DNA from: Patescibacteria group bacterium
GTDB lineage: Bacteria > Patescibacteriota > Microgenomatia > UBA1400 > PJMF01
Assembly: GCA_049322655.1 (NCBI GenBank)
Contig: JBMORP010000006.1
Coordinates: 128,410-192,409, forward strand
Direction: 5' to 3'
Length of the DNA stretch: 64,000 nucleotides
Part shown: positions 1 through 64,000 of the stretch, one piece after another
How the letters are laid out: each line of letters opens with the position of its first letter
How positions within the stretch are numbered: the first letter of the stretch is position 1
Program-made: the position numbers and the translations under genes
The notes under the pieces: generated by a model
Told to the model about the DNA's origin: nothing
The model's input: the letters and a program-made list of their open reading frames with translations, nothing else
Database searches by the model: none

Positions 1-482
1 TTTTGTTTTTCTTTTTTTAGATTTTTGCTTTTATTAATCATCATTGGTGGATAAAGTAACTTTTCCTCTTTTTTATTGATTAGATATGGAGATTTCCCCG
101 TGATGGCCCACATATCATGAAGTGTCCAGACAAGTTTTTTTTCTTTTGAAATTTTAATAATTGTTTCCAATTTAAAATAATTTCCATGGAGATTTTGCAA
201 ATGAACAATCTCAGTTTGTTTATACCAAGGATGATCTAATATTTCTTTTTCTAAGCCAAAAGAAAGATCGTTAGAAAGTAAAAAATTTCTGAGATGTGAA
301 TAATTTGTGTGCCAATTATTAAAAAATCCTTGAACGTAGTTTTTATTAGATTTTTTAGTTCTAACTAACCATTTCACAACATAACCTCTGTTTATTAGTT
401 CATGACCCAAAGCCCAACTTTGCTGAGCGGCTCCACCTATAGTGTCGGCTGTGCCAATGATTAAGATTGAAGGTTTTTTCAT
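1..482 (-). CDS. Glycosyltransferase family 4 (GT1/GT4 clan), N-terminal part; gene continues beyond the window start
   Basis: Minus-strand reading from ATG at 482 (MKKPSILIIGTADTIGGAAQQSWALGHELINRGYVVKWLV...HDMWAITGKSPY) has no stop down to position 1; N-terminal GT4-type Rossmann domain; ATGA overlap with the upstream gene stop. Confidence 0.55.
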   Translation of the reverse strand, partial: MKKPSILIIGTADTIGGAAQQSWALGHELINRGYVVKWLVRTKKSNKNYVQGFFNNWHTNYSHLRNFLLSNDLSFGLEKEILDHPWYKQTEIVHLQNLHGNYFKLETIIKISKEKKLVWTLHDMWAITGKSPYLINKKEEKLLYPPMMINKSKNLKKEKQ

Positions 483-1222
483 TTCTTTTCAGCCATTATA
501 TAAATAAATGGTGAAGTAAATTTACTATTAAAACCAGCTAGTTTAAAAATTTTACCAATTACATAGATACAATAAACTATTAATTTATGAAAAATAGATT
601 TATTGGACAAATCTTCTAGCCAGATACTGAGTCCACCATAATAATTAACTTCGGACTTTTTTGGTTTTAAAGTTTTTACTATTTTTCTCAGGTTTTGAAT
701 GTCCATACTTTTGAGATTATGGATATTTAAATTATTTGGGTCAAAAAATAATTGAACATGACCATTTAGTCCTAATAAATTGGGTAAAATAATCAACATC
801 ACTCCACCTTTGTTGGTTAACTGCCAATGTTTGTTAATTACCTCATCAAAATTATCGAAATGCTCAATAAATCCAGATGAAAAAACCACATCATATTTTT
901 TATTAGTTTTGAATTTAAAGAAATCCTGTTCATAAACAGTCAAATCATTTTTATTTAAACTATTTTTTTTAAGTAAATTAGTAATAATTTTTTTATCAAT
1001 GACAAAATCTAATAAGTAAGATTTGAAGCCAAGGTATTTATTGTAATAAACAGCAAAATATCCAGGAAAACCGCCAATCTCTAAAAAAGTTTTTAAATTT
1101 TTATTTTTGCTGTATTTATTAAATAGATCAGTGAATGGATAATTTTTTTTGATATTAATCACTAAGTTTTTAGTTTTCCAATATTTTAGCCAGAATGATT
1201 TAGTGGTAAGACTGCGGTTCAT
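479..1222 (-). CDS. Class I SAM-dependent methyltransferase
   Basis: Motif I-like LEIGGFPGYF, post-I acidic residue, 247 aa; sits in a glycan cluster. Confidence 0.55.
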   Translation of the reverse strand: MNRSLTTKSFWLKYWKTKNLVINIKKNYPFTDLFNKYSKNKNLKTFLEIGGFPGYFAVYYNKYLGFKSYLLDFVIDKKIITNLLKKNSLNKNDLTVYEQDFFKFKTNKKYDVVFSSGFIEHFDNFDEVINKHWQLTNKGGVMLIILPNLLGLNGHVQLFFDPNNLNIHNLKSMDIQNLRKIVKTLKPKKSEVNYYGGLSIWLEDLSNKSIFHKLIVYCIYVIGKIFKLAGFNSKFTSPFIYIMAEKK

Positions 1223-2136
1223 TGAATATATCTTACCAGAGCACCCAAAATAGTTCTCAACTTTATATATAAGTGTTTTTCTGTAAGAGCATCAAATTGT
1301 TCATTTTGTTTTATTTTACTTGGATGTTTAAGTGGAAAATTAATTTTGTTAGCTTTCAAGGAATTAACATTACTTTTATATTTAGTGTTAGTTGCTTGTT
1401 CACCAAAACCAATGTTTTTAACTAGGTTTTTAGCTGGAATAATGGTTAGTAGATTATGTTTAAAAGAACTGTAAGTCCAACGATATGCCCAAGAGTCAAT
1501 TTTTAATTTACTTACAGCAGTGAAAATCAAATACCAGTAATACTTAACTAATGGAGATGAATAATGGTGATTTTTCCAGACTTGTTGCCAATCAGTCATT
1601 TCATTATCAAATAACTTCCAAGCTCTTTTCCAAGTAGCCCAGCCCCATGAGTGCGGATATTGAGAAAAGTAGTAACTAGCTTGAGGAGTTTTTTTGTTAA
1701 ATAAAAAGTTATCGCCAGTAATGCTGCCAATGTGTTTATTATTTTTGTATTTAATTAGTAATTGTTCAGTAAATACAAAAAATGATGGATTGCTAACACA
1801 ATCATCTTCAAGAATTATGGCTGTTTCTTCTTTTTCAAAGACTTGGTTAAGACCAGAAACAATTCTGTTCCTAAGCCCCATGTTTCTGGAAGCATAAATT
1901 TTAATAACTTTAGCTGGCCAAGTAATATTTTGTTCAACTAGTTTTCTAGTTTCATCTGTGAGCTTTTTCTCTTGATTGTTTTTGGGTCCATCAGCCACTA
2001 AATATATTTTTTTAGGCTTTATCTCCCTGAGTGAAACAAAAGCTTGATCGACATAATCTGGTCTATTATAAAAAATAAAAACAATTGGTATTGAAAACTT
2101 TTTAGTTAATTTTGGCATAAGTTTTTCCCATGGCAA
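1219..2136 (-). CDS. GT-A fold glycosyltransferase (GT2-like)
   Basis: N-terminal FIFYNRPDY...LVADGP, acidic EDD motif (ILEDDCVSNPSFF), HSWGWATWKRAW segment typical of GT-A enzymes; family assignment uncertain. Confidence 0.45.
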   Translation of the reverse strand: MPWEKLMPKLTKKFSIPIVFIFYNRPDYVDQAFVSLREIKPKKIYLVADGPKNNQEKKLTDETRKLVEQNITWPAKVIKIYASRNMGLRNRIVSGLNQVFEKEETAIILEDDCVSNPSFFVFTEQLLIKYKNNKHIGSITGDNFLFNKKTPQASYYFSQYPHSWGWATWKRAWKLFDNEMTDWQQVWKNHHYSSPLVKYYWYLIFTAVSKLKIDSWAYRWTYSSFKHNLLTIIPAKNLVKNIGFGEQATNTKYKSNVNSLKANKINFPLKHPSKIKQNEQFDALTEKHLYIKLRTILGALVRYIQ

Positions 2137-2944
2137 AACTAACTAATAAAATTAGAGAAATAATTTTTTGAGCAAGATTTTGCTTAGTCGTTGGCTTTTT
2201 GATTGGTGATTTATTCGCAAATAATTTTGGATATTTATTTTGAATAAAAAAAGTTGATTGGCCTCTTCTAAAAGCATCTTGAATCAGCCAAATTAAATTA
2301 ATCTTTTTATCAGCTAAAAAATGACTAACTTTAATTTTTGGATCGTAATAAATGGGAATACCAGCTAAAGATAATCTAATTAGTAAATCTGTTTCTTCAC
2401 CATATGAAACTTTGTTACCGATCATACCCAATTTATTATTAAAACCGTTAATATCTTTTAGTAAAGATTTTTTAAAAATCATACTAGTTCCACTGAGCCA
2501 TTCAGAACCAATAATAAGTTTTTTTACAGTTTTACCATTGTTCATCGTTCCGTAACTCTCTGGGAACCAAAAAGGGATTTTTTTGTTACTATGCCTGGAA
2601 TATGAGCCTCCAAAAGCCTCTATTTTCGGTTCTTTTTTAATAAAATTAAGGATTGATCCAACAAAATTTGAGTCAGCAATTGAGTCATCATCTATATAGG
2701 CAACATATTTACCATTAGCTTTTTTCCAGCCAGTGTTTCTAGCAAATGATAGGCCAGTATTCTTTTCAAACAGATAGATTGTATTTTTAAAGTTACTAAC
2801 TATATTTTTGGCTGTTTTTTGTGGGTAATTATCAACCACGATTAATTCAGTATCTTTGGTTAATTGTTGGTGCAATGAAGCTAAGCACTTTTTTAGCAGT
2901 TGCGGCCGATTGTGAGTAGCGACGATGATTGAAAGGGTGATCAT
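2102..2944 (-). CDS. Glycosyltransferase family 2
   Basis: LSIIVATHNRPQLLKKCLASL...ELIVVDN...YIDDDS (DXD); the start may lie slightly downstream because it overlaps the neighbour by 35 nt. Confidence 0.75.
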   Translation of the reverse strand: MITLSIIVATHNRPQLLKKCLASLHQQLTKDTELIVVDNYPQKTAKNIVSNFKNTIYLFEKNTGLSFARNTGWKKANGKYVAYIDDDSIADSNFVGSILNFIKKEPKIEAFGGSYSRHSNKKIPFWFPESYGTMNNGKTVKKLIIGSEWLSGTSMIFKKSLLKDINGFNNKLGMIGNKVSYGEETDLLIRLSLAGIPIYYDPKIKVSHFLADKKINLIWLIQDAFRRGQSTFFIQNKYPKLFANKSPIKKPTTKQNLAQKIISLILLVSFAMGKTYAKIN

Positions 2945-3936
2945 TTTTTAAAAAATTTAGTTGTTAGTAAAAAGCAGATAGATAATAAAGTGAGGTCAAA
3001 GTGAATTATAGCTAATACTAAAATTAGTGGATTATTTTTATAATTCAAAGCTAACATTCCAGCCCAACGTTCTCCAATAATCTTAGTTAGTGATTTCTGT
3101 TCAAAGTATTTTGTTTTTAAATTCTGGAGCAAAATTAGTCTTAACCAGGTTGCTATCTCAGCAAATTCTTTAAAAGAAACATCTTTAGACCAACTGCTAA
3201 GTTTCTGGTGAATATTTTTGTATTCTTTATTTGGCTTAATACCTAGTTTATGTAGTTGGTATTTTCTAATTTTCCATGAACTTTCTTGTTGCTCATGACC
3301 ACTTTTTATAGGAGTTTGTTCTGAGTGAGTCCGGTAGTGAAGTAATATCTCAGGATAGTTCGTTATTTTTATTTTTTCTGCTGATTTAACCCATAAAGCA
3401 AAGTCTTCTGCATATTTATACTTAGGATCATAAGATAAATTATTAGTTACTAAATCTTTTTTTCTGATTATCACTGATGGGTGAGCTAGACATGATTCAA
3501 ACAGCATTCTGGCTCTAATTAGATTAGGATTAGTAATAGTTTCCCAAACATAGTTTTTATTACCAAAATTTTTAATCCATGAACCTAAGATAGCAATATC
3601 TTTATTTTTTTCTAAAAATTTCACTTGTTTAACAAATCTAGTTTTAACCGAGATATCATCAGCATCCATTCTAGCAATGTATTTACCACTAGCTTCTTTA
3701 AAACCCTCGTTAAGAGAATAGATTAGACCTTTATTGATTTTATGCTTGATGACTTTGATTCTTGAATCTTGATATTGGTTAATAATCTTTAAAGAATTAT
3801 CTGTGGAACCATCATCAACAATAATAAATTCAAAGTTTTCAAAAGTTTGGTCTAAAATGCTTTCAATAGCTTCTGAAAGATATTTTTCAGAGTTATAGAC
3901 AGGCATTACTACGCTAAGTAGTAAGTTTTTTTTCAT
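2941..3936 (-). CDS. Glycosyltransferase family 2
   Basis: LSVVMPVYNSEKYLSEAIESILDQT...FIIVDDGSTDNS...ARMDADD. Confidence 0.8.
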   Translation of the reverse strand: MKKNLLLSVVMPVYNSEKYLSEAIESILDQTFENFEFIIVDDGSTDNSLKIINQYQDSRIKVIKHKINKGLIYSLNEGFKEASGKYIARMDADDISVKTRFVKQVKFLEKNKDIAILGSWIKNFGNKNYVWETITNPNLIRARMLFESCLAHPSVIIRKKDLVTNNLSYDPKYKYAEDFALWVKSAEKIKITNYPEILLHYRTHSEQTPIKSGHEQQESSWKIRKYQLHKLGIKPNKEYKNIHQKLSSWSKDVSFKEFAEIATWLRLILLQNLKTKYFEQKSLTKIIGERWAGMLALNYKNNPLILVLAIIHFDLTLLSICFLLTTKFFKK

Positions 3937-4826
3937 GATCTAATTTTTATCCAATTATTAGGAATTATATCAGTGGTATTTGAGTTTTTATTTTTAAACC
4001 AAGGATCGGGGGCAACAACAATTTTATTTTTGTTTTGGTTCAACCAGGCTCCCCACCAGCTGAAAGAACTATTAGCAATAATATTGTGTTTACATAAACT
4101 CATTAGTCTCATGTCTTCAAAACTTTGTTTACCTTTGTTGTGGTCAACAAAAAGACTATTCTTAGGAACTGGTAGATTATCTTTACACCATTGTGGATCA
4201 TCAGAAAAAACCACAAATAAAGGCTTAGTTATTTTTTTAGCCAATAAATTAATTGCTTGTTTATAGTATGTTAAGGGAACTACCCCATGATAAGCATTCG
4301 TTAGTTTATTTGAGACATAGTCTCCCCGTCTAACGTGTAATGATATCGCTTGGTTTTTAATTATTTCTTTTATTATTTCTCTATTCTTTTTTGAAGTTTT
4401 TTTAGGAAAAGTAAAGTCTTCTAAAATTAGATTTCGATATTTTTTAAAGTACTTTTCTGTTTGCCAGTATCCATCTAATAAGTAATCACCTCTTAATCTG
4501 AGGATATTTGAATAAAAGTTGTGCCCATTCTCTTTGATCCAATTTGGTGGATAAGCATGCAACTTTAATTTTAAGTAATGGTTCAATAAAAGTTTGAGCT
4601 TATTTGGTTTTGTAAACTTTTCTAATAAATGTTTGTTTGCTGGGGTGGCTTTTATATTGTTGAAGGTATGAAGTTCATAGCTTCTAGGTGTATCAACTTC
4701 TTGCTGGTTGTCATACAGAGAGAGATCTAGAAAATAATCTGTTTTATTTAAGTAGCTAACTACTCTACCAACAGCATATTGAAACATTTGGTTACCAAGT
4801 CCTCCATTAAGGCGTGAAATTATCAT
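3933..4826 (-). CDS. Alpha-1,2-fucosyltransferase (GT11, FutC/WbsJ-like)
   Basis: GT11 hallmark motifs GGLGNQMFQYA near the N-terminus and HVRRGDY; 297 aa. Confidence 0.8.
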   Translation of the reverse strand: MIISRLNGGLGNQMFQYAVGRVVSYLNKTDYFLDLSLYDNQQEVDTPRSYELHTFNNIKATPANKHLLEKFTKPNKLKLLLNHYLKLKLHAYPPNWIKENGHNFYSNILRLRGDYLLDGYWQTEKYFKKYRNLILEDFTFPKKTSKKNREIIKEIIKNQAISLHVRRGDYVSNKLTNAYHGVVPLTYYKQAINLLAKKITKPLFVVFSDDPQWCKDNLPVPKNSLFVDHNKGKQSFEDMRLMSLCKHNIIANSSFSWWGAWLNQNKNKIVVAPDPWFKNKNSNTTDIIPNNWIKIRS

Positions 4827-5743
4827 TTTGTTAGTTTTCTGTAATTAATAGCTATTAAGTTATAAATTAGATAAAAAAATAGTAAATAGTATTTAGTGGT
4901 TAATTTTTTAGTTAAGTTAGGACCAAGTTCTTTTTTAACTAGATTCAAGATTTTAAAATTAGGAAATTCAATAATTAGTTGCTGGGCGACAATATTTAAA
5001 TAATATTTTAAAAATGAATTATTATCCAAAAGAGATTGGTACTTTTTTGCTAAACCTGTTATACCAAAAATAATTCTTTTTTTATCAGAGGACATATTGT
5101 TATTGTGTCTTCTAATTAAAACTAATGGCTCTTTTACTAGATCAACTAAGTATTTTTGACTAATTCTAAGCCACATTTCCCAGTCTTCAGCAGCAACAAG
5201 ATTTTCATCAAAGAGTCCAACTTGATCAAAACATTCTCTTCTTATTAAAACCCCACTACCACTAGCAGAAATTTTATTTCCTGAAGCTAATTCGGAATGA
5301 ATACGGCCTTTTAGGGTTTTAATTGTTTTAAAACTAGGATAATTAATTAATTTTTTTCCGTTTTGATCAATGTCTTCATAATCACAATATACTAAACCTA
5401 ATTGTTTGTTATTTTGTTTGTTAAATATGGCAAATTGTTTTTCTAATTTTTTACCCAGCCAAAGATCATCTGAATCTAAAAAAGCAATATATTCTCCTGT
5501 TGCTTTTTTAATACCAGTATTTCTAGAAGCGCTCAACCCTTTATTATTTTGATAAATATATTTAATTATTGGATATTTTTTACTAAATTCAGACACTATT
5601 TTTCGAGTTTGGTCAGTAGAACCATCATCAACAATAATAATTTCTTTTGGTGGCAATGACTGATTGAGAACAGAATCAATGCATTCACCGATGAAATCAG
5701 CATTGTTGAAAGTTGGAATAATAACACTTATTTTATTTTTCAT
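4823..5743 (-). CDS. Glycosyltransferase family 2
   Basis: ISVIIPTFNNADFIGECIDSVLNQ...IIIVDDGSTDQT...FLDSDDLW. Confidence 0.8.
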   Translation of the reverse strand: MKNKISVIIPTFNNADFIGECIDSVLNQSLPPKEIIIVDDGSTDQTRKIVSEFSKKYPIIKYIYQNNKGLSASRNTGIKKATGEYIAFLDSDDLWLGKKLEKQFAIFNKQNNKQLGLVYCDYEDIDQNGKKLINYPSFKTIKTLKGRIHSELASGNKISASGSGVLIRRECFDQVGLFDENLVAAEDWEMWLRISQKYLVDLVKEPLVLIRRHNNNMSSDKKRIIFGITGLAKKYQSLLDNNSFLKYYLNIVAQQLIIEFPNFKILNLVKKELGPNLTKKLTTKYYLLFFYLIYNLIAINYRKLTK

Positions 5744-6914
5744 TAACTAACTTTTTATAAAGAGATTCATATTTTTTACTTATTATTTTCCAATCGTATT
5801 TTGCTTTATTTTTACTAAATTCTTTTATTGAATTTCTTTTATCTGTTGGTAAGTTTTTAATAATTTTGTTAAGTTGAAAGGCAGCTGGTAATACTTTTAG
5901 TTTTGTTAATCCCTTTTTAATTTTTTGGGAAGCTAAAACATGTCCCAAGCCAGATTTTTTAACTAGAATTTTGATATTTCCAACATCTGTAGCAGCGAAT
6001 GGTAGTTTTGCCGCAATTGCCTCATAGATTACCAGTGGAGCACATTCTACATTGGATGGGAAAAAGAACAAATCAGCTTCAGAAAAAAGCGATATTGTTT
6101 CCTCTCTAGTGAGCTCTTTGACAAAAAGTTGTTTATGATCAATTTTTCTTAAAATAGAGTTATTAAATTTTTTCTCTGAATTTATACATTTTTTACTACA
6201 ATTTGAGGATTCGTTTTTAGCTACAATAATTAAAGACACTCTCTTGTGGGGCAATATGTTCAAAGTATTAATAGCTTCTCTATGTCCTTTCGCACCAGAA
6301 TGAGATCCTACTAATAAAAGAGTAAGATTACCTTTTCTGATACCAATTTTTTCTTTTATATTTAAACTTTTATTATTAAACTTAGCAAAATCAGCAGCAT
6401 TATTGATTTCAATTAAATTTTTAAGACCATGATTTTTAGCAAAAACATAATCTTGATAGTTTTTTGCCGGAAAAACTAAGGCATCATAGTTAGCCAACCA
6501 AGTTGGCATTTTAGTAAAGTAATCTTTATACTCCTTAATGTTTAATCCGGAGAAACCACAGGGAACAAAAATCTTTTTAGCTTTAATCTGAGTTAATTTA
6601 TCTATAATTGAATCGGTAGCCCATTGCTGAGCAGCATAGTTCATAACTACATCAAATTTAGAATTAACAACAAAATCAATATATTTTTTAACTTCTCCAT
6701 GTAAACCAAATGCTCTATTTCCAGAAATTTTAAATTCTTTTATTTTTACTCCGTTTAAAATTTTAAACTTTCTATCAGATAACTGTGTAGTAGCAACAGT
6801 AACATCATGTCCAATTTTAACTAAATGTTCACTGATTTGCTTAACAACTTCTTGAGCTCCTCCAACTGATGGGTCATAAAATTCTACTGTATGGAGTATT
6901 TTCATTTTTTTCAT
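5733..6914 (-). CDS. Glycosyltransferase family 4 (GT1 clan)
   Basis: N-terminal MKILHTVEFYDPSVGGAQEV; C-terminal E-X7-E region FFFPSNVECAPLVIYEAIAAKLP. Confidence 0.75.
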   Translation of the reverse strand: MKKMKILHTVEFYDPSVGGAQEVVKQISEHLVKIGHDVTVATTQLSDRKFKILNGVKIKEFKISGNRAFGLHGEVKKYIDFVVNSKFDVVMNYAAQQWATDSIIDKLTQIKAKKIFVPCGFSGLNIKEYKDYFTKMPTWLANYDALVFPAKNYQDYVFAKNHGLKNLIEINNAADFAKFNNKSLNIKEKIGIRKGNLTLLLVGSHSGAKGHREAINTLNILPHKRVSLIIVAKNESSNCSKKCINSEKKFNNSILRKIDHKQLFVKELTREETISLFSEADLFFFPSNVECAPLVIYEAIAAKLPFAATDVGNIKILVKKSGLGHVLASQKIKKGLTKLKVLPAAFQLNKIIKNLPTDKRNSIKEFSKNKAKYDWKIISKKYESLYKKLVNEK

Positions 6915-7672
6915 AATAATTTAAGTCCATTAATTAGAATGATAATTAAATTTTTTAAATATAATTTTTTTAGATTAAATAAAAATATTGAAATAAATAA
7001 ATTTAATTTTACTTTTTGTTGAGATAATGAATTATTTCTAATACTGTTACTAGGATCATCTCGATAAATAATTAGTGGTTGTGGCAGATAAACCATTTTT
7101 AAACCTAATGAAGCGATCTTTAACCATAAATCATAATCTTCGGTGGCTCTTAGATTTTTATTTTCATTAAATCTTAAATTTTTTATAATTTTTGTTTTTA
7201 CTAAAACTGAACTATTTATAACGACATTATTTTTTAAAAGATTATTTAAATTTAATTGATAAGTTTGACTAGTTGGAAAATATGTTTTGTTGGTTTTTAA
7301 AACTTGAGCATTAGTAGAAATAAAGTCGGCATTTTTAGTTTTAAGAGTGGCTAATTGAATTTTTAATTTATTTTTAAGCCATTGATCATCATCATCTAAA
7401 AAACTTACCAATGATCCGGTAGCTAATTTTAGTCCATGATTTCTTGTCACAGCTGGTAAGCCAGTGTGTTTATTTTTTAGATAAATAATTCTTTGATCTT
7501 TTTTTTGCAAACCTTTTACCAGATTCTCAGTTTCAATTTCAGAACCATCATCAGAAACAATTATTTCTAGGTGTTTATAGGTTTGAGTTTGAACACTAGA
7601 AATCGCCTTTTTTAAAAATTGAGGTCGATTATAGGTTGGAATAATGACTGAAATTTTTTCTATTTTGCCCAT
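6911..7672 (-). CDS. Glycosyltransferase family 2
   Basis: ISVIIPTYNRPQFLKKAISSVQTQ...IIVSDDGS...FLDDDDQW. Confidence 0.75.
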   Translation of the reverse strand: MGKIEKISVIIPTYNRPQFLKKAISSVQTQTYKHLEIIVSDDGSEIETENLVKGLQKKDQRIIYLKNKHTGLPAVTRNHGLKLATGSLVSFLDDDDQWLKNKLKIQLATLKTKNADFISTNAQVLKTNKTYFPTSQTYQLNLNNLLKNNVVINSSVLVKTKIIKNLRFNENKNLRATEDYDLWLKIASLGLKMVYLPQPLIIYRDDPSNSIRNNSLSQQKVKLNLFISIFLFNLKKLYLKNLIIILINGLKLL

Positions 7673-8310
7673 GTTTGATTAAGCTGCTTTTTAAAGTCTT
7701 TTAGCCAAGTTTTTAAAAGTCTTACTTCTGTCGGTGAATTATCAACAAGATATGTCTCAAGATATTTAGTAGCTATTTTGATTGCGGTAGTTTTCGTAAT
7801 TTTGTTATTGTTTTTTTGAGCAATTATTTCTACGTTACAAGTATCTTTATATTTAGTTTCATTTATTTTTAAAACGTCAAAACCACAATCATTAAATAGT
7901 TCTTTTAGATTATTTTTTGAGTACCCGTCAAAGTGAATCGCCCAAAATTGCTCTTGTGAGCCAAAAATGTGCCTAAGTGCTACGTTTTTTTGTCTTAATT
8001 TTGAAAATGGGCTTAAAACAACTTTTGCACACCTATTAAAATCAGGAACTTCAACTCTAACTATACCATCTTTAGTTAGCCAGGATCTCCATGATAGAAG
8101 CAAAGCAATAGCTTGTGCTCTGGAGAAATGTTCAAAAACATGATGAAGTCTGACTTCATTAATTGAATCATTTTTAAATTTTAATTTAGTAATATCTGCG
8201 TATTTATCTGCTACAGATTTAGTTTGGACAGTATGATTTTTACTAGGAAAATCAATATTTATATAACCATCGAAGTAAATTTCTCCACAGCCTAAATGTA
8301 ATTTAGTCAT
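7660..8310 (-). CDS. Class I SAM-dependent methyltransferase (small Methyltransf_11/23-like)
   Basis: LHLGCGEIYFDGYINIDF glycine-rich motif I followed by an acidic loop; 216 aa. Confidence 0.5.
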   Translation of the reverse strand: MTKLHLGCGEIYFDGYINIDFPSKNHTVQTKSVADKYADITKLKFKNDSINEVRLHHVFEHFSRAQAIALLLSWRSWLTKDGIVRVEVPDFNRCAKVVLSPFSKLRQKNVALRHIFGSQEQFWAIHFDGYSKNNLKELFNDCGFDVLKINETKYKDTCNVEIIAQKNNNKITKTTAIKIATKYLETYLVDNSPTEVRLLKTWLKDFKKQLNQTWAK

Positions 8311-9698
8311 ATTTTTATTTTTTCTAAAAAACTACTTATAAATTTGGGTTTTTTTGATTTTTCAATTTCATTAAACCATTTGTCAACTTTTTTTATATTT
8401 AAAATATTAGAAATAATTTTTTTATCTAGTTTATCTAAGTGAGGTAAAATAATGGTTATAGCCAGAAGTGACAAGTTGTTTTTTTTAGATTCTCTATTCC
8501 AATATGAGCTAGTTGAAACTCGATGAAAATAAAATGAATCTTTCAAAACATAAATTTTAAAATTTGAAGCTATTTGTCTAAAACCAAATCCCCAAGTATC
8601 TAGTGCTTGCACATCTTCTGGATATCTACCAGCTTTTAACCAACTATTTTTGGTATATAAATAATTTCCACTAGCTGATGGGTGTCTATAAGTAACGAAG
8701 AAATCATTTAAACCATAAGATTCTTTATTAAATTTCCATGAGTGAGTAATGTTATTTTTATTTTTTTGAAAAAATTTTAATTCAGCAAAAGAAATGGCTT
8801 CTCGATAATTATTGATTAATGATTTCTTTAATTTTTCTATGGATTTATTTGTCAAAATATTATCTGAATCTAAACAAAAAATAAGTGGATTTTTGGCATT
8901 TTCTACAGCGGTGTTTCTAGCTGCCCCACCACCCTTATTTATTTTATGTCTAAAAACTTTTAGATCTTTATTTTTCTTCTTTAAATTAGTGGCTAATTCT
9001 AGAGTTTTATCAGTTGACATATCATCAACAATGATGACCTCATCTCCATCTTCAAAGTTAGTAGAGTAAATGGAATTAACTGTTTCAACCAATGTATCTG
9101 CACAGTTAAATGCTGGAATAATAAAGCTAATATTTATTTTTTTCTTTTCTACCCACCAAACTCCACTTGGATAGTAATTTATTTTCCAATTAAACCTATT
9201 AAAAAATTCATCTACAGCTCTTTTTACACCAGTAAAATTAGGGTGATTGTAATCATGACCAGCTATTATGCCACCGACTTTTATTTTGTTAAACCAAAGA
9301 ACAATGTCATTCTTAACTCCATCATACGAATGGTCAGCATCGATATATATAAAATCAAGTTTATCTATTTTATTGACAGCCTTTGCAGAAGTTAATCTTA
9401 ATAATTTACTTCTGTTTTTAAATTTAGCTAATCTTTCTTTAGTAAATTTATAAAGTTGGTCAAATTTCTTTTGCGAAATATTCATCGGATCATCATATGA
9501 TTCAAAATTTTTATATGGATCAATTGAAAATAAAAAAGCTTTAGTTTTTTCTAAAATTTTTTCAGAGTGTCCACCATAGGCAACTCCAACTTCAGCTCCA
9601 ACTTTAAGTTGCTTTTTATTCACTACTTTCCAAAGAACATCATATGATTTGGACCACTCTTTTTCAGCTATTTGGCTTTTTTCTTTAATTGTTTGCAT
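8307..9698 (-). CDS. Bifunctional methyltransferase (TylF/MycF-like, N-terminal) plus GT2 glycosyltransferase (C-terminal)
   Basis: N-terminal half VGVAYGGHSE...YIDADHSYDGVKND...GGIIAGHDY (macrocin-O-MT-like); C-terminal half ISFIIPAFNCADTLVETVNSI...VIIVDDMSTDKT...CLDSDN (GT2). Confidence 0.65.
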   Translation of the reverse strand: MQTIKEKSQIAEKEWSKSYDVLWKVVNKKQLKVGAEVGVAYGGHSEKILEKTKAFLFSIDPYKNFESYDDPMNISQKKFDQLYKFTKERLAKFKNRSKLLRLTSAKAVNKIDKLDFIYIDADHSYDGVKNDIVLWFNKIKVGGIIAGHDYNHPNFTGVKRAVDEFFNRFNWKINYYPSGVWWVEKKKINISFIIPAFNCADTLVETVNSIYSTNFEDGDEVIIVDDMSTDKTLELATNLKKKNKDLKVFRHKINKGGGAARNTAVENAKNPLIFCLDSDNILTNKSIEKLKKSLINNYREAISFAELKFFQKNKNNITHSWKFNKESYGLNDFFVTYRHPSASGNYLYTKNSWLKAGRYPEDVQALDTWGFGFRQIASNFKIYVLKDSFYFHRVSTSSYWNRESKKNNLSLLAITIILPHLDKLDKKIISNILNIKKVDKWFNEIEKSKKPKFISSFLEKIKI

Positions 9699-9705
9699 AA
9701 AATTG

Positions 9706-11340
9706 TCACTTTATTAAATCACAAAAAATATGATCTTCATCTCTAGAATTCTTGGGGTCAGGTCTATATTCTAAAGGTAAATTTTTTGCTAATGATCTAT
9801 CTCTACCTGAAAATCTAACTTGTTTATAACCAACCTTGATTGCAATTTCCTTTAAATATTGAGGGGTTAAAATGTTTTTGTGAACATAATCATCCCAAAT
9901 TCCAGTCCCAATACCATCATAACCGTCTTTAAATTTGGTTTGTCTGTTCTTTAATGAAGGAAAAAGGCTAGGAGTACTAATTCGATGAACTGATCCAGGC
10001 TTAAGAACTCTGTATACCTCAGCTAAAAGTAGGATTTGTTCTTTTTGATTCAAGTGCTCTATAAAATCTTCATGAAATACTACTTCTACAGAGCTACTTG
10101 GTAACGGGATTTTATGTTTGGTTACATCAAAGAGATAAAAATCTTTTCTAGTTCCCCTAATTTGAGCTGGATAAAATTTGTTGGTGTAGTATTTTAAGTA
10201 TTTTTGGTAATGTTCATACCTGATATCAAGATTTATCCAGTTTTTTAAAACTCTTGGACCAGAACCCAAATGTATTTTTTTAACTTTTGTATCTTTGGCT
10301 AATTTTTTTAATCTTTCGTAATCTTTTCTTTTATGATTCTTTTTTGTAAAGCTTAAATCAACAGTTTTTATGTCTTTGATATGTTTTTTTAAGAAATAAT
10401 AAATATCTATTAAGTAAAGTTTGACTAAAAAGTAAGGAACATACTTAAAAGTATCACTGTTTAAATATTTAAATTTGCTAAGTATTTTTTTAATATAAAA
10501 TTTTGTTCCGAGATCATCATTGTATTTTTTATAAATTTTAAAAAGATTTAAATAAAAATAATTGGCTAAGTTGTAGTTTATTTCTTTATTAAATTGACCA
10601 TTAAAATAATTATTTAATGTCTCACAGGTTTGAACTCCACCATCATCAAATATTTTTATTTCATCATTTTTATTATTTGGTTTTGAGATGCCATTATCAT
10701 GTCTCCTATACACTCCCATTACATCTTTAAAATATTTCATCTTCCCATATTTAGTAAAAATTATTTGCAATAACCAATCGGCACCACTAATATTTTGGGA
10801 AATTTTATAAAATTCTCTCAAGATTTGCTTGTTATTTTTAAAAACTAAAGAACACGTAGCCCCAGAGCTACCAAATTTTAAAAGATCATTAATAGTTGAG
10901 ATAGATCTATAATTTTTTCCAAGCCACTCAATGTATTTATTTTCATTTTGATAATAAACAAAGACGTTATGAGAAGTAATTGTAAAATCAGGATTTTTTT
11001 CTAAAAAATCTACCTGTTTTTGTAATTTTAGTGGGTCTGTCCAATAGTCATCACCTTCACAGTAAGCGATGTATTTACCAGTAGCTTTTTGTAAAATTAT
11101 TGGAGTAATTTTTTTGCCAAGTGAATATTGATTCTTTTTTTGAATAATTAATTTTATTATTTTTGGGTATTTTTTTTGAAAATTATTTATAATTCTTTGT
11201 GTTTTATCAGTAGAAGCATCATCATGAATGATTATTTCTATAGGAAAGTTAGTTTTTTGATTTAAAAATCCATTGATAGTCTTTTTTATATATTTTTCTT
11301 GATTGTATGTTATGCAGCAAATAGATAAAAGTGGTTTCAC
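9706..11340 (-). CDS. Bifunctional GT2 glycosyltransferase (N-terminal) plus SAM-dependent methyltransferase (C-terminal)
   Basis: N-terminal LSICCITYNQEKYIKKTINGFLNQ...IIIHDDASTDKT...YCEGDDYW; C-terminal IHLGSGPRVLKNWINLDI, resembling the motif I of the 7660-8310 methyltransferase. Confidence 0.65.
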   Translation of the reverse strand: MKPLLSICCITYNQEKYIKKTINGFLNQKTNFPIEIIIHDDASTDKTQRIINNFQKKYPKIIKLIIQKKNQYSLGKKITPIILQKATGKYIAYCEGDDYWTDPLKLQKQVDFLEKNPDFTITSHNVFVYYQNENKYIEWLGKNYRSISTINDLLKFGSSGATCSLVFKNNKQILREFYKISQNISGADWLLQIIFTKYGKMKYFKDVMGVYRRHDNGISKPNNKNDEIKIFDDGGVQTCETLNNYFNGQFNKEINYNLANYFYLNLFKIYKKYNDDLGTKFYIKKILSKFKYLNSDTFKYVPYFLVKLYLIDIYYFLKKHIKDIKTVDLSFTKKNHKRKDYERLKKLAKDTKVKKIHLGSGPRVLKNWINLDIRYEHYQKYLKYYTNKFYPAQIRGTRKDFYLFDVTKHKIPLPSSSVEVVFHEDFIEHLNQKEQILLLAEVYRVLKPGSVHRISTPSLFPSLKNRQTKFKDGYDGIGTGIWDDYVHKNILTPQYLKEIAIKVGYKQVRFSGRDRSLAKNLPLEYRPDPKNSRDEDHIFCDLIK

Positions 11341-12176
11341 ATCAAACTTTCAGCGAAAATAATTGGGCGTCTAAAAAATTCACTATTATTTTTTATATTT
11401 ATATCCTCTAGAAAATTAGTTAGAAGTTTTTCTGAATTATTATCTAAAAGATCAACTAATATTTTTTTATTAATCTCTTGATAAACAAAATGATCTTTTT
11501 TTCTATGTGGATATATTATTTTTAATATTTTATAACTTTCGTTATTAAATAATTTGATTAAATATTTAATTTTTTCAATATCTTTTTCTAAAGAAATTAT
11601 TGGTTTTTGTTTGTTACCTCCCCAGTTAAAACCCATTTGGAAAATCAAGTATTTAGTTCTCGTTGCCATTTTTTTTAAATACTTACTAATATAAAGATTA
11701 AAATCATCAAGATTACTTATTTTATCTTGAGAAAAATCAACTCCGGCATGATGCAAAACATTAAATAATAAAATTAGATCAGTTTTTTTTAATTTATTAA
11801 TATTATTAAGAACTACTGACTCTTTATTTAAAGATAGATTGCTGATTTTAAAACAGTCTTTTATTAATTCCATAAATTGGCAATGAATTTCATTTTGTTC
11901 TATGGCTGTTATTTTTTTATTTGTAAAATCATGTGCTAATGATAAAGAAAAAAATCCACTATTAGCTCCAATATCTGCAATACTATCAATATGGTATTTA
12001 TTTAATATTTTTTTTAAAAAAGCGTATCTTGATAAATCGTCTCTCCACAAATGATCTAGCACTTCATTATAATCAAGTTCACCTTTTAAAAAGTCAGGAA
12101 TACTCTGATATCTGTAATGTTTTGAATTTTTGTTATAAAGATTCTTTAACTTATTTTTTAACGATTCTTTTTTCAT
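11337..12176 (-). CDS. SAM-dependent methyltransferase (FkbM-like)
   Basis: IADIGANSGFFSLSLA motif I in the FkbM-family style; 279 aa. Confidence 0.45.
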   Translation of the reverse strand: MKKESLKNKLKNLYNKNSKHYRYQSIPDFLKGELDYNEVLDHLWRDDLSRYAFLKKILNKYHIDSIADIGANSGFFSLSLAHDFTNKKITAIEQNEIHCQFMELIKDCFKISNLSLNKESVVLNNINKLKKTDLILLFNVLHHAGVDFSQDKISNLDDFNLYISKYLKKMATRTKYLIFQMGFNWGGNKQKPIISLEKDIEKIKYLIKLFNNESYKILKIIYPHRKKDHFVYQEINKKILVDLLDNNSEKLLTNFLEDINIKNNSEFFRRPIIFAESLM

Positions 12177-13264
12177 ATTCCAAGCTCCTTCATAAAAACT
12201 CTAATTGTATCTAACTTAAAATAGACATCATAAAAGAAGTGTTTGAGTAAAAAAACGATTAAATATCTTGGCTTTTTTATATACCAAGTAATTTCTTTAT
12301 TATTTTTAATATTCTCTATAAAGCCACCCAACCATAAATAAGTTGTTTTTTCTGTTTTGTTGTTTTTAATTTTTATATTTATATTATCCTCAATAAATTT
12401 AGTTAGAATTTCATCCTGTGTCTCTGCAATCAAATTCATTGGGCCCCATAGTCTCGGATTTGCTTCAATAAAGAAGAATTTATTTTTTATTTGCTTTACT
12501 TCAATCATTATCAATCCATGAAATTTTAAATCTTTTAAAATTCTTTCAAATTTGTAACTGATTGTTTTAAAGTGAAGATTAGATTTTTTAGCAAAAATTA
12601 TAGACTTTCCATTATATTGCTGAGCCAAATTTTTTTGTGATGACTTAAAAATTATTCCGTTCTTACTGATATAGTATAGAAGGTAATAACTTTGTCCATT
12701 AATATATTCTTGGTAAAAAAAGTCTCTTTGATCTTCTTTTAACAAAAAATTAGCTTTTTCTTGATTGTTAAATATTAAATATGGATATTTAGTCTCTTTT
12801 TTTATATTTACAATTGGTTTGGCAACAAATGGGTAATCTAGTTTAAATAGTTTTTTAAATTCTTTTGGAATTAAAATATCATTTTTCTTTAAATAATTGG
12901 CAAAAGATTTTTTATTACTTACTTTTAAATATAAACTTTTATTGACTAATGGAACTAAAATCTTATTTTTTAAAAGTATCAAATTGTTTTTCAATAAAAA
13001 TTGATTTAAAAATTCTGAGGTTGGTAATATAACTACATTATCAAAATTTATTTTTTTTCTGATAGTTATTATTTCTTTGGCACTCAGACTATCACTTTTT
13101 CTAGTAAAAATTACATTTTTTTTATATTTAGTTAGAAATACAAGATCAGTTTTACTTTTAGCAATAATAAAAAAATTGACATTATATTTTGAAAAAAGTC
13201 TGCAAATTACAATAATGGCTCTAAAGTTATAGTCAGAAAATATTAAAAAAGAAGTTTTTTTCAT
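12173..13264 (-). CDS. ATP-grasp domain enzyme (carboxylate-amine ligase candidate)
   Basis: C-terminal FFFIEANPRLWGP, the E-x-N-P-R signature of ATP-grasp folds; central YPFVAKP...; 363 aa. Confidence 0.5.
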   Translation of the reverse strand: MKKTSFLIFSDYNFRAIIVICRLFSKYNVNFFIIAKSKTDLVFLTKYKKNVIFTRKSDSLSAKEIITIRKKINFDNVVILPTSEFLNQFLLKNNLILLKNKILVPLVNKSLYLKVSNKKSFANYLKKNDILIPKEFKKLFKLDYPFVAKPIVNIKKETKYPYLIFNNQEKANFLLKEDQRDFFYQEYINGQSYYLLYYISKNGIIFKSSQKNLAQQYNGKSIIFAKKSNLHFKTISYKFERILKDLKFHGLIMIEVKQIKNKFFFIEANPRLWGPMNLIAETQDEILTKFIEDNINIKIKNNKTEKTTYLWLGGFIENIKNNKEITWYIKKPRYLIVFLLKHFFYDVYFKLDTIRVFMKELGI

Positions 13265-13266
13265 TT

Positions 13267-14346
13267 TTAGTAAATTTCATTAACTATACTTTTTATTTCT
13301 TCATTTGAAATATCATGAAAAAGAGGTAGACATACAATTCTACAGGAAATATTCTCTGATATGGGCATTTTTTGATTTTTAATATATGGCAATTCTGAGA
13401 GTGAAGGATAAAAATATCTTCGTGGGTAAATATTTTTTTTATTTAGTCTTTCAATGACTTCCAAAAGTTTTTTTTCAGAATTAAAAATAATTGGATAATA
13501 GGAATAGTTTGTTTTACAATTTTTATCAACTAATATCTTAGAAATAAAGCTTTTATTGGCTAGTAATTTATCATACAGTTTAGAAGCTTTTTTTCTTCGA
13601 GAGATTAATTTTTTAACATATTTTAAATTAATCAAACCCATTGCTGAGTGAAATTCAGAAATTTTACCATTGATACCAACACCCCAATAATCATATTGGC
13701 CATTATGACCAAAGTTTCTCATATATTCTATTTTATGAGCTAACTTCTTATCATTTGTAATGATTACTCCACCCTCTACAGTATGAAAAACTTTAGTAGC
13801 GTGAAAACTAATAATAGAAATATCTCCATAACTGGCTAGGCTTTTTTCGTAATATTTTGACCCAAATGTATGAGCAGCATCATAAATAACTTCAAGATTA
13901 TATTTTTTAGCAATCTTTTTTATGACTTCAACATTGGTGGGATAGCCAAAAATATGAGTAGCTAAAATAGCTCTGGTTTTTTTAGTAATTTTTTGTTCTA
14001 TTTCTTTTGGATCAATCATCAAAGTTTGTGGGTCTATATCTGCAAAAATTGGTTTGTATCCTTCCCAAACAATTGCTGAAGTAGTCGCTACATAAGAAAA
14101 AGGAGTGGTAATTATTTCATCACGTTTATCTTTTTCTAAAGATTTAATAGCTATCTGTAGAGCAGTGGTTCCATTGTTAACTAGGAATAAATACTTTACA
14201 CCTAAAAACTTTTTAAGTTTTTCTTCTAAATTTCTAGTTAATTTACCGTTGTTTGTTAACCAGCCACTAGACCAGATTTTTTCTAAATATTCAAAATATT
14301 CTTTTTTATTTGGTAGAAAACTTTTAGTTACATTAATTATTTTCAT
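13267..14346 (-). CDS. DegT/DnrJ/EryC1/StrS-family PLP-dependent sugar aminotransferase
   Basis: FLVNNGTTALQIAIKSL, ILATHIFGYP, SFHATKVFHTVEGG (PLP Lys region); 359 aa. Confidence 0.85.
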   Translation of the reverse strand: MKIINVTKSFLPNKKEYFEYLEKIWSSGWLTNNGKLTRNLEEKLKKFLGVKYLFLVNNGTTALQIAIKSLEKDKRDEIITTPFSYVATTSAIVWEGYKPIFADIDPQTLMIDPKEIEQKITKKTRAILATHIFGYPTNVEVIKKIAKKYNLEVIYDAAHTFGSKYYEKSLASYGDISIISFHATKVFHTVEGGVIITNDKKLAHKIEYMRNFGHNGQYDYWGVGINGKISEFHSAMGLINLKYVKKLISRRKKASKLYDKLLANKSFISKILVDKNCKTNYSYYPIIFNSEKKLLEVIERLNKKNIYPRRYFYPSLSELPYIKNQKMPISENISCRIVCLPLFHDISNEEIKSIVNEIY

Positions 14347-15539
14347 TGAGTTCTTTTGTTCTCACTAAGTATGTTTATTATTCCAATATTTATTTTTTTA
14401 TTTTTGTTAGACCATTTTGGAATAATCTTAAATTTACTAAGTCTTTCTCCATAGAACCAGTCTTTAGAGTCATCTTGGTAACCTCCAATGTAAATATAGT
14501 AATCATCTGGTCTTAATAAATTTTCTTTTATTATAAATTCAGATACAAACTCTCCTTTTTTAATTGTTTCTGGTTTACTAGTATCTTGAATAGAAAAAAT
14601 TCTACAATCTTGATTGTAAATTGATAGGGTAATTCTAATATTTTCAATTTTTTCTTTAACTTTTCCAAATACTTTGATTTTTAATTCTTCACTTGGATTA
14701 ATAGTTGCACCATTAGTTAATCCATTTATTCTTACTTTATTAATACTTACCTTTTTGGCTAAAGGGCCAAAAAATTCACTTTCGTTAAAAGAAGTATTAT
14801 TTAGATATTTAGCTATTACTGTATTTGTTTTTCCAATTTGTAAAATGTTTCCTTCTTTTAAAAAGATTGTTTTTTCACAAAGAGTGTTAATAGAACCCAT
14901 GTCGTGACTAACAAAAATAACTGTTTTCCCAGATTTAGCTAGATCATTCATTTTACCTAAGCACTTTTTTTGAAACTCAGCATCACCTACAGCTAGTACT
15001 TCATCTACTAGTAAAATATCAGCATCTAAGTGAGCAGCCACAGCAAAAGCTAAGCGAACATACATACCAGAGGAATATCTTTTAACAGGTGTATCTAAAA
15101 ATTTTTCTATTCCAGAAAACTTTACAATTTCATTAAACTTACTTTGAATTTCTTGTTTACCCATGCCCAAAATAGCACCATTAAGATAGATATTTTCTCG
15201 GCCGGTTAATTCTGGGTTAAAACCGGTACCAACCTCTAAAAGTGAAGCAATTTTGCCTTTCATAGTAATTTTGCCTTCAGTTGGTTCAACAATTCTAGAA
15301 AGAATTTTAAGTAATGTAGATTTGCCGGCTCCATTACGGCCAATAATTCCTACTACTTCTCCTTTTTTAATTTCAAAACTAACATTCTTTAATGCCCAGA
15401 ATTCTTCACTATTTTGCTTTTTAAATATTTTTTCTGGTAACTTCATTAGTTGGTCACGAAGTGTCACATAGGTATCTTGCTTACCTATTTTGTATTTTTT
15501 ACTTAAATTCTCAACTTTAATAACAACGTCTTTTTTCAT
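14343..15539 (-). CDS. wzt: ABC transporter ATP-binding protein, Wzt/TagH-like, with a C-terminal extension of about 150 aa (candidate glycan-binding domain)
   Basis: Walker A GIIGRNGAGKSTLLKIL, signature YSSGMYVRLAFAVA, Walker B ILLVDEVLAVGD; extra C-terminal beta-rich domain after about residue 250. Confidence 0.85.
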   Translation of the reverse strand: MKKDVVIKVENLSKKYKIGKQDTYVTLRDQLMKLPEKIFKKQNSEEFWALKNVSFEIKKGEVVGIIGRNGAGKSTLLKILSRIVEPTEGKITMKGKIASLLEVGTGFNPELTGRENIYLNGAILGMGKQEIQSKFNEIVKFSGIEKFLDTPVKRYSSGMYVRLAFAVAAHLDADILLVDEVLAVGDAEFQKKCLGKMNDLAKSGKTVIFVSHDMGSINTLCEKTIFLKEGNILQIGKTNTVIAKYLNNTSFNESEFFGPLAKKVSINKVRINGLTNGATINPSEELKIKVFGKVKEKIENIRITLSIYNQDCRIFSIQDTSKPETIKKGEFVSEFIIKENLLRPDDYYIYIGGYQDDSKDWFYGERLSKFKIIPKWSNKNKKINIGIINILSENKRTQ

Positions 15540-16361
15540 TTAAATAATATCCGTAAAGTATTTTTCCACTGATTTAAAATAAAACGCTCCAGAAACAAAA
15601 ATAAGAGTACTGGTTAGTAAAGCTATGGTTAAAGCAGTCCAGTTGAAGTTATTTAAGCCTAAAATTAGGCTTCTATGAGCTTCAATAAAACCAGTCATTG
15701 GGTTCAAATATAGTAAACTTTTAAACCTAGGCGCAATCGAAACTGGATAAATCACTGGAGTAAAAAACAACATCAGCTGAATAAAAAATGGAACTGCATA
15801 ACGAACATCTCTGTACTTAACATTAATTGCAGATAACCATAGACCTATTCCAGAAGCTAAAAACCAGGTTGTTATTGCTAACAACGGAATAGTGAAAATA
15901 AAAACAGACGGTACTATTTTAAAATAAATCAATAAAACTACTAATAACAAAGCTGAGATTAAATAGTCTACTAATCCGGTCATAGTTGAGGCTAAGGGAA
16001 TAATAATTCTTGGAAAATAAACTTTAGTAATTAAGTTAGTACTACCAATTAAACTGCTACTAGCTGCTGAAATGGCAGATGTAAAATACATCCATAAAAT
16101 TAGGCCTGAGTAAGAAAAGATTGGATATGGAACTCCATCAGAAGCTACATTCATGATGGTGCCAAAGAAAAATGAAAAGACTACCATTGTGGTAAATGGT
16201 TGAAGAATAGCCCACAGACCACCAATTAGGGTTTGTTTATATCTAACCTTGATATCTCTCACCACAAACGTCCAAAATAGCTCTCGATATTCCCAAATCT
16301 CCTGCCAATCAATAAATTGAAATCTGCCCTTTGGCTTGATAATGGTTATTTTTTCACTCAT
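15540..16361 (-). CDS. wzm: ABC-2 type polysaccharide exporter permease (Wzm/TagG-like)
   Basis: 273 aa with six predicted TM helices and the ABC-2 layout; immediately downstream of the Wzt-like ATPase. Confidence 0.8.
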   Translation of the reverse strand: MSEKITIIKPKGRFQFIDWQEIWEYRELFWTFVVRDIKVRYKQTLIGGLWAILQPFTTMVVFSFFFGTIMNVASDGVPYPIFSYSGLILWMYFTSAISAASSSLIGSTNLITKVYFPRIIIPLASTMTGLVDYLISALLLVVLLIYFKIVPSVFIFTIPLLAITTWFLASGIGLWLSAINVKYRDVRYAVPFFIQLMLFFTPVIYPVSIAPRFKSLLYLNPMTGFIEAHRSLILGLNNFNWTALTIALLTSTLIFVSGAFYFKSVEKYFTDII

Positions 16362-16362
16362 T

Positions 16363-17298
16363 TTATTTATTATCTTGATACCATTCCACGGTTTTCTTTA
16401 AGCCTTCCTCAAAAGAAACCTTGGATTCAAAGCCAAATTCTTTTTTTGCTCTGGAAACATCTAGTTTTCTGCGTGGTTGACCATCTGGTTTATCTGCATT
16501 AAACATCACTTTGCCTTTGTAACCCACCACTTTTTTGATAGTTTGAGCTAGCTCTTTGATAGAAATCTCAAAACTAGAACCCAAGTTAACTGGCTCGCTA
16601 CTATTATAACTTTCTGTGGCCAAAACAATGGCTCTGGCAGCGTCTTCAACATATAAGAACTCACGAGTGGGTTTACCAGTTCCCCAGATTTCAACATTTG
16701 GTTTATTTTTTTCTTTAGCATCAACAAATTTTTTAATCAAAGCCGGAATCACGTGAGAGGATTTTGGATCAAAATTATCAGCAGGACCATACAAATTGAC
16801 TGGCAATAAGTAAATAGCATTAAAATTATATTGTTGGCGATATGCTTGAGCTTGAACTAACAACATCTTTTTTGCCAAACCATAGGGAGCATTAGTCTCC
16901 TCTGGATAGCCATTCCATAAATTTTCTTCTTTAAATGGCACTGGAGTAAACTTGGGATAAGCACAAATCGTCCCAATGCCGACAAACTTCTTAACCTTGG
17001 CTTTTCTCGCTTCTTCCATTAGGTGAATACCCATCATTAGATTGTCATAAAACAAAGTCCCAGGAAATTCTTGGTTGTAGCCAATTCCACCAACATTGGC
17101 AGCTAGGTGAATCACGATATCTACATTTTTGACTAATTTGGCGCAATCAGCTTTTTCACGCAAATCATAATCTTTAGACCGAGGAATAATGATTTTTTTG
17201 GGATTTAGAGTTTTAAGTAACTGAACCAAATGAGATCCAAGAAATCCGGCTCCACCTGTCACTAGAATAGTTTTATTTTTCCAAAAAGATTTTTTCAT
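16363..17298 (-). CDS. fcl: GDP-L-fucose synthase (GDP-4-keto-6-deoxy-D-mannose 3,5-epimerase/4-reductase)
   Basis: ILVTGGAGFLGSHL, HLAANVGGI, CAYPKF, NAPYGLAKK (YxxxK), LPVNLYGPADNF, SHVIPAL, as in GMER/WcaG. Confidence 0.85.
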   Translation of the reverse strand: MKKSFWKNKTILVTGGAGFLGSHLVQLLKTLNPKKIIIPRSKDYDLREKADCAKLVKNVDIVIHLAANVGGIGYNQEFPGTLFYDNLMMGIHLMEEARKAKVKKFVGIGTICAYPKFTPVPFKEENLWNGYPEETNAPYGLAKKMLLVQAQAYRQQYNFNAIYLLPVNLYGPADNFDPKSSHVIPALIKKFVDAKEKNKPNVEIWGTGKPTREFLYVEDAARAIVLATESYNSSEPVNLGSSFEISIKELAQTIKKVVGYKGKVMFNADKPDGQPRRKLDVSRAKKEFGFESKVSFEEGLKKTVEWYQDNK

Positions 17299-17323
17299 AC
17301 CTTATGTTTATACCTTATTATAA

Positions 17324-18784
17324 CTAAAAATTCTTGGTCACTTTAGGAGATAAATAACCATTTATTTGATCAAATTCTATAAGAATTTTTTGACCAGCTT
17401 CAGTTTCATAATCTGATCTAATAATATCACTGAAGTTAAATATTTCTCCTTTTCCAACTGAGTTTTTATTCTTACTGAAAATATTTACCTGTCTATCACC
17501 CAACTTAGAGGAAAAATATCCCAGTTCGACTACTTTCTCTTGATCATCATGATCAATAAAAATAGTAGCTCCGGTTGGTAGATCATGATATAAAAAATTA
17601 TTTAGACGACCAATTTCTTGATATGTTTGATAGTGAAATTGTTGATATGAAACACCCCTCTTAATAACTCCAACCCAATTTAACCCTCTTTTTTGGAAAA
17701 ATCCAATAAACAAAAAAAATAACAAAAGTGATGAGAAAAAAACCTGTTTTTTGATTTTTCTAAATAATTCTTTATTCCAAAAGCTAATTTCAATAAAAAT
17801 AAACATGAATCCAAAGAAAAGAGGAAGATAATGATATCTCTCAAGCTGATATTCCCAGCTAAAAACAAATAAAAGTGATTCTATAAATCCAATTAATATA
17901 ACAAATAACCATAAATTCCTAATTAAAAACCTCTTTATATTTTTAAAACTAAACTCTTTTATCAGCCTAATACATGAAATAAAACCTATTCCCAATAAAG
18001 GCAGATAAAACTCCGCAAATTCCAGCCTTGTAACTAGTAAACTATGCCAAATTCGATTAGGCGCAAAACTCATTGAAGAAGAATATCCCTTAAATTTTGG
18101 CATTAATAAGTAAAAAATAAGGCCCTGTAAAAACAAGGTAAAAAATAATAATATCAGTCTTTTTTTGTTTCTAAATTTTTGAAATAAATGGGTAAATATA
18201 AAGAATCCGAGCATTGGAAAAATCAATAAAGTGGTTTCTTTTGTACCTAGAGAAAACATTAAAAGAATATTTCCAATCAAGAAATCTTTGATGTTTAATT
18301 TATCTATCCTTATTTTCCTTAACCACACTAAAAACCAGATTATTCCCAATACCTGCCTTGGTTCTGCTGTTCCCAGTCTGTAAAAATTATCAATAGTTGC
18401 AGGGACAATCAAAAAAACAAGCAACCCAGATTTTAAAAGATTTTTATTAATATTTTCAAAACTAGTTATAAATGTCCAAATACCAATCAGGGTTAGTGAA
18501 AGAACAATTGCTTGACCAAACCAAAAAATAAAAGGGTTAACTCCACCAAGTAAATAAAGAGCCACAAAATACAATTGATAAAAAGGCCTCGTCCTTCCTA
18601 AATGACTTTCAAATAAAATGCTTTGCCAATTCTTTCCCTCTATAAAGTTTTTTGCATTCAGCAAACTTTGGCCATCATCTATATAGGAAAAATTAGGATT
18701 TACTATGTTTGGAGATAAATAAACAAAAGAAATCAATATTAACCAAAAGAAGGGTTTTTTAATAAGTTTTTTGATAAATATCAT
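17324..18784 (-). CDS. Polytopic membrane protein, probable GT-C fold glycosyltransferase
   Basis: More than 10 predicted TM helices; first extracytoplasmic loop SYIDDGQSLLNAKNF...HLGRTRPFY resembles the DD/DE loop of GT-C enzymes. Confidence 0.35.
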   Translation of the reverse strand: MIFIKKLIKKPFFWLILISFVYLSPNIVNPNFSYIDDGQSLLNAKNFIEGKNWQSILFESHLGRTRPFYQLYFVALYLLGGVNPFIFWFGQAIVLSLTLIGIWTFITSFENINKNLLKSGLLVFLIVPATIDNFYRLGTAEPRQVLGIIWFLVWLRKIRIDKLNIKDFLIGNILLMFSLGTKETTLLIFPMLGFFIFTHLFQKFRNKKRLILLFFTLFLQGLIFYLLMPKFKGYSSSMSFAPNRIWHSLLVTRLEFAEFYLPLLGIGFISCIRLIKEFSFKNIKRFLIRNLWLFVILIGFIESLLFVFSWEYQLERYHYLPLFFGFMFIFIEISFWNKELFRKIKKQVFFSSLLLFFLFIGFFQKRGLNWVGVIKRGVSYQQFHYQTYQEIGRLNNFLYHDLPTGATIFIDHDDQEKVVELGYFSSKLGDRQVNIFSKNKNSVGKGEIFNFSDIIRSDYETEAGQKILIEFDQINGYLSPKVTKNF

Positions 18785-19728
18785 CTCTTTTTCTCAACTT
18801 TATCAATGGATTTGATGAAAAAGTCAGGTCTCCTTTTTGTTTCATCATAGATTGCAGCCACATAAACACCCAAAAGTCCCAAAAACAAAGATAAAAAACC
18901 TCCAATAACTAAAACTACAAATAAAACACTAGCCCAACCACTAACAACTCCTGTACCCCAGAATTTCATATAAATAACATAAACAGCGTATATAAATGCG
19001 AAGAAAAATAAGATAAGACTGAAAATACCAGATAAATACAGTGGTTTAGTACTAAATGAGGTTAATCCATGAAGAGCAAGTTGAAACATCTTGAGATAAC
19101 TATATTTACTTTTTCCACGAGCTCTTTTTTCTGCTTTAAAAGGTAAAATAATAGTCTTAAATCCTAACCACTGAATCATTCCTCTCAAAAACTTTCTTTT
19201 TTCAGGCATTAAAAGTAATGCATCAACAACATTTCTACTCATTAGCCTAAAGTCTGCTCCATTTTTAGTTATTTTATTGTCAGTTAATCTATTTAAAACT
19301 TCATAAAAAGTCTTACTTAAAGCTTTTTTTAAAAAAGAGATTTCTTTATGATCTATTCTTTTTGTTAAAACAACCTCATATCCTTTTTTATTTAAATCAA
19401 TCATTTCAAGGACAACTGATAAAGGATGTTGCAGATCTGCATCTAAAGTAACAACTAACTCACCACTACTTTCTTTTAATCCTGCGAGCAATGCTGATTG
19501 GTGACCAAAATTTCTTGTAAAACTAACAATCTTTACCTCAAATCTAGATTTAATTTTTTTTAGTTTTTCCAAACTTTTATCACTGCTTCCATCATTAACA
19601 AAAATAATTTCAGTATTTTTTGGAAATTTATTTTCGAATTTAATTAATTCTTTTGCTAATAATGGAATAACTTCTGCTTCGTTAAAAATTGGAAAAACTA
19701 ATGATAATTGGGTTGATTTGTTTTTCAT
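18781..19728 (-). CDS. GT2 polyprenyl-phosphate sugar transferase (DPM1/ArnC/GtrB-like) with C-terminal TM helices
   Basis: LSLVFPIFNEAEVIPLL...IIFVNDGSSDKS...LDADLQHP, followed by two C-terminal TM helices. Confidence 0.75.
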   Translation of the reverse strand: MKNKSTQLSLVFPIFNEAEVIPLLAKELIKFENKFPKNTEIIFVNDGSSDKSLEKLKKIKSRFEVKIVSFTRNFGHQSALLAGLKESSGELVVTLDADLQHPLSVVLEMIDLNKKGYEVVLTKRIDHKEISFLKKALSKTFYEVLNRLTDNKITKNGADFRLMSRNVVDALLLMPEKRKFLRGMIQWLGFKTIILPFKAEKRARGKSKYSYLKMFQLALHGLTSFSTKPLYLSGIFSLILFFFAFIYAVYVIYMKFWGTGVVSGWASVLFVVLVIGGFLSLFLGLLGVYVAAIYDETKRRPDFFIKSIDKVEKKR

Positions 19729-20517
19729 TTACTTTAACAACCTATACATATGAATAATAATTGCATTATGAAACTTTTGTAAATTTAATAATAATTTATT
19801 TTTGGTAAATTTCTTAACAACAGAATATTGTTCAGCAAATTGATTTTTAAACTGAGAAGCACCTTTTGAGTTTTTATGAATTCTAAAGGCGGCTATTGGT
19901 TCAGTCATGATTTCTGGTTTACCAATTTTATTTAATAATCTCAGCCAATATTCATAGTCCATCACATAGTGAAGACTAGCATTAAATAAGCCTGTTTTAA
20001 TCACCTCAGAAGCTCTGATAAACACACTTGGCTGTGGAATAGGATTGAGAATACTTAAAACAGGTTTTGAGATAAACCAACGCCAAAACTGTTTATAGAG
20101 TCTAATGGGTTGTTGAATTTCATGATTGTTTTCATTAAAAATCACACAATCACCTACCAGCCATTTTACATTCTTATTTTTTTCAAAAACTTGTTGAACT
20201 TTTTTCAGTGCATCAGATAAATAATAGTCATCTGAATTAAGATAGGCAAAAATTATTTGATTAGGATCTTTATGATTCTCTTTTAGCCACGTTTCTAGTT
20301 TTCTAATACCTTTATTGATTGCATCAGCCTGACCTTTGTCTGGTTTTGACTCAAAATAAATATCTTTTTGGTTAGTAAGTAGTTCTTTACTTCCATCATT
20401 AGAACCACCATCAAATACCCAATGATTAACCTTAACTGATTGTTGCTTAACACTTGTTAAAGTTTGTTTGAGAAACTTTTTTTGATTAAAAGATGGAGTA
20501 ATAATTACAAACTCCAT
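19729..20517 (-). CDS. Glycosyltransferase family 2
   Basis: FVIITPSFNQKKFLKQTLTSVKQQ...VFDGGSNDGS...YLNSDDYY. Confidence 0.7.
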   Translation of the reverse strand: MEFVIITPSFNQKKFLKQTLTSVKQQSVKVNHWVFDGGSNDGSKELLTNQKDIYFESKPDKGQADAINKGIRKLETWLKENHKDPNQIIFAYLNSDDYYLSDALKKVQQVFEKNKNVKWLVGDCVIFNENNHEIQQPIRLYKQFWRWFISKPVLSILNPIPQPSVFIRASEVIKTGLFNASLHYVMDYEYWLRLLNKIGKPEIMTEPIAAFRIHKNSKGASQFKNQFAEQYSVVKKFTKNKLLLNLQKFHNAIIIHMYRLLK

Positions 20518-20525
20518 ATAAACTC

Positions 20526-20870
20526 CTATATTTTTTTAGGTTTTTTAAGAACGTTTTTAATAGCGTGGTCACGAACAAATTGCTCAATTTTTTTATTAGC
20601 TACTCGTTGAGTAAAGTTATTCCAAATTACTACTATAGTTAAAAGCATTAATGCTCCAACGGTTAACAAATCAAAAACTCTAGAAAATCTTAAAAACTGA
20701 GTGATTCCCATTAATAACTCTGGAAAGAGAGCAATTACTACAAAGACAATCCACAATGAATACCAAAAGAATTTCTCAGCTATAGAAAATTTAATTTGTT
20801 TATCATGAATTCTTGTCACATAAAGCATGAACAGAGCAAAAAAAGTGGCAATAATTTGAAATATACTCAT
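20526..20870 (-). CDS. Small three-TM membrane protein (DUF2304-like GT2 partner)
   Basis: 114 aa with three hydrophobic helices and a basic C-terminus; 4-nt overlap with the upstream GT2. Confidence 0.35.
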   Translation of the reverse strand: MSIFQIIATFFALFMLYVTRIHDKQIKFSIAEKFFWYSLWIVFVVIALFPELLMGITQFLRFSRVFDLLTVGALMLLTIVVIWNNFTQRVANKKIEQFVRDHAIKNVLKKPKKI

Positions 20871-21550
20871 ATACCCAGTCTCAATAACATTATTTTTCCT
20901 ACTATTTTAATTGCATCCAAGATATTCATGCCTCGATCCATGTCATGATAAATAGTCTCTATCGATACCAGAGAAAAGTCAAGTTTTTTCTTAGTAATAT
21001 TGGCTGCTATTTCCAGTTCCACACTATAATCATTGGCTTCCCACTTAATTTGTTTATAGGTTTTTTTGGTAAAAGCCTTATATCCAGACAAAATATCTGG
21101 AATATAACGGAAAAAAAGCAAGACCATGATAGCTGAAGTAAAAGCATTGCCAACCTTTCTAATTAAAGGCATGGAACCAAATAAAGACCTGGCCCCTAAG
21201 ACCAGCTGTGAACCTTCTTCGAGTCTTTTTCTAAATAGAGGAATTTCTTCTGCATCATGTTGATCATCACCATCCATCATAATAATGGCTTCAGCTCCCA
21301 ACTGGTAGAAAGCATAATCACAACCTGTTTGTAAAGCACCTCCTTTACCCAAATTAATTTCATGTCTTAAAACATGAATGGGAAATTGTTTAGCTATCTC
21401 TGAGCTACTATCATTTGAACCATCATCAACATAGATAACATTGGTTGTTTTTTTAGTAACTTTTTTGAGAACAGAAGCCAGATATTTTTCTTCGTTAAAT
21501 CCCGGAATCACAATCCAAGTTTTGGAAAAAATATTCTGATTTTTAACCAT
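20867..21550 (-). CDS. Glycosyltransferase family 2 (DPM1-like)
   Basis: WIVIPGFNEEKYLASVLKKV...VIYVDDGSNDSS...MMDGDDQHD. Confidence 0.75.
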   Translation of the reverse strand: MVKNQNIFSKTWIVIPGFNEEKYLASVLKKVTKKTTNVIYVDDGSNDSSSEIAKQFPIHVLRHEINLGKGGALQTGCDYAFYQLGAEAIIMMDGDDQHDAEEIPLFRKRLEEGSQLVLGARSLFGSMPLIRKVGNAFTSAIMVLLFFRYIPDILSGYKAFTKKTYKQIKWEANDYSVELEIAANITKKKLDFSLVSIETIYHDMDRGMNILDAIKIVGKIMLLRLGI

Positions 21551-21555
21551 GTTCT

Positions 21556-22473
21556 TTAATTTGCTTTATACCACTCCGCTACTTTTTTCACTCCCTCTGC
21601 AAAACTGACTGTTGGTTCCCAACCTAGCTTTTCTTTGGCTTTTTGGTAACTCAACGAACTTGTCACTTGTTCACCTGGTCTCTCTGGGCCATATTGTTTC
21701 TCCATATCTAGCCCTAGCTCTTTCACCACCGCATCAAACACTTCGTTAGTGCTAATCTCAGTGGTGGTACCGATGTTTAATTCACCCACAAACTCAGTCT
21801 CTAGTGCTAGTAAATTAGCTTTAACCACATCAGCCACATAAACATAATCTCTGGTGTGTGTACCGTCACCATTAATAACTGGAGTTTTGCCAGTCATCAT
21901 CATTTCCGAGAAAATTGCCACGACACCGGACTCACCGTGAGCGTTTTGACGAGGGCCATAGACATTGGAATAGCGCAAAGACACATAAGGAATACCATAA
22001 AGTTCATAGTAGTAGTTCAAATAAAGCTCGCCAGCTCTTTTGGAAATCCCATATGGAGATAAGGGTTGTTCTTTCATGGTTTCAGCAAAAGGCGTTTGTT
22101 TGTTACCATACATCGCCCCACCAGTCGCAGCCATAATCACTTTTTTCACTCCCACATCTTTGGCGGCTTCCATCACATTCAGTAAACCAATCACATTATT
22201 TTCGGCATCAAACTGGGGGTTCTTGACTGAGTAACCCACCTGAATATGAGCCGCATGGTGATTAATTATCTCTGGTTTTTCTGTGCGGATAATTTGTTGA
22301 ATCTTAGCTTGATCAGTGATATCGGCTTTGATGAATTTTGCCTGATCACTGACATAATCAGTTTTACCGGTGGAAAGATTATCCACCACCAGTACTTCAT
22401 GACCAGCTTCCAAATATGCATCAACCACATGAGAACCAATAAAACCGGCTCCACCAGTGACTAAAATTTTCAT
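21556..22473 (-). CDS. galE: NAD-dependent nucleotide-sugar epimerase (UDP-glucose 4-epimerase-like)
   Basis: MKILVTGGAGFIGSHVVDAYLEAGHEVLVVDNLSTGK; SPYGISKRAGE (YxxxK); 305 aa extended SDR. Confidence 0.75.
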   Translation of the reverse strand: MKILVTGGAGFIGSHVVDAYLEAGHEVLVVDNLSTGKTDYVSDQAKFIKADITDQAKIQQIIRTEKPEIINHHAAHIQVGYSVKNPQFDAENNVIGLLNVMEAAKDVGVKKVIMAATGGAMYGNKQTPFAETMKEQPLSPYGISKRAGELYLNYYYELYGIPYVSLRYSNVYGPRQNAHGESGVVAIFSEMMMTGKTPVINGDGTHTRDYVYVADVVKANLLALETEFVGELNIGTTTEISTNEVFDAVVKELGLDMEKQYGPERPGEQVTSSLSYQKAKEKLGWEPTVSFAEGVKKVAEWYKAN

Positions 22474-22498
22474 AAATAACCTTTCGTTTTCTTTTTTC

Positions 22499-23668
22499 TC
22501 AGGCTACCCAATAGCCCTGAATAAACAACAGTGTGTTTATTATAAGCAACAACCCGCTCAAAGCCAGCACCAAGAACCGAGTTGGTTGGTTGTTCAGCCA
22601 ATCAGCCAGTAAATAGTAAAACGGAAAGGCTGCCAAAACATATCTGGGCATACTAGAAAAAGTTCCGGTTAAAGTGGGGACAATTAAGACTAGTAAAGCA
22701 AAGATCAAGTAGGAAGCTTTTACTCGTTTCCAAAACCAAATTAATAAACCAAAAAAACCAATTGAAAAGAAAAATTCTTGGGCATAAGCAAAATATTTCC
22801 AATCTAGTGGGGTAGTAGTCAGAATTTTTAAATAGCGCCAAATGACTTGTGGCAATAAAATTAAGCCTTCTTCTCTACCAGCACCAAACTCACTTTGAAC
22901 ATGAAAGAAATACAGCGGATCAGCAAAGGTGTTATGTAAATAAAGCATGTACCCAGCCAAACCTAATACAGATATTGATAGCTGAACTAATTCTCCCCAA
23001 CCAGCTTTAATTTCTTTGGTGATGTTCTCCATCGTGAGTGGTTTATTTTTACTCAGCCACCACTCCACGATGAGAGCTGGCCAAAGTGCAATGCCAACTA
23101 CCCTAGTGGCTGAGGCCAAAGCACCCATTATCCCAGCCCACCACCATTGTTTATGGTGAGCAAAAATAAAACTGGCTAATACCACAATTAAAAACAAGCT
23201 TTCGTTATATAACGCCCCCAAAAAGAAACTGGTAGGAAAAATTAATAAAATTATGACCGCCCACCAACTAATTGAGCTTGATTTTTGTAAAACTACTTTC
23301 AGTAAATAAAAAAACAACCCACTTAACAACCAAGTCAATAAAAACTGTGATAGCAATGCCATGATGAAAAAATACTGCCCAAAAATAGCTTTTAATAAGC
23401 TCAACATCAAGGGAAAAACCGGAAAAAATGCTTGAATTAGGGCAGTTTCTAGATAGCCCTTACTGGCAATGGTTAAATAATGCACTCCATCAAAGTTGGC
23501 CCACGAATACAACCAGCGCCCTGTCGTCAATTTGGCTAAAATTTCTTTACTGTAAGGAAAACTGGGAGCATAAACTAAAAAATGATCAGCCACTAAAGCT
23601 AGTAGTAATAAAGCTAAACGCCAACTTAACACTAACCAAAATAGTTTTTGCCAAGGGATTTTTTTCAC
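22499..23668 (-). CDS. GT-C membrane mannosyltransferase-like protein (PIG-V / GT76-like)
   Basis: WANFDGVHYLTIASKGYLETALIQAFFPVFPLMLSL resembles the WD..H...IA..GY...AFFP loop of the PIG-V family; more than 8 TM helices. Confidence 0.45.
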   Translation of the reverse strand: MKKIPWQKLFWLVLSWRLALLLLALVADHFLVYAPSFPYSKEILAKLTTGRWLYSWANFDGVHYLTIASKGYLETALIQAFFPVFPLMLSLLKAIFGQYFFIMALLSQFLLTWLLSGLFFYLLKVVLQKSSSISWWAVIILLIFPTSFFLGALYNESLFLIVVLASFIFAHHKQWWWAGIMGALASATRVVGIALWPALIVEWWLSKNKPLTMENITKEIKAGWGELVQLSISVLGLAGYMLYLHNTFADPLYFFHVQSEFGAGREEGLILLPQVIWRYLKILTTTPLDWKYFAYAQEFFFSIGFFGLLIWFWKRVKASYLIFALLVLIVPTLTGTFSSMPRYVLAAFPFYYLLADWLNNQPTRFLVLALSGLLLIINTLLFIQGYWVA

Positions 23669-25308
23669 TATTTTTTCTTCAAGTTAACTACTTCATGCAC
23701 TGCTAACCACAAAAAAATACTACCAGCAATAATACTTACCGCATTACCCAATCTTCTGGGCCAAGTTCTTTGGGTAAACTGACTTTTAACTTGATAGTCA
23801 CCTGGTTCCAACCAATAACCAATTCTACCATCAGTCTCGGTCGGCTCAGCATAATCGATTAGCTGATCATTAAGCTCGGTTTGCCAACCTACAAAATACA
23901 TAGTTGGTTCCACAATCAAGGCTTTGGCTGTAACTGTCAAAGTATATTGTCTGTTAGTTCCTGTCCAATGCTGTACTTGGTAGTCAGCCTGGCCTTGTAG
24001 CACTCTAGGTGCTGCTGACCAATCAGCAATATTTTGATAAGTAAAGGTTTTAGGTAGATTTTCATTGGCAGTGGTCGTGCTTTGAGCAAATAAATCATAA
24101 TCCAAGGTAGTTTTATGCAAGTAGTCAGCTGGTTGAAATCTCATTACCATCAACAACTGACTGCCTAAAATCACGATCAATAAATACTTGAAAATCCTCT
24201 GGTAAGCAACTAATTCTGCCAAAAGTGGCAGCACTAAAACAATTAAAAACAAACTTAACCGCCAAGGAAACTGAATAAATTGGACTAGCGGCAGACTCTT
24301 CCACAAAGCTAGAGAAAACTCTGTTTGTAAAAACACTAATCCCCAACTCAATAACACAGCCAACCATAAATATTTTTTCTTCAAGGTTTTGGCTTTGATT
24401 TTGCTAGCCAAAATCGTTCCCAAAACTAAAGCAACTAAGCCACTCCAACCAATTGCCAAACTCATGGTATCAACTGGACTAATCAGCGAAAAGCCAAATT
24501 GTAGGGGAGAGCTAATTAGTTGTAAAACGCTAGGGAAGTGGTTAACAAATTGATTTGACAAACCAGCCTCATCCAAAATAATTTGGTTTTTCTCTAGTAA
24601 GGCCGGTAACCAAAACCACAAGCTCAGAGCCAAGGCCAAACCTCCTCGCCATAACAGTCTGCTCCAGACTACCCTATTATTTTGCAAAATTACCCAGCTA
24701 TAGATCAACCAGATGATGCCACCAAATAACACCGAGATGTTGTGAGATAACAAGAAAGCGGTCATCAAGCTGGTACTAACCAGATAAGGCAAGTAAGACT
24801 CTTTTTTAATTTGCAGGGTCAACCATAACAACCACGGAAACAAAGCTAAGGCCCAAGCCTCACCAATATTGCCTCGCACATAAATCAGATTGACTGTAAA
24901 AGGAGCCAGTAAAAAACTAGCCACTGCCAAGAACCTACCCTGCTTATTCCCTAGCCGCAGTTCTTTTAACCATGACCAAACTCCCCAACTACCCAATAAT
25001 AAAGCCGTTATCATCAATAATTTAAAAGTTAGTTCATAGGAGATACCTAAAACACTAAACGGCAACGACAAAATATTGGCCAGTGGGTAATTATAGTTAA
25101 AAACAGGATAACCATAGTGATTATTAAGATTCGGCGCAAATCTGGGTGGTAGTTGGCCTTCTTTTAGAGCAATTTTATAATTAGCAAATCTAGCTAAGTG
25201 ATTTTCTCCATCGTGAGTATAAGGCACCCCAACTTGAAAATATGGTTTTATCACTGCCCATAAGGGCAAGCCAACCATGAGTAAGATCGGTAATAATAAT
25301 TTTTTCAT
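23668..25308 (-). CDS. Polytopic membrane protein, YfhO-like / GT-C fold glycosyltransferase candidate
   Basis: THDGENHLARFANYKIALKEGQLPPRFAPNL loop after TM1; about 13 TM helices; C-terminal periplasmic-type domain of about 150 aa. Confidence 0.4.
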   Translation of the reverse strand: MKKLLLPILLMVGLPLWAVIKPYFQVGVPYTHDGENHLARFANYKIALKEGQLPPRFAPNLNNHYGYPVFNYNYPLANILSLPFSVLGISYELTFKLLMITALLLGSWGVWSWLKELRLGNKQGRFLAVASFLLAPFTVNLIYVRGNIGEAWALALFPWLLWLTLQIKKESYLPYLVSTSLMTAFLLSHNISVLFGGIIWLIYSWVILQNNRVVWSRLLWRGGLALALSLWFWLPALLEKNQIILDEAGLSNQFVNHFPSVLQLISSPLQFGFSLISPVDTMSLAIGWSGLVALVLGTILASKIKAKTLKKKYLWLAVLLSWGLVFLQTEFSLALWKSLPLVQFIQFPWRLSLFLIVLVLPLLAELVAYQRIFKYLLIVILGSQLLMVMRFQPADYLHKTTLDYDLFAQSTTTANENLPKTFTYQNIADWSAAPRVLQGQADYQVQHWTGTNRQYTLTVTAKALIVEPTMYFVGWQTELNDQLIDYAEPTETDGRIGYWLEPGDYQVKSQFTQRTWPRRLGNAVSIIAGSIFLWLAVHEVVNLKKK

Positions 25309-25309
25309 T

Positions 25310-26353
25310 TTATTTTGTTAACAGGGACTGGTAAACCTGGAGTGTTTCTTCGGCCGTTTTTTCCCAGGTAAACTGCTGTTCCCAGTGACTTGCTTCTTTA
25401 ATCACTTTGTTTCTTTGTGCTTCAGTCATAGCCAGAACCAGTTCAATTTTTTCAGCAAATGATTCTGCCTCTGGGCTACTATAAATCACTACTTCTCCAC
25501 CCACTTCTTTGAGCGAAGAATTCTTGGCGCTAATTACTGGTGTTTGGCAGCGCATTGCTTCCAGTAGTGGCAAACCAAAGCCTTCATATAATGAGGGTTG
25601 GACATAAACCAAGGCTCCAGAATAAAGCGCCGACAAAGTCGCATAATCATCGGTCAAAATATCTGAGACAAAATGAACTCGGTCAGTCACATCGCTCAAG
25701 GCAATTTGGGTCGTGATTGCTTGCCATTCAGGAATTTCTTGTTCAACAAAATTTTTACCAACACACACTAAATGAACATGTCTAGGTAAATATTTCAGGG
25801 CTTTAATTAGTTGGGGAACATTTTTATTATAATTAATATCACCAACATACAAAACATAAGTCTTGGGCAAATTTAACTGCTTGCGCACCTGATCTGCATA
25901 GCTTTCCGTGGTCGGTTGTAAAAAGGGATTGGCTGCCAAATAAACAACATGAACTTTTTCGGCTGGCACCCCCAAATGAAAAACTAAATCTTTTTTGGAA
26001 GCTTGGGAATCAGTCAAGATAGCCGCTACTTTTCTCAAAGCCAATTTCTGTCTCATAAAATTCAGTGAGCCTCTTTTACCAGGAGGGTACTGTTTGGGAA
26101 ACAACAATGGAATCACATCATGAATCGTTACTACGGTTTTACCTTTATTTAAAAAAGGTAAGGTGGGAAAAAACAGATCAAAAAAAGGATAATGAGTAAT
26201 ATCTGGATTTTTAATTTCATTTAAGCCAGACCGATAAACCTCCAATTGGTTATTTTTTTCTAAAGCTGCGGTAAGAAATCTGGTGTACATCCCTACGCCT
26301 CTGACTGCATGACCAGAAGACAACGGTTGAACATTAATTAAAACTTTCATCAT
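25310..26353 (-). CDS. Glycosyltransferase family 4 (GT1 clan)
   Basis: YVQPSLYEGFGLPLLEAMRCQTPVI (E-X7-E); start taken at MMKVLINV. Confidence 0.8.
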   Translation of the reverse strand: MMKVLINVQPLSSGHAVRGVGMYTRFLTAALEKNNQLEVYRSGLNEIKNPDITHYPFFDLFFPTLPFLNKGKTVVTIHDVIPLLFPKQYPPGKRGSLNFMRQKLALRKVAAILTDSQASKKDLVFHLGVPAEKVHVVYLAANPFLQPTTESYADQVRKQLNLPKTYVLYVGDINYNKNVPQLIKALKYLPRHVHLVCVGKNFVEQEIPEWQAITTQIALSDVTDRVHFVSDILTDDYATLSALYSGALVYVQPSLYEGFGLPLLEAMRCQTPVISAKNSSLKEVGGEVVIYSSPEAESFAEKIELVLAMTEAQRNKVIKEASHWEQQFTWEKTAEETLQVYQSLLTK

Positions 26354-27123
26354 GATTGTTGCTGGAGCTCCCACAGCTTCAGATAGGCAATACTAAAGTG
26401 TAAACCACTCATCAAAGCAAACACCAACCCGGGATAACCATCAACATAGCCACGATGTCGGAAATAAAGTTTGGCAAAAGTCCAAACTGGCAACCAACCC
26501 AGGTAATATAGACTACCCAAAAAATTAACTTTTTTGCCTTGTTCAGCCCATTGTTGAGCTTTAAAAGAAGTATAGGTGTTGAACTTACGCATATAGTCAG
26601 CAAAACTTGGGTTAGAGTAATGAAGTAAATGCCCTTCAGCCCAACCAATTTCACCAGCAACTACCATTTGTTCATGTACATCTTGCTGCGGTAACTTGGC
26701 ATGGCCAGCCAAGTATAACCTGATCACTGCATCAGGATATTGGCCGCCCTTCGTGAGCCACTTACCCAAAAATAAATTTTTACGGGCAAGCCACCAAGCC
26801 GATGCTTTGAGTGTATCTCGTTTAGCAATGTTTAAAATAAATTTTTTTAAAGTTGAATCAACCACTTCATCTGCATCTAACTGTAAAATTAGTTGACCAG
26901 TGGCCGCATCCATCGCCTGCTGTTTATTGATATGGAAATTAGCTTTATTAGTGGTTTTAATGACTTTAGCCTGATACTCATTTTGGGCTATGTCACGAGT
27001 AGCATCACTGGAACTACCATCCACCACCACGATCTCATCCACCCAACCTTGAACAGAATCTAAACATTGCCTGATGTTTTTTTCTTCATTAAATGTAGCC
27101 AAGACAACCGAGATCTTTTTCAT
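26350..27123 (-). CDS. Glycosyltransferase family 2 (WELQQ-tail subfamily, paralog of 38000-38830 and 41508-42426)
   Basis: MKKISVVLATFNEEKNIRQCLDSVQGWVDEIVVVDGSSSDAT...LDADEV; C-terminal YLKLWELQQQS; start at ATG 27123, not the upstream in-frame extension. Confidence 0.75.
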   Translation of the reverse strand: MKKISVVLATFNEEKNIRQCLDSVQGWVDEIVVVDGSSSDATRDIAQNEYQAKVIKTTNKANFHINKQQAMDAATGQLILQLDADEVVDSTLKKFILNIAKRDTLKASAWWLARKNLFLGKWLTKGGQYPDAVIRLYLAGHAKLPQQDVHEQMVVAGEIGWAEGHLLHYSNPSFADYMRKFNTYTSFKAQQWAEQGKKVNFLGSLYYLGWLPVWTFAKLYFRHRGYVDGYPGLVFALMSGLHFSIAYLKLWELQQQS

Positions 27124-27124
27124 A

Positions 27125-28723
27125 TTAATAACCAGTAATCTTCCAGCCCTTTCCATGCCATTCTAACAACACTTTCTCACTAGCAGCCCGATCAGCAGGT
27201 TGAGCAATAAAGTGATAGTGAGTCACTCGTTCACCATAGCGAAAACCAATTTGATTGGGAAGCTGTCTGACATTGGTTGCAAAATATTCTTCAGGAGAAA
27301 TTCGCAAATACCAAGCGGTCAAAATATAAAGATAACCATCTGGATCAACTACCGCAATATTAGCATTGGGAGCTGTTTTTTCGATTAACTGCACCATCCC
27401 AGCATAACCAGGTTGAAAAGTAAGTTGATTCTGTGGATAAACAATAAATAGTTGTTGCAAATGCCATAAAGTTTCTACCCAAATAATCAAACTCAACATT
27501 AACCAGAAAATCGTTTTGCTGGGCCAAAACTTTTGTTCAACCAACCAAGCTAAACCTTTAACGGCCCACAACACCCAGAAAATAAAAAAGAGTAAACTTC
27601 TGGTAGTATGAGGCGCATCTACCGTAATCACTGCCGGAGCCAAAGTCGCTATAAATAAAAATAAATTAGCCAGCTCGGTTCTAGCTGCTGGAGCCAAGTT
27701 TTGCAAAAGCAGGCTTTTTTGCCAACCAGTTTGCCACAGTTTTTTAATAGTCAAAACCAACCCCAGCCAACCCAAACTATAAATTAAAAATGTTAAATGT
27801 CCCCAAGTAGTCAAACTGTGCCAGGGGTGGCTATCGCCGTTGGTCACCAAAAACTGCGGGGTAAATGATTGCCAAAACCTGGTCCAAATTAAACCAAGCC
27901 AATAAACATATTTGCTGCCCAATAACCATAGCCAGCGAGAATCTAGTGCTTCACGATAAGCAATCCAGTCACTCCACACAGTCTCATCAGTAAAAATCGT
28001 AATGCCACTTTTCTGCCCAGTCAAAGGAATAAAAACCTTGGCCCCTAGAATAAAAATGATGCCCATAGCAAGGATTAACCACCAGGTTTGTTTTTGTTGA
28101 GTTGAGTTTTTACGAGGAAATAACAAATAAACATAAATCAGCAAAAACGGTAACAACAACCAAGGGGTATTATAGGTAAAGATCGCCAAAACCAAACAAA
28201 TTAATAACCAAACAAACTTCCTACTAGACCACTTTTGACTTAACAAAGTGATTAACCATAAAGCTGTCACCATCAAACTTAGAGCCAAATTGGCTTCATA
28301 GGCCATTCTAGAGTAAAAAATCGATACAGGTAACAAAGCCACTAACCAAGCTCCCACTAGAGCAAAGGTTTCTTTAATCTTGAGTGACTTAAACCAGCAG
28401 TAGCTCAGCAAAATTAACAATGTCCCCGCAATGACAGAGGGCAAGCGAACAACCCAATCAGCTAAGCCAAAAAGCTTAAATAATGGAATCAATGCCCAGG
28501 CATAACCAGGCAACTTATAGTCACCAAATGACTCCAAAGCCAATGGCCAAACTCTACCCCACTCATCTTGGCCAGTTTCTGCTAATAAATAAGCATTGTA
28601 AGCCAAGCCGGCTTCATCTCGATTCAAAATACTGGGTAACAGCTCAACACGATAGAATCTCAAGGCAAAACCAACCACTAGGGCCAAAATTAAGATCCAA
28701 TGTTGTTTAAGCAGTTTTATCAT
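27125..28723 (-). CDS. ArnT/PMT-like GT-C glycosyltransferase (polyprenyl-phosphate-sugar dependent)
   Basis: RDEAGLAYNAYLLAETGQDEWGRVWPLALESFGDYKLPGYAW first loop, matching the ArnT-family DE...G.W...FGD..K.P..YW pattern; about 12 TM helices; soluble C-terminal domain. Confidence 0.75.
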   Translation of the reverse strand: MIKLLKQHWILILALVVGFALRFYRVELLPSILNRDEAGLAYNAYLLAETGQDEWGRVWPLALESFGDYKLPGYAWALIPLFKLFGLADWVVRLPSVIAGTLLILLSYCWFKSLKIKETFALVGAWLVALLPVSIFYSRMAYEANLALSLMVTALWLITLLSQKWSSRKFVWLLICLVLAIFTYNTPWLLLPFLLIYVYLLFPRKNSTQQKQTWWLILAMGIIFILGAKVFIPLTGQKSGITIFTDETVWSDWIAYREALDSRWLWLLGSKYVYWLGLIWTRFWQSFTPQFLVTNGDSHPWHSLTTWGHLTFLIYSLGWLGLVLTIKKLWQTGWQKSLLLQNLAPAARTELANLFLFIATLAPAVITVDAPHTTRSLLFFIFWVLWAVKGLAWLVEQKFWPSKTIFWLMLSLIIWVETLWHLQQLFIVYPQNQLTFQPGYAGMVQLIEKTAPNANIAVVDPDGYLYILTAWYLRISPEEYFATNVRQLPNQIGFRYGERVTHYHFIAQPADRAASEKVLLEWHGKGWKITGY

Positions 28724-30405
28724 TTTTCAAAATAAATAATCGCAAATGGAGTTTCACCATCAGCTGTTGTTACTGTTTTATACCAGGTTGGCTTAACTGG
28801 AGACAGAGCTAATTTTTGATCAAGTAACTCTTTTCTCCCAGCAACAATGGTTTTTGGTTCCATGGTAGTTACTTTTTGCCAATCAAAAGGTGCAAAAACA
28901 ATTTGCCCAATCCTCTTTGGTACATAATTATTAAACTCTATCTCAGAAAAATCAGCCACTGACGTCTCATAACCCAAGACCCATAAGTGGAAACGACTAT
29001 CAAACGGTTCCACCCAGATTGTGTCTTTACCCTCTTTTTCTGCAGCGATTAACTCTGCTACTTGTTGATAACCAGCTTGCCAACTGCTGGCAGATTCAGC
29101 TGGATAAACTTTAAATAAATAACTAGCAAAGTTCACCACCACCAAACTAGTCATGATAATCAAACCAGTTTTGAACAACCACTTAACTCTAACAATAACC
29201 CTAAGATGATTTAAATCATTAAGCAACTGATAACTTCCCCAAGCTAACACTATGGTTAGCGGAACTAAAGCATTAAGTGATCTCAAAGCGTGAGGGGTTG
29301 ATTCTGGGACTGAAGCAGGTAATAAAGCCAGCAACCACCAGACTAATAACACCACACCTTGTCTCCAGTAATTAGGGAATAATTTATACCAACCATAAAT
29401 GAAACTCGGTAAAAAAATCCATAAGAATAAACCATGCTGGCCAGTCCCATGCCGTAGATTGGGGTCACCAGTCAAAAATAGGAAATCAATTGACATATTA
29501 TCAGCATAGTTTCGAGCCAACTCACGAGCCATTAATAAATAAGGATGGTAAGTCACTTTATCCAATAATTGATTGCCAGCCAAAAGCTTGTATTGATTGC
29601 TTTCGACAGGCCAATCTTTCATGTTCAAGACAGAAGTAGTGCTCAATCTAAACTGGTTGCTCACGGCATAAAGTGGTGAATTATACATTGGCTGTAAACT
29701 GATGAAGTAAATCAGCAAAGGTAGACCAATAAAACCAAAGATCATCTTAAGATTAGCTAAAAGTGATCTTCTTTTGCCAAAATCTAACACAAACAATAAA
29801 CTTAAGCTAATAAAGAGCACCGGCCAAATAAACCTAACTGAAAAATAAGTATAAGTCGCTACTGCTCCCAGGATTGAAGCCAGCACTCTCCACTCTCCCC
29901 AACGTTGTTTTTTAAGCACCAGCCAAACACTCACCGTAAGTAAAAATTGAGCCACATGCCCCTCAAAAGCTGTCCTAGAAAACAGAATCGACCAGGGAGC
30001 CACGGCAATCATCAACATCGCCAAAACACCCAACCAATTCTTAACTCTTTGACTTTGTTTAGCAAACAAATTACCAATAATTAGGCCAGCAAAAATCATT
30101 GTGCCCAAACCAGCCAAAGCACTCGGCAATCTCAAGGCCCATTCACTAGCCCCAAATAACTTCACACTCAAACTAGCCAACCAAATATAGACTGGTAGTT
30201 TATAGTCTCCATAAGACGGAAAAATCGCTTGCCACATTGAGTTGCCATGCATATCATGTCCAGTCTCAGCCACTGCTCTGGCATCCACTAACATCGCTAT
30301 TTCATCCCAATATAAAGCTACTGGCACGGCACCTAGTTGATAAAATCTGAAAAAAACAGCCACCAGGAAAACAAGCAAACTTAGTAACATCGGCCATTTT
30401 TTCAT
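28720..30405 (-). CDS. ArnT/PMT-like GT-C glycosyltransferase (tandem paralog)
   Basis: WDEIAMLVDARAVAETGHDMHGNSMWQAIFPSYGDYKLPVYIW; multi-TM; C-terminal soluble domain. Confidence 0.75.
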   Translation of the reverse strand: MKKWPMLLSLLVFLVAVFFRFYQLGAVPVALYWDEIAMLVDARAVAETGHDMHGNSMWQAIFPSYGDYKLPVYIWLASLSVKLFGASEWALRLPSALAGLGTMIFAGLIIGNLFAKQSQRVKNWLGVLAMLMIAVAPWSILFSRTAFEGHVAQFLLTVSVWLVLKKQRWGEWRVLASILGAVATYTYFSVRFIWPVLFISLSLLFVLDFGKRRSLLANLKMIFGFIGLPLLIYFISLQPMYNSPLYAVSNQFRLSTTSVLNMKDWPVESNQYKLLAGNQLLDKVTYHPYLLMARELARNYADNMSIDFLFLTGDPNLRHGTGQHGLFLWIFLPSFIYGWYKLFPNYWRQGVVLLVWWLLALLPASVPESTPHALRSLNALVPLTIVLAWGSYQLLNDLNHLRVIVRVKWLFKTGLIIMTSLVVVNFASYLFKVYPAESASSWQAGYQQVAELIAAEKEGKDTIWVEPFDSRFHLWVLGYETSVADFSEIEFNNYVPKRIGQIVFAPFDWQKVTTMEPKTIVAGRKELLDQKLALSPVKPTWYKTVTTADGETPFAIIYFEK

Positions 30406-30429
30406 AACTATATGGTAACAAAATCTAGC

Positions 30430-32196
30430 CTACATTTCCTCTGGGGTTTGAATTCCCAACAAGGATAAGCCATACTCCAAAGTATTAGCTGTTGCTTGAG
30501 TTAAGACACAACGTCTTTCTCTGGCATCTGAGTTTTCAGCATTAATAATTTGATGAGTATTGTAAAAACCATTAAATCTTTGAGCCAATTCAAACAAAAA
30601 ACTCGCTAATTGATGAGGAGCAAACTCTGTCAATGCTTTTTCCACCGCTTCTTCAAATCTATCCAAATGTCTGGCCAAACCAAGCTCAACGTCATCCATT
30701 TTCCAAGAATCATCTCCAAACCCTGGAGAAAACTCTTCCAGAGCGGCTTTTTTCAAAACACTTTTGGCCCGCACTGCGGCATACTGAACATAAGGACCGG
30801 CATTACCTTTCATACTCAAAATCTCATCCCAGTCAAAAACAATATCGCGGTTACTTTCACTTTTTAGATCATTCCATTTCAAAGCGCCAATTGCTACTAC
30901 ATGAGCAATACTTTGATTATTATCAGCCAAACCTTCGGCTCTTTTTTTGGCCTCAGCAATTACATCTTCCAACCAAATAACATTGCCTTTTCTTGTTGAC
31001 ATTTTCTTGTCTTTAAAACGATATAAACCATGTTTAACATGAACTCTTTGCCCCTCATGGAACCAACCCATGATTTTTTCAACTTCATAGAGCTGCTGAA
31101 AATAAAGGCTTTGTTCTGCTCCAACTTCATTCACGATTAAATTTGGTTGGTCATAATGATGAAGTCTGAAATAATCAGTGGCAAAATCACGAGTCGAATA
31201 AAGTGTCGCTCCATCTTTTTTCAACACCATCAAGGGTGGCAACTTATCATTTTCAAAAAAGATTAACTTGGCACCATCATTCCCTTCGCCATAGTGAGCG
31301 CCGTGTTCTTGAGCCTTTTCTGGAGTCAACTTTTCAGCCAGTAGCTTTACTACTGCCTCCATTTTATCTTCAAAAAATGACTCACCATAACCTCGACCAT
31401 TATTTTCTGAAAAAGAAATGCCCAACTCACCATAAATACCCTGAAACTCCTTCCAAGATAACTCAACGCACCATTGCCACAGTTTTCTAGCCTCTGGCTC
31501 ATCTTCTTCAAGTTTTTTAAACCAAGCCCTACCAGCATTTTCTATTTCTGGCTCTAACTCCGCTTGTTGATGAAACTTAACGTAAAGCTCCACCAATTCT
31601 TTAATCGGTCGAGCCGCTTGAGCGATTTTTTCTTGGTCTCCCCAGGTTTTAATTGCATAAATTAACTTACCAAACTGAGTTCCCCAATCGCCCAAATGAT
31701 TATCACGAAAAACCTGCCAGCCACTGGCTTCATAGATATTAGCAATCGCATCACCTATAATCGTTGATCTGAGATGACCAATCGTAAATGGTTTAGCAAT
31801 ATTGGGTGATGAATATTCAATGATGGCTTTTTTATTTTTATTTTTTGCTTTGAGATTAGTTAATAAATCTATTTGCTTTTCTTCAGCCATTCTAATGATT
31901 TTTGTTCGGAAATATTCTCTAGCCAGTTTAAAGTTAATAAAACCAGGACCAGCAATTTCCACTGCCCAGATCTCTGGTTTGTTGGCAGTAAAATCTTGCA
32001 GCTCTTCAACAATTTTTTCGGCTAAAGCACGAGGATTTTTAAAAGTTGGTAAGTGCTTGATGTACTGTAAAGCTACATTGGTGCTCCAATCACCTCTCGT
32101 TTCATCGGCTGGATGTTCCAAAGTTACTTGTGGATCAGCTACCCCCAAAGTTTGCAGAACTTGAAGCAATTGTTGTTTGAGTGAATCAATAAGCAT
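30430..32196 (-). CDS. argS: Arginine--tRNA ligase
   Basis: Class I HIGH region PFTIGHLRSTIIGDAIANI; anticodon-binding C-terminus; 588 aa. Confidence 0.9.
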   Translation of the reverse strand: MLIDSLKQQLLQVLQTLGVADPQVTLEHPADETRGDWSTNVALQYIKHLPTFKNPRALAEKIVEELQDFTANKPEIWAVEIAGPGFINFKLAREYFRTKIIRMAEEKQIDLLTNLKAKNKNKKAIIEYSSPNIAKPFTIGHLRSTIIGDAIANIYEASGWQVFRDNHLGDWGTQFGKLIYAIKTWGDQEKIAQAARPIKELVELYVKFHQQAELEPEIENAGRAWFKKLEEDEPEARKLWQWCVELSWKEFQGIYGELGISFSENNGRGYGESFFEDKMEAVVKLLAEKLTPEKAQEHGAHYGEGNDGAKLIFFENDKLPPLMVLKKDGATLYSTRDFATDYFRLHHYDQPNLIVNEVGAEQSLYFQQLYEVEKIMGWFHEGQRVHVKHGLYRFKDKKMSTRKGNVIWLEDVIAEAKKRAEGLADNNQSIAHVVAIGALKWNDLKSESNRDIVFDWDEILSMKGNAGPYVQYAAVRAKSVLKKAALEEFSPGFGDDSWKMDDVELGLARHLDRFEEAVEKALTEFAPHQLASFLFELAQRFNGFYNTHQIINAENSDARERRCVLTQATANTLEYGLSLLGIQTPEEM

Positions 32197-32263
32197 ACCT
32201 ACTCAGATTATATCGTTTAAGAGGTCTACAAGAAAGGGTAAAGATAAAATAACAAACCAATGT

Positions 32264-32554
32264 TTAATCAGCTAACAATCGTTCATCTTTATGCTCAACA
32301 AAGTCAGCCATCATCGCCGCCACAATACTTAGTAAAGCATTAATATCTTCTTTAAGGTCTTCGTCCTCTTTAAGGGGGGCCATATCTGGTCTCAAGAAAA
32401 AATTACTTAAACAAACCACCATCCCAGCATCTAACTCTTCTGCTCGATCAATCAATATCATCAAAGACTCATATTGTTTGGCAAAGCCCTTGGCCTTCAT
32501 TGGTTCAGCTAACTTTTCAGCAGCTGATCTTAACCCTTGTTCACTAGTAGGCAT
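32264..32554 (-). CDS. Hypothetical small acidic protein
   Basis: 96-aa ORF upstream of argS on the same strand, with coding-like composition; no recognisable motif. Confidence 0.3.
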   Translation of the reverse strand: MPTSEQGLRSAAEKLAEPMKAKGFAKQYESLMILIDRAEELDAGMVVCLSNFFLRPDMAPLKEDEDLKEDINALLSIVAAMMADFVEHKDERLLAD

Positions 32555-32588
32555 AACGCCCTTTCTTGGCAGGTTAATAATAAACTTA

Positions 32589-34262
32589 TTATAACCCCAA
32601 AACCTTCACTTGCCATTGATCTGCTATAAAATCGGCAGTAATCGCTGGGGTTTCAACCACTTCATTTAAACTATTTACAAACTTAATCTTGGCAAACTCC
32701 AAATATTCACCCTGATCTTTTTTGGCAGTGAGGTTGGCTGCTTGAACTAGCTTGGGATCAGTTTGGGTGTAAAACCAATAGTACATCGCTGGTCTACCTT
32801 GTTCTCTAGTAATATAAACTGGTAAATCTGGATATTCTGATCTTATTTTTTCTAAATCTACTAACATTTGTTGATAACCAACTTGCCACTCGTGACCATA
32901 CTTTTGCGGGTAAACAATCAATAAGTGACGATAAAAACTAATAAAAGCTAATAAATACATACTAATAAAAGCCGTCCCTAAAAAATATCCTCTAAATTTT
33001 TTTATCTTTTTAAACACCACCAGCAAATCCTGGCTTAAAAATTGGTAAGTCTGTGCCAATCCCAAAGTAAGTAATATCATCAGCGCTGGAACAATCGGTA
33101 AAATCCTCAAAGCGTGAGGAACTGGTCTAGAAATAGCGGCTGGTAAAACTCCAACTACTAGCCAAAAAATAAGAAATAATTTTTTCTCGAGACTAAACTT
33201 TTGTAATAATAAAAAACTGCCTACTAATAAAAATAAGATTTCAAACGGATAAAATAACCCAAAATATTGACTAGAATGTCTGGCAATCTCATCCCCAGTA
33301 ATAAATAAAAATGATAAAGAAAAATGACTTAAAAATTGGCTAATAATCACAGCCAAATAAAACCACCAGCGGTGAAAAACAAACTTAGTCCACCAACTCT
33401 GGTGATATAAATCTTTAAATTGATTACTTTGTTCGATGATCACAACATCAGTAAAAATCGTTGTTTCTGCTACTCGTTGAGCCAAGATAGGTGAACCCCA
33501 AGCTTGAATAAAAGGCCATAATAAAATTAATAACAAACCAGCCAAACCAAATAACTGCACTACTAAGGCTGGTAATTGTTTTTTGTAATGCTTTAAATAA
33601 AAAATGATATATCTAAAACCAAAAAACAAGCCTAATAGCGGAGCAATCACTCTAGCACTGTGATAAACATACATTGCAGCAACAAAAAATACACTGGCTC
33701 CAACCAAAGCCCAAGGCTTAACTTGGTTGTTTTTTTTTTCAAGACTTTGCCAACCACAAACTATTCCCAATAAAAGCAATAAAGTGGCCAAATTAACTTC
33801 CCAACCAGCTCTAGAAAACTGAATTAACCAAGGAGAAATACTCGCCAAAATCATTGAGATTAAAGATAACCACTGTCTTTTTTTCTTGGTCAAGTGATCG
33901 GTGAATAAATAAACTAACCAACCAATTACTAACACCAGCAGCGTTCCGGCCAAGACTGAAGGCAACCTAACTGCCAAGACATTGAGCCCCAACAGTTTAA
34001 TAAACGGCACAATGGCATAAAAATAACCAGCTGGTTTCCAATCACCAAATGACTCAAAAGCAACCAGTGGATAAGAATTACCATGATGGTCTTTGCCTGT
34101 CTGTAAAATCGAATAGGCATCATAACCAAGTGCTACTTCTTCCCAATATGGCGCTGGCGGTGAGCTAGTAACTTGATAGACACGAATTAGCAAAGCCAAG
34201 AGGGTGATTAAAATAAGACTAATAACGAATTTAAGTTTAGACATTTTTAACTTGGTTAACAA
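32589..34262 (-). CDS. ArnT/PMT-like GT-C glycosyltransferase
   Basis: YWEEVALGYDAYSILQTGKDHHGNSYPLVAFESFGDWKPAGYFY; multi-TM; contains a 10-nt homopolymer at 33730-33739. Confidence 0.75.
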   Translation of the reverse strand: MLTKLKMSKLKFVISLILITLLALLIRVYQVTSSPPAPYWEEVALGYDAYSILQTGKDHHGNSYPLVAFESFGDWKPAGYFYAIVPFIKLLGLNVLAVRLPSVLAGTLLVLVIGWLVYLFTDHLTKKKRQWLSLISMILASISPWLIQFSRAGWEVNLATLLLLLGIVCGWQSLEKKNNQVKPWALVGASVFFVAAMYVYHSARVIAPLLGLFFGFRYIIFYLKHYKKQLPALVVQLFGLAGLLLILLWPFIQAWGSPILAQRVAETTIFTDVVIIEQSNQFKDLYHQSWWTKFVFHRWWFYLAVIISQFLSHFSLSFLFITGDEIARHSSQYFGLFYPFEILFLLVGSFLLLQKFSLEKKLFLIFWLVVGVLPAAISRPVPHALRILPIVPALMILLTLGLAQTYQFLSQDLLVVFKKIKKFRGYFLGTAFISMYLLAFISFYRHLLIVYPQKYGHEWQVGYQQMLVDLEKIRSEYPDLPVYITREQGRPAMYYWFYTQTDPKLVQAANLTAKKDQGEYLEFAKIKFVNSLNEVVETPAITADFIADQWQVKVLGL

Positions 34263-34433
34263 AAACTTATTTTTTGACGACTGCCTTAAACCTTCGGTTT
34301 TGAGCAGGAGACAAAAACTAATAAATTATTTATATTTATTTATCTTTCTATATTAGGAAAGTTTATTTTTTTAGTGAACGACTTAAGCCTTTGGCTTACG
34401 GACTGAACTAAAAATAATAAACTTTCTGGTTAT

Positions 34434-36026
34434 TCATTTAAGGTTTAAATAAATTCTAAACCTTGCCCTCCCATCACTACCATAAATAATTTTGTCAGCT
34501 TGATCATTTTTACTTAACAAATCATCAGTCTCACTAGCTACCACAATCGTATTGGCTCGCTCCAAATCACCAATCGTAACCTCATCTTTAAACTCATATT
34601 TAATCAATGAACCACCCTGATACCAAATGGGATTAGTTTTTCTAGCAAATAAAGCATAAATATATGGTTGACCATAATCACTAGAAAAAATAATTTTATC
34701 AATAGGTGGCTGACTATCCCAGCCTTTCTCATAAGGAATCACATAATTAAAGGCTTCCAAATAACCATCTTGAAAAGCACTAGCACTGTCTTTGGCAAAA
34801 TTTTGATAGTAGTTGGTCAAATAACCACCCACCAAAATTAAATGAGCCACTGTAAATAAAACTAAAGTCCTAACTTTGGCGGTTGAGCTTAACTCAATCA
34901 ACTGTTGTAAGCCCACTATAGCCAATAATAAAAATCCAGGCAAAGCTAACAACGCCCTATTACTATGAGGAACCTCTGTAGCCAAAACCGCTGGTAATAA
35001 ACCAGCCATAATTAGACTTAAAGCTAAACCAGTAAGTTTATTTCTCGTTTTTAACCAATCATAAAGAGCCAATAGTCCCACCAGACCTGTAGTCAACAAC
35101 AATACTCCCCACATCCCATCACCATGCCTCAAAGTGGTGGTTTGACCAAAAAACAAAAATTGCGGATTTAGGTGAGCGATTAATTGATAAAAAATAGTTT
35201 TAACAAGCTGAACCAAACCCAAGCCTTGAGAAAAAATCAATGTTCCAGCCCGTTCTAAACCTTTACCAAAAAAAGCATCATAGGTAAAAGGCAATAAGCC
35301 TACGCCTCCCAGCAAGCCAGCTGGCAAAAATTTAAACCAATGTTGTTTAAAATCAGCTCGTTTTTGCCAAACTAATAATAACCCGACCACTGGAATCACT
35401 ATTTTCGAACTATGATAAGTATAAATAGCTGCCACCCAACTAAGAACAAATAAAATTAGCCAATAATTTTTCTTAGTAGTGGTTTTTTGCCAAAACTTTT
35501 GCCAAAAAAATAATCCCCAAATAAAAAACCCTAACGCCATGCCAGACTCAAAACCAGCTCGAGAATAATGTAAATGCCACGGCGATAAAGTCATTAATAA
35601 ACCAGCTATCAATGACCAAAAATTGGCTTGTTTAACTGAATAATTAAACTCACTGAACAACAATCTCAACCACAAACTAAAGCCAATCACCGTCATCACC
35701 CCAGCCAAAGCAAAAGGAACTCTAACGCCGAATAAAGTCAATCCAAATAAAAAGGTGAACAAACCATTTAAGTAAATAGCCAGAGGTGCTTTGTAGTCAC
35801 CAAAAGACCAAAAAGAAATCGGTAATCTTTTTAGCCATTCGTCTCTTCTGGTGGTAAAAATAGCGTAACCGTTATAACCAATTGCGGCTTCATCCCAAGT
35901 CATCCCATGAGGGACTTGACCAAGTTGGTAAAAACGCAAAAAGCCAGCCAAAAGAATCACTACCAAACCAAACCATAAAAGTTGTTTATTAGTCAGTGAA
36001 AAATCAAATTTAGCAAGCTTTTTCAT
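34434..36026 (-). CDS. ArnT/PMT-like GT-C glycosyltransferase (tandem paralog)
   Basis: TWDEAAIGYNGYAIFTTRRDEWLKRLPISFWSFGDYKAPLAIY; start taken at ATG 36026 (MKKLAKF) in an ATGA overlap with the upstream GT2. Confidence 0.75.
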   Translation of the reverse strand: MKKLAKFDFSLTNKQLLWFGLVVILLAGFLRFYQLGQVPHGMTWDEAAIGYNGYAIFTTRRDEWLKRLPISFWSFGDYKAPLAIYLNGLFTFLFGLTLFGVRVPFALAGVMTVIGFSLWLRLLFSEFNYSVKQANFWSLIAGLLMTLSPWHLHYSRAGFESGMALGFFIWGLFFWQKFWQKTTTKKNYWLILFVLSWVAAIYTYHSSKIVIPVVGLLLVWQKRADFKQHWFKFLPAGLLGGVGLLPFTYDAFFGKGLERAGTLIFSQGLGLVQLVKTIFYQLIAHLNPQFLFFGQTTTLRHGDGMWGVLLLTTGLVGLLALYDWLKTRNKLTGLALSLIMAGLLPAVLATEVPHSNRALLALPGFLLLAIVGLQQLIELSSTAKVRTLVLFTVAHLILVGGYLTNYYQNFAKDSASAFQDGYLEAFNYVIPYEKGWDSQPPIDKIIFSSDYGQPYIYALFARKTNPIWYQGGSLIKYEFKDEVTIGDLERANTIVVASETDDLLSKNDQADKIIYGSDGRARFRIYLNLK

Positions 36027-36874
36027 GAGTTCATTACCAATAACCAATAAGGCTTCCATAAAATATGAGCCAATTTTTGCCAAAAAGTTCCGTTTTTCCA
36101 CACGAATTTATTAGCATTTTGCCAGCTCATTTTCTCCATTTTTCTTTGACCAAAGACCGAAGCATTCGTGGTCTCATGATTGTGGTCTACCACTGCTTTT
36201 TCCTCAAATAATACCTGCCAACCTCTTTTTCTAGCTTGAAAAGATAAATCTATATCTTCCCAATAAGCTGGGTAATAAAGTCGGTCAAAACCACCAATTT
36301 CCAGCCACTTTTTCTTATCAAACAAACCACTGCCACCACTTACCCAAGCCGTTGGTCCTGTTTTCAAATCATCACCAGCAGAGTGGATAAACATGCCTCG
36401 TTCAAACCAAAGCTTATTTTTACCTTTTTTCTCACCATGCTCGATTTCCAGTGGCCCCACTGCAAAAACTTGGTCGTTAACAAAATGAGGCAAAAGATTA
36501 TTTAAACAATCTTTATGCGGAGCGACATCATTATTAAGCAAAAAAATTAAATCGTGCTTGGCTACTCTAACCCCACGATTAGAGTTCTCACCAAAACGTT
36601 GATTTTCATGGTTGTACAATAAAACTACCTCAATTTTTTTATTACCTTTGGTAAATTTGCCCTGGTAAGCATCTACTCCCTGCATAGGAGCTGCAGTTTT
36701 TTTCATGGCAAACTCTTTTTTCATCCATTGAACAGTGTCATCTGGGCCAGTATCTTCAACCACCACCAATTCATCACCATCAGCTAAATTATCAAACAAA
36801 GCTGGTAAATACATTTCCATTAAGTGACGACCTTTGTAGGTTGGAATAACAGCTGAAACACCCGGTCTTTTCAT
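36023..36874 (-). CDS. Glycosyltransferase family 2
   Basis: VSAVIPTYKGRHLMEMYLPALFDN...ELVVVEDTGPDDT...LLNNDV. Confidence 0.75.
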   Translation of the reverse strand: MKRPGVSAVIPTYKGRHLMEMYLPALFDNLADGDELVVVEDTGPDDTVQWMKKEFAMKKTAAPMQGVDAYQGKFTKGNKKIEVVLLYNHENQRFGENSNRGVRVAKHDLIFLLNNDVAPHKDCLNNLLPHFVNDQVFAVGPLEIEHGEKKGKNKLWFERGMFIHSAGDDLKTGPTAWVSGGSGLFDKKKWLEIGGFDRLYYPAYWEDIDLSFQARKRGWQVLFEEKAVVDHNHETTNASVFGQRKMEKMSWQNANKFVWKNGTFWQKLAHILWKPYWLLVMNS

Positions 36875-36886
36875 ATCTATCCCTTC

Positions 36887-37996
36887 TTAAAATTTAATCT
36901 CTGTTAACATTTTTTGCAAATTCATTGAGAAATGACTTTGATCAAAATCATGTGCTTTTTGGCTAGCTTTCTGACCAAAAACTGTTCTCAATGCTTCATT
37001 CTTGATCAATCTTAAGGTCTTTTCAAGACACTCTGCTTGATTTGACCATAACCATTCTGCTAATTCCTTGCCTAATACTTCTGGTTGACCACCCGCTTTA
37101 ATCACTACTGGCACCACCCCACCAGCCATTGCTTCACCAGTGGAAATACCAAAATGCTCCATCTTTTCTGGCTGTTCAAATTGATCTAAACCAAAACCGG
37201 TTGCATGCCAATAAATGGAAGCTCTGGCGTACCACTTGTTCAAGTCTGCACGACTAATTTTGTTAATTACCTCTATTGGTAAGCCCTTAGCTGCAGCTTT
37301 AACTTCTTGAGCGTAGTCTTCATCTTCAACTGAACCAATTAAAACCAACTTCCAACCCTTAGTTTCCTGAGGATGTTGTTTAATCAATTCTTTAAAAAAA
37401 TCAACTAAAACATCTTGTCTTTTGCTATGAAGCTGACGGAAAAATCGGCCAACATGCAGAATTACCTGCTCTTTTTTTGTCACTAGTTGTAAGGCTGCTA
37501 TCTCTTCGACATCAACCAATGGTTGATGAACTGCGTCAACTTTAACCTGCCAAAAGTTTTCGACAATTTTTTTGGTAAAAGCAGAATTAGTATTAATAAA
37601 ATCCCAATTAAATAATTTAAAACGATCAAACATCGAGATTGGTAGCCTCTTTAATGGTGTTTGAATGTGTAAAACATTTTTTTTGGCTAAACTAGGAAAA
37701 AAACTGCCATCAGTAAAGGCATAAAGCAAATCAAACTGCTTAGTCCAAGCTAATTTATCCCAAAAACCAACCTCAGTTCCCAATGGTGATCTGACTAGTT
37801 TTAAGTGGGTAATATCTCTCCCTAAGAATTTTTGATACCGTTGATAAATAGCTTCATCAGTGTCTTTTTCAGTCGTCTGCACGGCCAAGAAAACCTCACC
37901 ATAATTGGCTAGTTCACTCGCTACATCCAAAAAATATTTTTCACCGCCACCAATATGCTTGGGAAAATATGGAGAATAAAGGCAGATTCTTTTCAT
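36887..37996 (-). CDS. Glycosyltransferase family 4 (GT1 clan)
   Basis: ICLYSPYFPKHIGGGEKYFLDVASEL; C-terminal EHFGISTGEAMAGGVVPVV. Confidence 0.75.
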   Translation of the reverse strand: MKRICLYSPYFPKHIGGGEKYFLDVASELANYGEVFLAVQTTEKDTDEAIYQRYQKFLGRDITHLKLVRSPLGTEVGFWDKLAWTKQFDLLYAFTDGSFFPSLAKKNVLHIQTPLKRLPISMFDRFKLFNWDFINTNSAFTKKIVENFWQVKVDAVHQPLVDVEEIAALQLVTKKEQVILHVGRFFRQLHSKRQDVLVDFFKELIKQHPQETKGWKLVLIGSVEDEDYAQEVKAAAKGLPIEVINKISRADLNKWYARASIYWHATGFGLDQFEQPEKMEHFGISTGEAMAGGVVPVVIKAGGQPEVLGKELAEWLWSNQAECLEKTLRLIKNEALRTVFGQKASQKAHDFDQSHFSMNLQKMLTEIKF

Positions 37997-37999
37997 GTT

Positions 38000-38830
38000 T
38001 TAGATTTTTGTTTCCTGAGACCACAGTTTTTTCAACTCATCTTCTTTTTTAGCATATCGATCAGCTAAAGAAGGTTTTTGCTGTAACTCCCAAACTTGGA
38101 TATAAACAATCATACGATTAATTCCTTGAACTACCGCCTCAATTAGACCAGCCATACCATCTTGATAACCTCTTTTGAAAATAGCTCGACGAACAAACTC
38201 CATCGTTCCTTTTCTCACCAAGGTAAACAAAGTAACTGGTTTTTCACCAGCTTTATAAAGTAATTCTGCCTCTAGCTTAGTCCAATCAGCCGATTTTCTA
38301 AGATTATCTTCAGTGTTGCGATGAGTAAAATGAATAATAGGAGAATGAAGCTTAGTGACCTGACCTTCAAAGTTGGGACTTTCATGGATCTGACCAGTCC
38401 ATTCTTTCAATGCTGACTTGTGAAAAATTCTGGTAACCAAATCATCTTGCCAACCACCATGCTTAAATTCATGGCCATAGCAGAAATTTTGTCGACTCAT
38501 CTCTAGAACTTGAGCCGTAGCTGTTTCCATGTGCACCATGATCTCTTTGGCTAAAGTAGGCGTCACTCGTTCATCAGCATCCAAATAAAAAACCCAATCA
38601 TTTTTGGCATGTTTCAAAGCTTCATTTCTTTTTCTAGCAAAAGATGGATGAGAAAAAGTAATTACCCTTGCTCCAAGACTTTCTGCCAATTCAACGGTGT
38701 TATCTGTCGAGCCATTATCCAAAACCAAAACTTCATCACACCAAACCAAAGTATTCAAACAACCATCAATCATACTGGCTTCGTTTTTAGCCAAAACAAT
38801 CGCCGAGATTTTTGCTTTAACTTTGTTCAT
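38000..38830 (-). CDS. Glycosyltransferase family 2 (WELQQ-tail subfamily)
   Basis: ISAIVLAKNEASMIDGCLNTLVWCDEVLVLDNGSTDNT...LDADER; C-terminal IQVWELQQKP, paralogous to 26350-27123. Confidence 0.75.
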   Translation of the reverse strand: MNKVKAKISAIVLAKNEASMIDGCLNTLVWCDEVLVLDNGSTDNTVELAESLGARVITFSHPSFARKRNEALKHAKNDWVFYLDADERVTPTLAKEIMVHMETATAQVLEMSRQNFCYGHEFKHGGWQDDLVTRIFHKSALKEWTGQIHESPNFEGQVTKLHSPIIHFTHRNTEDNLRKSADWTKLEAELLYKAGEKPVTLFTLVRKGTMEFVRRAIFKRGYQDGMAGLIEAVVQGINRMIVYIQVWELQQKPSLADRYAKKEDELKKLWSQETKI

Positions 38831-38845
38831 AATTTTATCTAGTTA

Positions 38846-39775
38846 TTAAACAATTGCCTGCTTACCAAATCTCATTAAAAAGAAATCCAAAACCCCTTTT
38901 CTTTCAGCATCACTCCCATGAAAAAAAGTGTTCACTGCAAATCTAAGCGCTGTTAGTTTATTTCTCCAACTACCATAGCGCATTGAAATTAAGATTCGAT
39001 TTCTGGTTTGGTAATATTGTTGTAATTTGGAACCAGCTCCACCAGCTACCGAGCCACCATTCATGTGCCAAACAATTGATTCCGGCACAAAAATAATTTT
39101 ATAACCAGCTTTAATTGCCTTCAGACTAAAATCAACATCTTCTGAATAAAGAAAAAACTTTTTATCCAAAATTCCGATATGTTCAGTGACCACTCTCTTA
39201 ACAAAGAGCGCACAACCAGTAGCAAAATCACATGTCGTTTGATGATCGAATTGACCACGATCAATTTCATCAACTCCCCGATGATAAGCAACTAAATTGT
39301 CCCAATCAATACTCCCACCAGCATACCAAAGCACTTTACCTTTTTCTGATCTAGCATAACTTTTACGGTGGAATTCTAAACCAGGAGTAAAGTAAATTTT
39401 TGAAACAGTAATTCCTGCTTTAGGATCATCTTTAACAGCATCATATAAAGCTTGAATACCATTTTTTTCTACTTCAGCATCTGAATTCAACAAAAAGAAA
39501 TAGTCAGTCTGGTATTTTTTGACTGCATGGCTCATCCCCAAATTATTACCACCAGTAAAACCCAAGTTTGACTCGCTTCTAATTAATTCCACCCCGATTT
39601 TTTTAAGATCAGCCGCTAACTTAAATAGTTCTTTTGAACCATTATCCACCACGATCACTTGGTGTTTAAAACCATCAGCTTTAGCTTCAACAGCTGATCT
39701 AATGGCCAATTCTGTTTCTTTGGGTGTATTGTAATTAACAATAATCGTTGTAACGTGTTCCATAGTGTTTCCCAT
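38846..39775 (-). CDS. Glycosyltransferase family 2
   Basis: VTTIIVNYNTPKETELAIRSAV...VIVVDNGSKE...LLNSDA. Confidence 0.75.
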   Translation of the reverse strand: MGNTMEHVTTIIVNYNTPKETELAIRSAVEAKADGFKHQVIVVDNGSKELFKLAADLKKIGVELIRSESNLGFTGGNNLGMSHAVKKYQTDYFFLLNSDAEVEKNGIQALYDAVKDDPKAGITVSKIYFTPGLEFHRKSYARSEKGKVLWYAGGSIDWDNLVAYHRGVDEIDRGQFDHQTTCDFATGCALFVKRVVTEHIGILDKKFFLYSEDVDFSLKAIKAGYKIIFVPESIVWHMNGGSVAGGAGSKLQQYYQTRNRILISMRYGSWRNKLTALRFAVNTFFHGSDAERKGVLDFFLMRFGKQAIV

Positions 39776-39795
39776 TATACCCTTAGATTAATGAT

Positions 39796-41499
39796 TTATC
39801 TAAAACGTTCATATTGCCAAAACTCGATCTGTTTATCCAATTGATCTTGTTTCAACTGATTAAGCAAAGTAAACCGTTCATGAGTCTTGTTATAATCAGG
39901 TATCTCTTCGCTACCAATCACAAATAACCGATCCTCATATAAAAAGTGTGCTACTTCCCAATCTATTTTTTCAAAATAAATATTATCTAGCCTTTTAACA
40001 TGTCTAAAGCCTTCACTGTCAGGTGGATAGTATTCTATTCTCGTTACTAACGAGTTGGGATCTATTTTGAGGTGAAATAAAAAGTAAATATATGGTGATG
40101 ATTGCTCATCTTGAATGATAATTTTGTCATAATTATTTTTTAAGGCATCAACCTGAAATACTAAGGGTTTCATTTGCCAAGACCAACGGCCAGCATCTTG
40201 TTTGGGAAAAATAAAATAATAAGAAATTAAAAATTTATAAATAAAATAAAATAGTCCTATAGTTAGAGCCCATAAAACAATTAGGAAAAGTTTTCTAGAT
40301 AATTTTTCTTTTAAAAAACTAATTATTACTGACCAACCATAGACCGATAAAATTTCAATCGCTATAAAAGCCGGTGAAAATCTCACTGTATGATTGGCTG
40401 TGAAAGTAATCATTGGTGCGACCGCCGCAGTTAACAACCACATTCCTAATAAATTCAGCCCAAACATAGAACCTATAAATATCTGGGTTATTCCTACTAC
40501 CAGACCTAAAAACATTAGAGGATAAAAATTACCAAAGCCTGTAATATTGTGGGCCCCATTGTCTCCACCTTTAACAAACAAAAATTCTGGAGAAACTAAA
40601 GCAAAAAAGTTTTTCACAATTTGGTCAAAAATTGCTACAAATTTATTCAAAACCACCACTAAAAAAGGATGGTTTGGTTGTTCTAACATTAATCTCAGAG
40701 TTGAGACATGAGTTGAATAAGCATTTGGACTGAAAATAGATAAACCACTAAATTTAGTCTTGTTGGCTCCAGTTACTCCACTCAAAACTAAAGTAGTCAA
40801 GACTAATAACAAAGGAAAACAAACTAAGAATATTTTTTTCCTATTAATTCCTTTGAAAAACTTTTTAACAAATTTATGTTCAAAATAAATAAATCCTAGC
40901 AAAAATAGTGGGGTAAAAACTTGATAAGCATGATAACCCAACAGGGTGATTGCCAAACTGAACACAGCTACAACTAACAAACCAATTTTTATTTGTTTAT
41001 TGGTTTCAAAAATATTTTTAACTTTTAATAAACCAAGTAAACCCAAGATAAAAAACAATAATGATAAATGAGCTTCATAAGCTACGTGAGAAAAATGGAT
41101 CTGCCAAGGAGACACTGCTAATAAAAAAGCCGTTCCCAAAGCTAAGTTTTCTCGATTTTTACTTTTACTAAACAAACGCTGAACTAAATAATAACTAGTT
41201 ATCACTAAGCCTATGCCAGCCAACATCGAAGGCAGCCGGACTACCCAAGTTTCCAAACCAAAAACAGCAATAAAAGGCATTAAACTATAAACATAAAGCG
41301 GTAACTTCCAATCACCAAATGACTCAATTTGAATTGGCCAAGCCTGACCATGTTCTTCTCGACCAGTTAATAAAATTGAATAAGCAGTATAACCCAGTGA
41401 AGCTTCATCACGATTTAGTTCAATTGGTACTACCCCCAATTTAAAAACTCGTAAAAAAACCGCTAACAAAATAACTAGATAAAAAAGTTTTTTCTTCAT
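39796..41499 (-). CDS. ArnT/PMT-like GT-C glycosyltransferase
   Basis: NRDEASLGYTAYSILLTGREEHGQAWPIQIESFGDWKLPLYVY; start taken at ATG 41499 (MKKKLF). Confidence 0.7.
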   Translation of the reverse strand: MKKKLFYLVILLAVFLRVFKLGVVPIELNRDEASLGYTAYSILLTGREEHGQAWPIQIESFGDWKLPLYVYSLMPFIAVFGLETWVVRLPSMLAGIGLVITSYYLVQRLFSKSKNRENLALGTAFLLAVSPWQIHFSHVAYEAHLSLLFFILGLLGLLKVKNIFETNKQIKIGLLVVAVFSLAITLLGYHAYQVFTPLFLLGFIYFEHKFVKKFFKGINRKKIFLVCFPLLLVLTTLVLSGVTGANKTKFSGLSIFSPNAYSTHVSTLRLMLEQPNHPFLVVVLNKFVAIFDQIVKNFFALVSPEFLFVKGGDNGAHNITGFGNFYPLMFLGLVVGITQIFIGSMFGLNLLGMWLLTAAVAPMITFTANHTVRFSPAFIAIEILSVYGWSVIISFLKEKLSRKLFLIVLWALTIGLFYFIYKFLISYYFIFPKQDAGRWSWQMKPLVFQVDALKNNYDKIIIQDEQSSPYIYFLFHLKIDPNSLVTRIEYYPPDSEGFRHVKRLDNIYFEKIDWEVAHFLYEDRLFVIGSEEIPDYNKTHERFTLLNQLKQDQLDKQIEFWQYERFR

Positions 41500-41507
41500 T
41501 AAAAATC

Positions 41508-42426
41508 TTAAATTTTTAATTTTCTTCTGAACTGCCAATAAATCCTCACTAAACCTGTTGTGTGTCTCATTTGATAGTCAGCCCACCAATACCGCCAAAT
41601 CCGTTGTACTTTAGCCAAAGTCTGAGCTAATTCTTCTGGGTTTGTTGGTTTGAAACCAGTTTCTCCCCATTGTTTCAAATAAATGATTGCCTCATACATA
41701 GCTTGTAAAAATGATAATGAGCTACCATGAAGTCCCTCCTCAAAACCATTCATCATCAGTGATCTTTTGGCAAATTCATTAGCAAAAATCTCAAACATTT
41801 CATCAGTTGAAAAATTATTTTTGGAGGTAACTGCCAAACGTTCTTTGGCTTGAATAGAGGTATAGTGATTTAACTTAGTTAAAAAATGAGCAATATCTGT
41901 GTAGTTAGCATGCTCAATGGCATATTTTTCTTCTGCAGGAAATTTTTCTTGGATACCAGTCATATCTGGCAAACGATGAACACCCACCTGCCAAGAAACA
42001 GTACCTTTTCTAAATAACCTGGGCTGGTAATCTGGCCACCAACCAGTTTTCATAATCCATTTACCAAAAACAAAGTTTTTCCTTGGCAAATGATAGATAT
42101 CAGCACTAGCTGAATCATGAATGGTTTGTAAAATTATTTCTTTTAATTCTGTTGAAATAACTTCGTCTGCATCCACAACCAGAATCCAAGGATGACTGGC
42201 TTTAGCAATCGCGAAGTTTCTAGCAGGATCAGCGTAACCCATATCTTCATGGTGATAAATCTCGGCTTGGTATTTTTTGGCAATTGCTAAAGTCTCATCA
42301 GAGCTTTCCATATCAACAACCACAATTTCATCGGCGAACTGCACCGATTTTAGAGTTTTTTCCAACGTGTCAGCCACATTTTTGGTATGAATCAGCACAG
42401 ATAGTTTCGACATGATTGTCTGCATT
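41508..42426 (-). CDS. Glycosyltransferase family 2 (related to the WELQQ-tail subfamily)
   Basis: LSVLIHTKNVADTLEKTLKSVQFADEIVVVDMESSDET...VVDADEV; start taken at ATG 42426 (MQTIM); the in-frame TTG at 42440 is less likely. Confidence 0.7.
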
Positions 42427-42434
42427 GTACCTGC

Positions 42435-42447
42435 TGGCAAAGCCAGT
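42435..42447. promoter_or_regulatory. Perfect inverted repeat CTGGC-AAA-GCCAG in the roughly 30-bp divergent junction between the minus-strand array and the plus-strand gene
   Basis: Read directly; lies 9 nt upstream of the ATG at 42426 (minus) and 13 nt upstream of the TTG at 42460 (plus). Confidence 0.25.
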
Positions 42448-42459
42448 TACAATTACTTT

Positions 42460-44513
42460 TGGTGAACAATTTTTATAGTTTTCTCGACTGGCAATTTTGG
42501 TTATATGGGTGGTGGTTTTTGCTTGCCTTTACTATTTCAGTCATTCCTGCTGGGTGGTTATTAGTGAAACAAACTCAATTAAAGAATATTTATAAAATAT
42601 TGCTCACCCCTGTCTTTGGCATGGTCGCTTGGACCCTCCAAGGCTATATTTTTGGGTTTTTTAATTTAAGATTTTTAAGTTTTTTTTATTTGGGCTTTTC
42701 TCTTTATTATTTTTTTAAATTATTTTTTTCTGCAAACAAAAACTTTTTTAATTTTGGTGAAAAATTAATCACAACCATTAAAGAAACTTTTAGTTTTTTC
42801 CCCAAAAAAGCTCTTTGGCTGATTGGTCTTGGTTCAATCTTACAACTACTAGCTGTTTTCCCTTCAGGAATAAGATATCCAGCTGGCATCACTTTTTATT
42901 GGCTCAATGCCTATGATGGCATCCTCCATCTAACTTTTATTAAAGAACTGGTTAGACATTTTCCCCCGTATCAACCAGGAGCCTACAATTTATTTGTTAC
43001 CAATTACCATTATTTATCAGATTTATTATTAGCTGAGTTAGTTAGGGTCTGGCATTTGCCGATTAGCCACCTTTTTTTTCATTACTTTCCCCTTTTATTT
43101 ACACCTTTATTGGGAGTGATTACTTATTTACTGGTATTCAAATGGACAAAATCAAAAACCGCCGCTTTCTGGTCCACTTTTTTTCATTATTTTGCCGGAG
43201 ATATGTTCTATGTTTTCTCTTTACTTTTTCATAGCAATCTTGGTAGCCACACCGATACTTTGGATAATGGCATTATTCAGTTGCTCAATATGCCTCAAGC
43301 TTTTGCCAAATTAATTTTTTTGGGTGGGTTAATTTTTTTTGATCAGTGGGTAAAGAAAAAAGATAAAACAAGTGGGGTACTTGCCATTGTTTCTTTAGCC
43401 AGTGTCGTTGGCTTTAAAGTTTATTTTGGGCTAGCTGCAGCTTTGGGCTTGACTCTTTATGTGGGTCTAGAACTCATTAAGGAAATTCCTCAACTAAGCA
43501 AAAACAACTTCTCAACTTGGAAAAAAACTTGGCTGAAACATCAGGAAAAAATTTTCTTCATGTTTTTATTTGCTTTGATCAGTGCAGTAATTTTTTTCCC
43601 AGTTAATAGTCACTCTGGTGGGTTGTTTTGGGCACCACTCGAATGGCCTAAGTTACTCTTAAGTTTTGATAAATTAAACTGGAATGAATGGTGGTTAAGG
43701 TTACAAGTTTATCAAGCTACACAAAACCTTAGAGCTTTGCTAGTGTGGTATAGCTTAGCTGTAGTTATTTTCATTGTGGCCACTTTTGGCACTAGATTGA
43801 TTGGCTTACTATTTCCTAGACATCTATTCGCAAAAATCCAAAGTCATAATTTTATTTTTCTTTATCCCACTATTTTTATCTTTAGTTTTATCGGAATGAA
43901 TTTTTTGCAAAGTTCTGGTCTGCATAACGTTTTTAACTTTTTTGTCGTTGCTTTAAGTTTTTTAACTCTTTTTTCAGGAGTTATCTTGGATCATCCGCTT
44001 CTAAAAAATAATTTTAGGAAAAGCTTGATTTTATTGGTAGTTATTTTCACTCTACCGAGAGTCTTACTTACCAGTTATTTTTATCTGTTTTCAATCTATC
44101 AAGGTTTTGAAAGAAAAATCATTTCTCCAGCTCAAGAAATAGCCCTTAATTATCTAGATAATGCAGAAAAAGTCAGATTAATTCAAACTCACCCCAATAA
44201 CCATTTGGATAATTTTGCGCCTTACACCTACTTATTCACTAAACATTACTCCTACTTTGGTGGCCGAGGCATTTTAGCTAGTCACAATCAACCAATCCAA
44301 AAAAGGCAAGAAGTTGTTAAAAAAATGTTTTCAACAAAAGATTTAAGAACCTTTGAGACTTTAGCTAGAGAAAATGCCATCTCTCATGTTATTTTTGAAA
44401 AGAAAGAAAACGTCCAAACCCCTTTCATCCCACTCAAAAATGCCTGTTTGGAGAATATAGCGATTGTCTTTGAAAACGAAGAAATTTTAATTATTAAAAT
44501 CTTGACTAATTAG
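42460..44513 (+). CDS. Polytopic membrane protein with a C-terminal soluble domain, YfhO-like / GT-C candidate
   Basis: About 14 TM helices; loop WLNAYDGILHLTFIKELVRHFPPYQPG resembles the D-x-H...R loop of 23668-25308 and 49610-51397; the upstream-most codon is TTG, so the true start is uncertain. Confidence 0.35.
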
Positions 44514-44816
44514 TCTTCGTTTTTATGAAACTTTTTTCTCTTTTCAGCCCTCATCGATCTATCTCTTCTTCTTAAATGCCGATCACTATCATGACGTAGT
44601 AAAGATTTAAATAAAATCGTAAGTAAACCTTCCTTACCATATTCACCAATTAACTGTTCATCAGTCTTTTTCTCAAGTAAAGTTCGACTAAGTGATCTTT
44701 TCTCTTTCATAAAAAAACAGATTATAACAAAATTACTCAAAAAACTGAAAAAATATAAAAATACCTGTTTACAAAACTTGAAACTTTGGCTTATTCTAGA
44801 AGAAGGAAGTTTCCTT

Positions 44817-45674
44817 ATGATCAATATTTCTAGTTCTAATCCTCAACCTGCAGTTGCCCCTCCACCTCAAGCTACCTCTCAGCCAAGCCCTGATTTAGCT
44901 ACTCAAACTCCCCAGCAACCAGCCCCTCAAGAAAATAAAAATACTCGCTACTTTATTATTGGTGGCGTTATCTTGGCTATTTTGGCCATCGGTGGTTTGG
45001 CTAGTTTATTTTTAGTTCAAGAACCACAAGAAATTAGACAACAAGCCGCTCAATGTGTCGAACAATGTCCTGGTAATGATGGAGTTCTAAGAAACTGTAC
45101 CCCACCAGAAGATGATGGATCAGCTGCCGAAAGCATCTGTAATGTCAAAGGTAGAGTTGAAGCCTGTGGTGGTAAAAACTACTGTTGTCCTGCTCCTGGT
45201 GGAACTTGGACAACTAACATGACTGCTTGTGCTACTCCTACTCCAGAACCAAGTCCAACTGAAGAGCCTGGTTTATGTTCCTCTGATTCTGTCGCTGATT
45301 GTCGAACTGCTGATCCAGGAGATTATTGTAATAATGGCGCTGGTGAATGTACTGTTAGTGGTTCAAAGGGAGCTGATGGTAAAGATGTCTGTACTTGTGC
45401 CGATGATCCAGAGCCAACTGCAACTCCAACTACTACACCCACAAGCGCACCAACCACTGCTCCAACTACTACGGCGCCTACAAACGCACCAACCACTGCT
45501 CCAACTAATGCACCAACTACTGCTCCAACTACTACTGCTCAAGCTACCACAGTGCCAACTCAACCACCCCTTCCTTCTGAGTTACCAGAAACAGGACCTG
45601 AAGATTGGTTGAAAAATCTCTCTATAGGACTAGGAGCACTCGGTGTTGGTGCCTTACTTTTCCTCTTCTTATAA
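44817..45674 (+). CDS. Secreted or anchored Cys-rich surface protein with a Thr/Pro/Ala-rich linker and a C-terminal LPETG plus hydrophobic segment (sortase-signal-like)
   Basis: ATG at 44817 preceded by GAAGGAAG; N-terminal Pro/Gln-rich region then a 23-aa hydrophobic helix; a 16-Cys domain; PTTAPTTTAPTNAPTTAPTNAPTTAPTTT repeats; ends LPETGPEDWLKNLSIGLGALGVGALLFLFL-stop. Confidence 0.55.
   Translation: MINISSSNPQPAVAPPPQATSQPSPDLATQTPQQPAPQENKNTRYFIIGGVILAILAIGGLASLFLVQEPQEIRQQAAQCVEQCPGNDGVLRNCTPPEDDGSAAESICNVKGRVEACGGKNYCCPAPGGTWTTNMTACATPTPEPSPTEEPGLCSSDSVADCRTADPGDYCNNGAGECTVSGSKGADGKDVCTCADDPEPTATPTTTPTSAPTTAPTTTAPTNAPTTAPTNAPTTAPTTTAQATTVPTQPPLPSELPETGPEDWLKNLSIGLGALGVGALLFLFL
45421..45545 (+). 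repeat. Imperfect tandem repeat of about 27-30 nt (acaa[g/a]cgcaccaaccactgctccaacta...) encoding the (A/N)PTTAPTT linker
   Basis: Direct reading shows three to four near-identical units in head-to-tail order inside the CDS at 44817-45674. Confidence 0.6.
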
Positions 45675-45698
45675 AAACTACTTAAGAAAAGGAAAGCT

Positions 45699-46826
45699 GT
45701 GATTGAAATTTTTAAGGCAAAAAGGATCCAAACCATAATTACCTGGGTAGTTGCTTCGTTAATCACTCTATTGGTTTTCTTCCGCTATCAGACTCAATTT
45801 ACTGAACTAACTGATATGGATATTTATGCAGAAAAATATGCTCATTCGCAATATGTTTTGGGAGAAGGCTCACCACAAAAAATAGATGATGCTTCACTCT
45901 ATATTTATGCTGGGTTTGCCTATGCTAGAGGTGAAGATCCTACTACCATCAATTTTGAGCATCCTCCTTTGACTAAGTATTTACTTGGTTTATCTTACCG
46001 GCTGTTTCATAACTCAGTTGTCTTAAATTTGCCTTTATTCTTCATCTCTTTATTATGTGTTTTCTACTTAACCAAGACTATTACGCAAAACTATTGGTTG
46101 GGTTTGACCGGGATGGTAATTGTTGGTAATTTGCAGATTTTACAAGAGCATGTGTCTCAAGCATTGATGGATTTTCCTCAACTCACTTTAACACTGTTAT
46201 TTTTTTCTGTTTTATTTTCCAAGTTAAAATACAAATACTTACTAACGGGACTCGTCTTAGGTGGATTACTTGCCATCAAATACCAAATTCCAATGATTTT
46301 CTTATACCTTTTTATACTGCTCATCTGGGCTGTTACAGAAAAAAAACTAAAAGATTGGCTGTTAGCTTTACCCATTATGTTGGGGGTATATTTAATCAAC
46401 TACCTTGTTTACTTTATGAATGGTCACGATTTAATTGACTTTATTAAGTTTGAGTGGTTCCGTTTTCGTTGGTTTACTGGAGACAGAACTATGCCCAAGT
46501 TTTTGATTTGGCAAACCTTATTCACCGGATCTTTTAAAGCTTGGTGGGCTGCTGAGACATACCTAAAAGAACCTAGCTGGAGCATTTTTTGGCCAGTGAG
46601 CTTTGTCACTCATCTTTTTTCATTAGCTTTTTGGCAAAAATTCGATAAAAAAATCTTAACTTTAGTTTTTTATGCTACCGCAACACTCATCGTCTTCTCG
46701 GTTGGTTCAGCTGCTTATGCCAGGTATCTGCTCCAGTTATTACCTTTTTGGATCATCATTAGTATCTGGTTTATTCAAAGAAGCTACCTAACTTTGGGCA
46801 TGTTTTCTGCAAAAAATTCTGCCTGA
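45699..46826 (+). CDS. PMT_2-like (GT39-like) membrane glycosyltransferase, short form
   Basis: GTG start after AAGGAAAG; loop IDDASLYIYAGFAYARGEDPTTINFEHPPLTKYLLGLS carries the HPPL-K signature of the protein-mannosyltransferase family; about 9 TM helices. Confidence 0.5.
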   Translation: MIEIFKAKRIQTIITWVVASLITLLVFFRYQTQFTELTDMDIYAEKYAHSQYVLGEGSPQKIDDASLYIYAGFAYARGEDPTTINFEHPPLTKYLLGLSYRLFHNSVVLNLPLFFISLLCVFYLTKTITQNYWLGLTGMVIVGNLQILQEHVSQALMDFPQLTLTLLFFSVLFSKLKYKYLLTGLVLGGLLAIKYQIPMIFLYLFILLIWAVTEKKLKDWLLALPIMLGVYLINYLVYFMNGHDLIDFIKFEWFRFRWFTGDRTMPKFLIWQTLFTGSFKAWWAAETYLKEPSWSIFWPVSFVTHLFSLAFWQKFDKKILTLVFYATATLIVFSVGSAAYARYLLQLLPFWIIISIWFIQRSYLTLGMFSAKNSA

Positions 46827-48118
46827 TCCCAATAGCTTTGCTGATCAAAAGTTAAGGTTACTATCACATTAGTAATGATCAATAAACCCAAAATCAAAAT
46901 GTAAGTGAGTTTGGCTAGTTTTTTAAAATTCAAGCTTTGAAATAACACAGGCACAAAACCCAACGAAATAACCCCTCTCAATTGCCATAAAGATAATTCT
47001 AAACCACTCACTAAGTTGAAAAGTGGCAACAGTAGTAACCACTGCAAACCAGCTAGCAAAAACAAATTTTTTTCCAAAATAAGCTTAATTAATTCAACAA
47101 GACTAATAATTAAAAGTGGCCAAAGTAAATAATCATACCAACCATGAAAAGTCGTTGCTCCAACTGTAAACAAAATAAAAACTAGGTTTAATAATACGGC
47201 TATTTTTAAAAATAAATATTTTTTATCCTCACGCCCAAACAATAAAATTGCTGCAAATAAACCCAAAATTTTCCAGCCATCAAAAAGCAGGTGTCTAATA
47301 ACAGTCGGATGTAAAAACAACCGATTTTGCAGGGTTACCAGGCCCAGATCTCGATTTGATTGAGCAGAAAGTAGTTGTAAAAACAAAGGAAAATCATAAA
47401 TAGCTCCATAAACCACAAACAAGCCGGTTCCTAATAATAAACTACCTAAACTAACTCTAAATAATCGCCAATTTCTTTCCATAAAAGCTACCGCTAACAC
47501 TGAAAGTGGTATTACCAAGCCAGCGGCTTTGGTTAAAATCGAGGCTGCACCCACCCAAAAAATTACTTGCCAACTCCATTTTTTATCTAAATTTAATAAA
47601 GCCCAAAAACTCAAAATTAACCACGTTACTAATAAGTTTTCAGCTACCACCAACCGACTGCCAAAAATTAGAGTTGGAATAGTCATAAACAACAGCGTCG
47701 CTAAAACAACCCAAGTCTTTTTTTTGAAAAATTTAGTAGCCAATAACCAAAATAAGCCAACATTAATCGCGCCCAAAAACACCATTGGCAATCTAATTAA
47801 CTTAGCTGAAGGTAAATCTAACCAATGATTTTTGAGTGAGTGAGCCAAGCCTGGCAATAAAGAAAAAAGCGGTGGATGATCAAAGACCGGTCTAACAATC
47901 GGCGCATCATAAACTCCAGTTCGGTAAACATAACCATTCTGATAGGCTGGGAAGTAGGACCAAGAAGCTGGCCATCTTTCTTGAATTAAACTAGCTCCTA
48001 AGTGTGTCCAGGCCCCTTCATCAGCTGTTTCACCAAAAACTGGGAACAAATAATAATCATTAAACCTTAATAAAAAACCACCAATTATCACAAGTAAACC
48101 AATTAAAAGTTTTTTCAT
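46784..48118 (-). CDS. PMT_2-like (GT39-like) membrane glycosyltransferase
   Basis: ETADEGAWTHLGASL (DE motif) ...YDAPIVRPVFDHPPLFSLLPG (HPPL); start at ATG 48118 (MKKLLIG); multi-TM. Confidence 0.5.
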   Translation of the reverse strand: MKKLLIGLLVIIGGFLLRFNDYYLFPVFGETADEGAWTHLGASLIQERWPASWSYFPAYQNGYVYRTGVYDAPIVRPVFDHPPLFSLLPGLAHSLKNHWLDLPSAKLIRLPMVFLGAINVGLFWLLATKFFKKKTWVVLATLLFMTIPTLIFGSRLVVAENLLVTWLILSFWALLNLDKKWSWQVIFWVGAASILTKAAGLVIPLSVLAVAFMERNWRLFRVSLGSLLLGTGLFVVYGAIYDFPLFLQLLSAQSNRDLGLVTLQNRLFLHPTVIRHLLFDGWKILGLFAAILLFGREDKKYLFLKIAVLLNLVFILFTVGATTFHGWYDYLLWPLLIISLVELIKLILEKNLFLLAGLQWLLLLPLFNLVSGLELSLWQLRGVISLGFVPVLFQSLNFKKLAKLTYILILGLLIITNVIVTLTFDQQSYWDQAEFFAENMPKVR

Positions 48119-48119
48119 T

Positions 48120-49613
48120 TTATTTTTTAAGTAAGTTTTTAAATTCAAGTACAATCTTTTTTCTACCGACCACAAAAATACCAATTAGATAAGCCAAAGA
48201 ACTAATCAACATCCCCAGAAGCAAATGTTTCAAACTTACAGACCAATAATTAAGTCCTAACAACCCAATAGTTACCATTAAGCCAGCCCCAAAGCCAGCT
48301 TCCTTGATTTGAGGCAGCACTTCAACTGGCAGATATTTTTTGACCATTTTGATAGAAAACAGTGAAGTAAAAGAAATTATAAAAGCAGCTAAGGCCACCC
48401 CATTAAACCCAAACAACCAAATAAAAATTGGTGTTAAAATCCAAGTTAAAGTAGTCCACATAATCATTAGTTTCAAAGTCTGATTAATATGACCAATCGC
48501 ATTGAGAGTATTTACCAATGGAGTAGTCAAAGCAGCCCAACCAATACTCAAAGCAAACATAATAAAACTAAAAATGGCTGGTTCCCATTTGGCATATTCT
48601 TCAATTACTTGAGTTAATGGCCAAATGAAAACACTCATCCCAATTAAAATCGGAAAAATTGCTAAAGAAATAAAGAAAATTGATTTTTCAATCGCCTTTT
48701 TGAGCAAATCTTGGCGGTGTTGTAACCGAGAATAAGTGGGGAAGGTAATTGCCATTACATTCTGTACTGTTAAATTATATGGATACATAGACCAATTTTT
48801 TGACCACTGAATATAACCAAATTGATCTAATGGCAGAAAAACACCCAAACCAAGATAAAACAGTTGATCTTTAATCCTGGCCAAAAAATCATTGAGCTGA
48901 AATTTTAAGCCAAAGTTCAACATTGATTTGAGAATTTTGTTATTCCACATAAAACCAATTCCTTGCCATGGCTCAATCAACCACATGGCTATTACTCCCA
49001 CCACAGATCTGGCAATAATCGCATAAGCATAAGCCATCACCCCCATACCCCGCCAAGCCAAAACAATTAGTAAACTATAGAAAACTGACTGTTCAAAAAT
49101 TTGTGGTAAAACTAGTTTCTGAAAAAGTAATTTTCTTTCTAAACGAATAGATGAAACTGTTTTTAAAGTGGCTAAAGGAAAAGAAATTGCCAAACTCAAC
49201 AATACCCATACCCCAGCATCACCAACTTTTTGTTGTATAAAACCAAAACTTAGTAGCAGTAAAATCACCCCTACAATCAACCAAGATAGAAGCCATTGCA
49301 AAGTAAAAGCCACTTGGTACGCATGGTTGTCTGGATCTTGTTTTTGCTGAACCAAGGCAGCCGCCAAACCAATATCAGAAAAGAAAATTAACAGACCAAT
49401 AATTTGAGTGACAAAACCATAAACTCCGAAATCACTAGGAGAGAAAAAAGCACTGAGAATAAAAGCAGCCACTAAACCAATCGTTTGTAAGAAAGCTGTG
49501 CGAAAAAAATAAGAAATCACCCCAGAAACAGATTTTTTCTTGATCTCAACAACCTCATCATCCATTAGCTCTTCAATTTCGTCTGTAGTATCAACAACTG
49601 TTTGATTAATCAT
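48120..49613 (-). CDS. wzx: Wzx-like oligosaccharide flippase (MOP superfamily, polysaccharide biosynthesis protein)
   Basis: SGVISYFFRTAFLQTIGLVAAFILSAFFSPSDFGVYGFVTQIIGLLIFFSDIGLAAALVQ N-terminal region typical of Wzx/RfbX; about 12-14 TM helices; 497 aa. Confidence 0.6.
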   Translation of the reverse strand: MINQTVVDTTDEIEELMDDEVVEIKKKSVSGVISYFFRTAFLQTIGLVAAFILSAFFSPSDFGVYGFVTQIIGLLIFFSDIGLAAALVQQKQDPDNHAYQVAFTLQWLLSWLIVGVILLLLSFGFIQQKVGDAGVWVLLSLAISFPLATLKTVSSIRLERKLLFQKLVLPQIFEQSVFYSLLIVLAWRGMGVMAYAYAIIARSVVGVIAMWLIEPWQGIGFMWNNKILKSMLNFGLKFQLNDFLARIKDQLFYLGLGVFLPLDQFGYIQWSKNWSMYPYNLTVQNVMAITFPTYSRLQHRQDLLKKAIEKSIFFISLAIFPILIGMSVFIWPLTQVIEEYAKWEPAIFSFIMFALSIGWAALTTPLVNTLNAIGHINQTLKLMIMWTTLTWILTPIFIWLFGFNGVALAAFIISFTSLFSIKMVKKYLPVEVLPQIKEAGFGAGLMVTIGLLGLNYWSVSLKHLLLGMLISSLAYLIGIFVVGRKKIVLEFKNLLKK

Positions 49614-51397
49614 GATTCAATTTTTAATTGTTTACTAAGAGTTTTTTTGGGCCAAACCAAGTAAATGAAGCTCAACCAAGCCAATAAACTCACGATGTCT
49701 GCCCAATTTCTTAAGCTAGTTCCTATAAATTTCAGGCTAACCAAGTGATTACCAGCAGGTATATTTAATAAAATATTACCATTTTCTGCTCGATCTTTAC
49801 TCCACCACTGACCGTCTATTTCTGCTGTCCAGCCAGGATAATTAGCAACCGCCAACTCCACAGCTTGAGCTTGACTAAAATTGGTTTTAATCAGTTTTTC
49901 ATGAGTTCTATCGGCTAAAATCTCTACTTCATCAGCTTGATATTGGCTCATCACCAAACTGGTGGGAATGATAGTTGGTTTTTCAACCATATCCGCAGAA
50001 ATATAATCAGGCAAAATACTACTTAATTCACGTCTAATTCTAGTCTGATCAGTATAGTAATAATCATTAGCATTAGTTAAATACTCTTCTGGCCTAAAAT
50101 AAATTGCACCACTAAAGACCGTTATCACTACCAATATACCCACCAACCAACCTCTAATAATCTTGTTACTAATTAACCAAACTAAACTAGCTAATAATAA
50201 AGCAAAGAAAACAATCGCTACTCCCAGCCATCTCCAAGGAAACTGAATAAATTTGAATAAACTAATTTGTTCCCAAATAAATTGAGTTTTAAGTAAACTC
50301 ATTAACGTAGTTAAAACAAATAAACCTGCTAATAAACTACTAAAAAACAAAATTCTTGGCGTAATAATTTTTTCTTTTTTAAAGCATTGTTTAAATAAAC
50401 TCACTAACCAAAAAACTACTAATAAACCTAGTGAAATGAGTTGTCCCCAACCCAAAAAGAAAGAAATACCATCATTAGCACCCCATTCACTACCACCATA
50501 ACCCCAATTGGGTTTAAAAAATTGGCGAATGTACAAAAAATGCAAATGGTAATCAAAATATGGTGTCAAAATAATTTTTTCTACTTGAGTGAAGTTTTTT
50601 TCAACAAAAGCTGGAATTAAATAAAAGCTAGCAGCCATAACAGCCAAGAAACCACTGCCAATTAATTGACTCCAGATTCGTAAAAAATTCTTAGCCCTAA
50701 ATCGATTTTTTCTAAAAATTTCTGGAGCCTGCTGCCAAACCATCCAAGCAAAATAACCTCCAGCAAAAACTCCTAAAATAGGCAAAAAAATCATCGTGGT
50801 AATGTTGTGTGACAGAAATAAACCAACTAAAGCTAAGAAAAAGATTTTCCAACCCTGTTTTTCTTGATGAAAAATCTTAATTAAACCTAATAAAATCCAT
50901 GGCAAAAACATCATCCCCCAAGCTTCATTCAAAGCCCCTCTGGCAAATAAATTCATTGCCCGATATGGAGCCAAAGTCAAAAAAACCGTAGTTAATAGGC
51001 CCCCTAATTGGCCAAACAACCGTTTCCCCAAAAAGTAACTACCCAAAAGAGTTCCTAGGTTGGATAACAAATATAAAAACTTAATACTACTGATAATATT
51101 GCCAAAAACTAAATAAAAACTTGCCCCAAAGTAAAAGGGCAACGGACCATAAAACTCAAATAAAGGCATTCCGTAACCATATCCAAAGTTGCTCGTCCAC
51201 CTCACTGGAAAATGGCCATCTTGTAAAGCCCTAGCCATTTCAACAATCCTTCCAGCATGAGTAAAATCATGAACTCGAAAAAACTGATCAGTCACTAACA
51301 AAGACCAAGAAGAGGCCAAAAAAATTAGTAACAAAAAAGACAAAACAAACCACTGTTTGAGTTTCTGCACAGCACTATTGTAGCCTAAGATTGACAA
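49610..51397 (-). CDS. Polytopic membrane protein, YfhO-like / GT-C candidate
   Basis: Loop VHDFTHAGRIVEMARALQDGHFPVRWTSNFGYGYGMP parallels the THDGENHLARF...PPRF loop of 23668-25308; the start codon may be TTG or GTG. Confidence 0.4.
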   Translation of the reverse strand: MSILGYNSAVQKLKQWFVLSFLLLIFLASSWSLLVTDQFFRVHDFTHAGRIVEMARALQDGHFPVRWTSNFGYGYGMPLFEFYGPLPFYFGASFYLVFGNIISSIKFLYLLSNLGTLLGSYFLGKRLFGQLGGLLTTVFLTLAPYRAMNLFARGALNEAWGMMFLPWILLGLIKIFHQEKQGWKIFFLALVGLFLSHNITTMIFLPILGVFAGGYFAWMVWQQAPEIFRKNRFRAKNFLRIWSQLIGSGFLAVMAASFYLIPAFVEKNFTQVEKIILTPYFDYHLHFLYIRQFFKPNWGYGGSEWGANDGISFFLGWGQLISLGLLVVFWLVSLFKQCFKKEKIITPRILFFSSLLAGLFVLTTLMSLLKTQFIWEQISLFKFIQFPWRWLGVAIVFFALLLASLVWLISNKIIRGWLVGILVVITVFSGAIYFRPEEYLTNANDYYYTDQTRIRRELSSILPDYISADMVEKPTIIPTSLVMSQYQADEVEILADRTHEKLIKTNFSQAQAVELAVANYPGWTAEIDGQWWSKDRAENGNILLNIPAGNHLVSLKFIGTSLRNWADIVSLLAWLSFIYLVWPKKTLSKQLKIES

Positions 51398-51438
51398 AAT
51401 TCGTATACAATAGACCTGTAGTGAAATAAAATTAAATT

Positions 51439-52575
51439 ATGAAAAAAGAGTTACCAATTACCGAACCACCTTCCCAACAACCAAAAACTCAACAAGATTC
51501 TCAATATTCAAACAACTTATTTAAACTATTTATTAAGGTAAATTTATTATCTTTGTTCTTTGCAAGTTTAATGTTACTAATTACTGCCCTGGGAGTTGGA
51601 GTTTGGGGTTACACAAAATTTCAAAAATTTTCTCAAACTGCTGGGGTAAGTTTCTCTGAGTTAAAAACTTCTTTTACAAGCGGTTGGCAACAGGAACCTC
51701 TGGCAACTAATGGCTACAAAAATTTTCTGTTACTAGGCGTCGATTCCCTATCAGGCAGAGGAGATGTCCCTCCATTAACTGACACAATGATGCTGGTTTC
51801 ACTAAATCTAGATACTGGCAAAATCATCACCCTACCCTTTCCCAGAGATTTATGGTCAGAAAAATATAAAACTAAAATTAACGCTCTTTATTATTATGGC
51901 TTTGATCGTTATCCAGTTAATCCAGCTAGATTTGTTGAAGAAACTTTGGAAGAACTAACTGCAGTCACTATTCATCACACTATAGTGTTATCTTTGGACC
52001 AACTAGAAGAATTAATCGATTTAGTTGGTGGAGTTAATCTTGATATTCCACTTGGTTTTGTAGATGAAAAATTCCCCAGACCTGGAGTTGATGTCACTAT
52101 AGAACGAGATCCCAAAATCCTTTACCAAACCATCTCTTTTGAGCCAGGCCAACAAACCTTAACTGGTGAAAAAGCTCTTCAATATATTCGAAGCAGACAC
52201 AGTGAAGGAGATGCAGGTACAGATCTAGCCAGGGGTGAAAGACAACAACTAGTAATCAAAGCTCTTTTTTCTCAGCTAATGGAACCCAAACAATATCTAG
52301 AAAATCCAGCTTTGGCTGGTCAACTTTATAAATTTTACGAACAAAATTTCGCCGAAGTACTCCCTTTAACAGAACTAATTGCCACAGGCAAGAAACTGGC
52401 ACCAATCAGAGCTGAGATAACAATTGCTGGCCACCAACTTTCAACCACCAAAGACGACCCTAAGACAGGAGTTTTGGCCAACCCTAAGCCTTCTTATCTT
52501 TACCAAAATCAGTGGGTCTATGTAATCACTGACGAAGAATTATTTAAACAGGAAATTAGTAATCTTTTTCAATAA
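51439..52575 (+). CDS. LytR-CpsA-Psr (LCP) family phosphotransferase
   Basis: N-terminal TM anchor; NFLLLGVDSLSGRGDVPPLTDTMMLVSLNLDTGKIITLPFPRD and YIRSRHSEGDAGTDLARGERQQ are core LCP motifs. Confidence 0.8.
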   Translation: MKKELPITEPPSQQPKTQQDSQYSNNLFKLFIKVNLLSLFFASLMLLITALGVGVWGYTKFQKFSQTAGVSFSELKTSFTSGWQQEPLATNGYKNFLLLGVDSLSGRGDVPPLTDTMMLVSLNLDTGKIITLPFPRDLWSEKYKTKINALYYYGFDRYPVNPARFVEETLEELTAVTIHHTIVLSLDQLEELIDLVGGVNLDIPLGFVDEKFPRPGVDVTIERDPKILYQTISFEPGQQTLTGEKALQYIRSRHSEGDAGTDLARGERQQLVIKALFSQLMEPKQYLENPALAGQLYKFYEQNFAEVLPLTELIATGKKLAPIRAEITIAGHQLSTTKDDPKTGVLANPKPSYLYQNQWVYVITDEELFKQEISNLFQ

Positions 52576-52616
52576 ACAACACTTTAAGTTATACTTAACT
52601 AGACTTTATTTAACTT

Positions 52617-52814
52617 ATGAAAAAATTACTTGAACAAACTCTGCCCCAACCTTTTCCACCTACAATAGTGATTAGGTTTTTATTGGGAATAATTGTTGTT
52701 TTAACCTTTATAGCCGGCTATTATCATTCAATGTTGGAAATAGAAAAAAAGAAATTAGACAATTTACAAATGAATCAATACAATGCTGAAGGACTAAATT
52801 TTAAGGAATACTAA
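52617..52814 (+). CDS. Hypothetical small single-TM protein
   Basis: 65-aa ORF with one hydrophobic helix, between the LCP gene and rfbB. Confidence 0.25.
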   Translation: MKKLLEQTLPQPFPPTIVIRFLLGIIVVLTFIAGYYHSMLEIEKKKLDNLQMNQYNAEGLNFKEY

Positions 52815-52818
52815 ATAT

Positions 52819-53832
52819 ATGGCAAAAACACTTCTAGTTACTGGCGGAGCTGGTTTCATTGGCTCTAATTTTGTACTTTATTGGTTAAAAAATCACCCTA
52901 CAGACAAAGTTATTAATCTAGATAAACTCACTTATGCTGGTAATTTAGACAACCTAAAAACAGTCGAAACTAATCCCAATTACACCTTTATTCATGGTGA
53001 TATTGGCAATAAAAAACTAGTTGATAAAATCATGGCCGATGTTGATACAGTGGTTCACTTCGCTGCCGAATCTCATGTTGATCGCTCAATCAAAAATCCA
53101 GAGGTTTTTTTGGAAACAAACATCATTGGCACACAAATTCTACTAGAATCAGCTTTAAAAAATAAAATTAAACGTTTTCATCATATTTCTACCGATGAGG
53201 TGTTTGGAGCTTTGGAATTAAATACTAGCGAAAAATTCTCTCACGATACTGCCTATAACCCTCACAGCCCTTACTCAGCTAGTAAGGCTGCATCTGATCA
53301 TTTGGTCAGAGCCTATGGCACCACTTACGGTCTGCCATACACTATTACCAACTGCTCAAATAACTATGGTGAATATCAATTTCCAGAAAAATTTATTTCT
53401 TTGACTATTACCAATTTGTTAGAAGGAAAAACTATTCCGGTTTATGGTGATGGTCTTTACGTTCGTGACTGGCTTTACGTCCAAGACCACTGTACTGCAA
53501 TTGATAAGGTTTTAACTGAAGGCAAGGAACATGAGACTTATCTAGTTGGAGGTTTAACCAAAGATGTTTCTAATTTGGAAATCTCAAAAATGATTTTAGA
53601 AAAAATGGGAGCAAGTGAAGATAAAATTGAGTATGTCAAAGATAGACCTGGTCACGATCGCCGCTACGCCGTTGATTGGAGCAAGATTCAACAAGAGTTG
53701 GGTTGGGAGCCAAGTGTTTCTCTAGAGGAGGGTTTAGAAAAAACCATTGCTTGGTACCAAGAAAATCAAGCCTGGTGGCAAAAACTTAAGGCTAGTCAAC
53801 AAGCCTACTTCTCAGAACAATATAAAAAATAA
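52819..53832 (+). CDS. rfbB: dTDP-glucose 4,6-dehydratase
   Basis: LLVTGGAGFIGSNFV, HFAAESHVDRS, YSASKAASDHLVRAY (YxxxK), TNCSNNYGEYQFPEK; 337 aa. Confidence 0.9.
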   Translation: MAKTLLVTGGAGFIGSNFVLYWLKNHPTDKVINLDKLTYAGNLDNLKTVETNPNYTFIHGDIGNKKLVDKIMADVDTVVHFAAESHVDRSIKNPEVFLETNIIGTQILLESALKNKIKRFHHISTDEVFGALELNTSEKFSHDTAYNPHSPYSASKAASDHLVRAYGTTYGLPYTITNCSNNYGEYQFPEKFISLTITNLLEGKTIPVYGDGLYVRDWLYVQDHCTAIDKVLTEGKEHETYLVGGLTKDVSNLEISKMILEKMGASEDKIEYVKDRPGHDRRYAVDWSKIQQELGWEPSVSLEEGLEKTIAWYQENQAWWQKLKASQQAYFSEQYKK

Positions 53833-53848
53833 AGAAAGATTATTACCT

Positions 53849-54721
53849 ATGAAAACAATTCTCACGACTGGCTTAAATGGTTTGGTTGGCTCTAGATTTG
53901 CGCTAGATTTCAAAAATGAATATTCATTTGATAATCTGGATTTGAGAGATGAAAAGCAGCCAACTGATATTACTAACTATGACCAAGTTTTGAACAGATT
54001 TCAGAATTCAATAGCTACTCATGTTATTCACTTAGCAGCCTATACCGATGTCACCGGTGCTTGGCAACAAACTGGAGACAAAAATGGTATTGCTTATCAA
54101 GTTAATGTGGTTGGTACTGAGAATGTGGTCAAAGCAGCAGAAACTACGAATAAACATGTTATTTATGTTTCTACCGCCTATGTTTTCGATGGTGAAAAAA
54201 AAGAACTTTATACTGAAGAAGATACGCCAAAACCAATTGAATGGTATGGAGAAACTAAGTATTTAGCCGAAGAAATAGTTAAACAAGCCCAATGCCCTTG
54301 GACTATCTTGAGAATTGATCAACCTTTTAGAGCTGATTCATTCGAAAAAGTAGACACTGCCCATCGAGTAATGAAAGGCATCAAAGAAGGCTCTCTCTAC
54401 CCACAATTTACTAATCACTATTTTGGTCCAACTTATGTCAATGATTTTGCCAAAATTATGGATTTCATCATTAGAACTAGTCCAACCGGACTTTTTCATG
54501 CTTCTAGCGGAGAAAGTTGGACAGACTATGATTTTGCGGTAGCAATTAATGATATTCATCAACTTGGTGGAAAAATTGGTCAAGGTGACTTAGAAGTTTA
54601 CTTAGCTAGTTCAGAACGACCTTATCAACGCAATACTGCCATGAGCAACAAAAAATTATTAGAGATTTTAGATTTTGAGCTTAAGACAATTAGACAAGCT
54701 CTAGCAGAAATTAAAGATTAG
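53849..54721 (+). CDS. rfbD: dTDP-4-dehydrorhamnose reductase (RmlD-like)
   Basis: ATG at 53849 (MKTILTTGLNGLVGSRF); RmlD substrate-binding-domain style SDR, about 290 aa; position right after rfbB. Confidence 0.65.
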   Translation: MKTILTTGLNGLVGSRFALDFKNEYSFDNLDLRDEKQPTDITNYDQVLNRFQNSIATHVIHLAAYTDVTGAWQQTGDKNGIAYQVNVVGTENVVKAAETTNKHVIYVSTAYVFDGEKKELYTEEDTPKPIEWYGETKYLAEEIVKQAQCPWTILRIDQPFRADSFEKVDTAHRVMKGIKEGSLYPQFTNHYFGPTYVNDFAKIMDFIIRTSPTGLFHASSGESWTDYDFAVAINDIHQLGGKIGQGDLEVYLASSERPYQRNTAMSNKKLLEILDFELKTIRQALAEIKD

Positions 54722-55371
54722 CTAGCTTTTTTTCGTTGAGCAGTTCGCCAGTTAGTGATTTTTTTGTGATCACCGGTCAAAAGTACTGTCGGTACTGACC
54801 AATTTTTATAAATTTCTGGTCGAGTGTATTGGGGAAAACCCAACTGACCAGGTTGATCATGAGATTCGCCCTGATTGCTCTCTTCATTGCCTAAAACACC
54901 AGGCAACAATCTCGCTACACTATCAACAATCACTACAGCGGCTGGCTCTCCCCCTGTCAAAACATAATCACCAATCCTAATCTCCTCATCAATTAAATGT
55001 TCAACTATCCGCTCATCTACCCCTTCATAGTGACCACAAATAATAGCTATTCTTTTGAGCTCAGCTAAAATCTTGGCTTGTTGCTGGTTATAAAGCTTTC
55101 CCTGAGCCGAAGTTAAAATGATTTTCTCTCCTGCTGTACCTTTTTTAAAACCATGAGTTTGTAACGCTAGATCAATCGGCTCAACTTTCATTACCATTCC
55201 TGGACCACCTCCATAAGGTCGATCATCAGTGACCTGATGTTTGTCCAGAGCAAAATCTCTAATATTTACTAATTTGATCAATCGCTGATCAAGATTAGCT
55301 CGACCTAAAATCGAGGTCGTAAAAGGACCTTGGAAAAAATCCGGAAATAAAGTAAAAATAACAATCTCCAT
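54718..55371 (-). CDS. trmD: tRNA (guanine37-N1)-methyltransferase
   Basis: MEIVIFTLFPDFFQG, PYGGGPGMVMKVEPI, IICGHYEGVDERI, GDYVLTGGEPAAVVIVDSV; start at ATG 55371. Confidence 0.85.
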   Translation of the reverse strand: MEIVIFTLFPDFFQGPFTTSILGRANLDQRLIKLVNIRDFALDKHQVTDDRPYGGGPGMVMKVEPIDLALQTHGFKKGTAGEKIILTSAQGKLYNQQQAKILAELKRIAIICGHYEGVDERIVEHLIDEEIRIGDYVLTGGEPAAVVIVDSVARLLPGVLGNEESNQGESHDQPGQLGFPQYTRPEIYKNWSVPTVLLTGDHKKITNWRTAQRKKAS

Positions 55372-55431
55372 AATGCAATTATATAATGATATACTTGGCA
55401 AGTAAGATATAAATTTTTGAAAGAATTTATC

Positions 55432-56733
55432 ATGAATGTAACTTTTATTGGCACCGGTTTTGTAGGCGTGGTAAGTGCTGCTGTTTATGCTTCTTTCGGC
55501 AACCAAGTCATTGGCTTGGATGTTGATGAAAATAAGATTTCATCACTTAAAAATAGTAAGGTGCCATTTTTTGAGCCAGGATTGGAAGAGCTCCTCACTC
55601 AACAACAACAAACTGGTAATCTCACCTTCACCACTGACTATAAAACTGCCATTAGAAACGCTGATGTCATCATGATTGCTGTCGGTACTCCCTCAGCACC
55701 AGATGGCCAAGCAGATCTCAAATACGTTTTTGCCAGCGCTGAATCTTTGGCACCACATCTAAAAACAGGCGCCATTGTTGCCATCAAATCAACTGTTCCA
55801 CCTGGAACCTTAAACAAAGTTGAAGAAATCATCAAAAATAAAACTCGAACAAAGTTTTTTACTGCTTCAGTGCCAGAATTTTTAAAAGAAGGCAGCGCTG
55901 TTCAAGATACTCTCCGACCAGATCGGGTGGTGATTGGAGCAGTTGATCAAGAAGTCTTCGAAAAACTAGAAAAACTTCACCAACCACTCAATGCCCCTAT
56001 TGTTAAAGTCAAACCAGAATCAGCTCAGATGGCCAAATATTCAGCTAATGCCTACTTGGCTACTAGAATCACCTTTATCAATCAAATTGCTGATTTATGT
56101 GAAAAAAACGGCGCTGATGTTAATGACATTGTTAAAGCAATTGGTTTTGATAAAAGAATTGGTCAACATTACTGGTATCCTGGCTTGGGTTATGGTGGTT
56201 CTTGCTTCCCCAAAGACGTTAAAGAGCTAGCTGCTTATTCTAGAGCCGTCAATGAAAGTGATAATCTATTTAACAAAATCAGCGAACTAAATGAAAATAG
56301 AATTCCCAAACTACTAAGAAAGTTTGAAGAAGAAGTTAGCGGTTGGGAAAACAAACAAATCGCTATTTTGGGCTTATCTTTCAAACCAAACACTGATGAT
56401 ATGAGAGAAGCCCCCTCAACCAAAATTATTCCGATTTTGTTAAGTAAAGGAGCCAGAGTTACTAGCTATGACCCAATGGCTTCATGGAAAAATTTCTTTA
56501 GATTGGACAATCTAGAAAAAAATCATCAACAAGTAAAAACTATCCAAGAAGCGGTTGAACATGCTGATGTCATTATGAGTTTAATCGAATGGCCAGAAAT
56601 TACTCAATTTGATTTTTCAAAGACCAAACACCCTGATAGAATGCAATGGTTTATTGATGCCAGAAATCAATTTCATCCTCAAACTTTGCAACAACAAAAA
56701 TATCAATATCTTGGTATAGGAAAAACCAATTAA
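55432..56733 (+). CDS. ugd: UDP-glucose 6-dehydrogenase
   Basis: MNVTFIGTGFVGVVSAA, GLGYGGSCFPKDVKEL (catalytic Cys); 434 aa. Confidence 0.85.
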   Translation: MNVTFIGTGFVGVVSAAVYASFGNQVIGLDVDENKISSLKNSKVPFFEPGLEELLTQQQQTGNLTFTTDYKTAIRNADVIMIAVGTPSAPDGQADLKYVFASAESLAPHLKTGAIVAIKSTVPPGTLNKVEEIIKNKTRTKFFTASVPEFLKEGSAVQDTLRPDRVVIGAVDQEVFEKLEKLHQPLNAPIVKVKPESAQMAKYSANAYLATRITFINQIADLCEKNGADVNDIVKAIGFDKRIGQHYWYPGLGYGGSCFPKDVKELAAYSRAVNESDNLFNKISELNENRIPKLLRKFEEEVSGWENKQIAILGLSFKPNTDDMREAPSTKIIPILLSKGARVTSYDPMASWKNFFRLDNLEKNHQQVKTIQEAVEHADVIMSLIEWPEITQFDFSKTKHPDRMQWFIDARNQFHPQTLQQQKYQYLGIGKTN

Positions 56734-56746
56734 AAAGGATTAATTA

Positions 56747-57697
56747 GTGCAAAAAAACATTCTAATTACTGGTGGAACTGGTTTTGTTGGAACTCATTTA
56801 GTCAAAGAGTTAATCAAACAAGGTACTACCGCTGAAAATATTCATGTTACTACATTAAAAAAAGAACCTCATCTTTATGAAAACGGGTCTTTGCCAGAAC
56901 AAAATTATCACGCTGCTGACTTAACTAAATCAACAGTTGTTCTGGAACTATTCGAAAAACTGCGCCCACAATTAATTTATAACTTAGCTAGTTTTTCAGC
57001 TCCTGGTTTAAGTTTGGAAAAAAAGAGTTTGACTCTATCAATTAATACCAACATTCAGCTTAATGTACTTGAGGCCATGAGACTTCACACTCCACAAGCA
57101 AGATTGCTGTCAATTGGCAGCGGCACTGAATATGCCCCTTCTACCAAACCTTTAAACGAAACTGATCCACTTGGTCCCAGGAACCCGTATGCCGTTTCCA
57201 AAGTTACTCAAGACATGTTAGCTAGTAGCTACTTTGCTAGTCATAATCTAGACATTATCAGAGTAAGACCATTCAATCATATCGGTGAATATCAAGCTCG
57301 TGGTTTTGTGGTAACTGATTTTGTTTATCAAATCACCCAAGAAATAGAAAAAGGTCTCAAAAACGAGATCCAGGTGGGAAATCTAGAAGTTAAAAGAGAT
57401 TTTACTGACGTCAAAGATGTAGTAAAGGCTTATATCCTACTGATGAAAACTGCTCCAGCCGGGGAAATATACAATATTGGTAGTGGTCAAGCTATTTCGA
57501 TCAAAGAATTATTAGAAAAACTCAAAGCCATGTCAACAGTAGACTTTAACATCGTGATTGATGAAACCAAGCAAAGAACTGGGGATGTCGATATTAGTGT
57601 CGCTGATATTAGTAAGATCAAGAACTTGGGTTGGGAACCAACAATTCCCCTCGACACAACCCTCCAAAGAATAGTACAGTGGTGGAGAGAAAAATAG
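56747..57697 (+). CDS. NAD(P)-dependent nucleotide-sugar epimerase/reductase (Rmd-like GDP-4-keto-6-deoxy-D-mannose reductase candidate)
   Basis: GTG start; [30 protein letters not shown] (YxxxK); immediately upstream of gmd. Confidence 0.65.
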
Positions 57698-57707
57698 AGA
57701 GGTATTT

Positions 57708-58685
57708 ATGAAAAAAGCATTTATTACCGGTATTACCGGTCAAGATGGCTCTTATTTAGCCGAACTTTTATTAGCAAAAGGTTACCAAGTTTTTGGGCTA
57801 ACCAGAAGAACCAGTACTCAAAACTTTGCCAGAATTAAAGGCATTGTCCATGACCCAAATTTAAAACTAATTTCTGGTGACTTAGTTGATCAACACTCTC
57901 TGACTTTTGCGCTCAAAGAGATTCAACCAGATGAAATCTACAATTTAGCAGCTCAATCTTTTGTACAAGCTTCCTGGGAACAACCAGTTTTAACTGGGGA
58001 GTTCACTGGTTTAGGAGTAACAAGAATGTTGGAAGCGATGAGATTAGCCGCACCTAATGCCAAATTTTATCAAGCCAGTTCTAGTGAGATGTTTGGTAAG
58101 GTCCGCGAAACTCCACAAACAGAAGAAACTCCATTTTACCCAAGATCACCTTATGGTGTCGCCAAAGTTTATGGTCACTGGATTACAGTTAACTACCGAG
58201 AATCTTATGATTTATTTGCTGTCTCTGGAATTTTGTTCAATCATGAATCTCCTAGAAGAGGCCTAGAGTTTGTAACCAGAAAAATTGCTAATGGGGTAGC
58301 CAGAGTTAAACTTGGTAAACAAGCCCATGTTGAACTAGGCAACTTAGAAGCAAAGAGAGATTGGGGCTATGCTAAAGACTATGTCGAGGCAATGTGGTTA
58401 ATGTTGCAACAAGATGAACCAGATGACTATGTGGTTGCTACAGGAGAAACTCACTCCGTTAAAGAGTTTTTACAGTTAGCTTGTAAAGCTGCTGGTTTAC
58501 CAAATTGGGAAAAAGTCTATAAACACAACCCTATTTATGATCGACCAGCTGAAGTTGATTTGCTAATTGGTGACCCTAATAAAGCAAAAACTAAATTGGG
58601 TTGGCAACCATCAATTGATTTCGAGCAATTAGTTAAGATTATGGTTGAATCAGAAATTACTGAAGAAAGCAGAATTAGAGATTAA
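57708..58685 (+). CDS. gmd: GDP-mannose 4,6-dehydratase
   Basis: [56 protein letters not shown]; 325 aa. Confidence 0.9.
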
Positions 58686-58688
58686 GCA

Positions 58689-59873
58689 ATGTCCCTCAAA
58701 AAAGCTTTTGTTATTATTCCCACTTATAATGAAAAAGATAATATTGAGAAAACCTTATCTTTAGTCTTCGATTCACTAAAAAAAGTAACTAATTGGCAAA
58801 CTGGAGTATTAGTAGTTGATGATACTTCTCCAGACAAAACCTATGAATTAGTGAAAAAACTTCAAAAAAAATTTGTCGGCTTAGAGTTACTAATTAATGA
58901 AAAAAAAGCCGGTCTAGGTGGTGCCTATTTAAAAGGCATGGACTATGCTTTTAATCAACTCAAAGCCGATCTGGTTTTTGAGTTTGATGCTGACTTATCT
59001 CACGATCCAGAAAAATTACCCCTCTTTTTTGAGAAAATTGACCAAGGTTATGACATGGTCCTTGGCTCCAGGTATATTCCTGGTGGTAGTATCCCCACTG
59101 ATTGGGGCTTTCATCGTAAATTTTTAAGTATCGTGGGTAATATCGTTATTATGACTATTCTCACTAATTTTTCTATCAGAGATTGGACCACTGGTTATCG
59201 AGCAATTACTAAGAAAGTTTGGCAGGCTGTTCATCAAGAACTAACTGGAGAAAGATTTTCTGGGTACACTTTTCAGATTGGCTTTCTTCATAAAACAATT
59301 AAAAAAGGTTTTTCTATTGCTGAAGTACCATTTCACTTCAAAGATAGAACTTTTGGTAAAAGTAAAATAGGACCTGAGTATATTAAAAATACTCTGGAAT
59401 ACATTATGAAAGTGAGAATTAAAGATCTCTTAAAAAATAGAATTTTCAGGTTTGTGATTGTTGGTGGAATCGGGGCTTCAACTCAATTAGTTCTAGCCAA
59501 TATTTTACCTAGCTTAATATCTTTTCGTAGCTTTCCTTGGAATATTATTCCTGACTTTTTGGCCATCGAGGCAGCGGTGTTAACTAACTTTATTCTTAGT
59601 AACCTCTGGACTTTTTCCGATAGAAAATTAAATCCCAAACAATATCTACCTAAATTCTTGGCATTCAATCTTGCTTCTGGTGGCTCGATTTTAATTCAAA
59701 CTATCATTATTGGTTCAGGCATAGCGATTTTTGGCTTAAAAGACATTTTATTACTCCCAATAGTAAACATCATGTTAAATTCAAGAACTATTTTCCATAT
59801 GACCGGTATTTTAATCGGCATGTTTTGGAACTTTTTTGCCTACAACACTTTTATTTGGAAAAAGAAAAAGTAA
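58689..59873 (+). CDS. GT2 polyprenyl-phosphate sugar synthase (DPM1/GtrB-like) fused to a C-terminal GtrA-like four-TM domain
   Basis: FVIIPTYNEKDNIEKTL...VLVVDDTSPDKT...FDADLSHDP, then RFVIVGGIGASTQLVLANIL and further helices as in the GtrA family. Confidence 0.7.
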   Translation: MSLKKAFVIIPTYNEKDNIEKTLSLVFDSLKKVTNWQTGVLVVDDTSPDKTYELVKKLQKKFVGLELLINEKKAGLGGAYLKGMDYAFNQLKADLVFEFDADLSHDPEKLPLFFEKIDQGYDMVLGSRYIPGGSIPTDWGFHRKFLSIVGNIVIMTILTNFSIRDWTTGYRAITKKVWQAVHQELTGERFSGYTFQIGFLHKTIKKGFSIAEVPFHFKDRTFGKSKIGPEYIKNTLEYIMKVRIKDLLKNRIFRFVIVGGIGASTQLVLANILPSLISFRSFPWNIIPDFLAIEAAVLTNFILSNLWTFSDRKLNPKQYLPKFLAFNLASGGSILIQTIIIGSGIAIFGLKDILLLPIVNIMLNSRTIFHMTGILIGMFWNFFAYNTFIWKKKK

Positions 59874-59884
59874 TTTAGTTAACT

Positions 59885-61459
59885 ATGAAGAAACTCTTCC
59901 CTGCCAATCCTCTCAAAAGAGTTGCCCTAATTTTGCTTATTTTAGTAGCAGTTTTGCTGAGATTTTATAATCTAGAGAGGTCACTACAATTTCAAGGAGA
60001 TCAGGGTAGAGATGCCATCATCGTTGCCGATATTTTTAGACTCAAAGATCCAGTTTTTATTGGTCCAGTAACCAGTGTTGGCAATATGTATTTGGGGCCA
60101 CTTTACTACTACTTCATGTTACCGTTTTTATGGCTAAGCTATCCTAGCCCAATGGGACCAGTTTATGCTGTTGCAGCTCTTGGTTCAATTACTGTTTTCC
60201 TAGTTTATTATTTGGGCAAAAAGCTGATTGGTGAAAATGGAGCTTTGATTGCTAGTTTTTTCTATACCTTTTCCAGTACTGTTATTCAACATACCAGATT
60301 TAGTTGGAACCCTAATCCAGCTCCACTAGTCTCGATTTTAATGATTTACTTCAGCTACTTGGCTTGGAAAAAAGATTATAAATACTGGATCTGGGTCAGT
60401 ATTTGTTTCAGTATTTTAATTCAACTTCATTATTTAACTTTATTAACACTCCCAGCAGCAGGCTTGATTTGGCTTTTATCTCTGAAAGATTCCTGGAAAA
60501 AAACCACTCAAGAAAAAACTAAAAATTTTTGGCAAAAACTATCACCTTTAATGGTCCCTAGTTTTTTGGCTTTGGGAGTTTTTTTGATCTCGCTTACTCC
60601 TTTGGTTTTATTTGACCTGAAACACGAAGCCAATAACTTCAAGGCATTTCAAAGTTTAATTAAGAGTGAAGAAAACTTTAAATACACCCCCCAAGTGTCT
60701 TTTCTCACCAAATTAACCGAAACTTTCAAAGAAAATGAAGGCAGAGGAATGCATATTCTTTTTGAAACCATGATTGGTAAAAATAGACCACTTAATAAAA
60801 CCCTTCTCTATTTTGTTACTATTTTTATTACTGGCCTAATCTTAATTAAAAGTAAACAACAAAAAGATTCGGCAGCATTAACAGTCGTACTCATCTATTT
60901 ACTGGTAGGAATCGTGGGCACTTCACTTTATGAACATACTATTTTTGATCATTACATCGCTTATTTATTTCCTGTAACAGCTTTAATCTATGGCCTAGTT
61001 ATTAGCCAACTCAAACCTAGGTTGTTAGGTTTTCTTGGTTTTATTGTTTTTGCTGCTTACTTTTTAACCTACAATTGGAAGAATCTGCCACTTAAATCCA
61101 TGGGCTGGACAGTCACAGATATCCAAAAAACTAGTGAGGAAATTCTTAAACATGTTAGTCCAGGAGAAAAATATAATCTTGTTTTACTATCAGAAAGCAA
61201 AGATATTGATGGCCAAAATTATCGTTACTTTTTGACAACTGGTCATACCAGGCCAGTTAGTGCAGAAAATCGAGGAGAAGTCGAGACTCTCTTTATTATT
61301 AATGAAGAAAAAAAACTAACTAAGGTAACCGACTCACCAATCTATGAAATAGTAGTTTTTCCCAACAAAGAACCTGCTGATTTTTTCACTGTTAACAATG
61401 GCCCAGAGATTACTGTCTTAAGGAGAACTACACAACCAAAACCAGAAGGTTTAGAATAG
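59885..61459 (+). CDS. ArnT-like GT-C glycosyltransferase
   Basis: RFYNLERSLQFQGDQGRDAIIVADIF first loop; more than 10 TM helices; C-terminal soluble domain of about 120 aa; directly downstream of the Pol-P-sugar synthase. Confidence 0.6.
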   Translation: MKKLFPANPLKRVALILLILVAVLLRFYNLERSLQFQGDQGRDAIIVADIFRLKDPVFIGPVTSVGNMYLGPLYYYFMLPFLWLSYPSPMGPVYAVAALGSITVFLVYYLGKKLIGENGALIASFFYTFSSTVIQHTRFSWNPNPAPLVSILMIYFSYLAWKKDYKYWIWVSICFSILIQLHYLTLLTLPAAGLIWLLSLKDSWKKTTQEKTKNFWQKLSPLMVPSFLALGVFLISLTPLVLFDLKHEANNFKAFQSLIKSEENFKYTPQVSFLTKLTETFKENEGRGMHILFETMIGKNRPLNKTLLYFVTIFITGLILIKSKQQKDSAALTVVLIYLLVGIVGTSLYEHTIFDHYIAYLFPVTALIYGLVISQLKPRLLGFLGFIVFAAYFLTYNWKNLPLKSMGWTVTDIQKTSEEILKHVSPGEKYNLVLLSESKDIDGQNYRYFLTTGHTRPVSAENRGEVETLFIINEEKKLTKVTDSPIYEIVVFPNKEPADFFTVNNGPEITVLRRTTQPKPEGLE

Positions 61460-61468
61460 AAAAAGTTT

Positions 61469-62224
61469 ATGTCTGAAAAACCATATTTATCAGTAGTCAT
61501 TCCTTCATACAATGAGGCTAAAAATCTCGAACGAGGAACTCTAGAAGAAGTACTTTCTTTTTTAAAACAACAAACTTTTACTTGGGAAATTATTTTAACC
61601 GACGATGGTAGTAACGATGGAAGTATAACTCAATTAAATGATTTCGCCCAAAAAGATCAAAGAATCAGGCTTTTAGCTAATAAACATGCGGGCAAAGGAC
61701 CAACTGTTAAGGCTGGAATGCTAGCAGCTAACGGCCAGTGGAAATTATTCACTGACTTTGACCAATCAACACCTATTTCAGAAGTAACTAAATTACTTAA
61801 GTACACTGATAACTACCAAGTTATTTTTGGCTCAAGAGAAATAACTGGAGCTAGAAGAGATAAAGAGCCACTTTATCGACATTTAATGGGCCGAGGCTTT
61901 AATTTATTGGTCCAAATCCTAGCTGTTAGAGGAGTAAAAGATACTCAATGTGGTTTTAAAATGTTTTCTAGTGAAGCTACTGAGAAACTTTTCAAGGCTC
62001 TTTATGTTTATGGAGGCCAAGAGGTTAGAAAAGATGCTTTTACTGGAGCTTTTGATGTTGAATTACTATTTTTGGCCAGAAAAATGAAGATTGATTATAA
62101 AGAAGTTCCGATCTTATGGAAACACCATGCCACCGATCGAGTTAGCCCAATTAAAGATTCTTTAAGAATGCTCAGAGATATTCTTAAAATTAGATTTGCT
62201 TACTTAACAGGTAAATACCATTAG
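61469..62224 (+). CDS. GT2 polyprenyl-phosphate sugar synthase-like (DPM1-like catalytic domain, no TM)
   Basis: LSVVIPSYNEAKNLERGTL...EIILTDDGSNDGS...TDFDQSTPI...QCGFKMF; 251 aa. Confidence 0.65.
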   Translation: MSEKPYLSVVIPSYNEAKNLERGTLEEVLSFLKQQTFTWEIILTDDGSNDGSITQLNDFAQKDQRIRLLANKHAGKGPTVKAGMLAANGQWKLFTDFDQSTPISEVTKLLKYTDNYQVIFGSREITGARRDKEPLYRHLMGRGFNLLVQILAVRGVKDTQCGFKMFSSEATEKLFKALYVYGGQEVRKDAFTGAFDVELLFLARKMKIDYKEVPILWKHHATDRVSPIKDSLRMLRDILKIRFAYLTGKYH

Positions 62225-62228
62225 TTGG

Positions 62229-63461
62229 ATGAAAAATAAAAGATCTGTTAATTTATTGTTTTTTTGTTTATTTATAGTGAGTTTCTTCTATAGTGTTTTT
62301 TCCTATTCACTAACAGATCCAAACTTAATTATTAGCTCTTGGCAACCCTACTGGCATTTCCAACTTTGGATGTGGCAAACCTTCTTTAAAAATACTCAGC
62401 TACTAACCATTTCTTATTTGGGTTTAGTTTTAAGTTTTTTTATAATTTATTTAGTTGGTTTAAAATTTTTTGGTCACCAGAAACAACCAATAACCAAAAA
62501 AATAATTATTAAGTTTTTGATAGCTTTTTCACCCTTACTATTTAGTTATAACGCTCTATCACATGATGTTTTTAACTATATTTTCAATGCCAAGATGGTC
62601 ACTCTATTTAAAGCCAATCCTCATATCAAAACAGCTTTAGATTTTTACTATGATGACTGGACTAGATTCATGCATAACACTCACACTCCGGCACCATATG
62701 GTTACGGCTGGACTATTTTTTCAGTTATTCCTTATCTAGCCGGTTTTCATAAATTTTTATCAAGCTGGTTCATTTTTAAATTATTAGCTTGGGTCAGTTA
62801 CTACTTGCTCTTTTTGACTTTAACAAAATTTTCAGAAAAACTAACCAACAAAAAACTAACTTTACAACAAACTTGGTTAATTTTTGCCAACCCGTTATTA
62901 GTTATAGAAATTCTTTCTAATCTCCATAATGATTTGTGGATGTTAGTGCCAGCTATCGCGGCTTTAAATATGGTGATTGATAAACCCAAAAAATATTTAG
63001 TGCCCAAAGCGATAATCTCTCTCTTGTTATTAGCTTTTTCTATTAGCACCAAACTAGCAACTATTACCCTAATTCCATTTTGGTTTTATTGGTTCGGTAA
63101 ATGGTTTATTCATAATCATAAAATCTTCACCTCAATTTTAAGCTATGAAACCTTGTTTCCAAGCTTAATCTCAATAACTTTGTTCCTGCCACTTCTTACA
63201 GAAAGATCAAAAATGTTTTTACCTTGGTACTTAATTTGGTCTTTAATTTGGCTAGGCCAAAATAAGTTAAAATTTTGGCAAAACTGGTTGTTAGCCCTAA
63301 GTTTAACAGCACTGCTTCGCTACCTACCCTGGTTATTAGCTGGCGGTTTTACTGAATTAGTCGAAAATCAACAAAAAATCCTAGTCTGGGGTGGTGGTTT
63401 AACTTTATTTATCGTTTTTCAACTAGTGAACTGGTTAAAAAAGCCAACTAGCAGAAACTAA
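62229..63461 (+). CDS. Polytopic membrane protein, possible GT-C (GT87/DUF2029-like) glycosyltransferase
   Basis: About 11 TM helices; loop FSYNALSHDVFNYIFNAKMV...NPH with a conserved Asp; no closer assignment possible. Confidence 0.3.
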   Translation: MKNKRSVNLLFFCLFIVSFFYSVFSYSLTDPNLIISSWQPYWHFQLWMWQTFFKNTQLLTISYLGLVLSFFIIYLVGLKFFGHQKQPITKKIIIKFLIAFSPLLFSYNALSHDVFNYIFNAKMVTLFKANPHIKTALDFYYDDWTRFMHNTHTPAPYGYGWTIFSVIPYLAGFHKFLSSWFIFKLLAWVSYYLLFLTLTKFSEKLTNKKLTLQQTWLIFANPLLVIEILSNLHNDLWMLVPAIAALNMVIDKPKKYLVPKAIISLLLLAFSISTKLATITLIPFWFYWFGKWFIHNHKIFTSILSYETLFPSLISITLFLPLLTERSKMFLPWYLIWSLIWLGQNKLKFWQNWLLALSLTALLRYLPWLLAGGFTELVENQQKILVWGGGLTLFIVFQLVNWLKKPTSRN

Positions 63462-63485
63462 ACTGACTAGTTACAATAAAATTCA

Positions 63486-64000
63486 ATGAATAAAACAAAA
63501 AAGCAGTTGTTTTGGAAACTAGGCTTAGGTTTGGTGGTGCTTGGCTATCTTTTAACCCATCTAATTGGCTTAACTTTATTGCCTGTCTTTGCTGATGAAG
63601 CGATTTATCTTCGCTGGGCTCAACTCATTCTTGATGATGGACAAAGATATTTGTTTTTCCCCATGAATGATGGCAAAACACCACTTTTTATTTGGTTGCT
63701 AGCTACAGCTTTAAAAACCCACCTCGATCCTTTATTGGCTGGAAGACTGGTCGCTGTTATTACTGGTTTATTTCAAGTTTTGGTAACAGCTAAACTAAGC
63801 CAAAAACTAGGCGGCGGTTGGCTAGCCAAAGTTATAGCTATCTTTTTGGTAATGTTTTTACCATACTGGTATTTTCATCACCGCATGGCCTTAATGGACG
63901 GTTTACTCACCTTGTTTCTCTCAGCTGCACTATTATTTTTAATTAACAGTTTTTCTCAAAACAAACCAAAAAATGTTATTTTAGCTGGTTTATTTCTAGG
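63486..64000 (+). CDS. ArnT/PMT-like GT-C glycosyltransferase, N-terminal part; the gene runs off the window end
   Basis: ATG at 63486; VFADEAIYLRWAQLILDDGQRYLFFPMNDGKTPLFIWLLA first loop matches the ArnT signature (DE.RYA...G.W..P...DKPPL.YW-like); open to position 64000. Confidence 0.6.
   Translation, partial: MNKTKKQLFWKLGLGLVVLGYLLTHLIGLTLLPVFADEAIYLRWAQLILDDGQRYLFFPMNDGKTPLFIWLLATALKTHLDPLLAGRLVAVITGLFQVLVTAKLSQKLGGGWLAKVIAIFLVMFLPYWYFHHRMALMDGLLTLFLSAALLFLINSFSQNKPKNVILAGLFL

What the first reader, a model, noticed from the sequence alone, without database searches (positions are those of the whole stretch)
1..14350. Compositional island: about 25% GC over the first ~14 kb versus 40-48% in the rest of the window
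Hand counts on sampled 60-nt lines give the following.
- 22-28% GC at positions 1261, 5000, 8000, 10000 and 14000.
- 38-40% at 15000-18000.
- 43-48% at 25321 and 58000.

The proteins in the low-GC block are correspondingly Lys/Asn/Ile-rich. This block encodes the variable decoration enzymes: GT2s, GT4s, the GT11 fucosyltransferase, methyltransferases, MT-GT fusions, ATP-grasp and aminotransferase. The core export and nucleotide-sugar genes (wzm/wzt, fcl, gmd, rfbB) have the higher, presumably native, composition.

This is the classic signature of a horizontally exchanged or hypervariable serotype-determining region. No integrase, transposase or tRNA flanks the block.
Basis: seen in the sequence. 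Interest (0 to 1): 0.6.

Follow-up and report, generated by a model that had tools for sequence, protein, structure and literature searches.

The report
Swappable surface-sugar gene cassette, AT-rich locus
An uncultured ultra-small (CPR, Pacebacteria-like) bacterium carries an AT-rich gene cluster for a cell-surface sugar polymer, and the central ~13.6 kb of it is a strain-specific cassette replaced by different genes in its relatives. This is a well-known kind of variable island, here documented in a little-studied lineage.

Summary

- **Composition.** Window 1-14350 is 27.0% GC. The rest of the window is 35.7%, not 40-48%.
- **Extent of the trough.** It runs from about 3.5 kb left of the window start to about 21.1 kb (24.6 kb, 28.7% GC). 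Its flanks are 41% and 39% GC.
- **Host.** A Patescibacteria (Microgenomates, Pacebacteria-like) MAG. The whole window is a cell-envelope glycosylation super-locus.
- **Two layers, from sister genomes.**
  - The shoulders are vertically inherited, and their orthologs are AT-rich in the sisters too. The right shoulder is DUF2304, GT2, GT2, a 486-aa protein, fcl-like, wzm and the wzt ATPase domain. The left shoulder is a methyltransferase, GT4, a Wzx-like protein and a 512-aa protein.
  - The centre (about 1223-14790) is strain-specific. It holds 13 genes plus the C-terminal domain of Wzt. Where sister contigs reach past wzt, unrelated genes occupy the same site.
- **No mobile-element signs.** There is no integrase, tRNA or flanking repeat, and genes overlap by 4 nt across both junctions.
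- **Independent support.** Two other metagenomes carry the same wzt-DegT-ATP-grasp junction at 90-92% nucleotide identity and 25-26% GC.

Verdict: an ordinary replacement-type glycan island, and a new member of a known kind. Low GC by itself does not delimit the exchanged DNA.

The parts
1..482 (-). 3' part of a GT4 glycosyltransferase gene (382 aa; the rest lies left of the window). Conserved left shoulder of the AT-rich trough.
   Evidence: Source contig locus L002. 31.8% GC. 72% identical ortholog of the same length in sister L176, itself 28.9% GC.
479..1222 (-). Methyltransferase (Methyltransf_23), 247 aa. Conserved left anchor of the variable cassette.
   Evidence: Pfam 39.3 bits. 24.7% GC. 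70% identical 247-aa ortholog at the start of L176, 25.0% GC.
1219..2136 (-). Cassette gene 1: weak GT2-like protein, 305 aa (TTG start).
   Evidence: Pfam Glycos_transf_2 23.7 bits, just above the cutoff. No ortholog in the sister loci. 4-nt overlap with the methyltransferase gene.
2102..2944 (-). Cassette gene 2: GT2 glycosyltransferase.
   Evidence: Pfam 85.8 bits. 30.5% GC. No sister ortholog.
2941..3936 (-). Cassette gene 3: GT2 glycosyltransferase.
   Evidence: Pfam 135.8 bits. 28.6% GC.
3933..4826 (-). Cassette gene 4: GT11 (alpha-1,2-fucosyltransferase family).
   Evidence: Pfam Glyco_transf_11 118.9 bits against cutoff 23.9. No NCBIfam equivalog.
4823..5743 (-). Cassette gene 5: GT2 glycosyltransferase.
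   Evidence: Pfam 141.6 bits. 26.6% GC.
5733..6914 (-). Cassette gene 6: GT4 glycosyltransferase.
   Evidence: Pfam Glycos_transf_1 51.2 bits. 28.3% GC.
6911..7672 (-). Cassette gene 7: GT2 glycosyltransferase.
   Evidence: Pfam 110.5 bits. 24.1% GC, GC3 12.6%.
7660..8310 (-). Cassette gene 8: 216-aa protein, faintly methyltransferase-like.
   Evidence: Only Methyltransf_23 at E=0.0012, 19 bits, below cutoff. No NCBIfam hit.
8307..9698 (-). Cassette gene 9: methyltransferase (Methyltransf_24) - GT2 fusion, 463 aa.
   Evidence: Pfam 45.5 and 101.8 bits on separate halves.
9706..11340 (-). Cassette gene 10: GT2 - methyltransferase (Methyltransf_11) fusion, 544 aa.
   Evidence: Pfam. Among 1.84 billion representatives, the only full-length relative is its own cluster (97%). 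The next hits cover only the GT2 half (55%) or only the MT half (48%).
11337..12176 (-). Cassette gene 11: 279-aa methyltransferase-like protein. Lowest-GC part of the island.
   Evidence: Weak GidB/Methyltransf_12 hits below cutoff. 22.1% GC.
12173..13264 (-). Cassette gene 12: ATP-grasp ligase (PylC-like). Inferred to acylate the amino sugar.
   Evidence: Pfam ATP-grasp_3 26.3 bits. 21.9% GC. 96% identical fragment in independent contig L094.
13267..14346 (-). Cassette gene 13: DegT/DnrJ/EryC1-type sugar aminotransferase.
   Evidence: Pfam 328 bits. Best NCBIfam match is DesI-like, far below cutoff. Relatives: one at 89%, then a drop to 65% (Beckwithbacteria) and 63% or less.
14343..14790 (-). 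Cassette-specific C-terminal domain of Wzt (residues ~251-398). Putative carbohydrate (cap)-binding domain.
   Evidence: Sister Wzt proteins align only to residues 1-250. Pfam Wzt_C E=9.3e-6, 26.1 bits, below cutoff 30.4. A low-confidence all-beta model has best fold matches to Wzt CBDs 8dky/6o14, 2r5o and 5hno. 95% identical in L094/L095. GC step at 14868.
14791..15539 (-). Wzt ATPase (nucleotide-binding) domain. Conserved right anchor of the cassette.
   Evidence: Pfam ABC_tran 89.7 bits. Best PDB match WzmWzt 8dku/7k2t, E=5e-70. 69% and 61% identical in sisters L088 and L091.
15540..16361 (-). Wzm ABC-2 permease. Conserved right shoulder.
   Evidence: Pfam ABC2_membrane 61.2 bits. 82% (L088) and 47% (L091) identical. 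33.0% GC.
16363..17298 (-). GDP-L-fucose-synthase-like SDR (fcl-like). Highly conserved backbone gene with native-like GC.
   Evidence: NCBIfam GDPFucSynFcl 303.5 bits, below cutoff 500. 85-91% identical in all four sister lineages. 36.5% GC.
17324..18784 (-). 486-aa multi-pass membrane protein of unknown family. Backbone, AT-rich.
   Evidence: No Pfam or NCBIfam hit. About 6 crude TM segments. 54% orthologs in L088/L091 that are also 26-28% GC.
18781..19728 (-). GT2 glycosyltransferase. Backbone (absent from the L088 lineage).
   Evidence: Pfam 91.5 bits. 66% ortholog in L091, 57% in L085. 28.5% GC.
19729..20517 (-). GT2 glycosyltransferase. Backbone, AT-rich.
   Evidence: Pfam 51.3 bits. 66-69% orthologs in three sister lineages at 28-31% GC.
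20526..20870 (-). DUF2304 small membrane protein. Backbone, at the inner edge of the right GC boundary.
   Evidence: Precomputed Pfam PF10066. 58-88% orthologs at 28-32% GC.
20867..21550 (-). GT2 glycosyltransferase spanning the right-hand GC change point (~21118).
   Evidence: Pfam 87.4 bits. 34.1% GC. 80-83% orthologs. Change point.
21556..22473 (-). SDR epimerase/dehydratase. First gene of the 39% GC right flank.
   Evidence: 42.2% GC. Smooth ortholog ladder 93, 91, 90, 87, 86, 85%..., with named hits being Pacebacteria.

Best explanation
**What it is.** The window comes from a Pacebacteria-like (CPR/Patescibacteria, Microgenomates) genome in which more than 70 kb is devoted to envelope glycosylation. 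Inside this super-locus sits one long, translationally coupled minus-strand operon for a polysaccharide exported by a Wzm/Wzt ABC transporter.

**How it is organised.**
- The outer parts of the AT-rich stretch are vertically inherited.
  - Right shoulder: DUF2304, GT2, GT2, a 486-aa membrane protein, fcl-like, wzm and the wzt ATPase domain.
  - Left shoulder: a methyltransferase, GT4, a Wzx-like protein and a 512-aa membrane protein.
- The centre (about 1223-14790) is a strain-specific cassette. It holds a sugar aminotransferase, an ATP-grasp ligase, two clear methyltransferase-GT2 fusions, two weaker methyltransferase-like genes, five clear GT2s plus one marginal GT2-like gene, one GT4, one GT11 and the C-terminal domain of Wzt. 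Together these set the fine structure of the polymer.

**How it most likely works (inferred).**
- Whole cassettes are swapped between related strains by homologous recombination in the conserved shoulders, as in replacement flexible genomic islands and O-antigen loci.
- The Wzt cap-binding domain travels with the cassette, so the exporter keeps recognising the glycan terminus that the cassette's enzymes make.
- Diversifying pressure on the exposed glycan maintains many alternative cassettes. The likely agents are phages and, for an episymbiont, host-cell contact.

**The low GC.** It is a long-standing property of this locus and of the pool of glycan genes that circulates through it. It is not the footprint of one recent import from a distant AT-rich donor.
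For: **Shown**
- Composition: island about -3521..21078 at 28.7% GC, against 41.4% (left) and 36.5% (right). GT2 genes inside versus outside differ at all three codon positions, p about 1e-4.
- Host lineage: ArgRS is 94% and 74% identical to Pacebacteria-type MAGs. Named epimerase hits are Pacebacteria.
- Conserved backbone on both sides, with the gene order retained. Both flanks lie on one sister contig (ENA NODE_27), about 32 kb apart against about 29 kb here. That leaves a 12.8-kb slot against 13.1 kb here.
- Different gene content after wzt in the sisters: NeuB, formyltransferase and AP-endonuclease-like genes in L088/89, and Methyltransf_21 plus NTP-transferase in L091.
- Shoulder orthologs are also AT-rich in the sisters. 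Gene-wise GC correlation is r=0.77-0.83. Shoulder versus flank orthologs are 30.7/34.7, 32.6/36.9 and 31.1/34.5% GC, p=0.006-0.017.
- Sister Wzt proteins match only residues 1-250.
- The same junction (wzt C-terminus, DegT, ATP-grasp) occurs in two independent metagenomes at 90-92% nucleotide identity and 25-26% GC.
- Cassette genes are rare. DegT drops from 89% to 65%. The GT2-MT fusion has no other full-length relative.
- No tRNA, integrase or flanking repeats, and only 60-75-nt GT-motif matches to phages. 4-nt overlaps run through both junctions.

**From the literature**
- O-chain clusters are typically lower in GC than their genomes (PMC11898729).
- The Wzt CBD recognises the capped glycan terminus (PMC9445017).
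Against: - Recombination itself was not observed. No pair of near-identical genomes with different cassettes, or of divergent genomes with identical cassettes, was available.
- About 11 kb of the sister cassette on NODE_27 (108,628-119,700) was not seen, so some shared genes there cannot be excluded.
- The backbone is itself rearranged in some sisters. L083 lacks the GT2-DUF2304-GT2-GT2-486aa module, and L085 shows no wzm/wzt within reach. The anchors are therefore not universal.
- The CBD assignment rests on a sub-threshold Pfam hit and a low-confidence model (pLDDT 55). The domain alone finds no solved homolog by sequence.
- No priming transferase or chain terminator was specifically identified.
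- The nature of the polymer and its acceptor is inferred only from annotation.
- The cause of the AT-richness is unresolved.
Confidence: 0.75

Rival explanations
1. Recent one-step horizontal acquisition of the whole low-GC block from a distant AT-rich donor outside the host lineage. This is the classical reading of a compositional genomic island.
For: The island is 8-13 GC points below its flanks at all three codon positions, even when the comparison is restricted to GT2 genes. Tetranucleotide observed/expected correlation with the flanks is lower (0.85) than flank-to-flank (0.95). Some DegT relatives at 56-61% carry Bacteroidetes names.
Against: - About 11 kb of the trough is syntenic backbone whose orthologs are AT-rich in sister genomes.
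- No relative of the two cassette genes searched exceeds 65% (DegT, whole protein) or 55% (GT2-MT fusion, one domain only) outside the same cassette type.
- The nearest named DegT relative is another CPR, Beckwithbacteria.
- There is no integrase, tRNA or repeats.
- Dinucleotide signature distances to the flanks (48-74) overlap the distances among the flanks themselves (40-65).
Confidence: 0.08
2. The AT-richness is produced in place by a locus-specific mutational or selective regime, and the gene-content differences among sisters reflect ordinary gain and loss rather than cassette exchange. Candidate regimes are weak expression, relaxed codon selection, or selection for AT-rich DNA in this operon.
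For: - Vertically inherited shoulder genes are AT-rich in every sister lineage examined.
- Different cassettes are mostly AT-rich too: L091 22-27%, L085 24-30%, L083 20-25%, Beckwithbacteria locus 26.6%.
- PMC11898729 notes that a foreign origin cannot easily explain O-chain clusters that are AT-richer than already very AT-rich genomes.
Against: - Sister contigs that reach past wzt carry unrelated genes there, and the slot on NODE_27 (12.8 kb) is close in size to ours (13.1 kb). That favours replacement over piecemeal drift.
- The same cassette type recurs at 90-92% identity in other samples.
- The break falls inside wzt, at a domain boundary.
- The L088/89 cassette is not AT-rich, at 31-39% GC.
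- This rival explains the composition but not the gene content. It is compatible with, rather than exclusive of, the best explanation.
Confidence: 0.12
3. Assembly artefact: a metagenomic chimera that joins an AT-rich organism's contig to a 36-40% GC organism's contig.
For: The sequence is metagenome-assembled. Variable regions often break or mis-join assemblies, and sister contigs L003 and L083 end near this region.
Against: - The island is flanked on both sides by same-lineage DNA.
- The right GC boundary lies inside a stretch that is syntenic in four sister lineages.
- The wzt-DegT-ATP-grasp junction is reproduced in two independent samples.
- The left junction (MT, GT4, Wzx, 51x-aa protein) is reproduced in L176.
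- Genes overlap by 4 nt across both junctions.
- The window and the Logan contig are identical over 33 kb compared.
Confidence: 0.02

Closest known systems
Replacement flexible genomic islands / O-chain biosynthetic clusters of aquatic bacteria (Alteromonas, Pelagibacterales, Haloquadratum; PMC4033161, PMC11898729)
   Same: - Same chromosomal site in related genomes, with unrelated gene sets of the same general function (surface glycan synthesis).
- Conserved flanking genes.
- No integrase, tRNA or IS hallmarks.
- GC several points below the genome.
   Different: - The host is a CPR bacterium.
- The AT-rich zone is about twice the length of the replaced segment and includes vertically inherited genes.
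- The island lies inside a much larger (>70 kb) glycosylation super-locus.
- Signatures of exchange (identical islands in divergent frames, synonymous-SNP peaks at the borders) could not be tested.
ABC-transporter-dependent O-antigen systems with capped glycans and a serotype-specific Wzt carbohydrate-binding domain (E. coli O8/O9a, Raoultella/Klebsiella O12, Aquifex aeolicus WzmWzt; PMC9445017; PDB 2r5o, 5hno, 6o14, 8dku)
   Same: - Adjacent wzm and wzt.
- Wzt has an ATPase domain plus a ~150-aa all-beta C-terminal domain whose best fold matches are Wzt CBDs.
- Methyltransferases (potential capping enzymes) are encoded next to it.
- The C-terminal domain varies with the glycan genes while the ATPase domain is conserved.
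   Different: - No WbdD-like kinase/methyltransferase terminator or Kdo-capping enzyme was identified.
- The Pfam Wzt_C score is below threshold.
- An LCP (LytR-CpsA-Psr) ligase at 51439-52575 suggests wall attachment of the Gram-positive type. No O-antigen-ligase-type (Wzy_C) domain was found in the window ORFs scanned.
- A Wzx-like flippase and a 512-aa polytopic protein also sit in the same operon.
Bipartite cell-wall polysaccharide loci of Gram-positive cocci (Streptococcus thermophilus rgp; PMC9746298, title and abstract only. Lactococcus cwps and Enterococcus epa are from my own knowledge.)
   Same: - The title and abstract of PMC9746298 describe a bipartite rgp locus whose diversity corresponds to backbone and side-chain differences.
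- From my own knowledge, such loci have a conserved part with an ABC exporter and rml genes and a strain-variable part with decorating transferases.
- LCP-type attachment and GtrB/GT-C-type extracytoplasmic modification genes lie nearby in this window.
   Different: - Unrelated lineage.
- Many more GT-C (PMT_2) genes.
- The Wzt here carries a cap-binding-type domain.
- The variable part is bracketed on both sides by conserved genes of the same operon.
Classical integrative genomic islands (tRNA-linked, integrase-bearing)
   Same: Deviant base composition and strain-specific gene content.
   Different: No integrase, tRNA, direct repeats or phage or plasmid similarity. Genes are translationally coupled to both neighbours.

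Membership tests
Replacement flexible genomic island | Occupies the same genomic position, between the same conserved genes, in related genomes | tested here: met
   Right backbone in four sister lineages. Left backbone in three. Both lie on one sister contig, 32 kb apart against 29 kb here.
Replacement flexible genomic island | Different, non-homologous gene sets of the same general function at that position | tested here: met
   After wzt: DegT, ATP-grasp, MT and GTs here. NeuB, formyltransferase and AP-endonuclease-like genes in L088/89. Methyltransf_21 and NTP-transferase in L091. No cassette protein has a sister match above 30%. Caveat: 11 kb of the sister slot was not seen.
Replacement flexible genomic island | No hallmarks of integrative or transposable elements at the borders | tested here: met
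   No tRNA. No integrase or transposase Pfam hit. The repeats found are GT2 coding motifs only. Phage matches are 75 nt or shorter. 4-nt gene overlaps at both junctions.
Replacement flexible genomic island | Signature of homologous-recombination exchange: identical island in divergent clonal frames, or a peak of synonymous substitutions in bordering genes | not testable with these tools
   The closest relatives with usable flanks are only 85-93% identical at protein level. The contigs carrying the same cassette type (L094/L095) are 2.5 kb or shorter and hold no backbone beyond wzt.
Wzm/Wzt ABC-transporter-dependent glycan pathway with cap recognition | ABC-2 permease Wzm adjacent to a Wzt/TagH-type ATPase | tested here: met
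   Pfam ABC2_membrane 61.2 bits and ABC_tran 89.7 bits. PDB WzmWzt 8dku/7k2t E=5e-70 and TarH/TagH E=1e-60. NCBIfam equivalog cutoffs were not reached.
Wzm/Wzt ABC-transporter-dependent glycan pathway with cap recognition | C-terminal carbohydrate-binding domain on Wzt | tested here: inconclusive
   **For:** Pfam Wzt_C E=9.3e-6. The full-length alignment to A. aeolicus Wzt runs to residue 351. The model is all-beta, and three independent Wzt CBD structures are among the top fold hits, with probability 0.93-1.00 and TM 0.36-0.48.

**Against:** 26.1 bits is below the 30.4 cutoff. Model pLDDT is 55. All Foldseek E-values exceed 1e-3. The domain alone finds no solved homolog by sequence.
Wzm/Wzt ABC-transporter-dependent glycan pathway with cap recognition | Dedicated chain-terminating (capping) enzyme such as WbdD or a Kdo transferase | tested here: inconclusive
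   The cassette encodes two clear methyltransferase-GT2 fusions and two weaker methyltransferase-like genes, and a further methyltransferase (479-1222) flanks it. None matches a characterised terminator at equivalog level.
GDP-L-fucose pathway plus fucosyltransferase | Gmd, Fcl and a fucosyltransferase present | tested here: inconclusive
   Gmd passes the equivalog cutoff (438.9 against 415) but lies at 57708-58685. The fcl-like gene scores 303.5, below cutoff 500. GT11 Pfam is 118.9 bits, with no equivalog. The pathway is plausible but split among flank, backbone and cassette.
Integrative genomic island / prophage / ICE | Integrase or recombinase, tRNA or other att site, flanking direct repeats | tested here: not met

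The most novel reading that the evidence does not exclude
**Shared cassette pool across CPR classes.** The AT-rich glycan cassettes of Pacebacteria may belong to a gene pool shared across CPR classes. The nearest DegT relative sits in an equally AT-rich (26.6% GC) but otherwise different cluster in Beckwithbacteria. In this reading the Wzt cap-binding domain is swapped together with the cassette as a matched lock and key.

**Consequences if true.**
- Surface-glycan type in these ultra-small episymbionts would be a modular, exchangeable trait. It could govern phage susceptibility and possibly host-cell recognition.
- The AT-richness would be actively maintained across the whole locus, including the inherited shoulders, rather than being a relic of import.
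Probability: 0.2. Interest if true: 0.5.

Novelty: new member of a known kind. Interest (0 to 1): 0.3.

Why it matters
- **A caution for compositional island-calling.** The GC trough (24.6 kb) and the exchanged segment (13.6 kb) do not coincide, and nearly half of the AT-rich DNA is vertically inherited.
- **Biology of the lineage.** Pacebacteria-like CPR bacteria, despite tiny genomes, appear to maintain strain-level diversity of a surface polysaccharide by cassette replacement. The exporter's recognition domain apparently co-varies with the cassette.
- **Possible relevance.** This bears on phage-host and symbiont-host specificity in an uncultured group.
- **Novelty.** The phenomenon itself is well established in other bacteria, so a specialist would not be surprised.

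Tried and rejected
1. **Metagenome scan with the left-flank epimerase**. The best hit was 68%. The gene is a widespread GDP-sugar-pathway SDR found beside gmd/fcl homologs in genomes of 27-68% GC. From this I briefly inferred that the left flank is not conserved. That was wrong, and searches corrected it.
2. **Dinucleotide and tetranucleotide signatures**. The island differs only moderately from the flanks (delta* 48-74 against 40-65 among the flanks; tetranucleotide r 0.85 against 0.95). At these lengths this does not decide origin.
3. **Repeat search for att-like borders**. It found only GT2 coding motifs; GAACCATCATCAACAAT reads IIVDDGS on the coding strand.
4. **Phage similarity**. Only 60-75-nt glycosyltransferase motifs matched.
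5. **Promoter and terminator scan at the left boundary**. Counts were at shuffle expectation.
6. **NCBIfam naming of cassette enzymes**. None reaches an equivalog cutoff, so sugar and linkage specificities remain unknown.
7. **Wzt C-terminal domain alone against PDB sequences**. Nothing significant.
8. **The last window ORF (62229-63461)** is not on record in the contig index.
9. **The Logan contig** ends near window position 53.4 kb. The window must therefore come from the longer NCBI assembly, whose contig is 652,381 bp, and that assembly could not be fetched.

Full report
**1. The observation**

A 1-kb composition profile and per-gene statistics confirm that the first 14.35 kb of the window is AT-rich, at 27.05% GC. 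The comparison values in the finding are too high.
- The remainder of the window averages 35.7% GC.
- The richest stretch (20.8-32.2 kb) is 39.0%, and no 1-kb bin exceeds 42.5%.
However, such lines scatter with an SD of about 7 points, and only 16-28% of lines outside the block reach 43%.
- No 14.35-kb window in 20871-64000 falls below 35.0%, so the block is clearly not a chance fluctuation.

- The genes at 17324-20517 are again 28-29% GC, and wzt (14343-15539) is 28.7%.
- Only wzm (33.0%) and the fcl-like gene (36.5%) form a local bump.

**2. True extent of the compositional feature**

The window matches a 77-kb Logan contig (SRR32167788_27246) that extends further left. I added 9.5 kb from locus L002 and verified 33 kb of exact identity between the loci and the window.
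- GC climbs back to 40-46% about 3.5-4 kb left of window position 1.
- A likelihood change-point analysis on the composite finds two dominant breaks, at -3512 and +21118.
- The best three-segment model is an island from -3521 to 21078, 24.6 kb at 28.7% GC. It lies between 41.4% on the left and 36.5% on the right.

| Segment | Window coordinates | GC |
|---|---|---|
| Left flank | -9521..-3512 | 41.4% |
| Left shoulder | -3478..1222 | 31.1% |
| Cassette | 1223..14790 | 27.0% |
| Right shoulder | 14791..20870 | 30.6% |
| Right flank to ArgRS | 20871..32196 | 39.1% |
| Rest of window | 32197..64000 | 35.6% |

(All values.)

The shift is not a protein-family artefact. Nine GT2 genes inside the island and eight outside differ in GC1 (0.36 against 0.46), GC2 (0.285 against 0.341) and GC3 (0.19 against 0.29), each with Mann-Whitney p of 6e-4 or less. 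GC-normalised signatures differ only moderately. The tetranucleotide correlation is 0.85 island-to-flank against 0.95 flank-to-flank, and delta* is 48-74 against 40-65 among the flanks.

**3. Gene content and host**

Pfam and NCBIfam scans show that essentially the whole window encodes envelope glycosylation.
- Many GT2, GT4 and GT-C (PMT_2) genes.
- An LCP ligase at 51439-52575.
- rmlB-like and rmlD-like genes, and a UDP-glucose dehydrogenase.
- A bona fide gmd at 57708-58685 (438.9 bits against cutoff 415).
- A GtrA-fused GT2.
- The housekeeping genes ArgRS (30430-32196) and trmD (54718-55506) are embedded among them.

All genes from 479 to 42440 are on the minus strand. Within the island they mostly overlap by 4 nt.

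ArgRS identifies the host as a CPR/Patescibacteria bacterium of the Microgenomates.
- It is 94% identical to a MAG contig (L003) and 74% to Candidatus Pacebacteria CG2_30_36_39. Matches to Levybacteria and Roizmanbacteria are about 50-55%.
- The window's own proteins are on record from an NCBI MAG named "Patescibacteria group bacterium", with a 652,381-bp contig.
- Housekeeping genes and relatives' loci are 34-40% GC. The flanks therefore represent the native composition, not the island.

**4. Comparison with sister genomes (the decisive evidence)**

*Ortholog ladders.*
- The epimerase just right of the island (21556-22473) has a smooth ladder of orthologs: 93, 91, 90, 87, 86, 85% and on down.
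- The island aminotransferase (13267-14346) has one relative at 89%. It then drops to 65% (Beckwithbacteria) and 63% or less.

*Right side.* Fetching sister contigs around the epimerase and mapping window proteins onto them shows a conserved backbone. Its order is ArgRS, PMT_2, PMT_2, GT2, GT4, GT-C, (389 aa), epimerase, GT2, DUF2304, GT2, (GT2), a ~490-aa protein, fcl-like, wzm, wzt. Beyond wzt each lineage carries different genes.

| Sister lineage | Content beyond wzt |
|---|---|
| L088/89 | An SDR, a 30%-identical DegT, an AP-endonuclease-fold protein, a formyltransferase and NeuB |
| L091 | A Methyltransf_21 protein and an NTP-transferase, at 22-27% GC |
| L085 | Rearranged, with no wzm/wzt within reach |
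| L083 (closest) | Lacks the GT2-DUF2304-GT2-GT2-486aa module |

*Left side.*
- The PMT_2 gene left of the island also has a smooth ortholog ladder: 86, 78, 77, 75, 72, 71, 68%.
- Sister contigs around it carry MT(247 aa), GT4(382), Wzx-like(420) and a ~517-aa protein. These have the same lengths as ours and are 64-74% identical. They are followed by one or two epimerases, PMT_2, GT4, GT4 and RuvCAB.
- On ENA NODE_27 both anchors lie on the same contig. wzt ends at about 106.7 kb and the 247-aa methyltransferase starts at about 119.5 kb, giving a 12.8-kb slot against 13.1 kb in the window.

*Conclusion.* The strain-specific segment is about 1223-14790. The AT-rich shoulders on both sides are inherited.
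- Across backbone genes, GC in the window correlates with GC of the sister orthologs (r=0.77-0.83, p of 4e-4 or less).
- Shoulder orthologs in the sisters are significantly AT-richer than flank orthologs.

**5. The junction inside wzt**

Sister Wzt proteins align with ours only over residues 1-250, the ATPase domain (69% and 61% identity). The last ~148 residues have no counterpart. This break (about 14790) coincides with the internal GC step at 14868.

The C-terminal part looks like a Wzt carbohydrate-binding domain, but the evidence is weak.
- It gives a sub-threshold Pfam Wzt_C hit (E=9.3e-6, 26.1 bits against cutoff 30.4).
- The full-length protein aligns with A. aeolicus Wzt to residue 351.
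- A single-sequence AlphaFold model is all-beta but of low confidence (pLDDT 55).
- Its best fold matches include three independent Wzt carbohydrate-binding domains (8dky/6o14, 2r5o, 5hno) at probability 0.93-1.00 and TM 0.36-0.48. All E-values are above 1e-3.
- The domain alone finds nothing by sequence.

In characterised systems this domain recognises the chemically capped glycan terminus, for example a methyl cap (PMC9445017). The cassette encodes two clear methyltransferase-GT2 fusions and two weaker methyltransferase-like genes. I therefore infer, but have not shown, that the recognition domain and the cap-forming enzymes are exchanged as one unit.

**6. Is the assembly sound, and is the cassette found elsewhere?**
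- Two short contigs from independent samples (ENA ERZ27293400 and JGI 3300004210) are collinear with window 12587-15109 at 90-92% nucleotide identity.
- They encode the Wzt C-terminal half (95% aa), DegT (89%) and the ATP-grasp protein (96%), and are 25-26% GC.
- So the right junction is real, and the same cassette type circulates elsewhere with the same composition.
- The GT2-methyltransferase fusion (9706-11340) has one full-length relative (97%, its own cluster). Otherwise it has only single-domain matches, 55% and 48%.
- The 65% DegT relative lies in a Beckwithbacteria glycan cluster that is also AT-rich (26.6% over 21 kb). That cluster shares no other close gene with our cassette. Cassettes therefore look like mosaics drawn from an AT-rich pool of glycan genes.

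**7. Mobile-element tests**
- No tRNA in the window.
- No integrase, transposase or recombinase domain.
- The repeat families are conserved GT2 coding motifs.
- Phage matches are 60-75-nt glycosyltransferase motifs.
- Promoter and terminator scans at the left boundary are at background.

**8. Interpretation**

The feature fits the replacement flexible genomic island / O-antigen-locus paradigm.
- A cassette of glycan-tailoring genes sits at a fixed site between conserved genes. It is presumably swapped by homologous recombination in those flanks and maintained diverse by selection on an exposed structure (PMC4033161).
- GC below the genome average is typical of such clusters. PMC11898729 reports 23.8% against 29.4% in Pelagibacterales and notes that foreign origin alone is an awkward explanation.

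**9. Shown versus inferred**

*Shown:*
- the composition profile and its boundaries;
- the host lineage;
- the conserved backbone on both sides;
- different content at the slot in the sisters;
- ancestral AT-richness of the shoulders;
- the break inside wzt;
- independent recurrence of the junction;
- absence of mobile-element features.

*Inferred:*
- exchange by homologous recombination;
- cap recognition by the Wzt C-terminal domain and its co-transfer with the cassette;
- the polymer being wall-linked through the LCP ligase;
- phage or host-contact selection.

*Unresolved:*
- why the locus is AT-rich;
- the chemical structure of the glycan;
- the content of the unseen 11 kb of the sister slot.

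**10. Verdict**

This is a real but ordinary feature: a new member of a known kind, in an under-studied lineage. Interest 0.3.

Noticed in passing
window 44778-45674 (+): A 298-aa Pro/Thr-rich protein with no Pfam hit and unusual composition (45% GC, GC2 0.59). It has an N-terminal TM segment, a Cys-rich middle, PTTAPT-type repeats and a C-terminal LPETG motif followed by a hydrophobic tail. That ending is a sortase-type cell-wall sorting signal. Sitting among PMT_2 (protein-O-mannosyltransferase-like) genes, it is a candidate O-glycosylated wall-anchored protein.
   Followed up: partly
window 1-64000 plus about 10 kb to the left (L002): At least 70 kb of contiguous envelope-glycosylation genes, including seven PMT_2/GT-C-type genes in the window and one more in L002, with ArgRS and trmD embedded. 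If the 652-kb MAG contig is most of the genome, more than 10% of it is devoted to surface glycans.
   Followed up: partly
L176 7229-7837 (sister contig ENA NODE_27): A Gp49 (HigB-like) / HTH_3 toxin-antitoxin pair and a GT87-like gene are inserted between the conserved 517-aa membrane protein and the left-flank epimerase in one sister. Our genome has only a 150-aa and an 81-aa ORF there. This is a second, smaller variable spot at the left GC boundary.
   Followed up: no
L003 (CAYSQA010000016.1) and other TPA_asm MAGs: Several MAG contigs whose ArgRS is 52-94% identical to this Pacebacteria-like gene are titled 'uncultured Pseudomonadales' or 'uncultured Gammaproteobacteria'. These are probably taxonomic mislabels in the public records.
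   Followed up: no
window 22499-23668 (-); L003, L083: The 389-aa polytopic membrane protein (faint PIG-V-like mannosyltransferase hit, E=0.01) is present in most sisters at 53-62% identity. It is absent from the closest lineage (L003/L083), where the GT-C gene is followed directly by the epimerase.
   Followed up: partly
L083 8065-8982: In the closest sister the fcl-like gene (91% identical) directly follows the epimerase. The whole GT2-DUF2304-GT2-GT2-486aa module (window 17324-21550) is missing, so the 'backbone' is itself modular.
   Followed up: partly
window 42459-44513 (+), 45699-46826 (+), 46784-48184 (-), 32589-34262 (-), 39796-41538 (-): Five large ORFs (375-684 aa) without any Pfam hit inside the glycosylation super-locus. 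32589-34262 and 39796-41538 show 25-30% tblastn similarity to the regions of sister loci that encode the PMT_2 orthologs, so they are probably divergent GT-C enzymes.
   Followed up: no
window 54718-55506 (-) and 55417-56733 (+): The mechanically called ORFs for trmD and the UDP-glucose dehydrogenase overlap by 90 nt at their divergent 5' ends (both TTG starts). The true starts are probably further downstream.
   Followed up: no
L002 11920-14701 (window -3478..-697): A Wzx-like flippase (Polysacc_synt) and a 512-aa protein with about 11 crude TM segments (Wzy-like?) lie in the same operon as wzm/wzt. Either two export routes are encoded side by side or the locus makes two glycans.
   Followed up: partly

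What the first reader, a model, noticed from the sequence alone, without database searches (positions are those of the whole stretch)
7660..16361. ABC-transporter-dependent glycan module with a Wzt C-terminal extension and multiple methyltransferases: candidate methyl-cap chain termination
The Wzt-like ATPase (14343-15539, 398 aa) carries an extra C-terminal domain of about 150 aa after a canonical NBD. In ABC-transporter-dependent O-polysaccharide systems (E. coli O8/O9a, Klebsiella), that domain is a carbohydrate-binding module recognising a terminal methyl or phosphomethyl cap installed by a methyltransferase (WbdD).

Immediately upstream lie five methyltransferase domains (479-1222, 7660-8310, 8307-9698 N-terminal, 9706-11340 C-terminal, 11337-12176). 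Two of them are covalently fused to GT2 domains. This recalls the multifunctional methyl-/rhamnosyltransferase WsaE of the Geobacillus stearothermophilus S-layer glycan pathway.

The hypothesis is a homopolymeric glycan whose non-reducing end is methylated and read by Wzt for export.
Basis: partly seen in the sequence, partly recalled or inferred. Interest (0 to 1): 0.65.

Follow-up and report, generated by a model that had tools for sequence, protein, structure and literature searches.

The report
Wzt-gated surface glycan operon, CPR bacterium
A tiny uncultured bacterium of the Candidate Phyla Radiation carries a long operon that builds a sugar polymer in the cell. It exports the polymer through a pump whose extra domain has the fold used in other bacteria to check that the chain end is capped. 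This is a recognisable, fairly ordinary system in an unusual host, and the methyl nature of the cap is plausible but unproven.

Summary
Genes 15540-16361 and 14343-15539 encode a Wzm/Wzt ABC exporter. The last ~145 residues of Wzt model confidently (pLDDT 93) as a beta-sandwich. Its 16 best PDB matches are all from the three solved Wzt carbohydrate-binding domains, including the Aquifex one bound to 3-O-methyl-mannose.

Five methyltransferase-like domains follow in the same minus-strand operon. Three pass Pfam thresholds and two are sub-threshold. Two are fused to GT2 glycosyltransferases. They group with glycan-assembly enzymes, not rRNA or small-molecule methylases.

- The host is a Candidatus Pacebacteria (CPR) bacterium, so this is not LPS.
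- Ten glycosyltransferase domains, a GDP-fucose route and an N-acylated amino-sugar route argue against a homopolymer.
- No methyltransferase protein has the long coiled-coil ruler typical of terminators, none resembles WbdD, and no kinase domain was found.
- No single methyltransferase co-varies with this binding-domain subtype across related loci.
- One methyltransferase-like gene travels with an ATP-grasp cassette that tailors the amino sugar.

Cap-gated export is well supported. A methyl cap is a reasonable guess (about 0.45). Verdict: a new member of a known kind, of modest interest.

The parts
15540..16361 (-). Wzm, the ABC-2 permease of the glycan exporter (273 aa)
   Evidence: Pfam ABC2_membrane 61 bits. 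It is 87% identical to the Wzm of syntenic locus L081. It abuts wzt with no gap.
14790..15539 (-). Wzt nucleotide-binding domain (residues 1 to ~250)
   Evidence: ABC_tran 89.7 bits. Walker A, signature, Walker B and H-loop are all present. The best PDB sequence match is A. aeolicus Wzt 8dku, E 5e-70.
14346..14774 (-). Wzt C-terminal carbohydrate-binding domain (residues ~256-398), a divergent Wzt_C subfamily
   Evidence: AF2 pLDDT 93, beta-sandwich. The top 16 Foldseek PDB hits are all Wzt carbohydrate-binding domains. A profile of the subfamily hits A. aeolicus 8dky/6o14 at E 7e-11. Pfam Wzt_C scores 26.1 bits, below its threshold.
13267..14346 (-). DegT/DnrJ/EryC1-type sugar aminotransferase (makes an amino-deoxy sugar nucleotide)
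   Evidence: Pfam 328 bits. The best NCBIfam hits are DesI, PseC and WecE-like, all below equivalog cut-offs. It overlaps the wzt stop by 4 nt. It is conserved after wzt in L081 at 59% identity.
12173..13264 (-). ATP-grasp ligase, a candidate N-acylase of the amino sugar
   Evidence: Pfam ATP-grasp_3 26.3 bits, above the threshold of 23.2. Weak PylC-like NCBIfam hit. In L081 a hexapeptide acyltransferase replaces it together with the next gene.
11337..12176 (-). 279-aa methyltransferase-like protein, part of the amino-sugar tailoring cassette
   Evidence: Only sub-threshold hits to GidB, Methyltransf_12, CbiT and CmoB. DIGANSG motif. No orthologue in L081-L090.
9706..11340 (-). GT2-methyltransferase fusion (544 aa): GT2 at 1-300, one long helix at 301-349, methyltransferase module at 355-544. 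Leading candidate for an 'add a sugar and methylate it' enzyme
   Evidence: Pfam GT2 83.6 bits and Methyltransf_11 27.2 bits. AF2 mean pLDDT 87 with this domain layout. Orthologue in L081 at 49% over the full length. The methyltransferase module is standalone in L083 and fused to other N-terminal domains in L089, L090 and P0263.
8307..9698 (-). Methyltransferase-GT2 fusion (463 aa): Methyltransf_24 at ~1-185, GT2 at ~186-463
   Evidence: Pfam Methyltransf_24 45.5 bits and GT2 101.8 bits. The GT2 part is the only component found in all six compared loci. The Methyltransf_24 part is present only in L089 and L090.
7660..8310 (-). 216-aa small class-I methyltransferase-like protein, a paralogue of the 9706-11340 methyltransferase module
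   Evidence: Methyltransf_23 at E 1.2e-3, below threshold. Motifs HLGCG, VFEHF and LTKDG. 51-61% orthologues in L081, L083 and L089. The family has 3452 cluster representatives, often inside giant GT/methyltransferase proteins.
1219..7672 (-). Seven glycosyltransferase genes: GT2 6911-7672, GT4 5733-6914, GT2 4823-5743, GT11 (fucosyltransferase family) 3933-4826, GT2 2941-3936, GT2 2102-2944, GT2-like 1219-2136
   Evidence: Pfam hits. Start and stop codons mostly overlap by 4 nt. GT4 and GT11 orthologues are present in L081, L085 and L089.
479..1222 (-). 247-aa Methyltransf_23 methyltransferase at the distal end of the operon
   Evidence: Pfam 39.3 bits, above the threshold of 27. 4-nt overlaps with both neighbours.
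1..482 (-). Start of a further ORF (MKKPSILIIGTADTIGGAAQ...) that runs off the window. The operon continues.
   Evidence: Read directly from the sequence.
16363..17298 (-). GDP-L-fucose synthase-like epimerase/reductase immediately before wzm
   Evidence: NCBIfam GDPFucSynFcl 303.5 bits over the full length. This is the best hit but below the 500-bit equivalog cut-off. 89%, 69% and 68% orthologues lie next to wzm in L081, L083 and L089.
17324..18784 (-). 486-aa polytopic membrane protein of unknown family. A GT-C-like or ligase-like role is inferred only.
   Evidence: No Pfam or NCBIfam hit. The sequence is hydrophobic. 48% orthologue at the same position in L081.

Best explanation
The region is the core of an ABC-transporter-dependent pathway for a cell-surface glycan in a Candidatus Pacebacteria (CPR / Minisyncoccota) bacterium.

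Proposed mechanism:
1. A heteropolymer is built on a lipid carrier at the cytoplasmic face by about ten GT2, GT4 and GT11 modules. It probably contains L-fucose and an N-acylated amino-deoxy sugar.
2. One or more methyltransferases modify the chain. The best candidates for making the non-reducing-end cap are the methyltransferases tied physically or evolutionarily to glycosyltransferases. These are the GT2-methyltransferase fusion 9706-11340, its small paralogue 7660-8310, and the Methyltransf_24-GT2 fusion 8307-9698.
3. The C-terminal carbohydrate-binding domain of Wzt recognises the finished chain end and licenses export through Wzm/Wzt.
4. Outside the membrane the glycan is presumably decorated by GT-C enzymes and fixed to the wall by the LCP ligase encoded in the window.

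Shown here: the exporter, the fold of the binding domain, the methyltransferase and GT domain content, the operon structure and the host lineage.

Inferred: that the binding domain binds a cap, that the cap is an O-methyl group, which enzyme adds it, and the final acceptor.

The confidence of 0.55 is for the whole statement. The exporter with cap-gated export alone rates about 0.85, and the methyl identity of the cap about 0.45.
For: Exporter and binding domain:
- Wzm and Wzt domains with intact ATPase motifs.
- The closest solved relative is A. aeolicus WzmWzt at E 5e-70, and the alignment runs into the binding domain.
- AF2 model at pLDDT 93. All 16 top PDB fold hits are Wzt carbohydrate-binding domains, including 8dky bound to 3-O-methyl-mannose.
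- The subfamily profile hits only A. aeolicus Wzt chains in the PDB, E 7e-11.
- The most conserved subfamily residues G352, G353 and W361, and the aromatic Y363, align with A348, L349, Y360 and W362. These are part of the A. aeolicus methyl pocket region.

Methyltransferases:
- Five methyltransferase-like domains lie in the same tightly overlapping operon, and two are fused to GT2.
- The 343-544 methyltransferase module recurs fused to GT2, GT8 or other N-terminal domains on contigs that also carry wzm/wzt.
- The 216-aa family sits inside multi-module GT/methyltransferase proteins. One example is P0362, with the order Methyltransf_24, 216-like domain, GT2, Methyltransf_11.
- Every related locus with this binding-domain subtype carries at least one methyltransferase.

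Literature:
- In all characterised systems with a Wzt binding domain, it binds a terminal cap and gates export (PMC11231755; PMC9445017).
- In G. stearothermophilus, a Gram-positive bacterium, the methyltransferase-GT enzyme WsaE makes a 2-O-methyl cap (PMC2943079).

Host: ArgRS is 74-80% identical to Ca. Pacebacteria proteins, and an LCP gene lies in the window.
Against: - No methyltransferase is shared by all loci with the window-type binding domain. L084 and L085 lack the 216-aa and HLGCG modules. L081, L083 and L085 lack the Methyltransf_24 domain.
- L089 and L090 share the window's methyltransferase set but have a different, canonical Wzt_C domain.
- The residues lining the A. aeolicus methyl pocket (L300, T346, A348, W362) are S, Y, G and Y here, so specificity cannot be read off.
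- No methyltransferase protein has a long coiled-coil ruler. There is only one 49-residue helix, partly low-confidence.
- No similarity to WbdD or any solved sugar methyltransferase at sequence level.
- The 279-aa methyltransferase-like gene co-swaps with the ATP-grasp gene against an acetyltransferase in L081, so it tailors the amino sugar.
- Methylation of internal residues is common in such glycans.
- No initiating phosphoglycosyltransferase lies in the window.
Confidence: 0.55

Rival explanations
1. The binding domain gates export, but the cap is a terminal sugar residue rather than a methyl group. It could be the N-acylated amino-deoxy sugar made by DegT and the ATP-grasp ligase, or a fucose, in analogy to the beta-Kdo caps of Klebsiella O12 and O4. 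The methyltransferases would decorate internal residues or the amino-sugar substituent.
For: - DegT follows wzt with a 4-nt overlap both here and in L081.
- Non-methyl caps read by Wzt binding domains are established, and the 5hno O12 domain is as good a fold match as the methyl-binding ones.
- Methyltransferase content is not conserved across loci with this binding-domain subtype.
- Pocket residues differ from the A. aeolicus methyl pocket.
Against: - DegT is likewise not conserved in L083, L084 or L085.
- The amino-sugar substituent differs between the window and L081 (ATP-grasp against acetyltransferase), although the Wzt proteins are 64% identical over the full length and the binding domains about 44%.
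- Methyltransferases are present in every such locus.
Confidence: 0.3
2. The C-terminal domain does not read a chain-end cap. It would bind internal repeat structure, serve only as a dimerisation or regulatory module, or be a relic. Chain length and export would then be uncoupled from methylation.
For: - The Pfam Wzt_C score is below threshold.
- No ruler-type terminator protein was found.
- No methyltransferase co-varies with the binding-domain type.
Against: - The domain is confidently folded, and the subfamily keeps strongly conserved residues (G352, G353, W361, R343, Y347) around the region equivalent to the A. aeolicus ligand site.
- Every Wzt binding domain studied experimentally binds the terminal structure.
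Confidence: 0.12
3. It is a WbdD-type system. A bifunctional kinase-methyltransferase with a coiled-coil molecular ruler would add a methyl-phosphate cap to a homopolymer, as in E. coli O9a or Klebsiella O3 and O7.
For: Several methyltransferases lie next to a Wzt with a binding domain. The kinase domain of the Klebsiella O7 terminator was not recognisable by sequence either.
Against: - No kinase domain was found in any ORF.
- No PDB sequence hit to WbdD from any methyltransferase.
- No long coiled coil in the GT2-methyltransferase model, and the other methyltransferase proteins are 216-463 aa with no spare length.
- Ten GT domains and two special sugar routes argue against a homopolymer.
Confidence: 0.04

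Closest known systems
Aquifex aeolicus WzmWzt O-antigen ABC transporter with carbohydrate-binding domain (PDB 7k2t, 8dku, 8dky, 6o14)
   Same: It is the best sequence match (E 5e-70) and the best fold match. It has the same NBD plus C-terminal beta-sandwich architecture and the same adjacent Wzm. The A. aeolicus domain binds a 3-O-methyl-mannose or 3-O-methyl-rhamnose cap.
   Different: - Only about 20% identity in the binding domain.
- Methyl-pocket residues L300, T346, A348 and W362 are S, Y, G and Y here.
- The window subfamily has an extra conserved C-terminal tail (W376...G386-x-x-N389...R396).
- The host has no outer membrane or LPS.
- The glycan here is probably a fucose and amino-sugar heteropolymer, not a rhamnan/mannan.
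Geobacillus stearothermophilus NRS 2004/3a S-layer glycan pathway (Wzm/Wzt, WsaE methyl-rhamnosyltransferase)
   Same: - A monoderm host.
- wzm-wzt is followed directly by overlapping GT genes.
- A methyltransferase domain is fused to GT2 domains.
- A low-GC glycan cluster.
- Wzt is proposed to read the methylated chain end.
   Different: - WsaE has one methyltransferase and two GT domains and builds a poly-rhamnan. Here there are two different single-GT fusions (GT2-methyltransferase and methyltransferase-GT2) and three further methyltransferase-like genes.
- No WsaB-type oligosaccharyltransferase or S-layer gene was identified.
- Direct homology to WsaE could not be tested.
E. coli O8/O9a (= Klebsiella O5/O3) WbdA/WbdD/Wzt polymerase-terminator system
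   Same: An ABC-transporter-dependent route. The Wzt binding domain has the same fold (2r5o among the top hits). Methylation is the candidate termination signal.
   Different: No WbdD-like sequence, no kinase and no long coiled-coil ruler. The product is not a mannan homopolymer, and there are many more GTs.
Klebsiella pneumoniae O12 (WbbB) and O4 systems with a beta-Kdo cap read by the Wzt binding domain
   Same: The binding-domain fold (5hno/5hnp are equally good matches). The principle that a terminal residue, not necessarily a methyl group, licenses export.
   Different: No Kdo transferase (GT99 or GT137) and no CMP-Kdo genes were seen in the window. No coiled-coil protein.
Mycobacterial galactan exporter Wzm-Wzt with extracytoplasmic GT-C elaboration and LCP ligation (arabinogalactan)
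   Same: The overall logic suggested by the window: Wzm/Wzt export, several GT-C membrane glycosyltransferases (one with an AftD-like hit), polyprenyl-phosphate-sugar-type GT2 genes and an LCP ligase.
   Different: Mycobacterial Wzt (about 260 aa) has no carbohydrate-binding domain. The parallel rests on gene content only.
Rhizobium etli CE3 O antigen (tri-O-methyl-fucose terminal residue, several methyltransferase genes). Recalled from memory, not verified in the library.
   Same: The combination of fucose, several O-methyltransferases and Wzm/Wzt export with a methylated terminal sugar.
   Different: It is a Gram-negative LPS.

Membership tests
Wzt (O-antigen/teichoic-acid-type ABC exporter ATPase) | ABC nucleotide-binding domain with intact Walker A, signature, Walker B and H-loop, and closest similarity to Wzt/TagH-type ATPases | tested here: met
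   ABC_tran 89.7 bits. Motifs GRNGAGKST, YSSGM, ILLVDE and SHD. The top PDB hits are A. aeolicus Wzt (5e-70), TarH, TagH and mycobacterial Wzt.
Wzt (O-antigen/teichoic-acid-type ABC exporter ATPase) | Adjacent, co-transcribed ABC-2 permease (Wzm) | tested here: met
   15540-16361 hits ABC2_membrane and abuts wzt.
Wzt carbohydrate-binding domain (Pfam Wzt_C, PF14524) | Score at or above the Pfam gathering threshold | tested here: not met
   26.1 bits against a threshold of 30.4, E 9.3e-6. Many homologues in the same family do carry a precomputed PF14524 hit, so this is a divergent member.
Wzt carbohydrate-binding domain (Pfam Wzt_C, PF14524) | Beta-sandwich fold superimposable on solved Wzt binding domains | tested here: met
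   AF2 pLDDT 93.2. Foldseek ranks 1-16 are all Wzt binding domains, with TM normalised to the target of 0.64-0.74 and probability 1.00.
Wzt carbohydrate-binding domain (Pfam Wzt_C, PF14524) | Conserved ligand pocket at the position of the A. aeolicus cap site | tested here: inconclusive
   Subfamily-invariant G352, G353 and W361 and the aromatic Y363 align to A348, L349, Y360 and W362. Other pocket positions align differently in the two alignments, and the residues differ.
Wzt carbohydrate-binding domain (Pfam Wzt_C, PF14524) | Binds the non-reducing terminal cap and is required for export | not testable with these tools
   This needs ITC, pull-down or a complementation experiment.
Polymerase-terminator glycan assembly (WbdD, WbbB, Klebsiella ORF6-O7 type) | [quoted passage not shown] | tested here: not met
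   The GT2-methyltransferase model has a single helix at 301-349, with pLDDT 54-63 in its middle. Residues 1 to ~320 match ordinary 320-aa GT2 proteins. The other methyltransferase proteins are 216-463 aa and fully accounted for by their domains. No dedicated coiled-coil predictor was run.
Polymerase-terminator glycan assembly (WbdD, WbbB, Klebsiella ORF6-O7 type) | Terminating modification enzyme encoded in the cluster with the binding-domain-bearing Wzt | tested here: inconclusive
   Five methyltransferase-like domains are present, but none co-varies with the binding-domain subtype. Activity is untested.
WbdD (E. coli O9a/O8 kinase-methyltransferase) | Sequence similarity to the WbdD methyltransferase or kinase domains | tested here: not met
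   PDB sequence searches with all four tested methyltransferase-bearing queries returned no WbdD chain. No kinase Pfam hit in any ORF.
WsaE-like multifunctional methyl-/glycosyltransferase | Methyltransferase domain covalently fused to GT2 domain(s) next to wzm/wzt | tested here: met
   8307-9698 carries Methyltransf_24 plus GT2, and 9706-11340 carries GT2 plus Methyltransf_11.
WsaE-like multifunctional methyl-/glycosyltransferase | Homology to WsaE itself, and rhamnosyltransferase specificity | not tested
Class I SAM-dependent methyltransferases (each of the five domains) | Pfam methyltransferase model at or above the gathering threshold | tested here: inconclusive
   Met for 479-1222 (39.3 against 27), the N-terminal part of 8307-9698 (45.5 against 26.3) and the C-terminal part of 9706-11340 (27.2 against 21.2). 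Not met for 7660-8310 (19 against 27) or 11337-12176 (23.4 against 27 and 21.1 against 30). 7660-8310 is rescued by paralogy to the 9706-11340 module and by its motifs. 11337-12176 remains weak.

The most novel reading that the evidence does not exclude
CPR (Patescibacteria) bacteria would use a previously undescribed subfamily of Wzt carbohydrate-binding domains. In this reading, chain termination is done by ruler-less 'add-and-methylate' GT-methyltransferase fusion enzymes. The conserved 343-544 methyltransferase module would be grafted onto interchangeable GT domains, capping a fucose and amino-sugar heteroglycan that is then wall-anchored. That would be a termination and quality-control logic distinct from the coiled-coil polymerase-terminator complexes of Gram-negative O antigens. 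It could bear on how these episymbionts present and vary their surface.
Probability: 0.2. Interest if true: 0.5.

Novelty: new member of a known kind. Interest (0 to 1): 0.3.

Why it matters
It places the cap-recognising Wzt export checkpoint, known from Gram-negative O antigens and one Gram-positive S-layer glycan, in an uncultured CPR bacterium. That bacterium devotes at least 64 kb to glycan synthesis. Surface glycans are likely central to host attachment and phage evasion in these tiny episymbionts.

The locus also offers compact, separable GT-methyltransferase fusions and a divergent binding domain. These could be expressed to define a new cap specificity. Nothing here overturns current models.

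Tried and rejected
- Exact-match look-ups of the window's Wzt and ArgRS found no record.
- The GTDB genome scan gave only relatives at 50% identity or less, from unrelated phyla, so it was not informative for taxonomy. ArgRS homologues gave the lineage instead.
- Rfam found nothing in the window.
- Promoter and terminator scans were no better than shuffled sequence.
- PDB sequence searches with the isolated binding domain, the 216-aa protein and the Methyltransf_24 domain gave only chance hits.
- I tried to identify the cap methyltransferase by co-occurrence with the binding-domain subtype. This used six related loci, then tblastn over all 91 fetched loci. No methyltransferase tracks the binding domain. 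The apparent enrichments (216-aa 3/5 against 3/82, GT4 3/5 against 1/82) rest on five loci, two of which are duplicates, and reflect relatedness. I rejected them as evidence.
- The Foldseek search with the whole GT2-methyltransferase model returned only GT2 hits, so the methyltransferase domain's structural neighbours were not obtained.
- Literature searches for CPR plus Wzt found nothing.
- I rejected the homopolymer idea, the WbdD-like kinase-methyltransferase idea, and the idea that all five methyltransferases serve capping.

Full report
**Observation**

The window carries a long series of co-directional minus-strand ORFs from about 30405 down to base 1. Most are separated by 0-8 nt or overlap by 4 nt. 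A further ORF starts at 482 and runs off the window. GC content is 24-29% over bases 1-16,000, against 36-40% at 22-40 kb.

Pfam assigns the following:
- 15540-16361: ABC2_membrane (Wzm).
- 14343-15539: ABC_tran plus a sub-threshold Wzt_C hit (26.1 bits against 30.4).
- 13267-14346: DegT aminotransferase.
- 12173-13264: ATP-grasp.
- 9706-11340: GT2 plus Methyltransf_11.
- 8307-9698: Methyltransf_24 plus GT2.
- 479-1222: Methyltransf_23.
- Seven further GT2, GT4 and GT11 genes between 1219 and 7672.

7660-8310 scores Methyltransf_23 at E 1.2e-3. 11337-12176 has only weak GidB and Methyltransf_12 hits.

The 216-aa protein carries HLGCG / VFEHF / LTKDG motifs. It is a detectable paralogue of the C-terminal methyltransferase module of 9706-11340. 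The 279-aa protein has a DIGANSG motif but no solid family assignment.

The same gene order, at 97% protein identity, is present on an independent JGI metagenome contig (L091).

**The Wzt C-terminal domain**

The ATPase motifs are intact. The closest solved protein is A. aeolicus Wzt (8dku, E 5e-70), and the alignment continues beyond the nucleotide-binding domain to residue 351.

I modelled residues 240-398 with an alignment of 47 trimmed homologues (A2). The mean pLDDT is 93.2 and the model has nine strands.

Foldseek against the PDB gave Wzt carbohydrate-binding domains, and nothing else, as the 16 best hits:
- A. aeolicus, including 8dky with bound 3-O-methyl-D-mannose.
- The Kdo-binding O12 domain (5hno, 5hnp).
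- E. coli O9a (2r5o).

Generic lipid-binding beta-sandwiches such as NPC2, GM2 activator and RhoGDI follow at lower TM. A profile of the subfamily hits only A. aeolicus Wzt chains in the PDB, at E 7e-11.

The paper on the A. aeolicus transporter defines the cap site (PMC9445017). It comprises I299, L300, N313, T346, A348, H350, trap loop 352-356 and W362, together with Y233 of the hinge helix.

In my alignments the almost invariant G352, G353 and W361 and the aromatic Y363 of the window's subfamily fall on A348, L349, Y360 and W362. Other pocket positions align inconsistently at about 20% identity, and the residues differ.

So the domain is a real Wzt carbohydrate-binding domain, constrained around the known ligand site. 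Its specificity cannot be read from sequence.

**Host and context**

ArgRS (30430-32196) is 74-80% identical to proteins named Candidatus Pacebacteria and 94% identical to an unnamed contig. NCBI places these in Minisyncoccota, kingdom Bacillati.

The whole window is a glycan island. It holds an LCP ligase, a Wzx-like flippase, at least seven GT-C/PMT_2-like membrane proteins, RmlB, an RmlD-like gene, Gmd and a sugar dehydrogenase.

The epimerase next to wzm is GDP-L-fucose-synthase-like: 303 bits, the best hit, but below the equivalog cut-off. A bona fide Gmd and a GT11-family gene are also present.

The product is therefore not LPS O antigen. It is a wall- or protein-linked glycan. With ten GT domains downstream of wzt plus fucose and amino-sugar routes, it is unlikely to be a homopolymer. 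No initiating phosphoglycosyltransferase is in the window.

**Comparative loci**

The nearest Wzt is 64% identical (P0001). It lies in a syntenic contig, L081, with this gene order: Fcl-like, Wzm, Wzt, DegT, hexapeptide acyltransferase, GT2-methyltransferase (551 aa), GT2, 216-aa protein, GT2-GT2, GT2, GT4, GT11, GT2.

There a single acetyltransferase replaces the window's ATP-grasp plus 279-aa pair. This places that methyltransferase-like gene in amino-sugar tailoring rather than capping.

Three more loci with the same binding-domain subtype (L083, L084, L085) carry methyltransferases, but different ones: FkbM, Methyltransf_23 and DUF268. In L083 there are also standalone copies of the 216-aa and HLGCG modules.

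Conversely, L089 and L090 share the window's methyltransferase complement. They have the HLGCG module on other N-terminal domains and the Methyltransf_24-GT2 fusion, and L089 also has the 216-aa protein, GT4, GT11 and Fcl. Yet they have a different, canonical Wzt_C domain.

Only the GT2 domain of 8307-9698 occurs in all six compared loci. A tblastn survey over all fetched loci added nothing reliable. Comparative genomics therefore does not single out a capping methyltransferase.

**The methyltransferases as glycan enzymes**

- The methyltransferase module at 343-544 of the 9706-11340 protein is a mobile unit. It is found fused to GT2, GT8 or unknown N-terminal domains.
- The 216-aa family has 3452 cluster representatives. 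It is frequently embedded in 500-3300 aa proteins with GT2, GT4, FkbM, Methyltransf_24 and even sulfotransferase domains. P0362 (1120 aa) strings together Methyltransf_24, a 216-like domain, GT2 and Methyltransf_11, which is effectively a fusion of neighbouring window genes.
- The AF2 model of the GT2-methyltransferase protein (pLDDT 87) shows GT2 at 1-300, a single 49-residue helix with a hydrophobic start and a basic end, and a Rossmann-type methyltransferase at 355-544. The first ~320 residues match ordinary stand-alone GT2 proteins.

It fails a hallmark of characterised terminators, the extended coiled-coil ruler (PMC11231755).

No kinase domain and no WbdD similarity were found.

**Conclusion**

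Well supported (about 0.85): a Wzm/Wzt ABC-transporter-dependent glycan pathway whose Wzt carries a functional-looking carbohydrate-binding domain. By analogy with every studied case, this domain should couple export to a completed chain end.

Plausible but unproven (about 0.45): that the end is O-methylated, most economically by the GT-fused or GT-associated methyltransferases (9706-11340, 7660-8310, 8307-9698).

The main rival (about 0.3) is a terminal sugar cap with methylation elsewhere.

The closest known systems are the A. aeolicus WzmWzt transporter (fold and sequence) and the G. stearothermophilus S-layer glycan pathway with WsaE (host type and methyltransferase-GT fusion; PMC2943079).

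This is a new member of a known kind in a poorly studied lineage. Interest is modest.

Noticed in passing
window 1-64000: Essentially the whole 64-kb window is devoted to glycan synthesis. That is a striking investment for a CPR bacterium with a presumably small genome. It includes at least seven GT-C/PMT_2-like membrane proteins (23668-25308, 27125-28723, 28720-30405, 34434-36101, 39796-41538, 49610-51397, 59885-61459). It also holds a Wzx-like flippase (48120-49613), an LCP ligase (51439-52575), RmlB, an RmlD-like gene, Gmd and a UDP-Glc/GDP-Man dehydrogenase.
   Followed up: partly
window 1-16000 against 22000-40000: GC content drops to 24-29% across the wzm/wzt-distal part of the operon, against 36-40% nearer ArgRS. 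This is the pattern reported for horizontally exchanged O-antigen and S-layer glycan clusters.
   Followed up: no
window 11337-13264 against L081 9239-9781: There is a cassette swap next to DegT. The window has an ATP-grasp ligase plus a 279-aa methyltransferase-like gene. The syntenic locus L081 has a single hexapeptide acyltransferase there. This suggests strain-specific N-acyl decoration of the same amino sugar.
   Followed up: partly
window 1-482 (minus strand): An ORF beginning MKKPSILIIGTADTIGGAAQ... starts at 482, overlaps the stop of the 479-1222 gene by 4 nt and runs off the window. The operon is therefore longer than what is visible.
   Followed up: no
window 17324-18784; also 22499-23668: Polytopic membrane proteins inside the operon have no family assignment. 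The 486-aa protein has a 48% orthologue at the same place in L081. The 389-aa protein has a faint PIG-V mannosyltransferase hit. They may be unrecognised GT-C enzymes or ligases.
   Followed up: no
window 18781-21550: A GT2 - GT2 - DUF2304 - GT2 arrangement lies upstream of wzm. It resembles polyprenyl-phosphate-sugar synthase and small-membrane-protein sets that feed extracytoplasmic GT-C enzymes. The DUF2304 and GT2 neighbours are conserved in L081, L083 and L088.
   Followed up: no
P0361-P0510 (relatives of window 7660-8310): The 216-aa methyltransferase-like domain is widespread, with 3452 cluster representatives. It is often embedded in giant 1000-3369 aa proteins that combine GT2, GT4, FkbM, Methyltransf_24 and sulfotransferase domains. 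Pfam does not recognise the domain itself above threshold.
   Followed up: partly
L089 6563-7768 and L090 7715-8923: Related CPR-type loci with the same methyltransferase and GT core carry a UDP-galactopyranose mutase (GLF) and a TylF-type methyltransferase directly after wzt. This implies galactofuranose-containing variants of this glycan family.
   Followed up: no
window 9706-11340, residues 296-349: The linker helix of the GT2-methyltransferase fusion starts with a hydrophobic stretch (VPYFLVKLYLIDIYYFL) and ends highly basic. It may be a membrane-association element rather than a spacer.
   Followed up: no

Follow-up and report, generated by a model that had tools for sequence, protein, structure and literature searches.

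The stretch of DNA analysed here (the window, 64,000 nucleotides) comes from a Microgenomatia-type Patescibacteria (CPR) bacterium, an uncultured organism with a tiny genome, in which surface-sugar synthesis occupies more than 64 kb. An ORF check recovered, at the same coordinates, every ORF named in an earlier sequence-only reading of the region (genes are named below by their lowest coordinate). Most ORFs lie on the minus strand, with positions 42459-46826 and 51439-64000 on the plus strand except for trmD (54718-55506, minus). The housekeeping genes for ArgRS and TrmD interrupt the region, which is thus not one operon. Thirteen proteins are membrane glycosyltransferases of the GT-C type by Pfam, phmmer paralogy, hhalign profile-profile comparison or structure; one more (62229) is a probable member and another (22499) is unproven. 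The dense GT-C array proposed by the sequence-only reading is therefore real, and its membrane proteins are GT-C enzymes, neither transporters nor ligases. With 13-15 membrane GT-C enzymes, the region shows an unusual density of component types that are themselves known. Purpose-built family HMMs matched 13 ORFs within the 64-kb window and none in the ArgRS-anchored loci of other genomes, CPR and non-CPR, totalling 1.28 Mb, indicating that the GT-C density is more than chance. As judged with a crude hydropathy script, not a dedicated predictor, most of these proteins begin with a short N-terminus rich in Lys/Arg, followed by TM1 and a 50-90 aa loop with an invariant Asp or Glu; in alignments, the acidic residue of this long loop is kept within each GT-C family.

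Families of GT-C proteins

Seven proteins had been assigned an ArnT-type first loop. Five of them form one old paralog family (group A, all minus strand), and the complete DE...FGD[YW]K.P motif is present in five proteins only. The gene products of 27125-28723 (PMT_2 39.8 bits, DE...FGDYK.P loop) and 28720-30405 (32.4 bits) reach the PMT_2 gathering score, and phmmer relates 27125 to the remaining members, with 34434, 39796 and 32589 as clear paralogs of both (E 1e-20 to 1e-56). Two of these match PMT_2 below threshold, 34434-36026 (20.9 bits; phmmer E 1e-24 to 1e-38 to group A members) and 39796-41499 (19.6 bits; E 1e-42 to 27125), and 32589-34262 has no Pfam match and is placed by phmmer (E 7e-55 to 28720). 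Identity to the orthologs of 27125 is 86% for L002 and 59% for L020; those of 28720 are 85% and 62% identical and those of 34434 63% and 57%, and single orthologs were found for 32589 in L020 (56%) and for 39796 in L163 (54%). In L082, a 94%-identical relative, 39796 has no counterpart between the flanking GT2 genes.

Group B consists of 23668-25308 and 49610-51397 (both minus), which are mutual paralogs (phmmer E 1.8e-23) with an invariant H-D-x(2-3)-H-x-x-R loop motif; for 23668, where it reads H-D-x3-H-x-x-R, all 14 sequences keep residues H32, D33, H37 and R40. The former scores 25.6 bits for GT-C_AftD, just under the cut-off of 26, and the latter matches PMT_2 near the threshold (25.7 bits) and, at its C-terminus, YfhO (16 bits). 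By hhalign the group B profile reaches 97.0% to the 17324 family and 92.7% (reverse, 95.3%) to the 59885 family. The product of 42459-44513 (plus), which had been grouped with these two as YfhO-like, belongs to a different family and that assignment was rejected: it is a GT-C of a Pfam-less CPR family with a DPY19/STT3-like fold, whose closest folds are the peptide-modifying GT-Cs DPY19 and STT3/AglB/PglB and whose C-terminal domain resembles that of AglB. Inspection of its sequence revealed no WWDxG motif.

The remaining GT-C proteins fall into separate families. The two proteins said to carry HPPL do so: 45699-46826 (plus) is a short (~365 aa) GT-C that is GT39-like and carries an EHPPL loop (invariant residues D64, E87, P89 and P90; related to the 46784 family by hhalign at 96.5%, E 9e-10), some of whose 87 homologs carry PMT/PMT_2, and 46784-48118 (minus) is a GT39-like GT-C with ADE and DHPPL loops, many of whose 84 homologs carry PF02366/PF13231 and are named GT39 by some sources; its profile matches yeast Pmt1 (6P25) at E 4.5e-4. 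The singleton family of 17324-18784 (minus) has a conserved DDG first loop and no Pfam match; 255 homologs were found, 5 of the 50 scanned match PMT_2, and profile comparison links the family to 46784 (94.8%, E 5e-8), group A (96.6%) and group B (97.0%). The gene at 59885-61459 (plus) encodes a distinct PMT_2 family (40.0 bits, at or above the gathering score) with a GDQGRD loop and 97.2% to group A by hhalign, and is a conserved cassette partner in at least seven CPR contigs. At the right-hand end, the window truncates a GT39-type GT-C gene, of which it holds the 5' part (63486-64000, plus; PMT_2 25.2 bits; PMT 22.9 against a cut-off of 22.7); the 519-aa ortholog in L083 is full length (PMT_2 47.7, PMT 26.7). 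Two families of the region had no annotation.

Of the two less certain polytopic membrane proteins, 62229-63461 (plus) belongs to a Pfam-less family without a match in Pfam or PDB and is a probable GT-C by hhalign to the 17324 family (86.8%, E 4e-6); all 47 sequences keep the loop Asp (D113) and H233-N234-D235, and its single-sequence AF2 model failed (pLDDT 50.5). A PIG-V-like GT-C identity for 22499-23668 (minus) is possible and unproven, as suggested by Pfam Mannosyl_trans2 (E 0.0099, 15.7 bits), NCBIfam AZOBR_p60025 (E 0.0023) and hhalign to the 46784 family (40.9%, with a profile from two sequences only); an ortholog with 53% identity occupies the matching position in L020.

L020, L002, L082 and L163 share the gene order of the region. 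Identity is 53-86% between orthologs as compared to 25-30% between paralogs, indicating that the paralogs are old and individually retained, and most of them have one-to-one orthologs in kept order across genomes whose ArgRS is only 74% identical. Behind gmd, the cassette [GT2-GtrA][PMT_2][GT2][62229][PMT] recurs in at least seven CPR contigs.

Carrier-linked sugars, sugar supply and export

The three GT2 genes proposed as polyprenyl-phosphate sugar synthases are supported as GtrB/ArnC/DPM1-type enzymes by Pfam and PDB matches. The first, 18781-19728 (minus), is a GtrB/ArnC-type enzyme with two C-terminal TM helices (Pfam GT2 91.5 bits) that matches GtrB sll0501 (5EKP) over its full length (E 4.4e-62), ArnC (E 6e-42) and DPMS (E 7e-22); 58689-59873 (plus) combines a GT2 with a GtrA/DPMS TM domain in one protein (GT2 90.9 bits, GtrA_DPMS_TM 52.5 bits; best NCBIfam matches PgfS, AglJ and ArnC); and 61469-62224 (plus), a DPM1-like soluble GT2, is a probable synthase by its best PDB matches (DPMS 5e-12, GtrB 8e-11, ArnC 1e-10) and its top NCBIfam match, PgfS. 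The count of three missed a fourth candidate, the PpgS/GacI-like GT2 at 20867-21550 (minus; Pfam GT2 87.4 bits), whose best NCBIfam matches (PpgS, a full-length match of 103 bits, AglJ and Dol-P hexose transferase) all lie below equivalog cut-offs. Its neighbor at 20526-20870 (minus) is a small DUF2304 membrane protein (44.5 bits against a cut-off of 25.5) resembling the activators GacJ and Rv3632. GacJ is a DUF2304 protein that stimulates GacI (bioRxiv 10.1101/180810), and the pair in the window matches the experimentally characterized GacI/GacJ-GacL and PpgS/Rv3632 systems.

The GT-C genes are flanked by a Wzx/MOP-type flippase (48120-49613, minus; Polysacc_synt_3 148 bits) and a LytR-CpsA-Psr (LCP) glycopolymer-to-peptidoglycan ligase (51439-52575, plus; Pfam 100.1 bits), an arrangement that recurs in L082 and L163, where 49610 also adjoins both genes. 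Downstream, Pfam and NCBIfam identify nucleotide-sugar genes at 52819-58685 (plus), namely RmlB (479.6 bits) and Gmd (438.9 bits), both above the NCBIfam cut-off, an RmlD-like protein, UDP-Glc 6-dehydrogenase and an SDR. A GalE-like NDP-sugar epimerase/dehydratase lies at 21556-22473 (minus; Pfam Epimerase 210 bits, NCBIfam galE 194 bits and sub-threshold). By Pfam, cytoplasmic glycosyltransferases on the minus strand comprise a soluble GT2 at 19729-20517 (PF00535), a GT4 (25310-26374) and a GT2 (26350-27156), a run of GT2, GT4, GT2 and GT2 at 36023-39775 whose order is kept in L020, L082 and L163, and a GT2 at 41508-42440. Pfam scans of the window detected neither a Wzy polymerase nor an initiating phosphoglycosyl transferase of the WecA/WbaP type, leaving the primer step unaccounted for within the window.

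Adjoining the GT-C region is a glycan cluster with an ABC exporter that had been overlooked (479-17298, minus; Pfam). It encodes about eight GT2, one GT11, one GT4, methyltransferases, an ATP-grasp protein and a DegT aminotransferase, together with Wzt (14343-15539, minus), Wzm (15540-16361, minus) and an Fcl-like protein (16363-17298, minus; NCBIfam Fcl 303 bits). Its GC content is 26-29%, compared to 34-40% rightward, and this deviant cluster may make a separate product.

A proposed cell-envelope glycan factory and its alternatives

We favor, with a probability of roughly 0.6, the reading that the region is a cell-envelope glycan factory with several "three-component" extracytoplasmic glycosylation modules that, together with Wzx, Wzm/Wzt and the LCP ligase, make and decorate a wall glycopolymer and probably decorate surface proteins. 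The set of four GtrB/DPM1/PpgS-type synthases, Wzx flippase, GtrA-like domain and LCP ligase argues for this reading, and the proposal of multistep, lipid-carrier-dependent glycosylation outside the cytoplasm, fed by polyprenyl-phosphate synthases, is consistent with all tests. We infer the direction of flow, the donors and acceptors, and the service of all genes to one envelope structure. Cytoplasmic enzymes would supply dTDP-rhamnose precursors, UDP-glucuronate and GDP-mannose-derived 6-deoxy sugars, from which the soluble GT2 and GT4 enzymes would assemble a lipid-linked glycan for export via Wzx (48120) or Wzm/Wzt (14343-16361). The GT2 enzymes 18781, 20867 with its DUF2304 partner, 58689 and 61469 would load single sugars onto polyprenyl monophosphate, and the GtrA-like domain of 58689, perhaps with Wzx, would flip the loaded carriers outward. 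At the outer face, the 13-15 GT-C proteins would add these sugars stepwise to the wall glycopolymer, which the LCP enzyme (51439) would ligate to peptidoglycan, and they would probably also transfer them onto Pro/Thr-rich surface proteins.

The region might instead serve mainly protein O-glycosylation, in the manner of actinobacterial Ppm1/Pmt or S. mutans Pgf, with the GT39/PMT-like enzymes and 42459 acting on secreted or sortase-anchored Pro/Thr-rich proteins, S-layer proteins or pilins and successive GT-Cs elongating the protein-linked glycan. The families of 46784 and 63486 match Pfam PMT (PF02366) and the 46784 profile matches yeast Pmt1, 42459 is nearest to peptide-modifying enzymes and has the AglB-like domain, and the best NCBIfam matches of 58689 and 61469, PgfS and AglJ, both serve protein glycosylation. 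Moreover, a mucin-like, secreted Pro/Thr-rich protein ending in LPETG and a hydrophobic tail, as read directly from its sequence, is encoded at 44778-45674 (plus; NCBIfam LPXTG_anchor 13.4 bits, E 0.098, sub-threshold), between 42459 and 45699/46784, and is the sole candidate protein acceptor in the window. Conservation of 44778 is, however, limited to the closest relative, L082 (94%), and the protein is missing from this position in L163, L165, L166 and L167; 42459 lacks WWDxG; PMT and PMT_2 models also match GT-Cs that modify glycolipids or polysaccharides, such as ArnT; and the LCP ligase and Wzx, together with the rhamnose genes and numerous cytoplasmic GT2/GT4 enzymes, indicate a wall polysaccharide, so that we regard a mainly protein-directed role as unlikely.

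Another alternative differs from the favored one in placing most polymerization outside the membrane, where processive and branching GT-Cs would draw on polyprenyl-phosphate sugars as in arabinogalactan/LAM synthesis of the Corynebacterineae, instead of decoration after cytoplasmic assembly. To our knowledge, the number and diversity of GT-Cs (13-15) are comparable only to those of mycobacterial cell-wall synthesis; 23668 falls just short of the AftD model threshold, the PpgS/Rv3632-like pair corresponds to a module that modifies arabinogalactan in mycobacteria, and an LCP ligase is present. Yet the resemblance to the Aft/Emb families is weak and unspecific, Pfam found no genes for decaprenyl-phosphoarabinose or another lipid-pentose pathway in the window, and the roughly 20 GT2/GT4 enzymes of the cytoplasm, along with two export systems, imply much cytoplasmic assembly, making external polymerization distinctly improbable. 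Least plausible are alternative, dispensable decorations akin to Shigella Gtr serotype conversion, kept by phage/host diversifying selection without forming a pathway. Surface glycans are common phage receptors, 39796 is absent from L082 and L163 has an additional gene of 523 aa, and the deviant GC of the left-hand cluster is typical of variable O-antigen-like loci, but one-to-one orthologs in kept order at 74% ArgRS identity are the opposite of rapid turnover, and no mobile-element, tRNA or phage genes were seen in the window.

Relation to known systems

The claim that this architecture had not been described is too strong, since public CPR genomes share the gene order, among them Ca. Pacebacteria CG2_30_36_39, GCA_964433225.1 and a GW2011_GWB1_47_8-type genome, although our literature search found no paper analysing these GT-C arrays; comparable arrays in further Patescibacteria genomes are auto-annotated as GT39. 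To take one ArnT with one ArnC as the norm overlooks systems with several GT-Cs, for example arabinogalactan/LAM synthesis in mycobacteria, and also lactococci with their multiple three-component systems.

GT-C enzymes and their conserved loop residues

The sequence-only reading had counted at least 15 genes for polytopic membrane glycosyltransferases of the GT-C type, with coordinates that proved correct throughout (genes are named here by their start in the window). Combining Pfam, paralogy, family profiles and fold, we regard 13 of them as solid and one (62229) as probable, leaving one (22499) unproven. Those counted as solid have 8-13 TM helices together with a match to a GT-C sequence model or fold, and none of the 15 was placed in a transporter or ligase family. 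In Pfam, 27125, 28720 and 59885 score at or above the PMT_2 cut-off, and the 63486 fragment lies at the PMT cut-off (22.9 versus 22.7 bits), its full-length ortholog scoring PMT_2 47.7. The five members of group A (27125, 28720, 32589, 34434 and 39796) are linked by phmmer (E 1e-20 to 1e-56), as is the group B pair, 23668 and 49610 (E ~1e-23), which also has near-threshold GT-C_AftD and PMT_2 matches. There is no direct Pfam match for 46784 (444 aa) or 45699 (~365 aa); homologs of 46784 bear PMT or PMT_2 and are sometimes named GT39, and its family profile matches yeast Pmt1, the only one of the family profiles run against PDB sequences to do so. The 45699 and 17324 families align to the 46784 family at 96.5% and 94.8%, respectively, in hhalign, and a local hhalign network at 92.7-98.7% unites groups A and B, 59885, 46784, 45699 and 17324. 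Single-sequence phmmer of 46784, 45699 and 42459 against PDB returned nothing meaningful, the family profiles of 42459, 45699, 17324 and 62229 found no GT-C match among PDB sequences, and NCBIfam gave only weak AZOBR_p60025 matches for the unannotated membrane proteins. As a control, we ran the family HMMs on 1.28 Mb of ArgRS-anchored loci drawn from other genomes, both CPR and non-CPR, and obtained no match, against 13 matching ORFs in the window.

The probable member, 62229, has no Pfam model and no PDB match; its family aligns at 86.8% to the 17324 family in hhalign and has an invariant loop Asp. A single-sequence AF2 model was unusable (pLDDT 50.5), and an exact-protein look-up found no record of this gene, which lies beyond the end of the Logan contig described below. 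For 22499, Mannosyl_trans2 reaches 15.7 bits of the 22.4 required (E 0.0099, residues 20-305), below the PIG-V/GT76 threshold; its profile is thin, with one ortholog only, hhalign gives 40.9%, and a scan of viral_contigs revealed no relatives. We also considered the Pfam-less membrane proteins as O-antigen ligases or Wzy polymerases and rejected this assignment, the sole Wzy_C trace being one distant homolog of 62229 (E 0.025).

An acidic residue (Asp or Glu) is conserved in the first long loop: E37 in 11/11 and D36 in 9/11 group A sequences, D33 in 14/14 of group B, D39 and D43 in 19/21 of the 59885 family, D113 in 47/47 of the 62229 family, and D36 and D37 each in at least 90% of the 17324 family, with an invariant Asp in the 46784 (D33), 45699 (D64) and 42459 (D153) families. 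As indicated by a crude hydropathy and positive-inside script, most of the proteins begin with a short Lys/Arg-rich N-terminus followed by TM1 and then the long loop; in 42459, several N-terminal helices precede the D153 loop. The loop motifs redraw some of the sub-groups first proposed. An ArnT-type loop, DE...FGD[YW]K.P, had been ascribed to seven genes and marks only the five of group A, 59885 (GDQGRD) and 63486 (ADE...DGK.P) representing separate PMT_2 families. Similarly, a YfhO-like trio of 23668, 42459 and 49610 does not hold together: the sole PF09586 match is that of 49610, at 16 versus 28.5 bits over the C-terminal 75 residues, with none for 23668 and 42459, and it is 23668 and 49610 that have the invariant motif H-D-x(2-3)-H-x-x-R in common. 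The pairing of 45699 and 46784 by an HPPL motif was borne out, both being short and GT39-like, with neither MIR nor 4TMC domains. No window protein carries MIR or PMT_4TMC, and the PMT cut-off is reached by the 63486 fragment only; by sequence, 46784 and 45699 are GT39-like enzymes distinct from canonical Pmt (GT39). The two genes, 45699-46826 (+) and 46784-48118 (-), run towards each other and share 43 nt at their 3' ends, an overlap also found in the corresponding locus of GCA_964433225.1 (L082).

The 42459 family is likewise without a Pfam model, and its named homologs all come from CPR/Patescibacteria bar one labelled Vitreimonas. A high-confidence model predicts a DPY19/STT3-like fold for 42459, which is unrelated to group B. 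Comparison with STT3 revealed no Pfam STT3 match and no PDB match with the family profile, and the sequence contains no WWD motif; we therefore rejected 42459 as a true OST, WWDxG being missing and the sequence signal nil.

Polyprenyl-phosphate sugar synthases and the surrounding glycan island

Three GT2 enzymes had been proposed to charge polyprenyl phosphate, and 18781, 58689 and 61469 are indeed of the GtrB/ArnC/DPM1 type, 61469 being the weakest case; a fourth synthase, 20867, had been overlooked. 18781 (2 TM helices) matches GtrB 5EKP over its full length (E 4.4e-62), ArnC (6e-42) and DPMS (7e-22), 58689 is a GT2 joined to a GtrA/DPMS TM domain (GtrA_DPMS_TM), and 61469 is soluble, with no TM helix, and has DPMS, GtrB and ArnC as its top PDB matches (E 5e-12 to 1e-10). 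PgfS and AglJ are among the best NCBIfam matches of 58689 and 61469, PgfS being the best for two of the GT2s. 20867 encodes a 227-aa GT2 with PpgS as top NCBIfam match and is followed, with a 4-nt overlap, by a DUF2304 gene (20526-20870), the two together occupying 20526-21550 on the - strand. By sequence, these genes resemble the GacI/GacJ and PpgS/Rv3632 pairs, with 20867 as a fourth candidate polyprenyl-phosphate sugar synthase: the DUF2304 protein GacJ activates the Und-P-GlcNAc synthase GacI, after which the GT-C GacL transfers the sugar, and Rv3632 has GacJ's role for PpgS (bioRxiv 10.1101/180810). The four co-located GtrB/DPM1/PpgS-type synthases suggest that the GT-Cs may use polyprenyl-phosphate-linked donors.

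Coding sequence fills almost the whole window, and a Pfam search that covered every window ORF of at least 150 aa assigned nearly all of them to glycan biosynthesis. Between 17324 and 64000, the membrane proteins under study are accompanied by 10 GT2 and two GT4 enzymes, a Wzx (48120), an LCP ligase (51439) and six nucleotide-sugar enzymes, with only three genes foreign to this theme (ArgRS, TrmD and a small ORF). The scores of RmlB and Gmd exceed the NCBIfam cut-offs. The window also encodes UDP-Glc dehydrogenase and Fcl-like enzymes and, when scanned for tRNAs and Rfam families, gave no tRNA and no match. The window is AT-rich, with a GC content of 26-29% at positions 1-17 kb versus 34-40% elsewhere. 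The left cluster (1-17298, - strand) is a complete ABC-transporter-dependent glycan locus, encoding ~8 GT2, a GT11 fucosyltransferase-type enzyme, a GT4, methyltransferases including methyltransferase-GT2 fusions, an ATP-grasp protein, a DegT aminotransferase, Wzt/Wzm and an Fcl-like reductase. It is possibly an O-antigen-like unit, either acquired horizontally or hypervariable. A Logan contig, SRR32167788_27246 (77,195 nt), is identical to part of the window (contig position = window position + 23823) and ends near window position 53372, which shows that the window derives from another assembly of the same, or almost the same, organism. On this contig the glycan island runs at least 10 kb past the window start, leftward (10745-20744). 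In addition to two GT4 enzymes and two epimerases, this stretch encodes a second Wzx-like flippase, a 605-aa PMT_2 protein and a 512-aa membrane protein with similarity to the 45699 family (E 9e-9). In total, the island exceeds 64 kb and comprises 13-15 GT-Cs, ~20 further glycosyltransferases, two export systems and the LCP ligase.

Gene order and paralog age in related genomes

The ArgRS is 94% identical to that of GCA_964433225.1, 74% to that of Ca. Pacebacteria CG2_30_36_39 and ~50-55% to those of Levy-, Roizman- and Woesebacteria, placing the window in a Microgenomatia-type member of the Patescibacteria (CPR). GCA_964433225.1 and several other MAGs are titled "uncultured Pseudomonadales" or "Gammaproteobacteria bacterium", yet are Patescibacteria by ArgRS and synteny, so that their taxonomy looks mislabelled.

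In Ca. Pacebacteria CG2_30_36_39, where orthologs share 53-84% identity, the genes are still ordered GT2-GT2-GT4-GT2-34434-32589-ArgRS-28720-27125-GT2-GT4-23668-22499. For every group A paralog, identity to a separate ortholog is 54-86%, compared with 25-30% to its siblings in the window, from which we conclude that the group A duplications are old and that each copy has been retained; the same figures led us to reject a recent tandem duplication. A GW2011_GWB1_47_8-type contig (L163) retains LCP, group B, Wzx, 46784 and 45699, then GT2 and group A genes, and a block rmlB-rmlD-trmD-ugd-SDR-gmd-[GT2+GtrA]-[PMT_2]-[GT2]-[62229]-[PMT] recurs in at least seven metagenomic CPR contigs. Turnover is seen in an extra 523-aa gene in L163 and in 39796-41499, which the 94% relative lacks at the corresponding site (L082 16626-16843, flanked by the same pair of GT2 genes) and the more distant L163 has; the gap in GCA_964433225.1 is a recent loss or a presence/absence polymorphism. 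Other Patescibacteria also carry arrays of a similar kind, one 953-kb contig having nine GT-C-like genes in 17 kb and a locus in another genome (L165) a series of genes resembling group A, 42459, 59885 and 45699.

Proposed pathway and comparison with known systems

From the enzyme families, motifs and synteny that we observe, the island is best read as several three-component modules of extracytoplasmic glycosylation added onto conventional cytoplasmic glycan assembly, for which we infer donors, acceptors and an order of steps. Nucleotide sugars would be produced by RmlB, Gmd, UDP-Glc dehydrogenase and the Fcl-like enzymes, and the GT2 and GT4 enzymes would build from them a lipid-linked glycan, exported through Wzx or Wzm/Wzt. 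The four synthases would load single sugars onto polyprenyl phosphate, the GT-Cs, with their conserved loop Asp or Glu past TM1, would transfer these carrier sugars outside the membrane, and the LCP enzyme would finally anchor the polymer on peptidoglycan.

Protein glycosylation is a serious rival to these modules, or an additional function of the island, to which the DPY19/STT3-like fold of 42459 points, as do the GT39-like families and, for two synthases, PgfS and AglJ as top matches. So does 44778 (44778-45674, + strand), located between 42459 and 45699. It encodes a 298-aa Pro/Thr-rich protein that is anchored in the membrane at its N-terminus, is Cys-rich in the middle and continues through a long mucin-like linker of the PTTAPT type to LPETG and a hydrophobic tail. 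This protein resembles a sortase substrate, with an LPXTG model score of 13.4 bits that is sub-threshold and the usual basic C-terminal tail missing, but its only counterpart lies in the closest, 94% relative (L082 12448-13605), and we therefore rejected it as a conserved partner of 42459, 45699 and 46784. We consider unlikely a bolder reading, in which the envelope glycome of this lineage is built largely outside the membrane by an outsize GT-C toolkit, with at least two families absent from Pfam and the 42459 family acting as a DPY19/STT3-like protein glycosyltransferase, for example on 44778. If it were true, the 42459 family would be a bacterial protein glycosyltransferase class not recognised before, and a possible basis of host recognition or attachment by these episymbionts.

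The CPR/Patescibacteria make up a large, mostly uncultured share of bacterial diversity, have small genomes and appear to need contact with a host-cell surface. Surface glycans are barely mentioned in the searchable literature on these lineages: searches for CPR, Patescibacteria or Microgenomates with PMT, GT39, GT-C or glycosyltransferase returned no study of GT-C arrays, and a wider search gave only tangential papers, apart from a passing mention of "29 glycosyl transferases" for one Microgenomates genome (PMC7143001). The sequences themselves have long been public, some labelled GT39, and a conserved, ancient module architecture is hidden under these automatic "GT39" or "hypothetical" labels. 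The longest contigs of related lineage members measure 0.6-1.4 Mb; set against these, an island of more than 64 kb makes surface glycans look a major investment. The island also offers enzyme sets open to test, namely four synthases and GT-C paralog families each with a predicted conserved catalytic residue, and yields two unannotated GT-C families, one with the high-confidence DPY19/STT3-like model.

All component types are already known from Gtr/Arn, GacI/J/K/L, PpgS/Rv3632/Rv3779, Ppm1/Pmt, Pgf and the mycobacterial GT-Cs; what is unusual is that a single island in a small-genome lineage brings together four synthases and 13-15 GT-Cs of at least eight families, that this arrangement is kept across the lineage, and that two GT-C families have no Pfam model. 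Gtr three-component systems (GtrA, GtrB and a GtrX-type GT-C, with ArnC/ArnT following the same logic) are matched by the full-length GtrB homolog 18781, the GtrA/DPMS TM domain of 58689 and the first-loop acidic residue of the PMT_2-type GT-Cs. However, those systems pair one GT-C with each synthase and occur in enterobacteria and phages, whereas here 13-15 GT-Cs from at least eight sequence families and four synthases, with no stand-alone GtrA, are found in a monoderm-type CPR bacterium. GacI/GacJ/GacK/GacL (group A carbohydrate side chain) and PpgS/Rv3632/Rv3779 resemble the island in the ~227-aa GT2 adjoining a DUF2304 protein, as well as in its Wzx-type flippase, GT-Cs, rhamnose genes, ABC exporter and LCP ligase; unlike them, the window has far more GT-Cs, and the PpgS score of 20867 (103 versus the 370-bit equivalog cut-off) does not imply sugar specificity. 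Actinobacterial Ppm1 and Pmt (GT39) and S. mutans Pgf share with it GT39/PMT-model matches with an HPPL loop, a DPM1-like soluble enzyme (61469), PgfS as top match of two GT2s and a Pro/Thr-rich LPETG protein, but 45699 and 46784 (~365 and 444 aa) are much shorter than Pmt and lack a MIR domain, and the Pro/Thr-rich gene is no conserved neighbour. STT3/AglB/PglB and DPY19 resemble 42459 at the fold level only, sequence similarity being undetectable and 42459 having no WWDxG. Finally, the mycobacterial and corynebacterial EmbA-C, AftA-D, MptA-C and PimE likewise comprise many GT-Cs acting on polyprenyl-phosphate sugars outside the membrane, with LCP attachment, the window's AftD-model and fold matches being weak; there is no specific sequence relationship, the window is without arabinose-donor genes, and the mycobacterial and corynebacterial set is scattered over a 4-Mb genome, whereas the GT-Cs described here are concentrated in a single island exceeding 64 kb.
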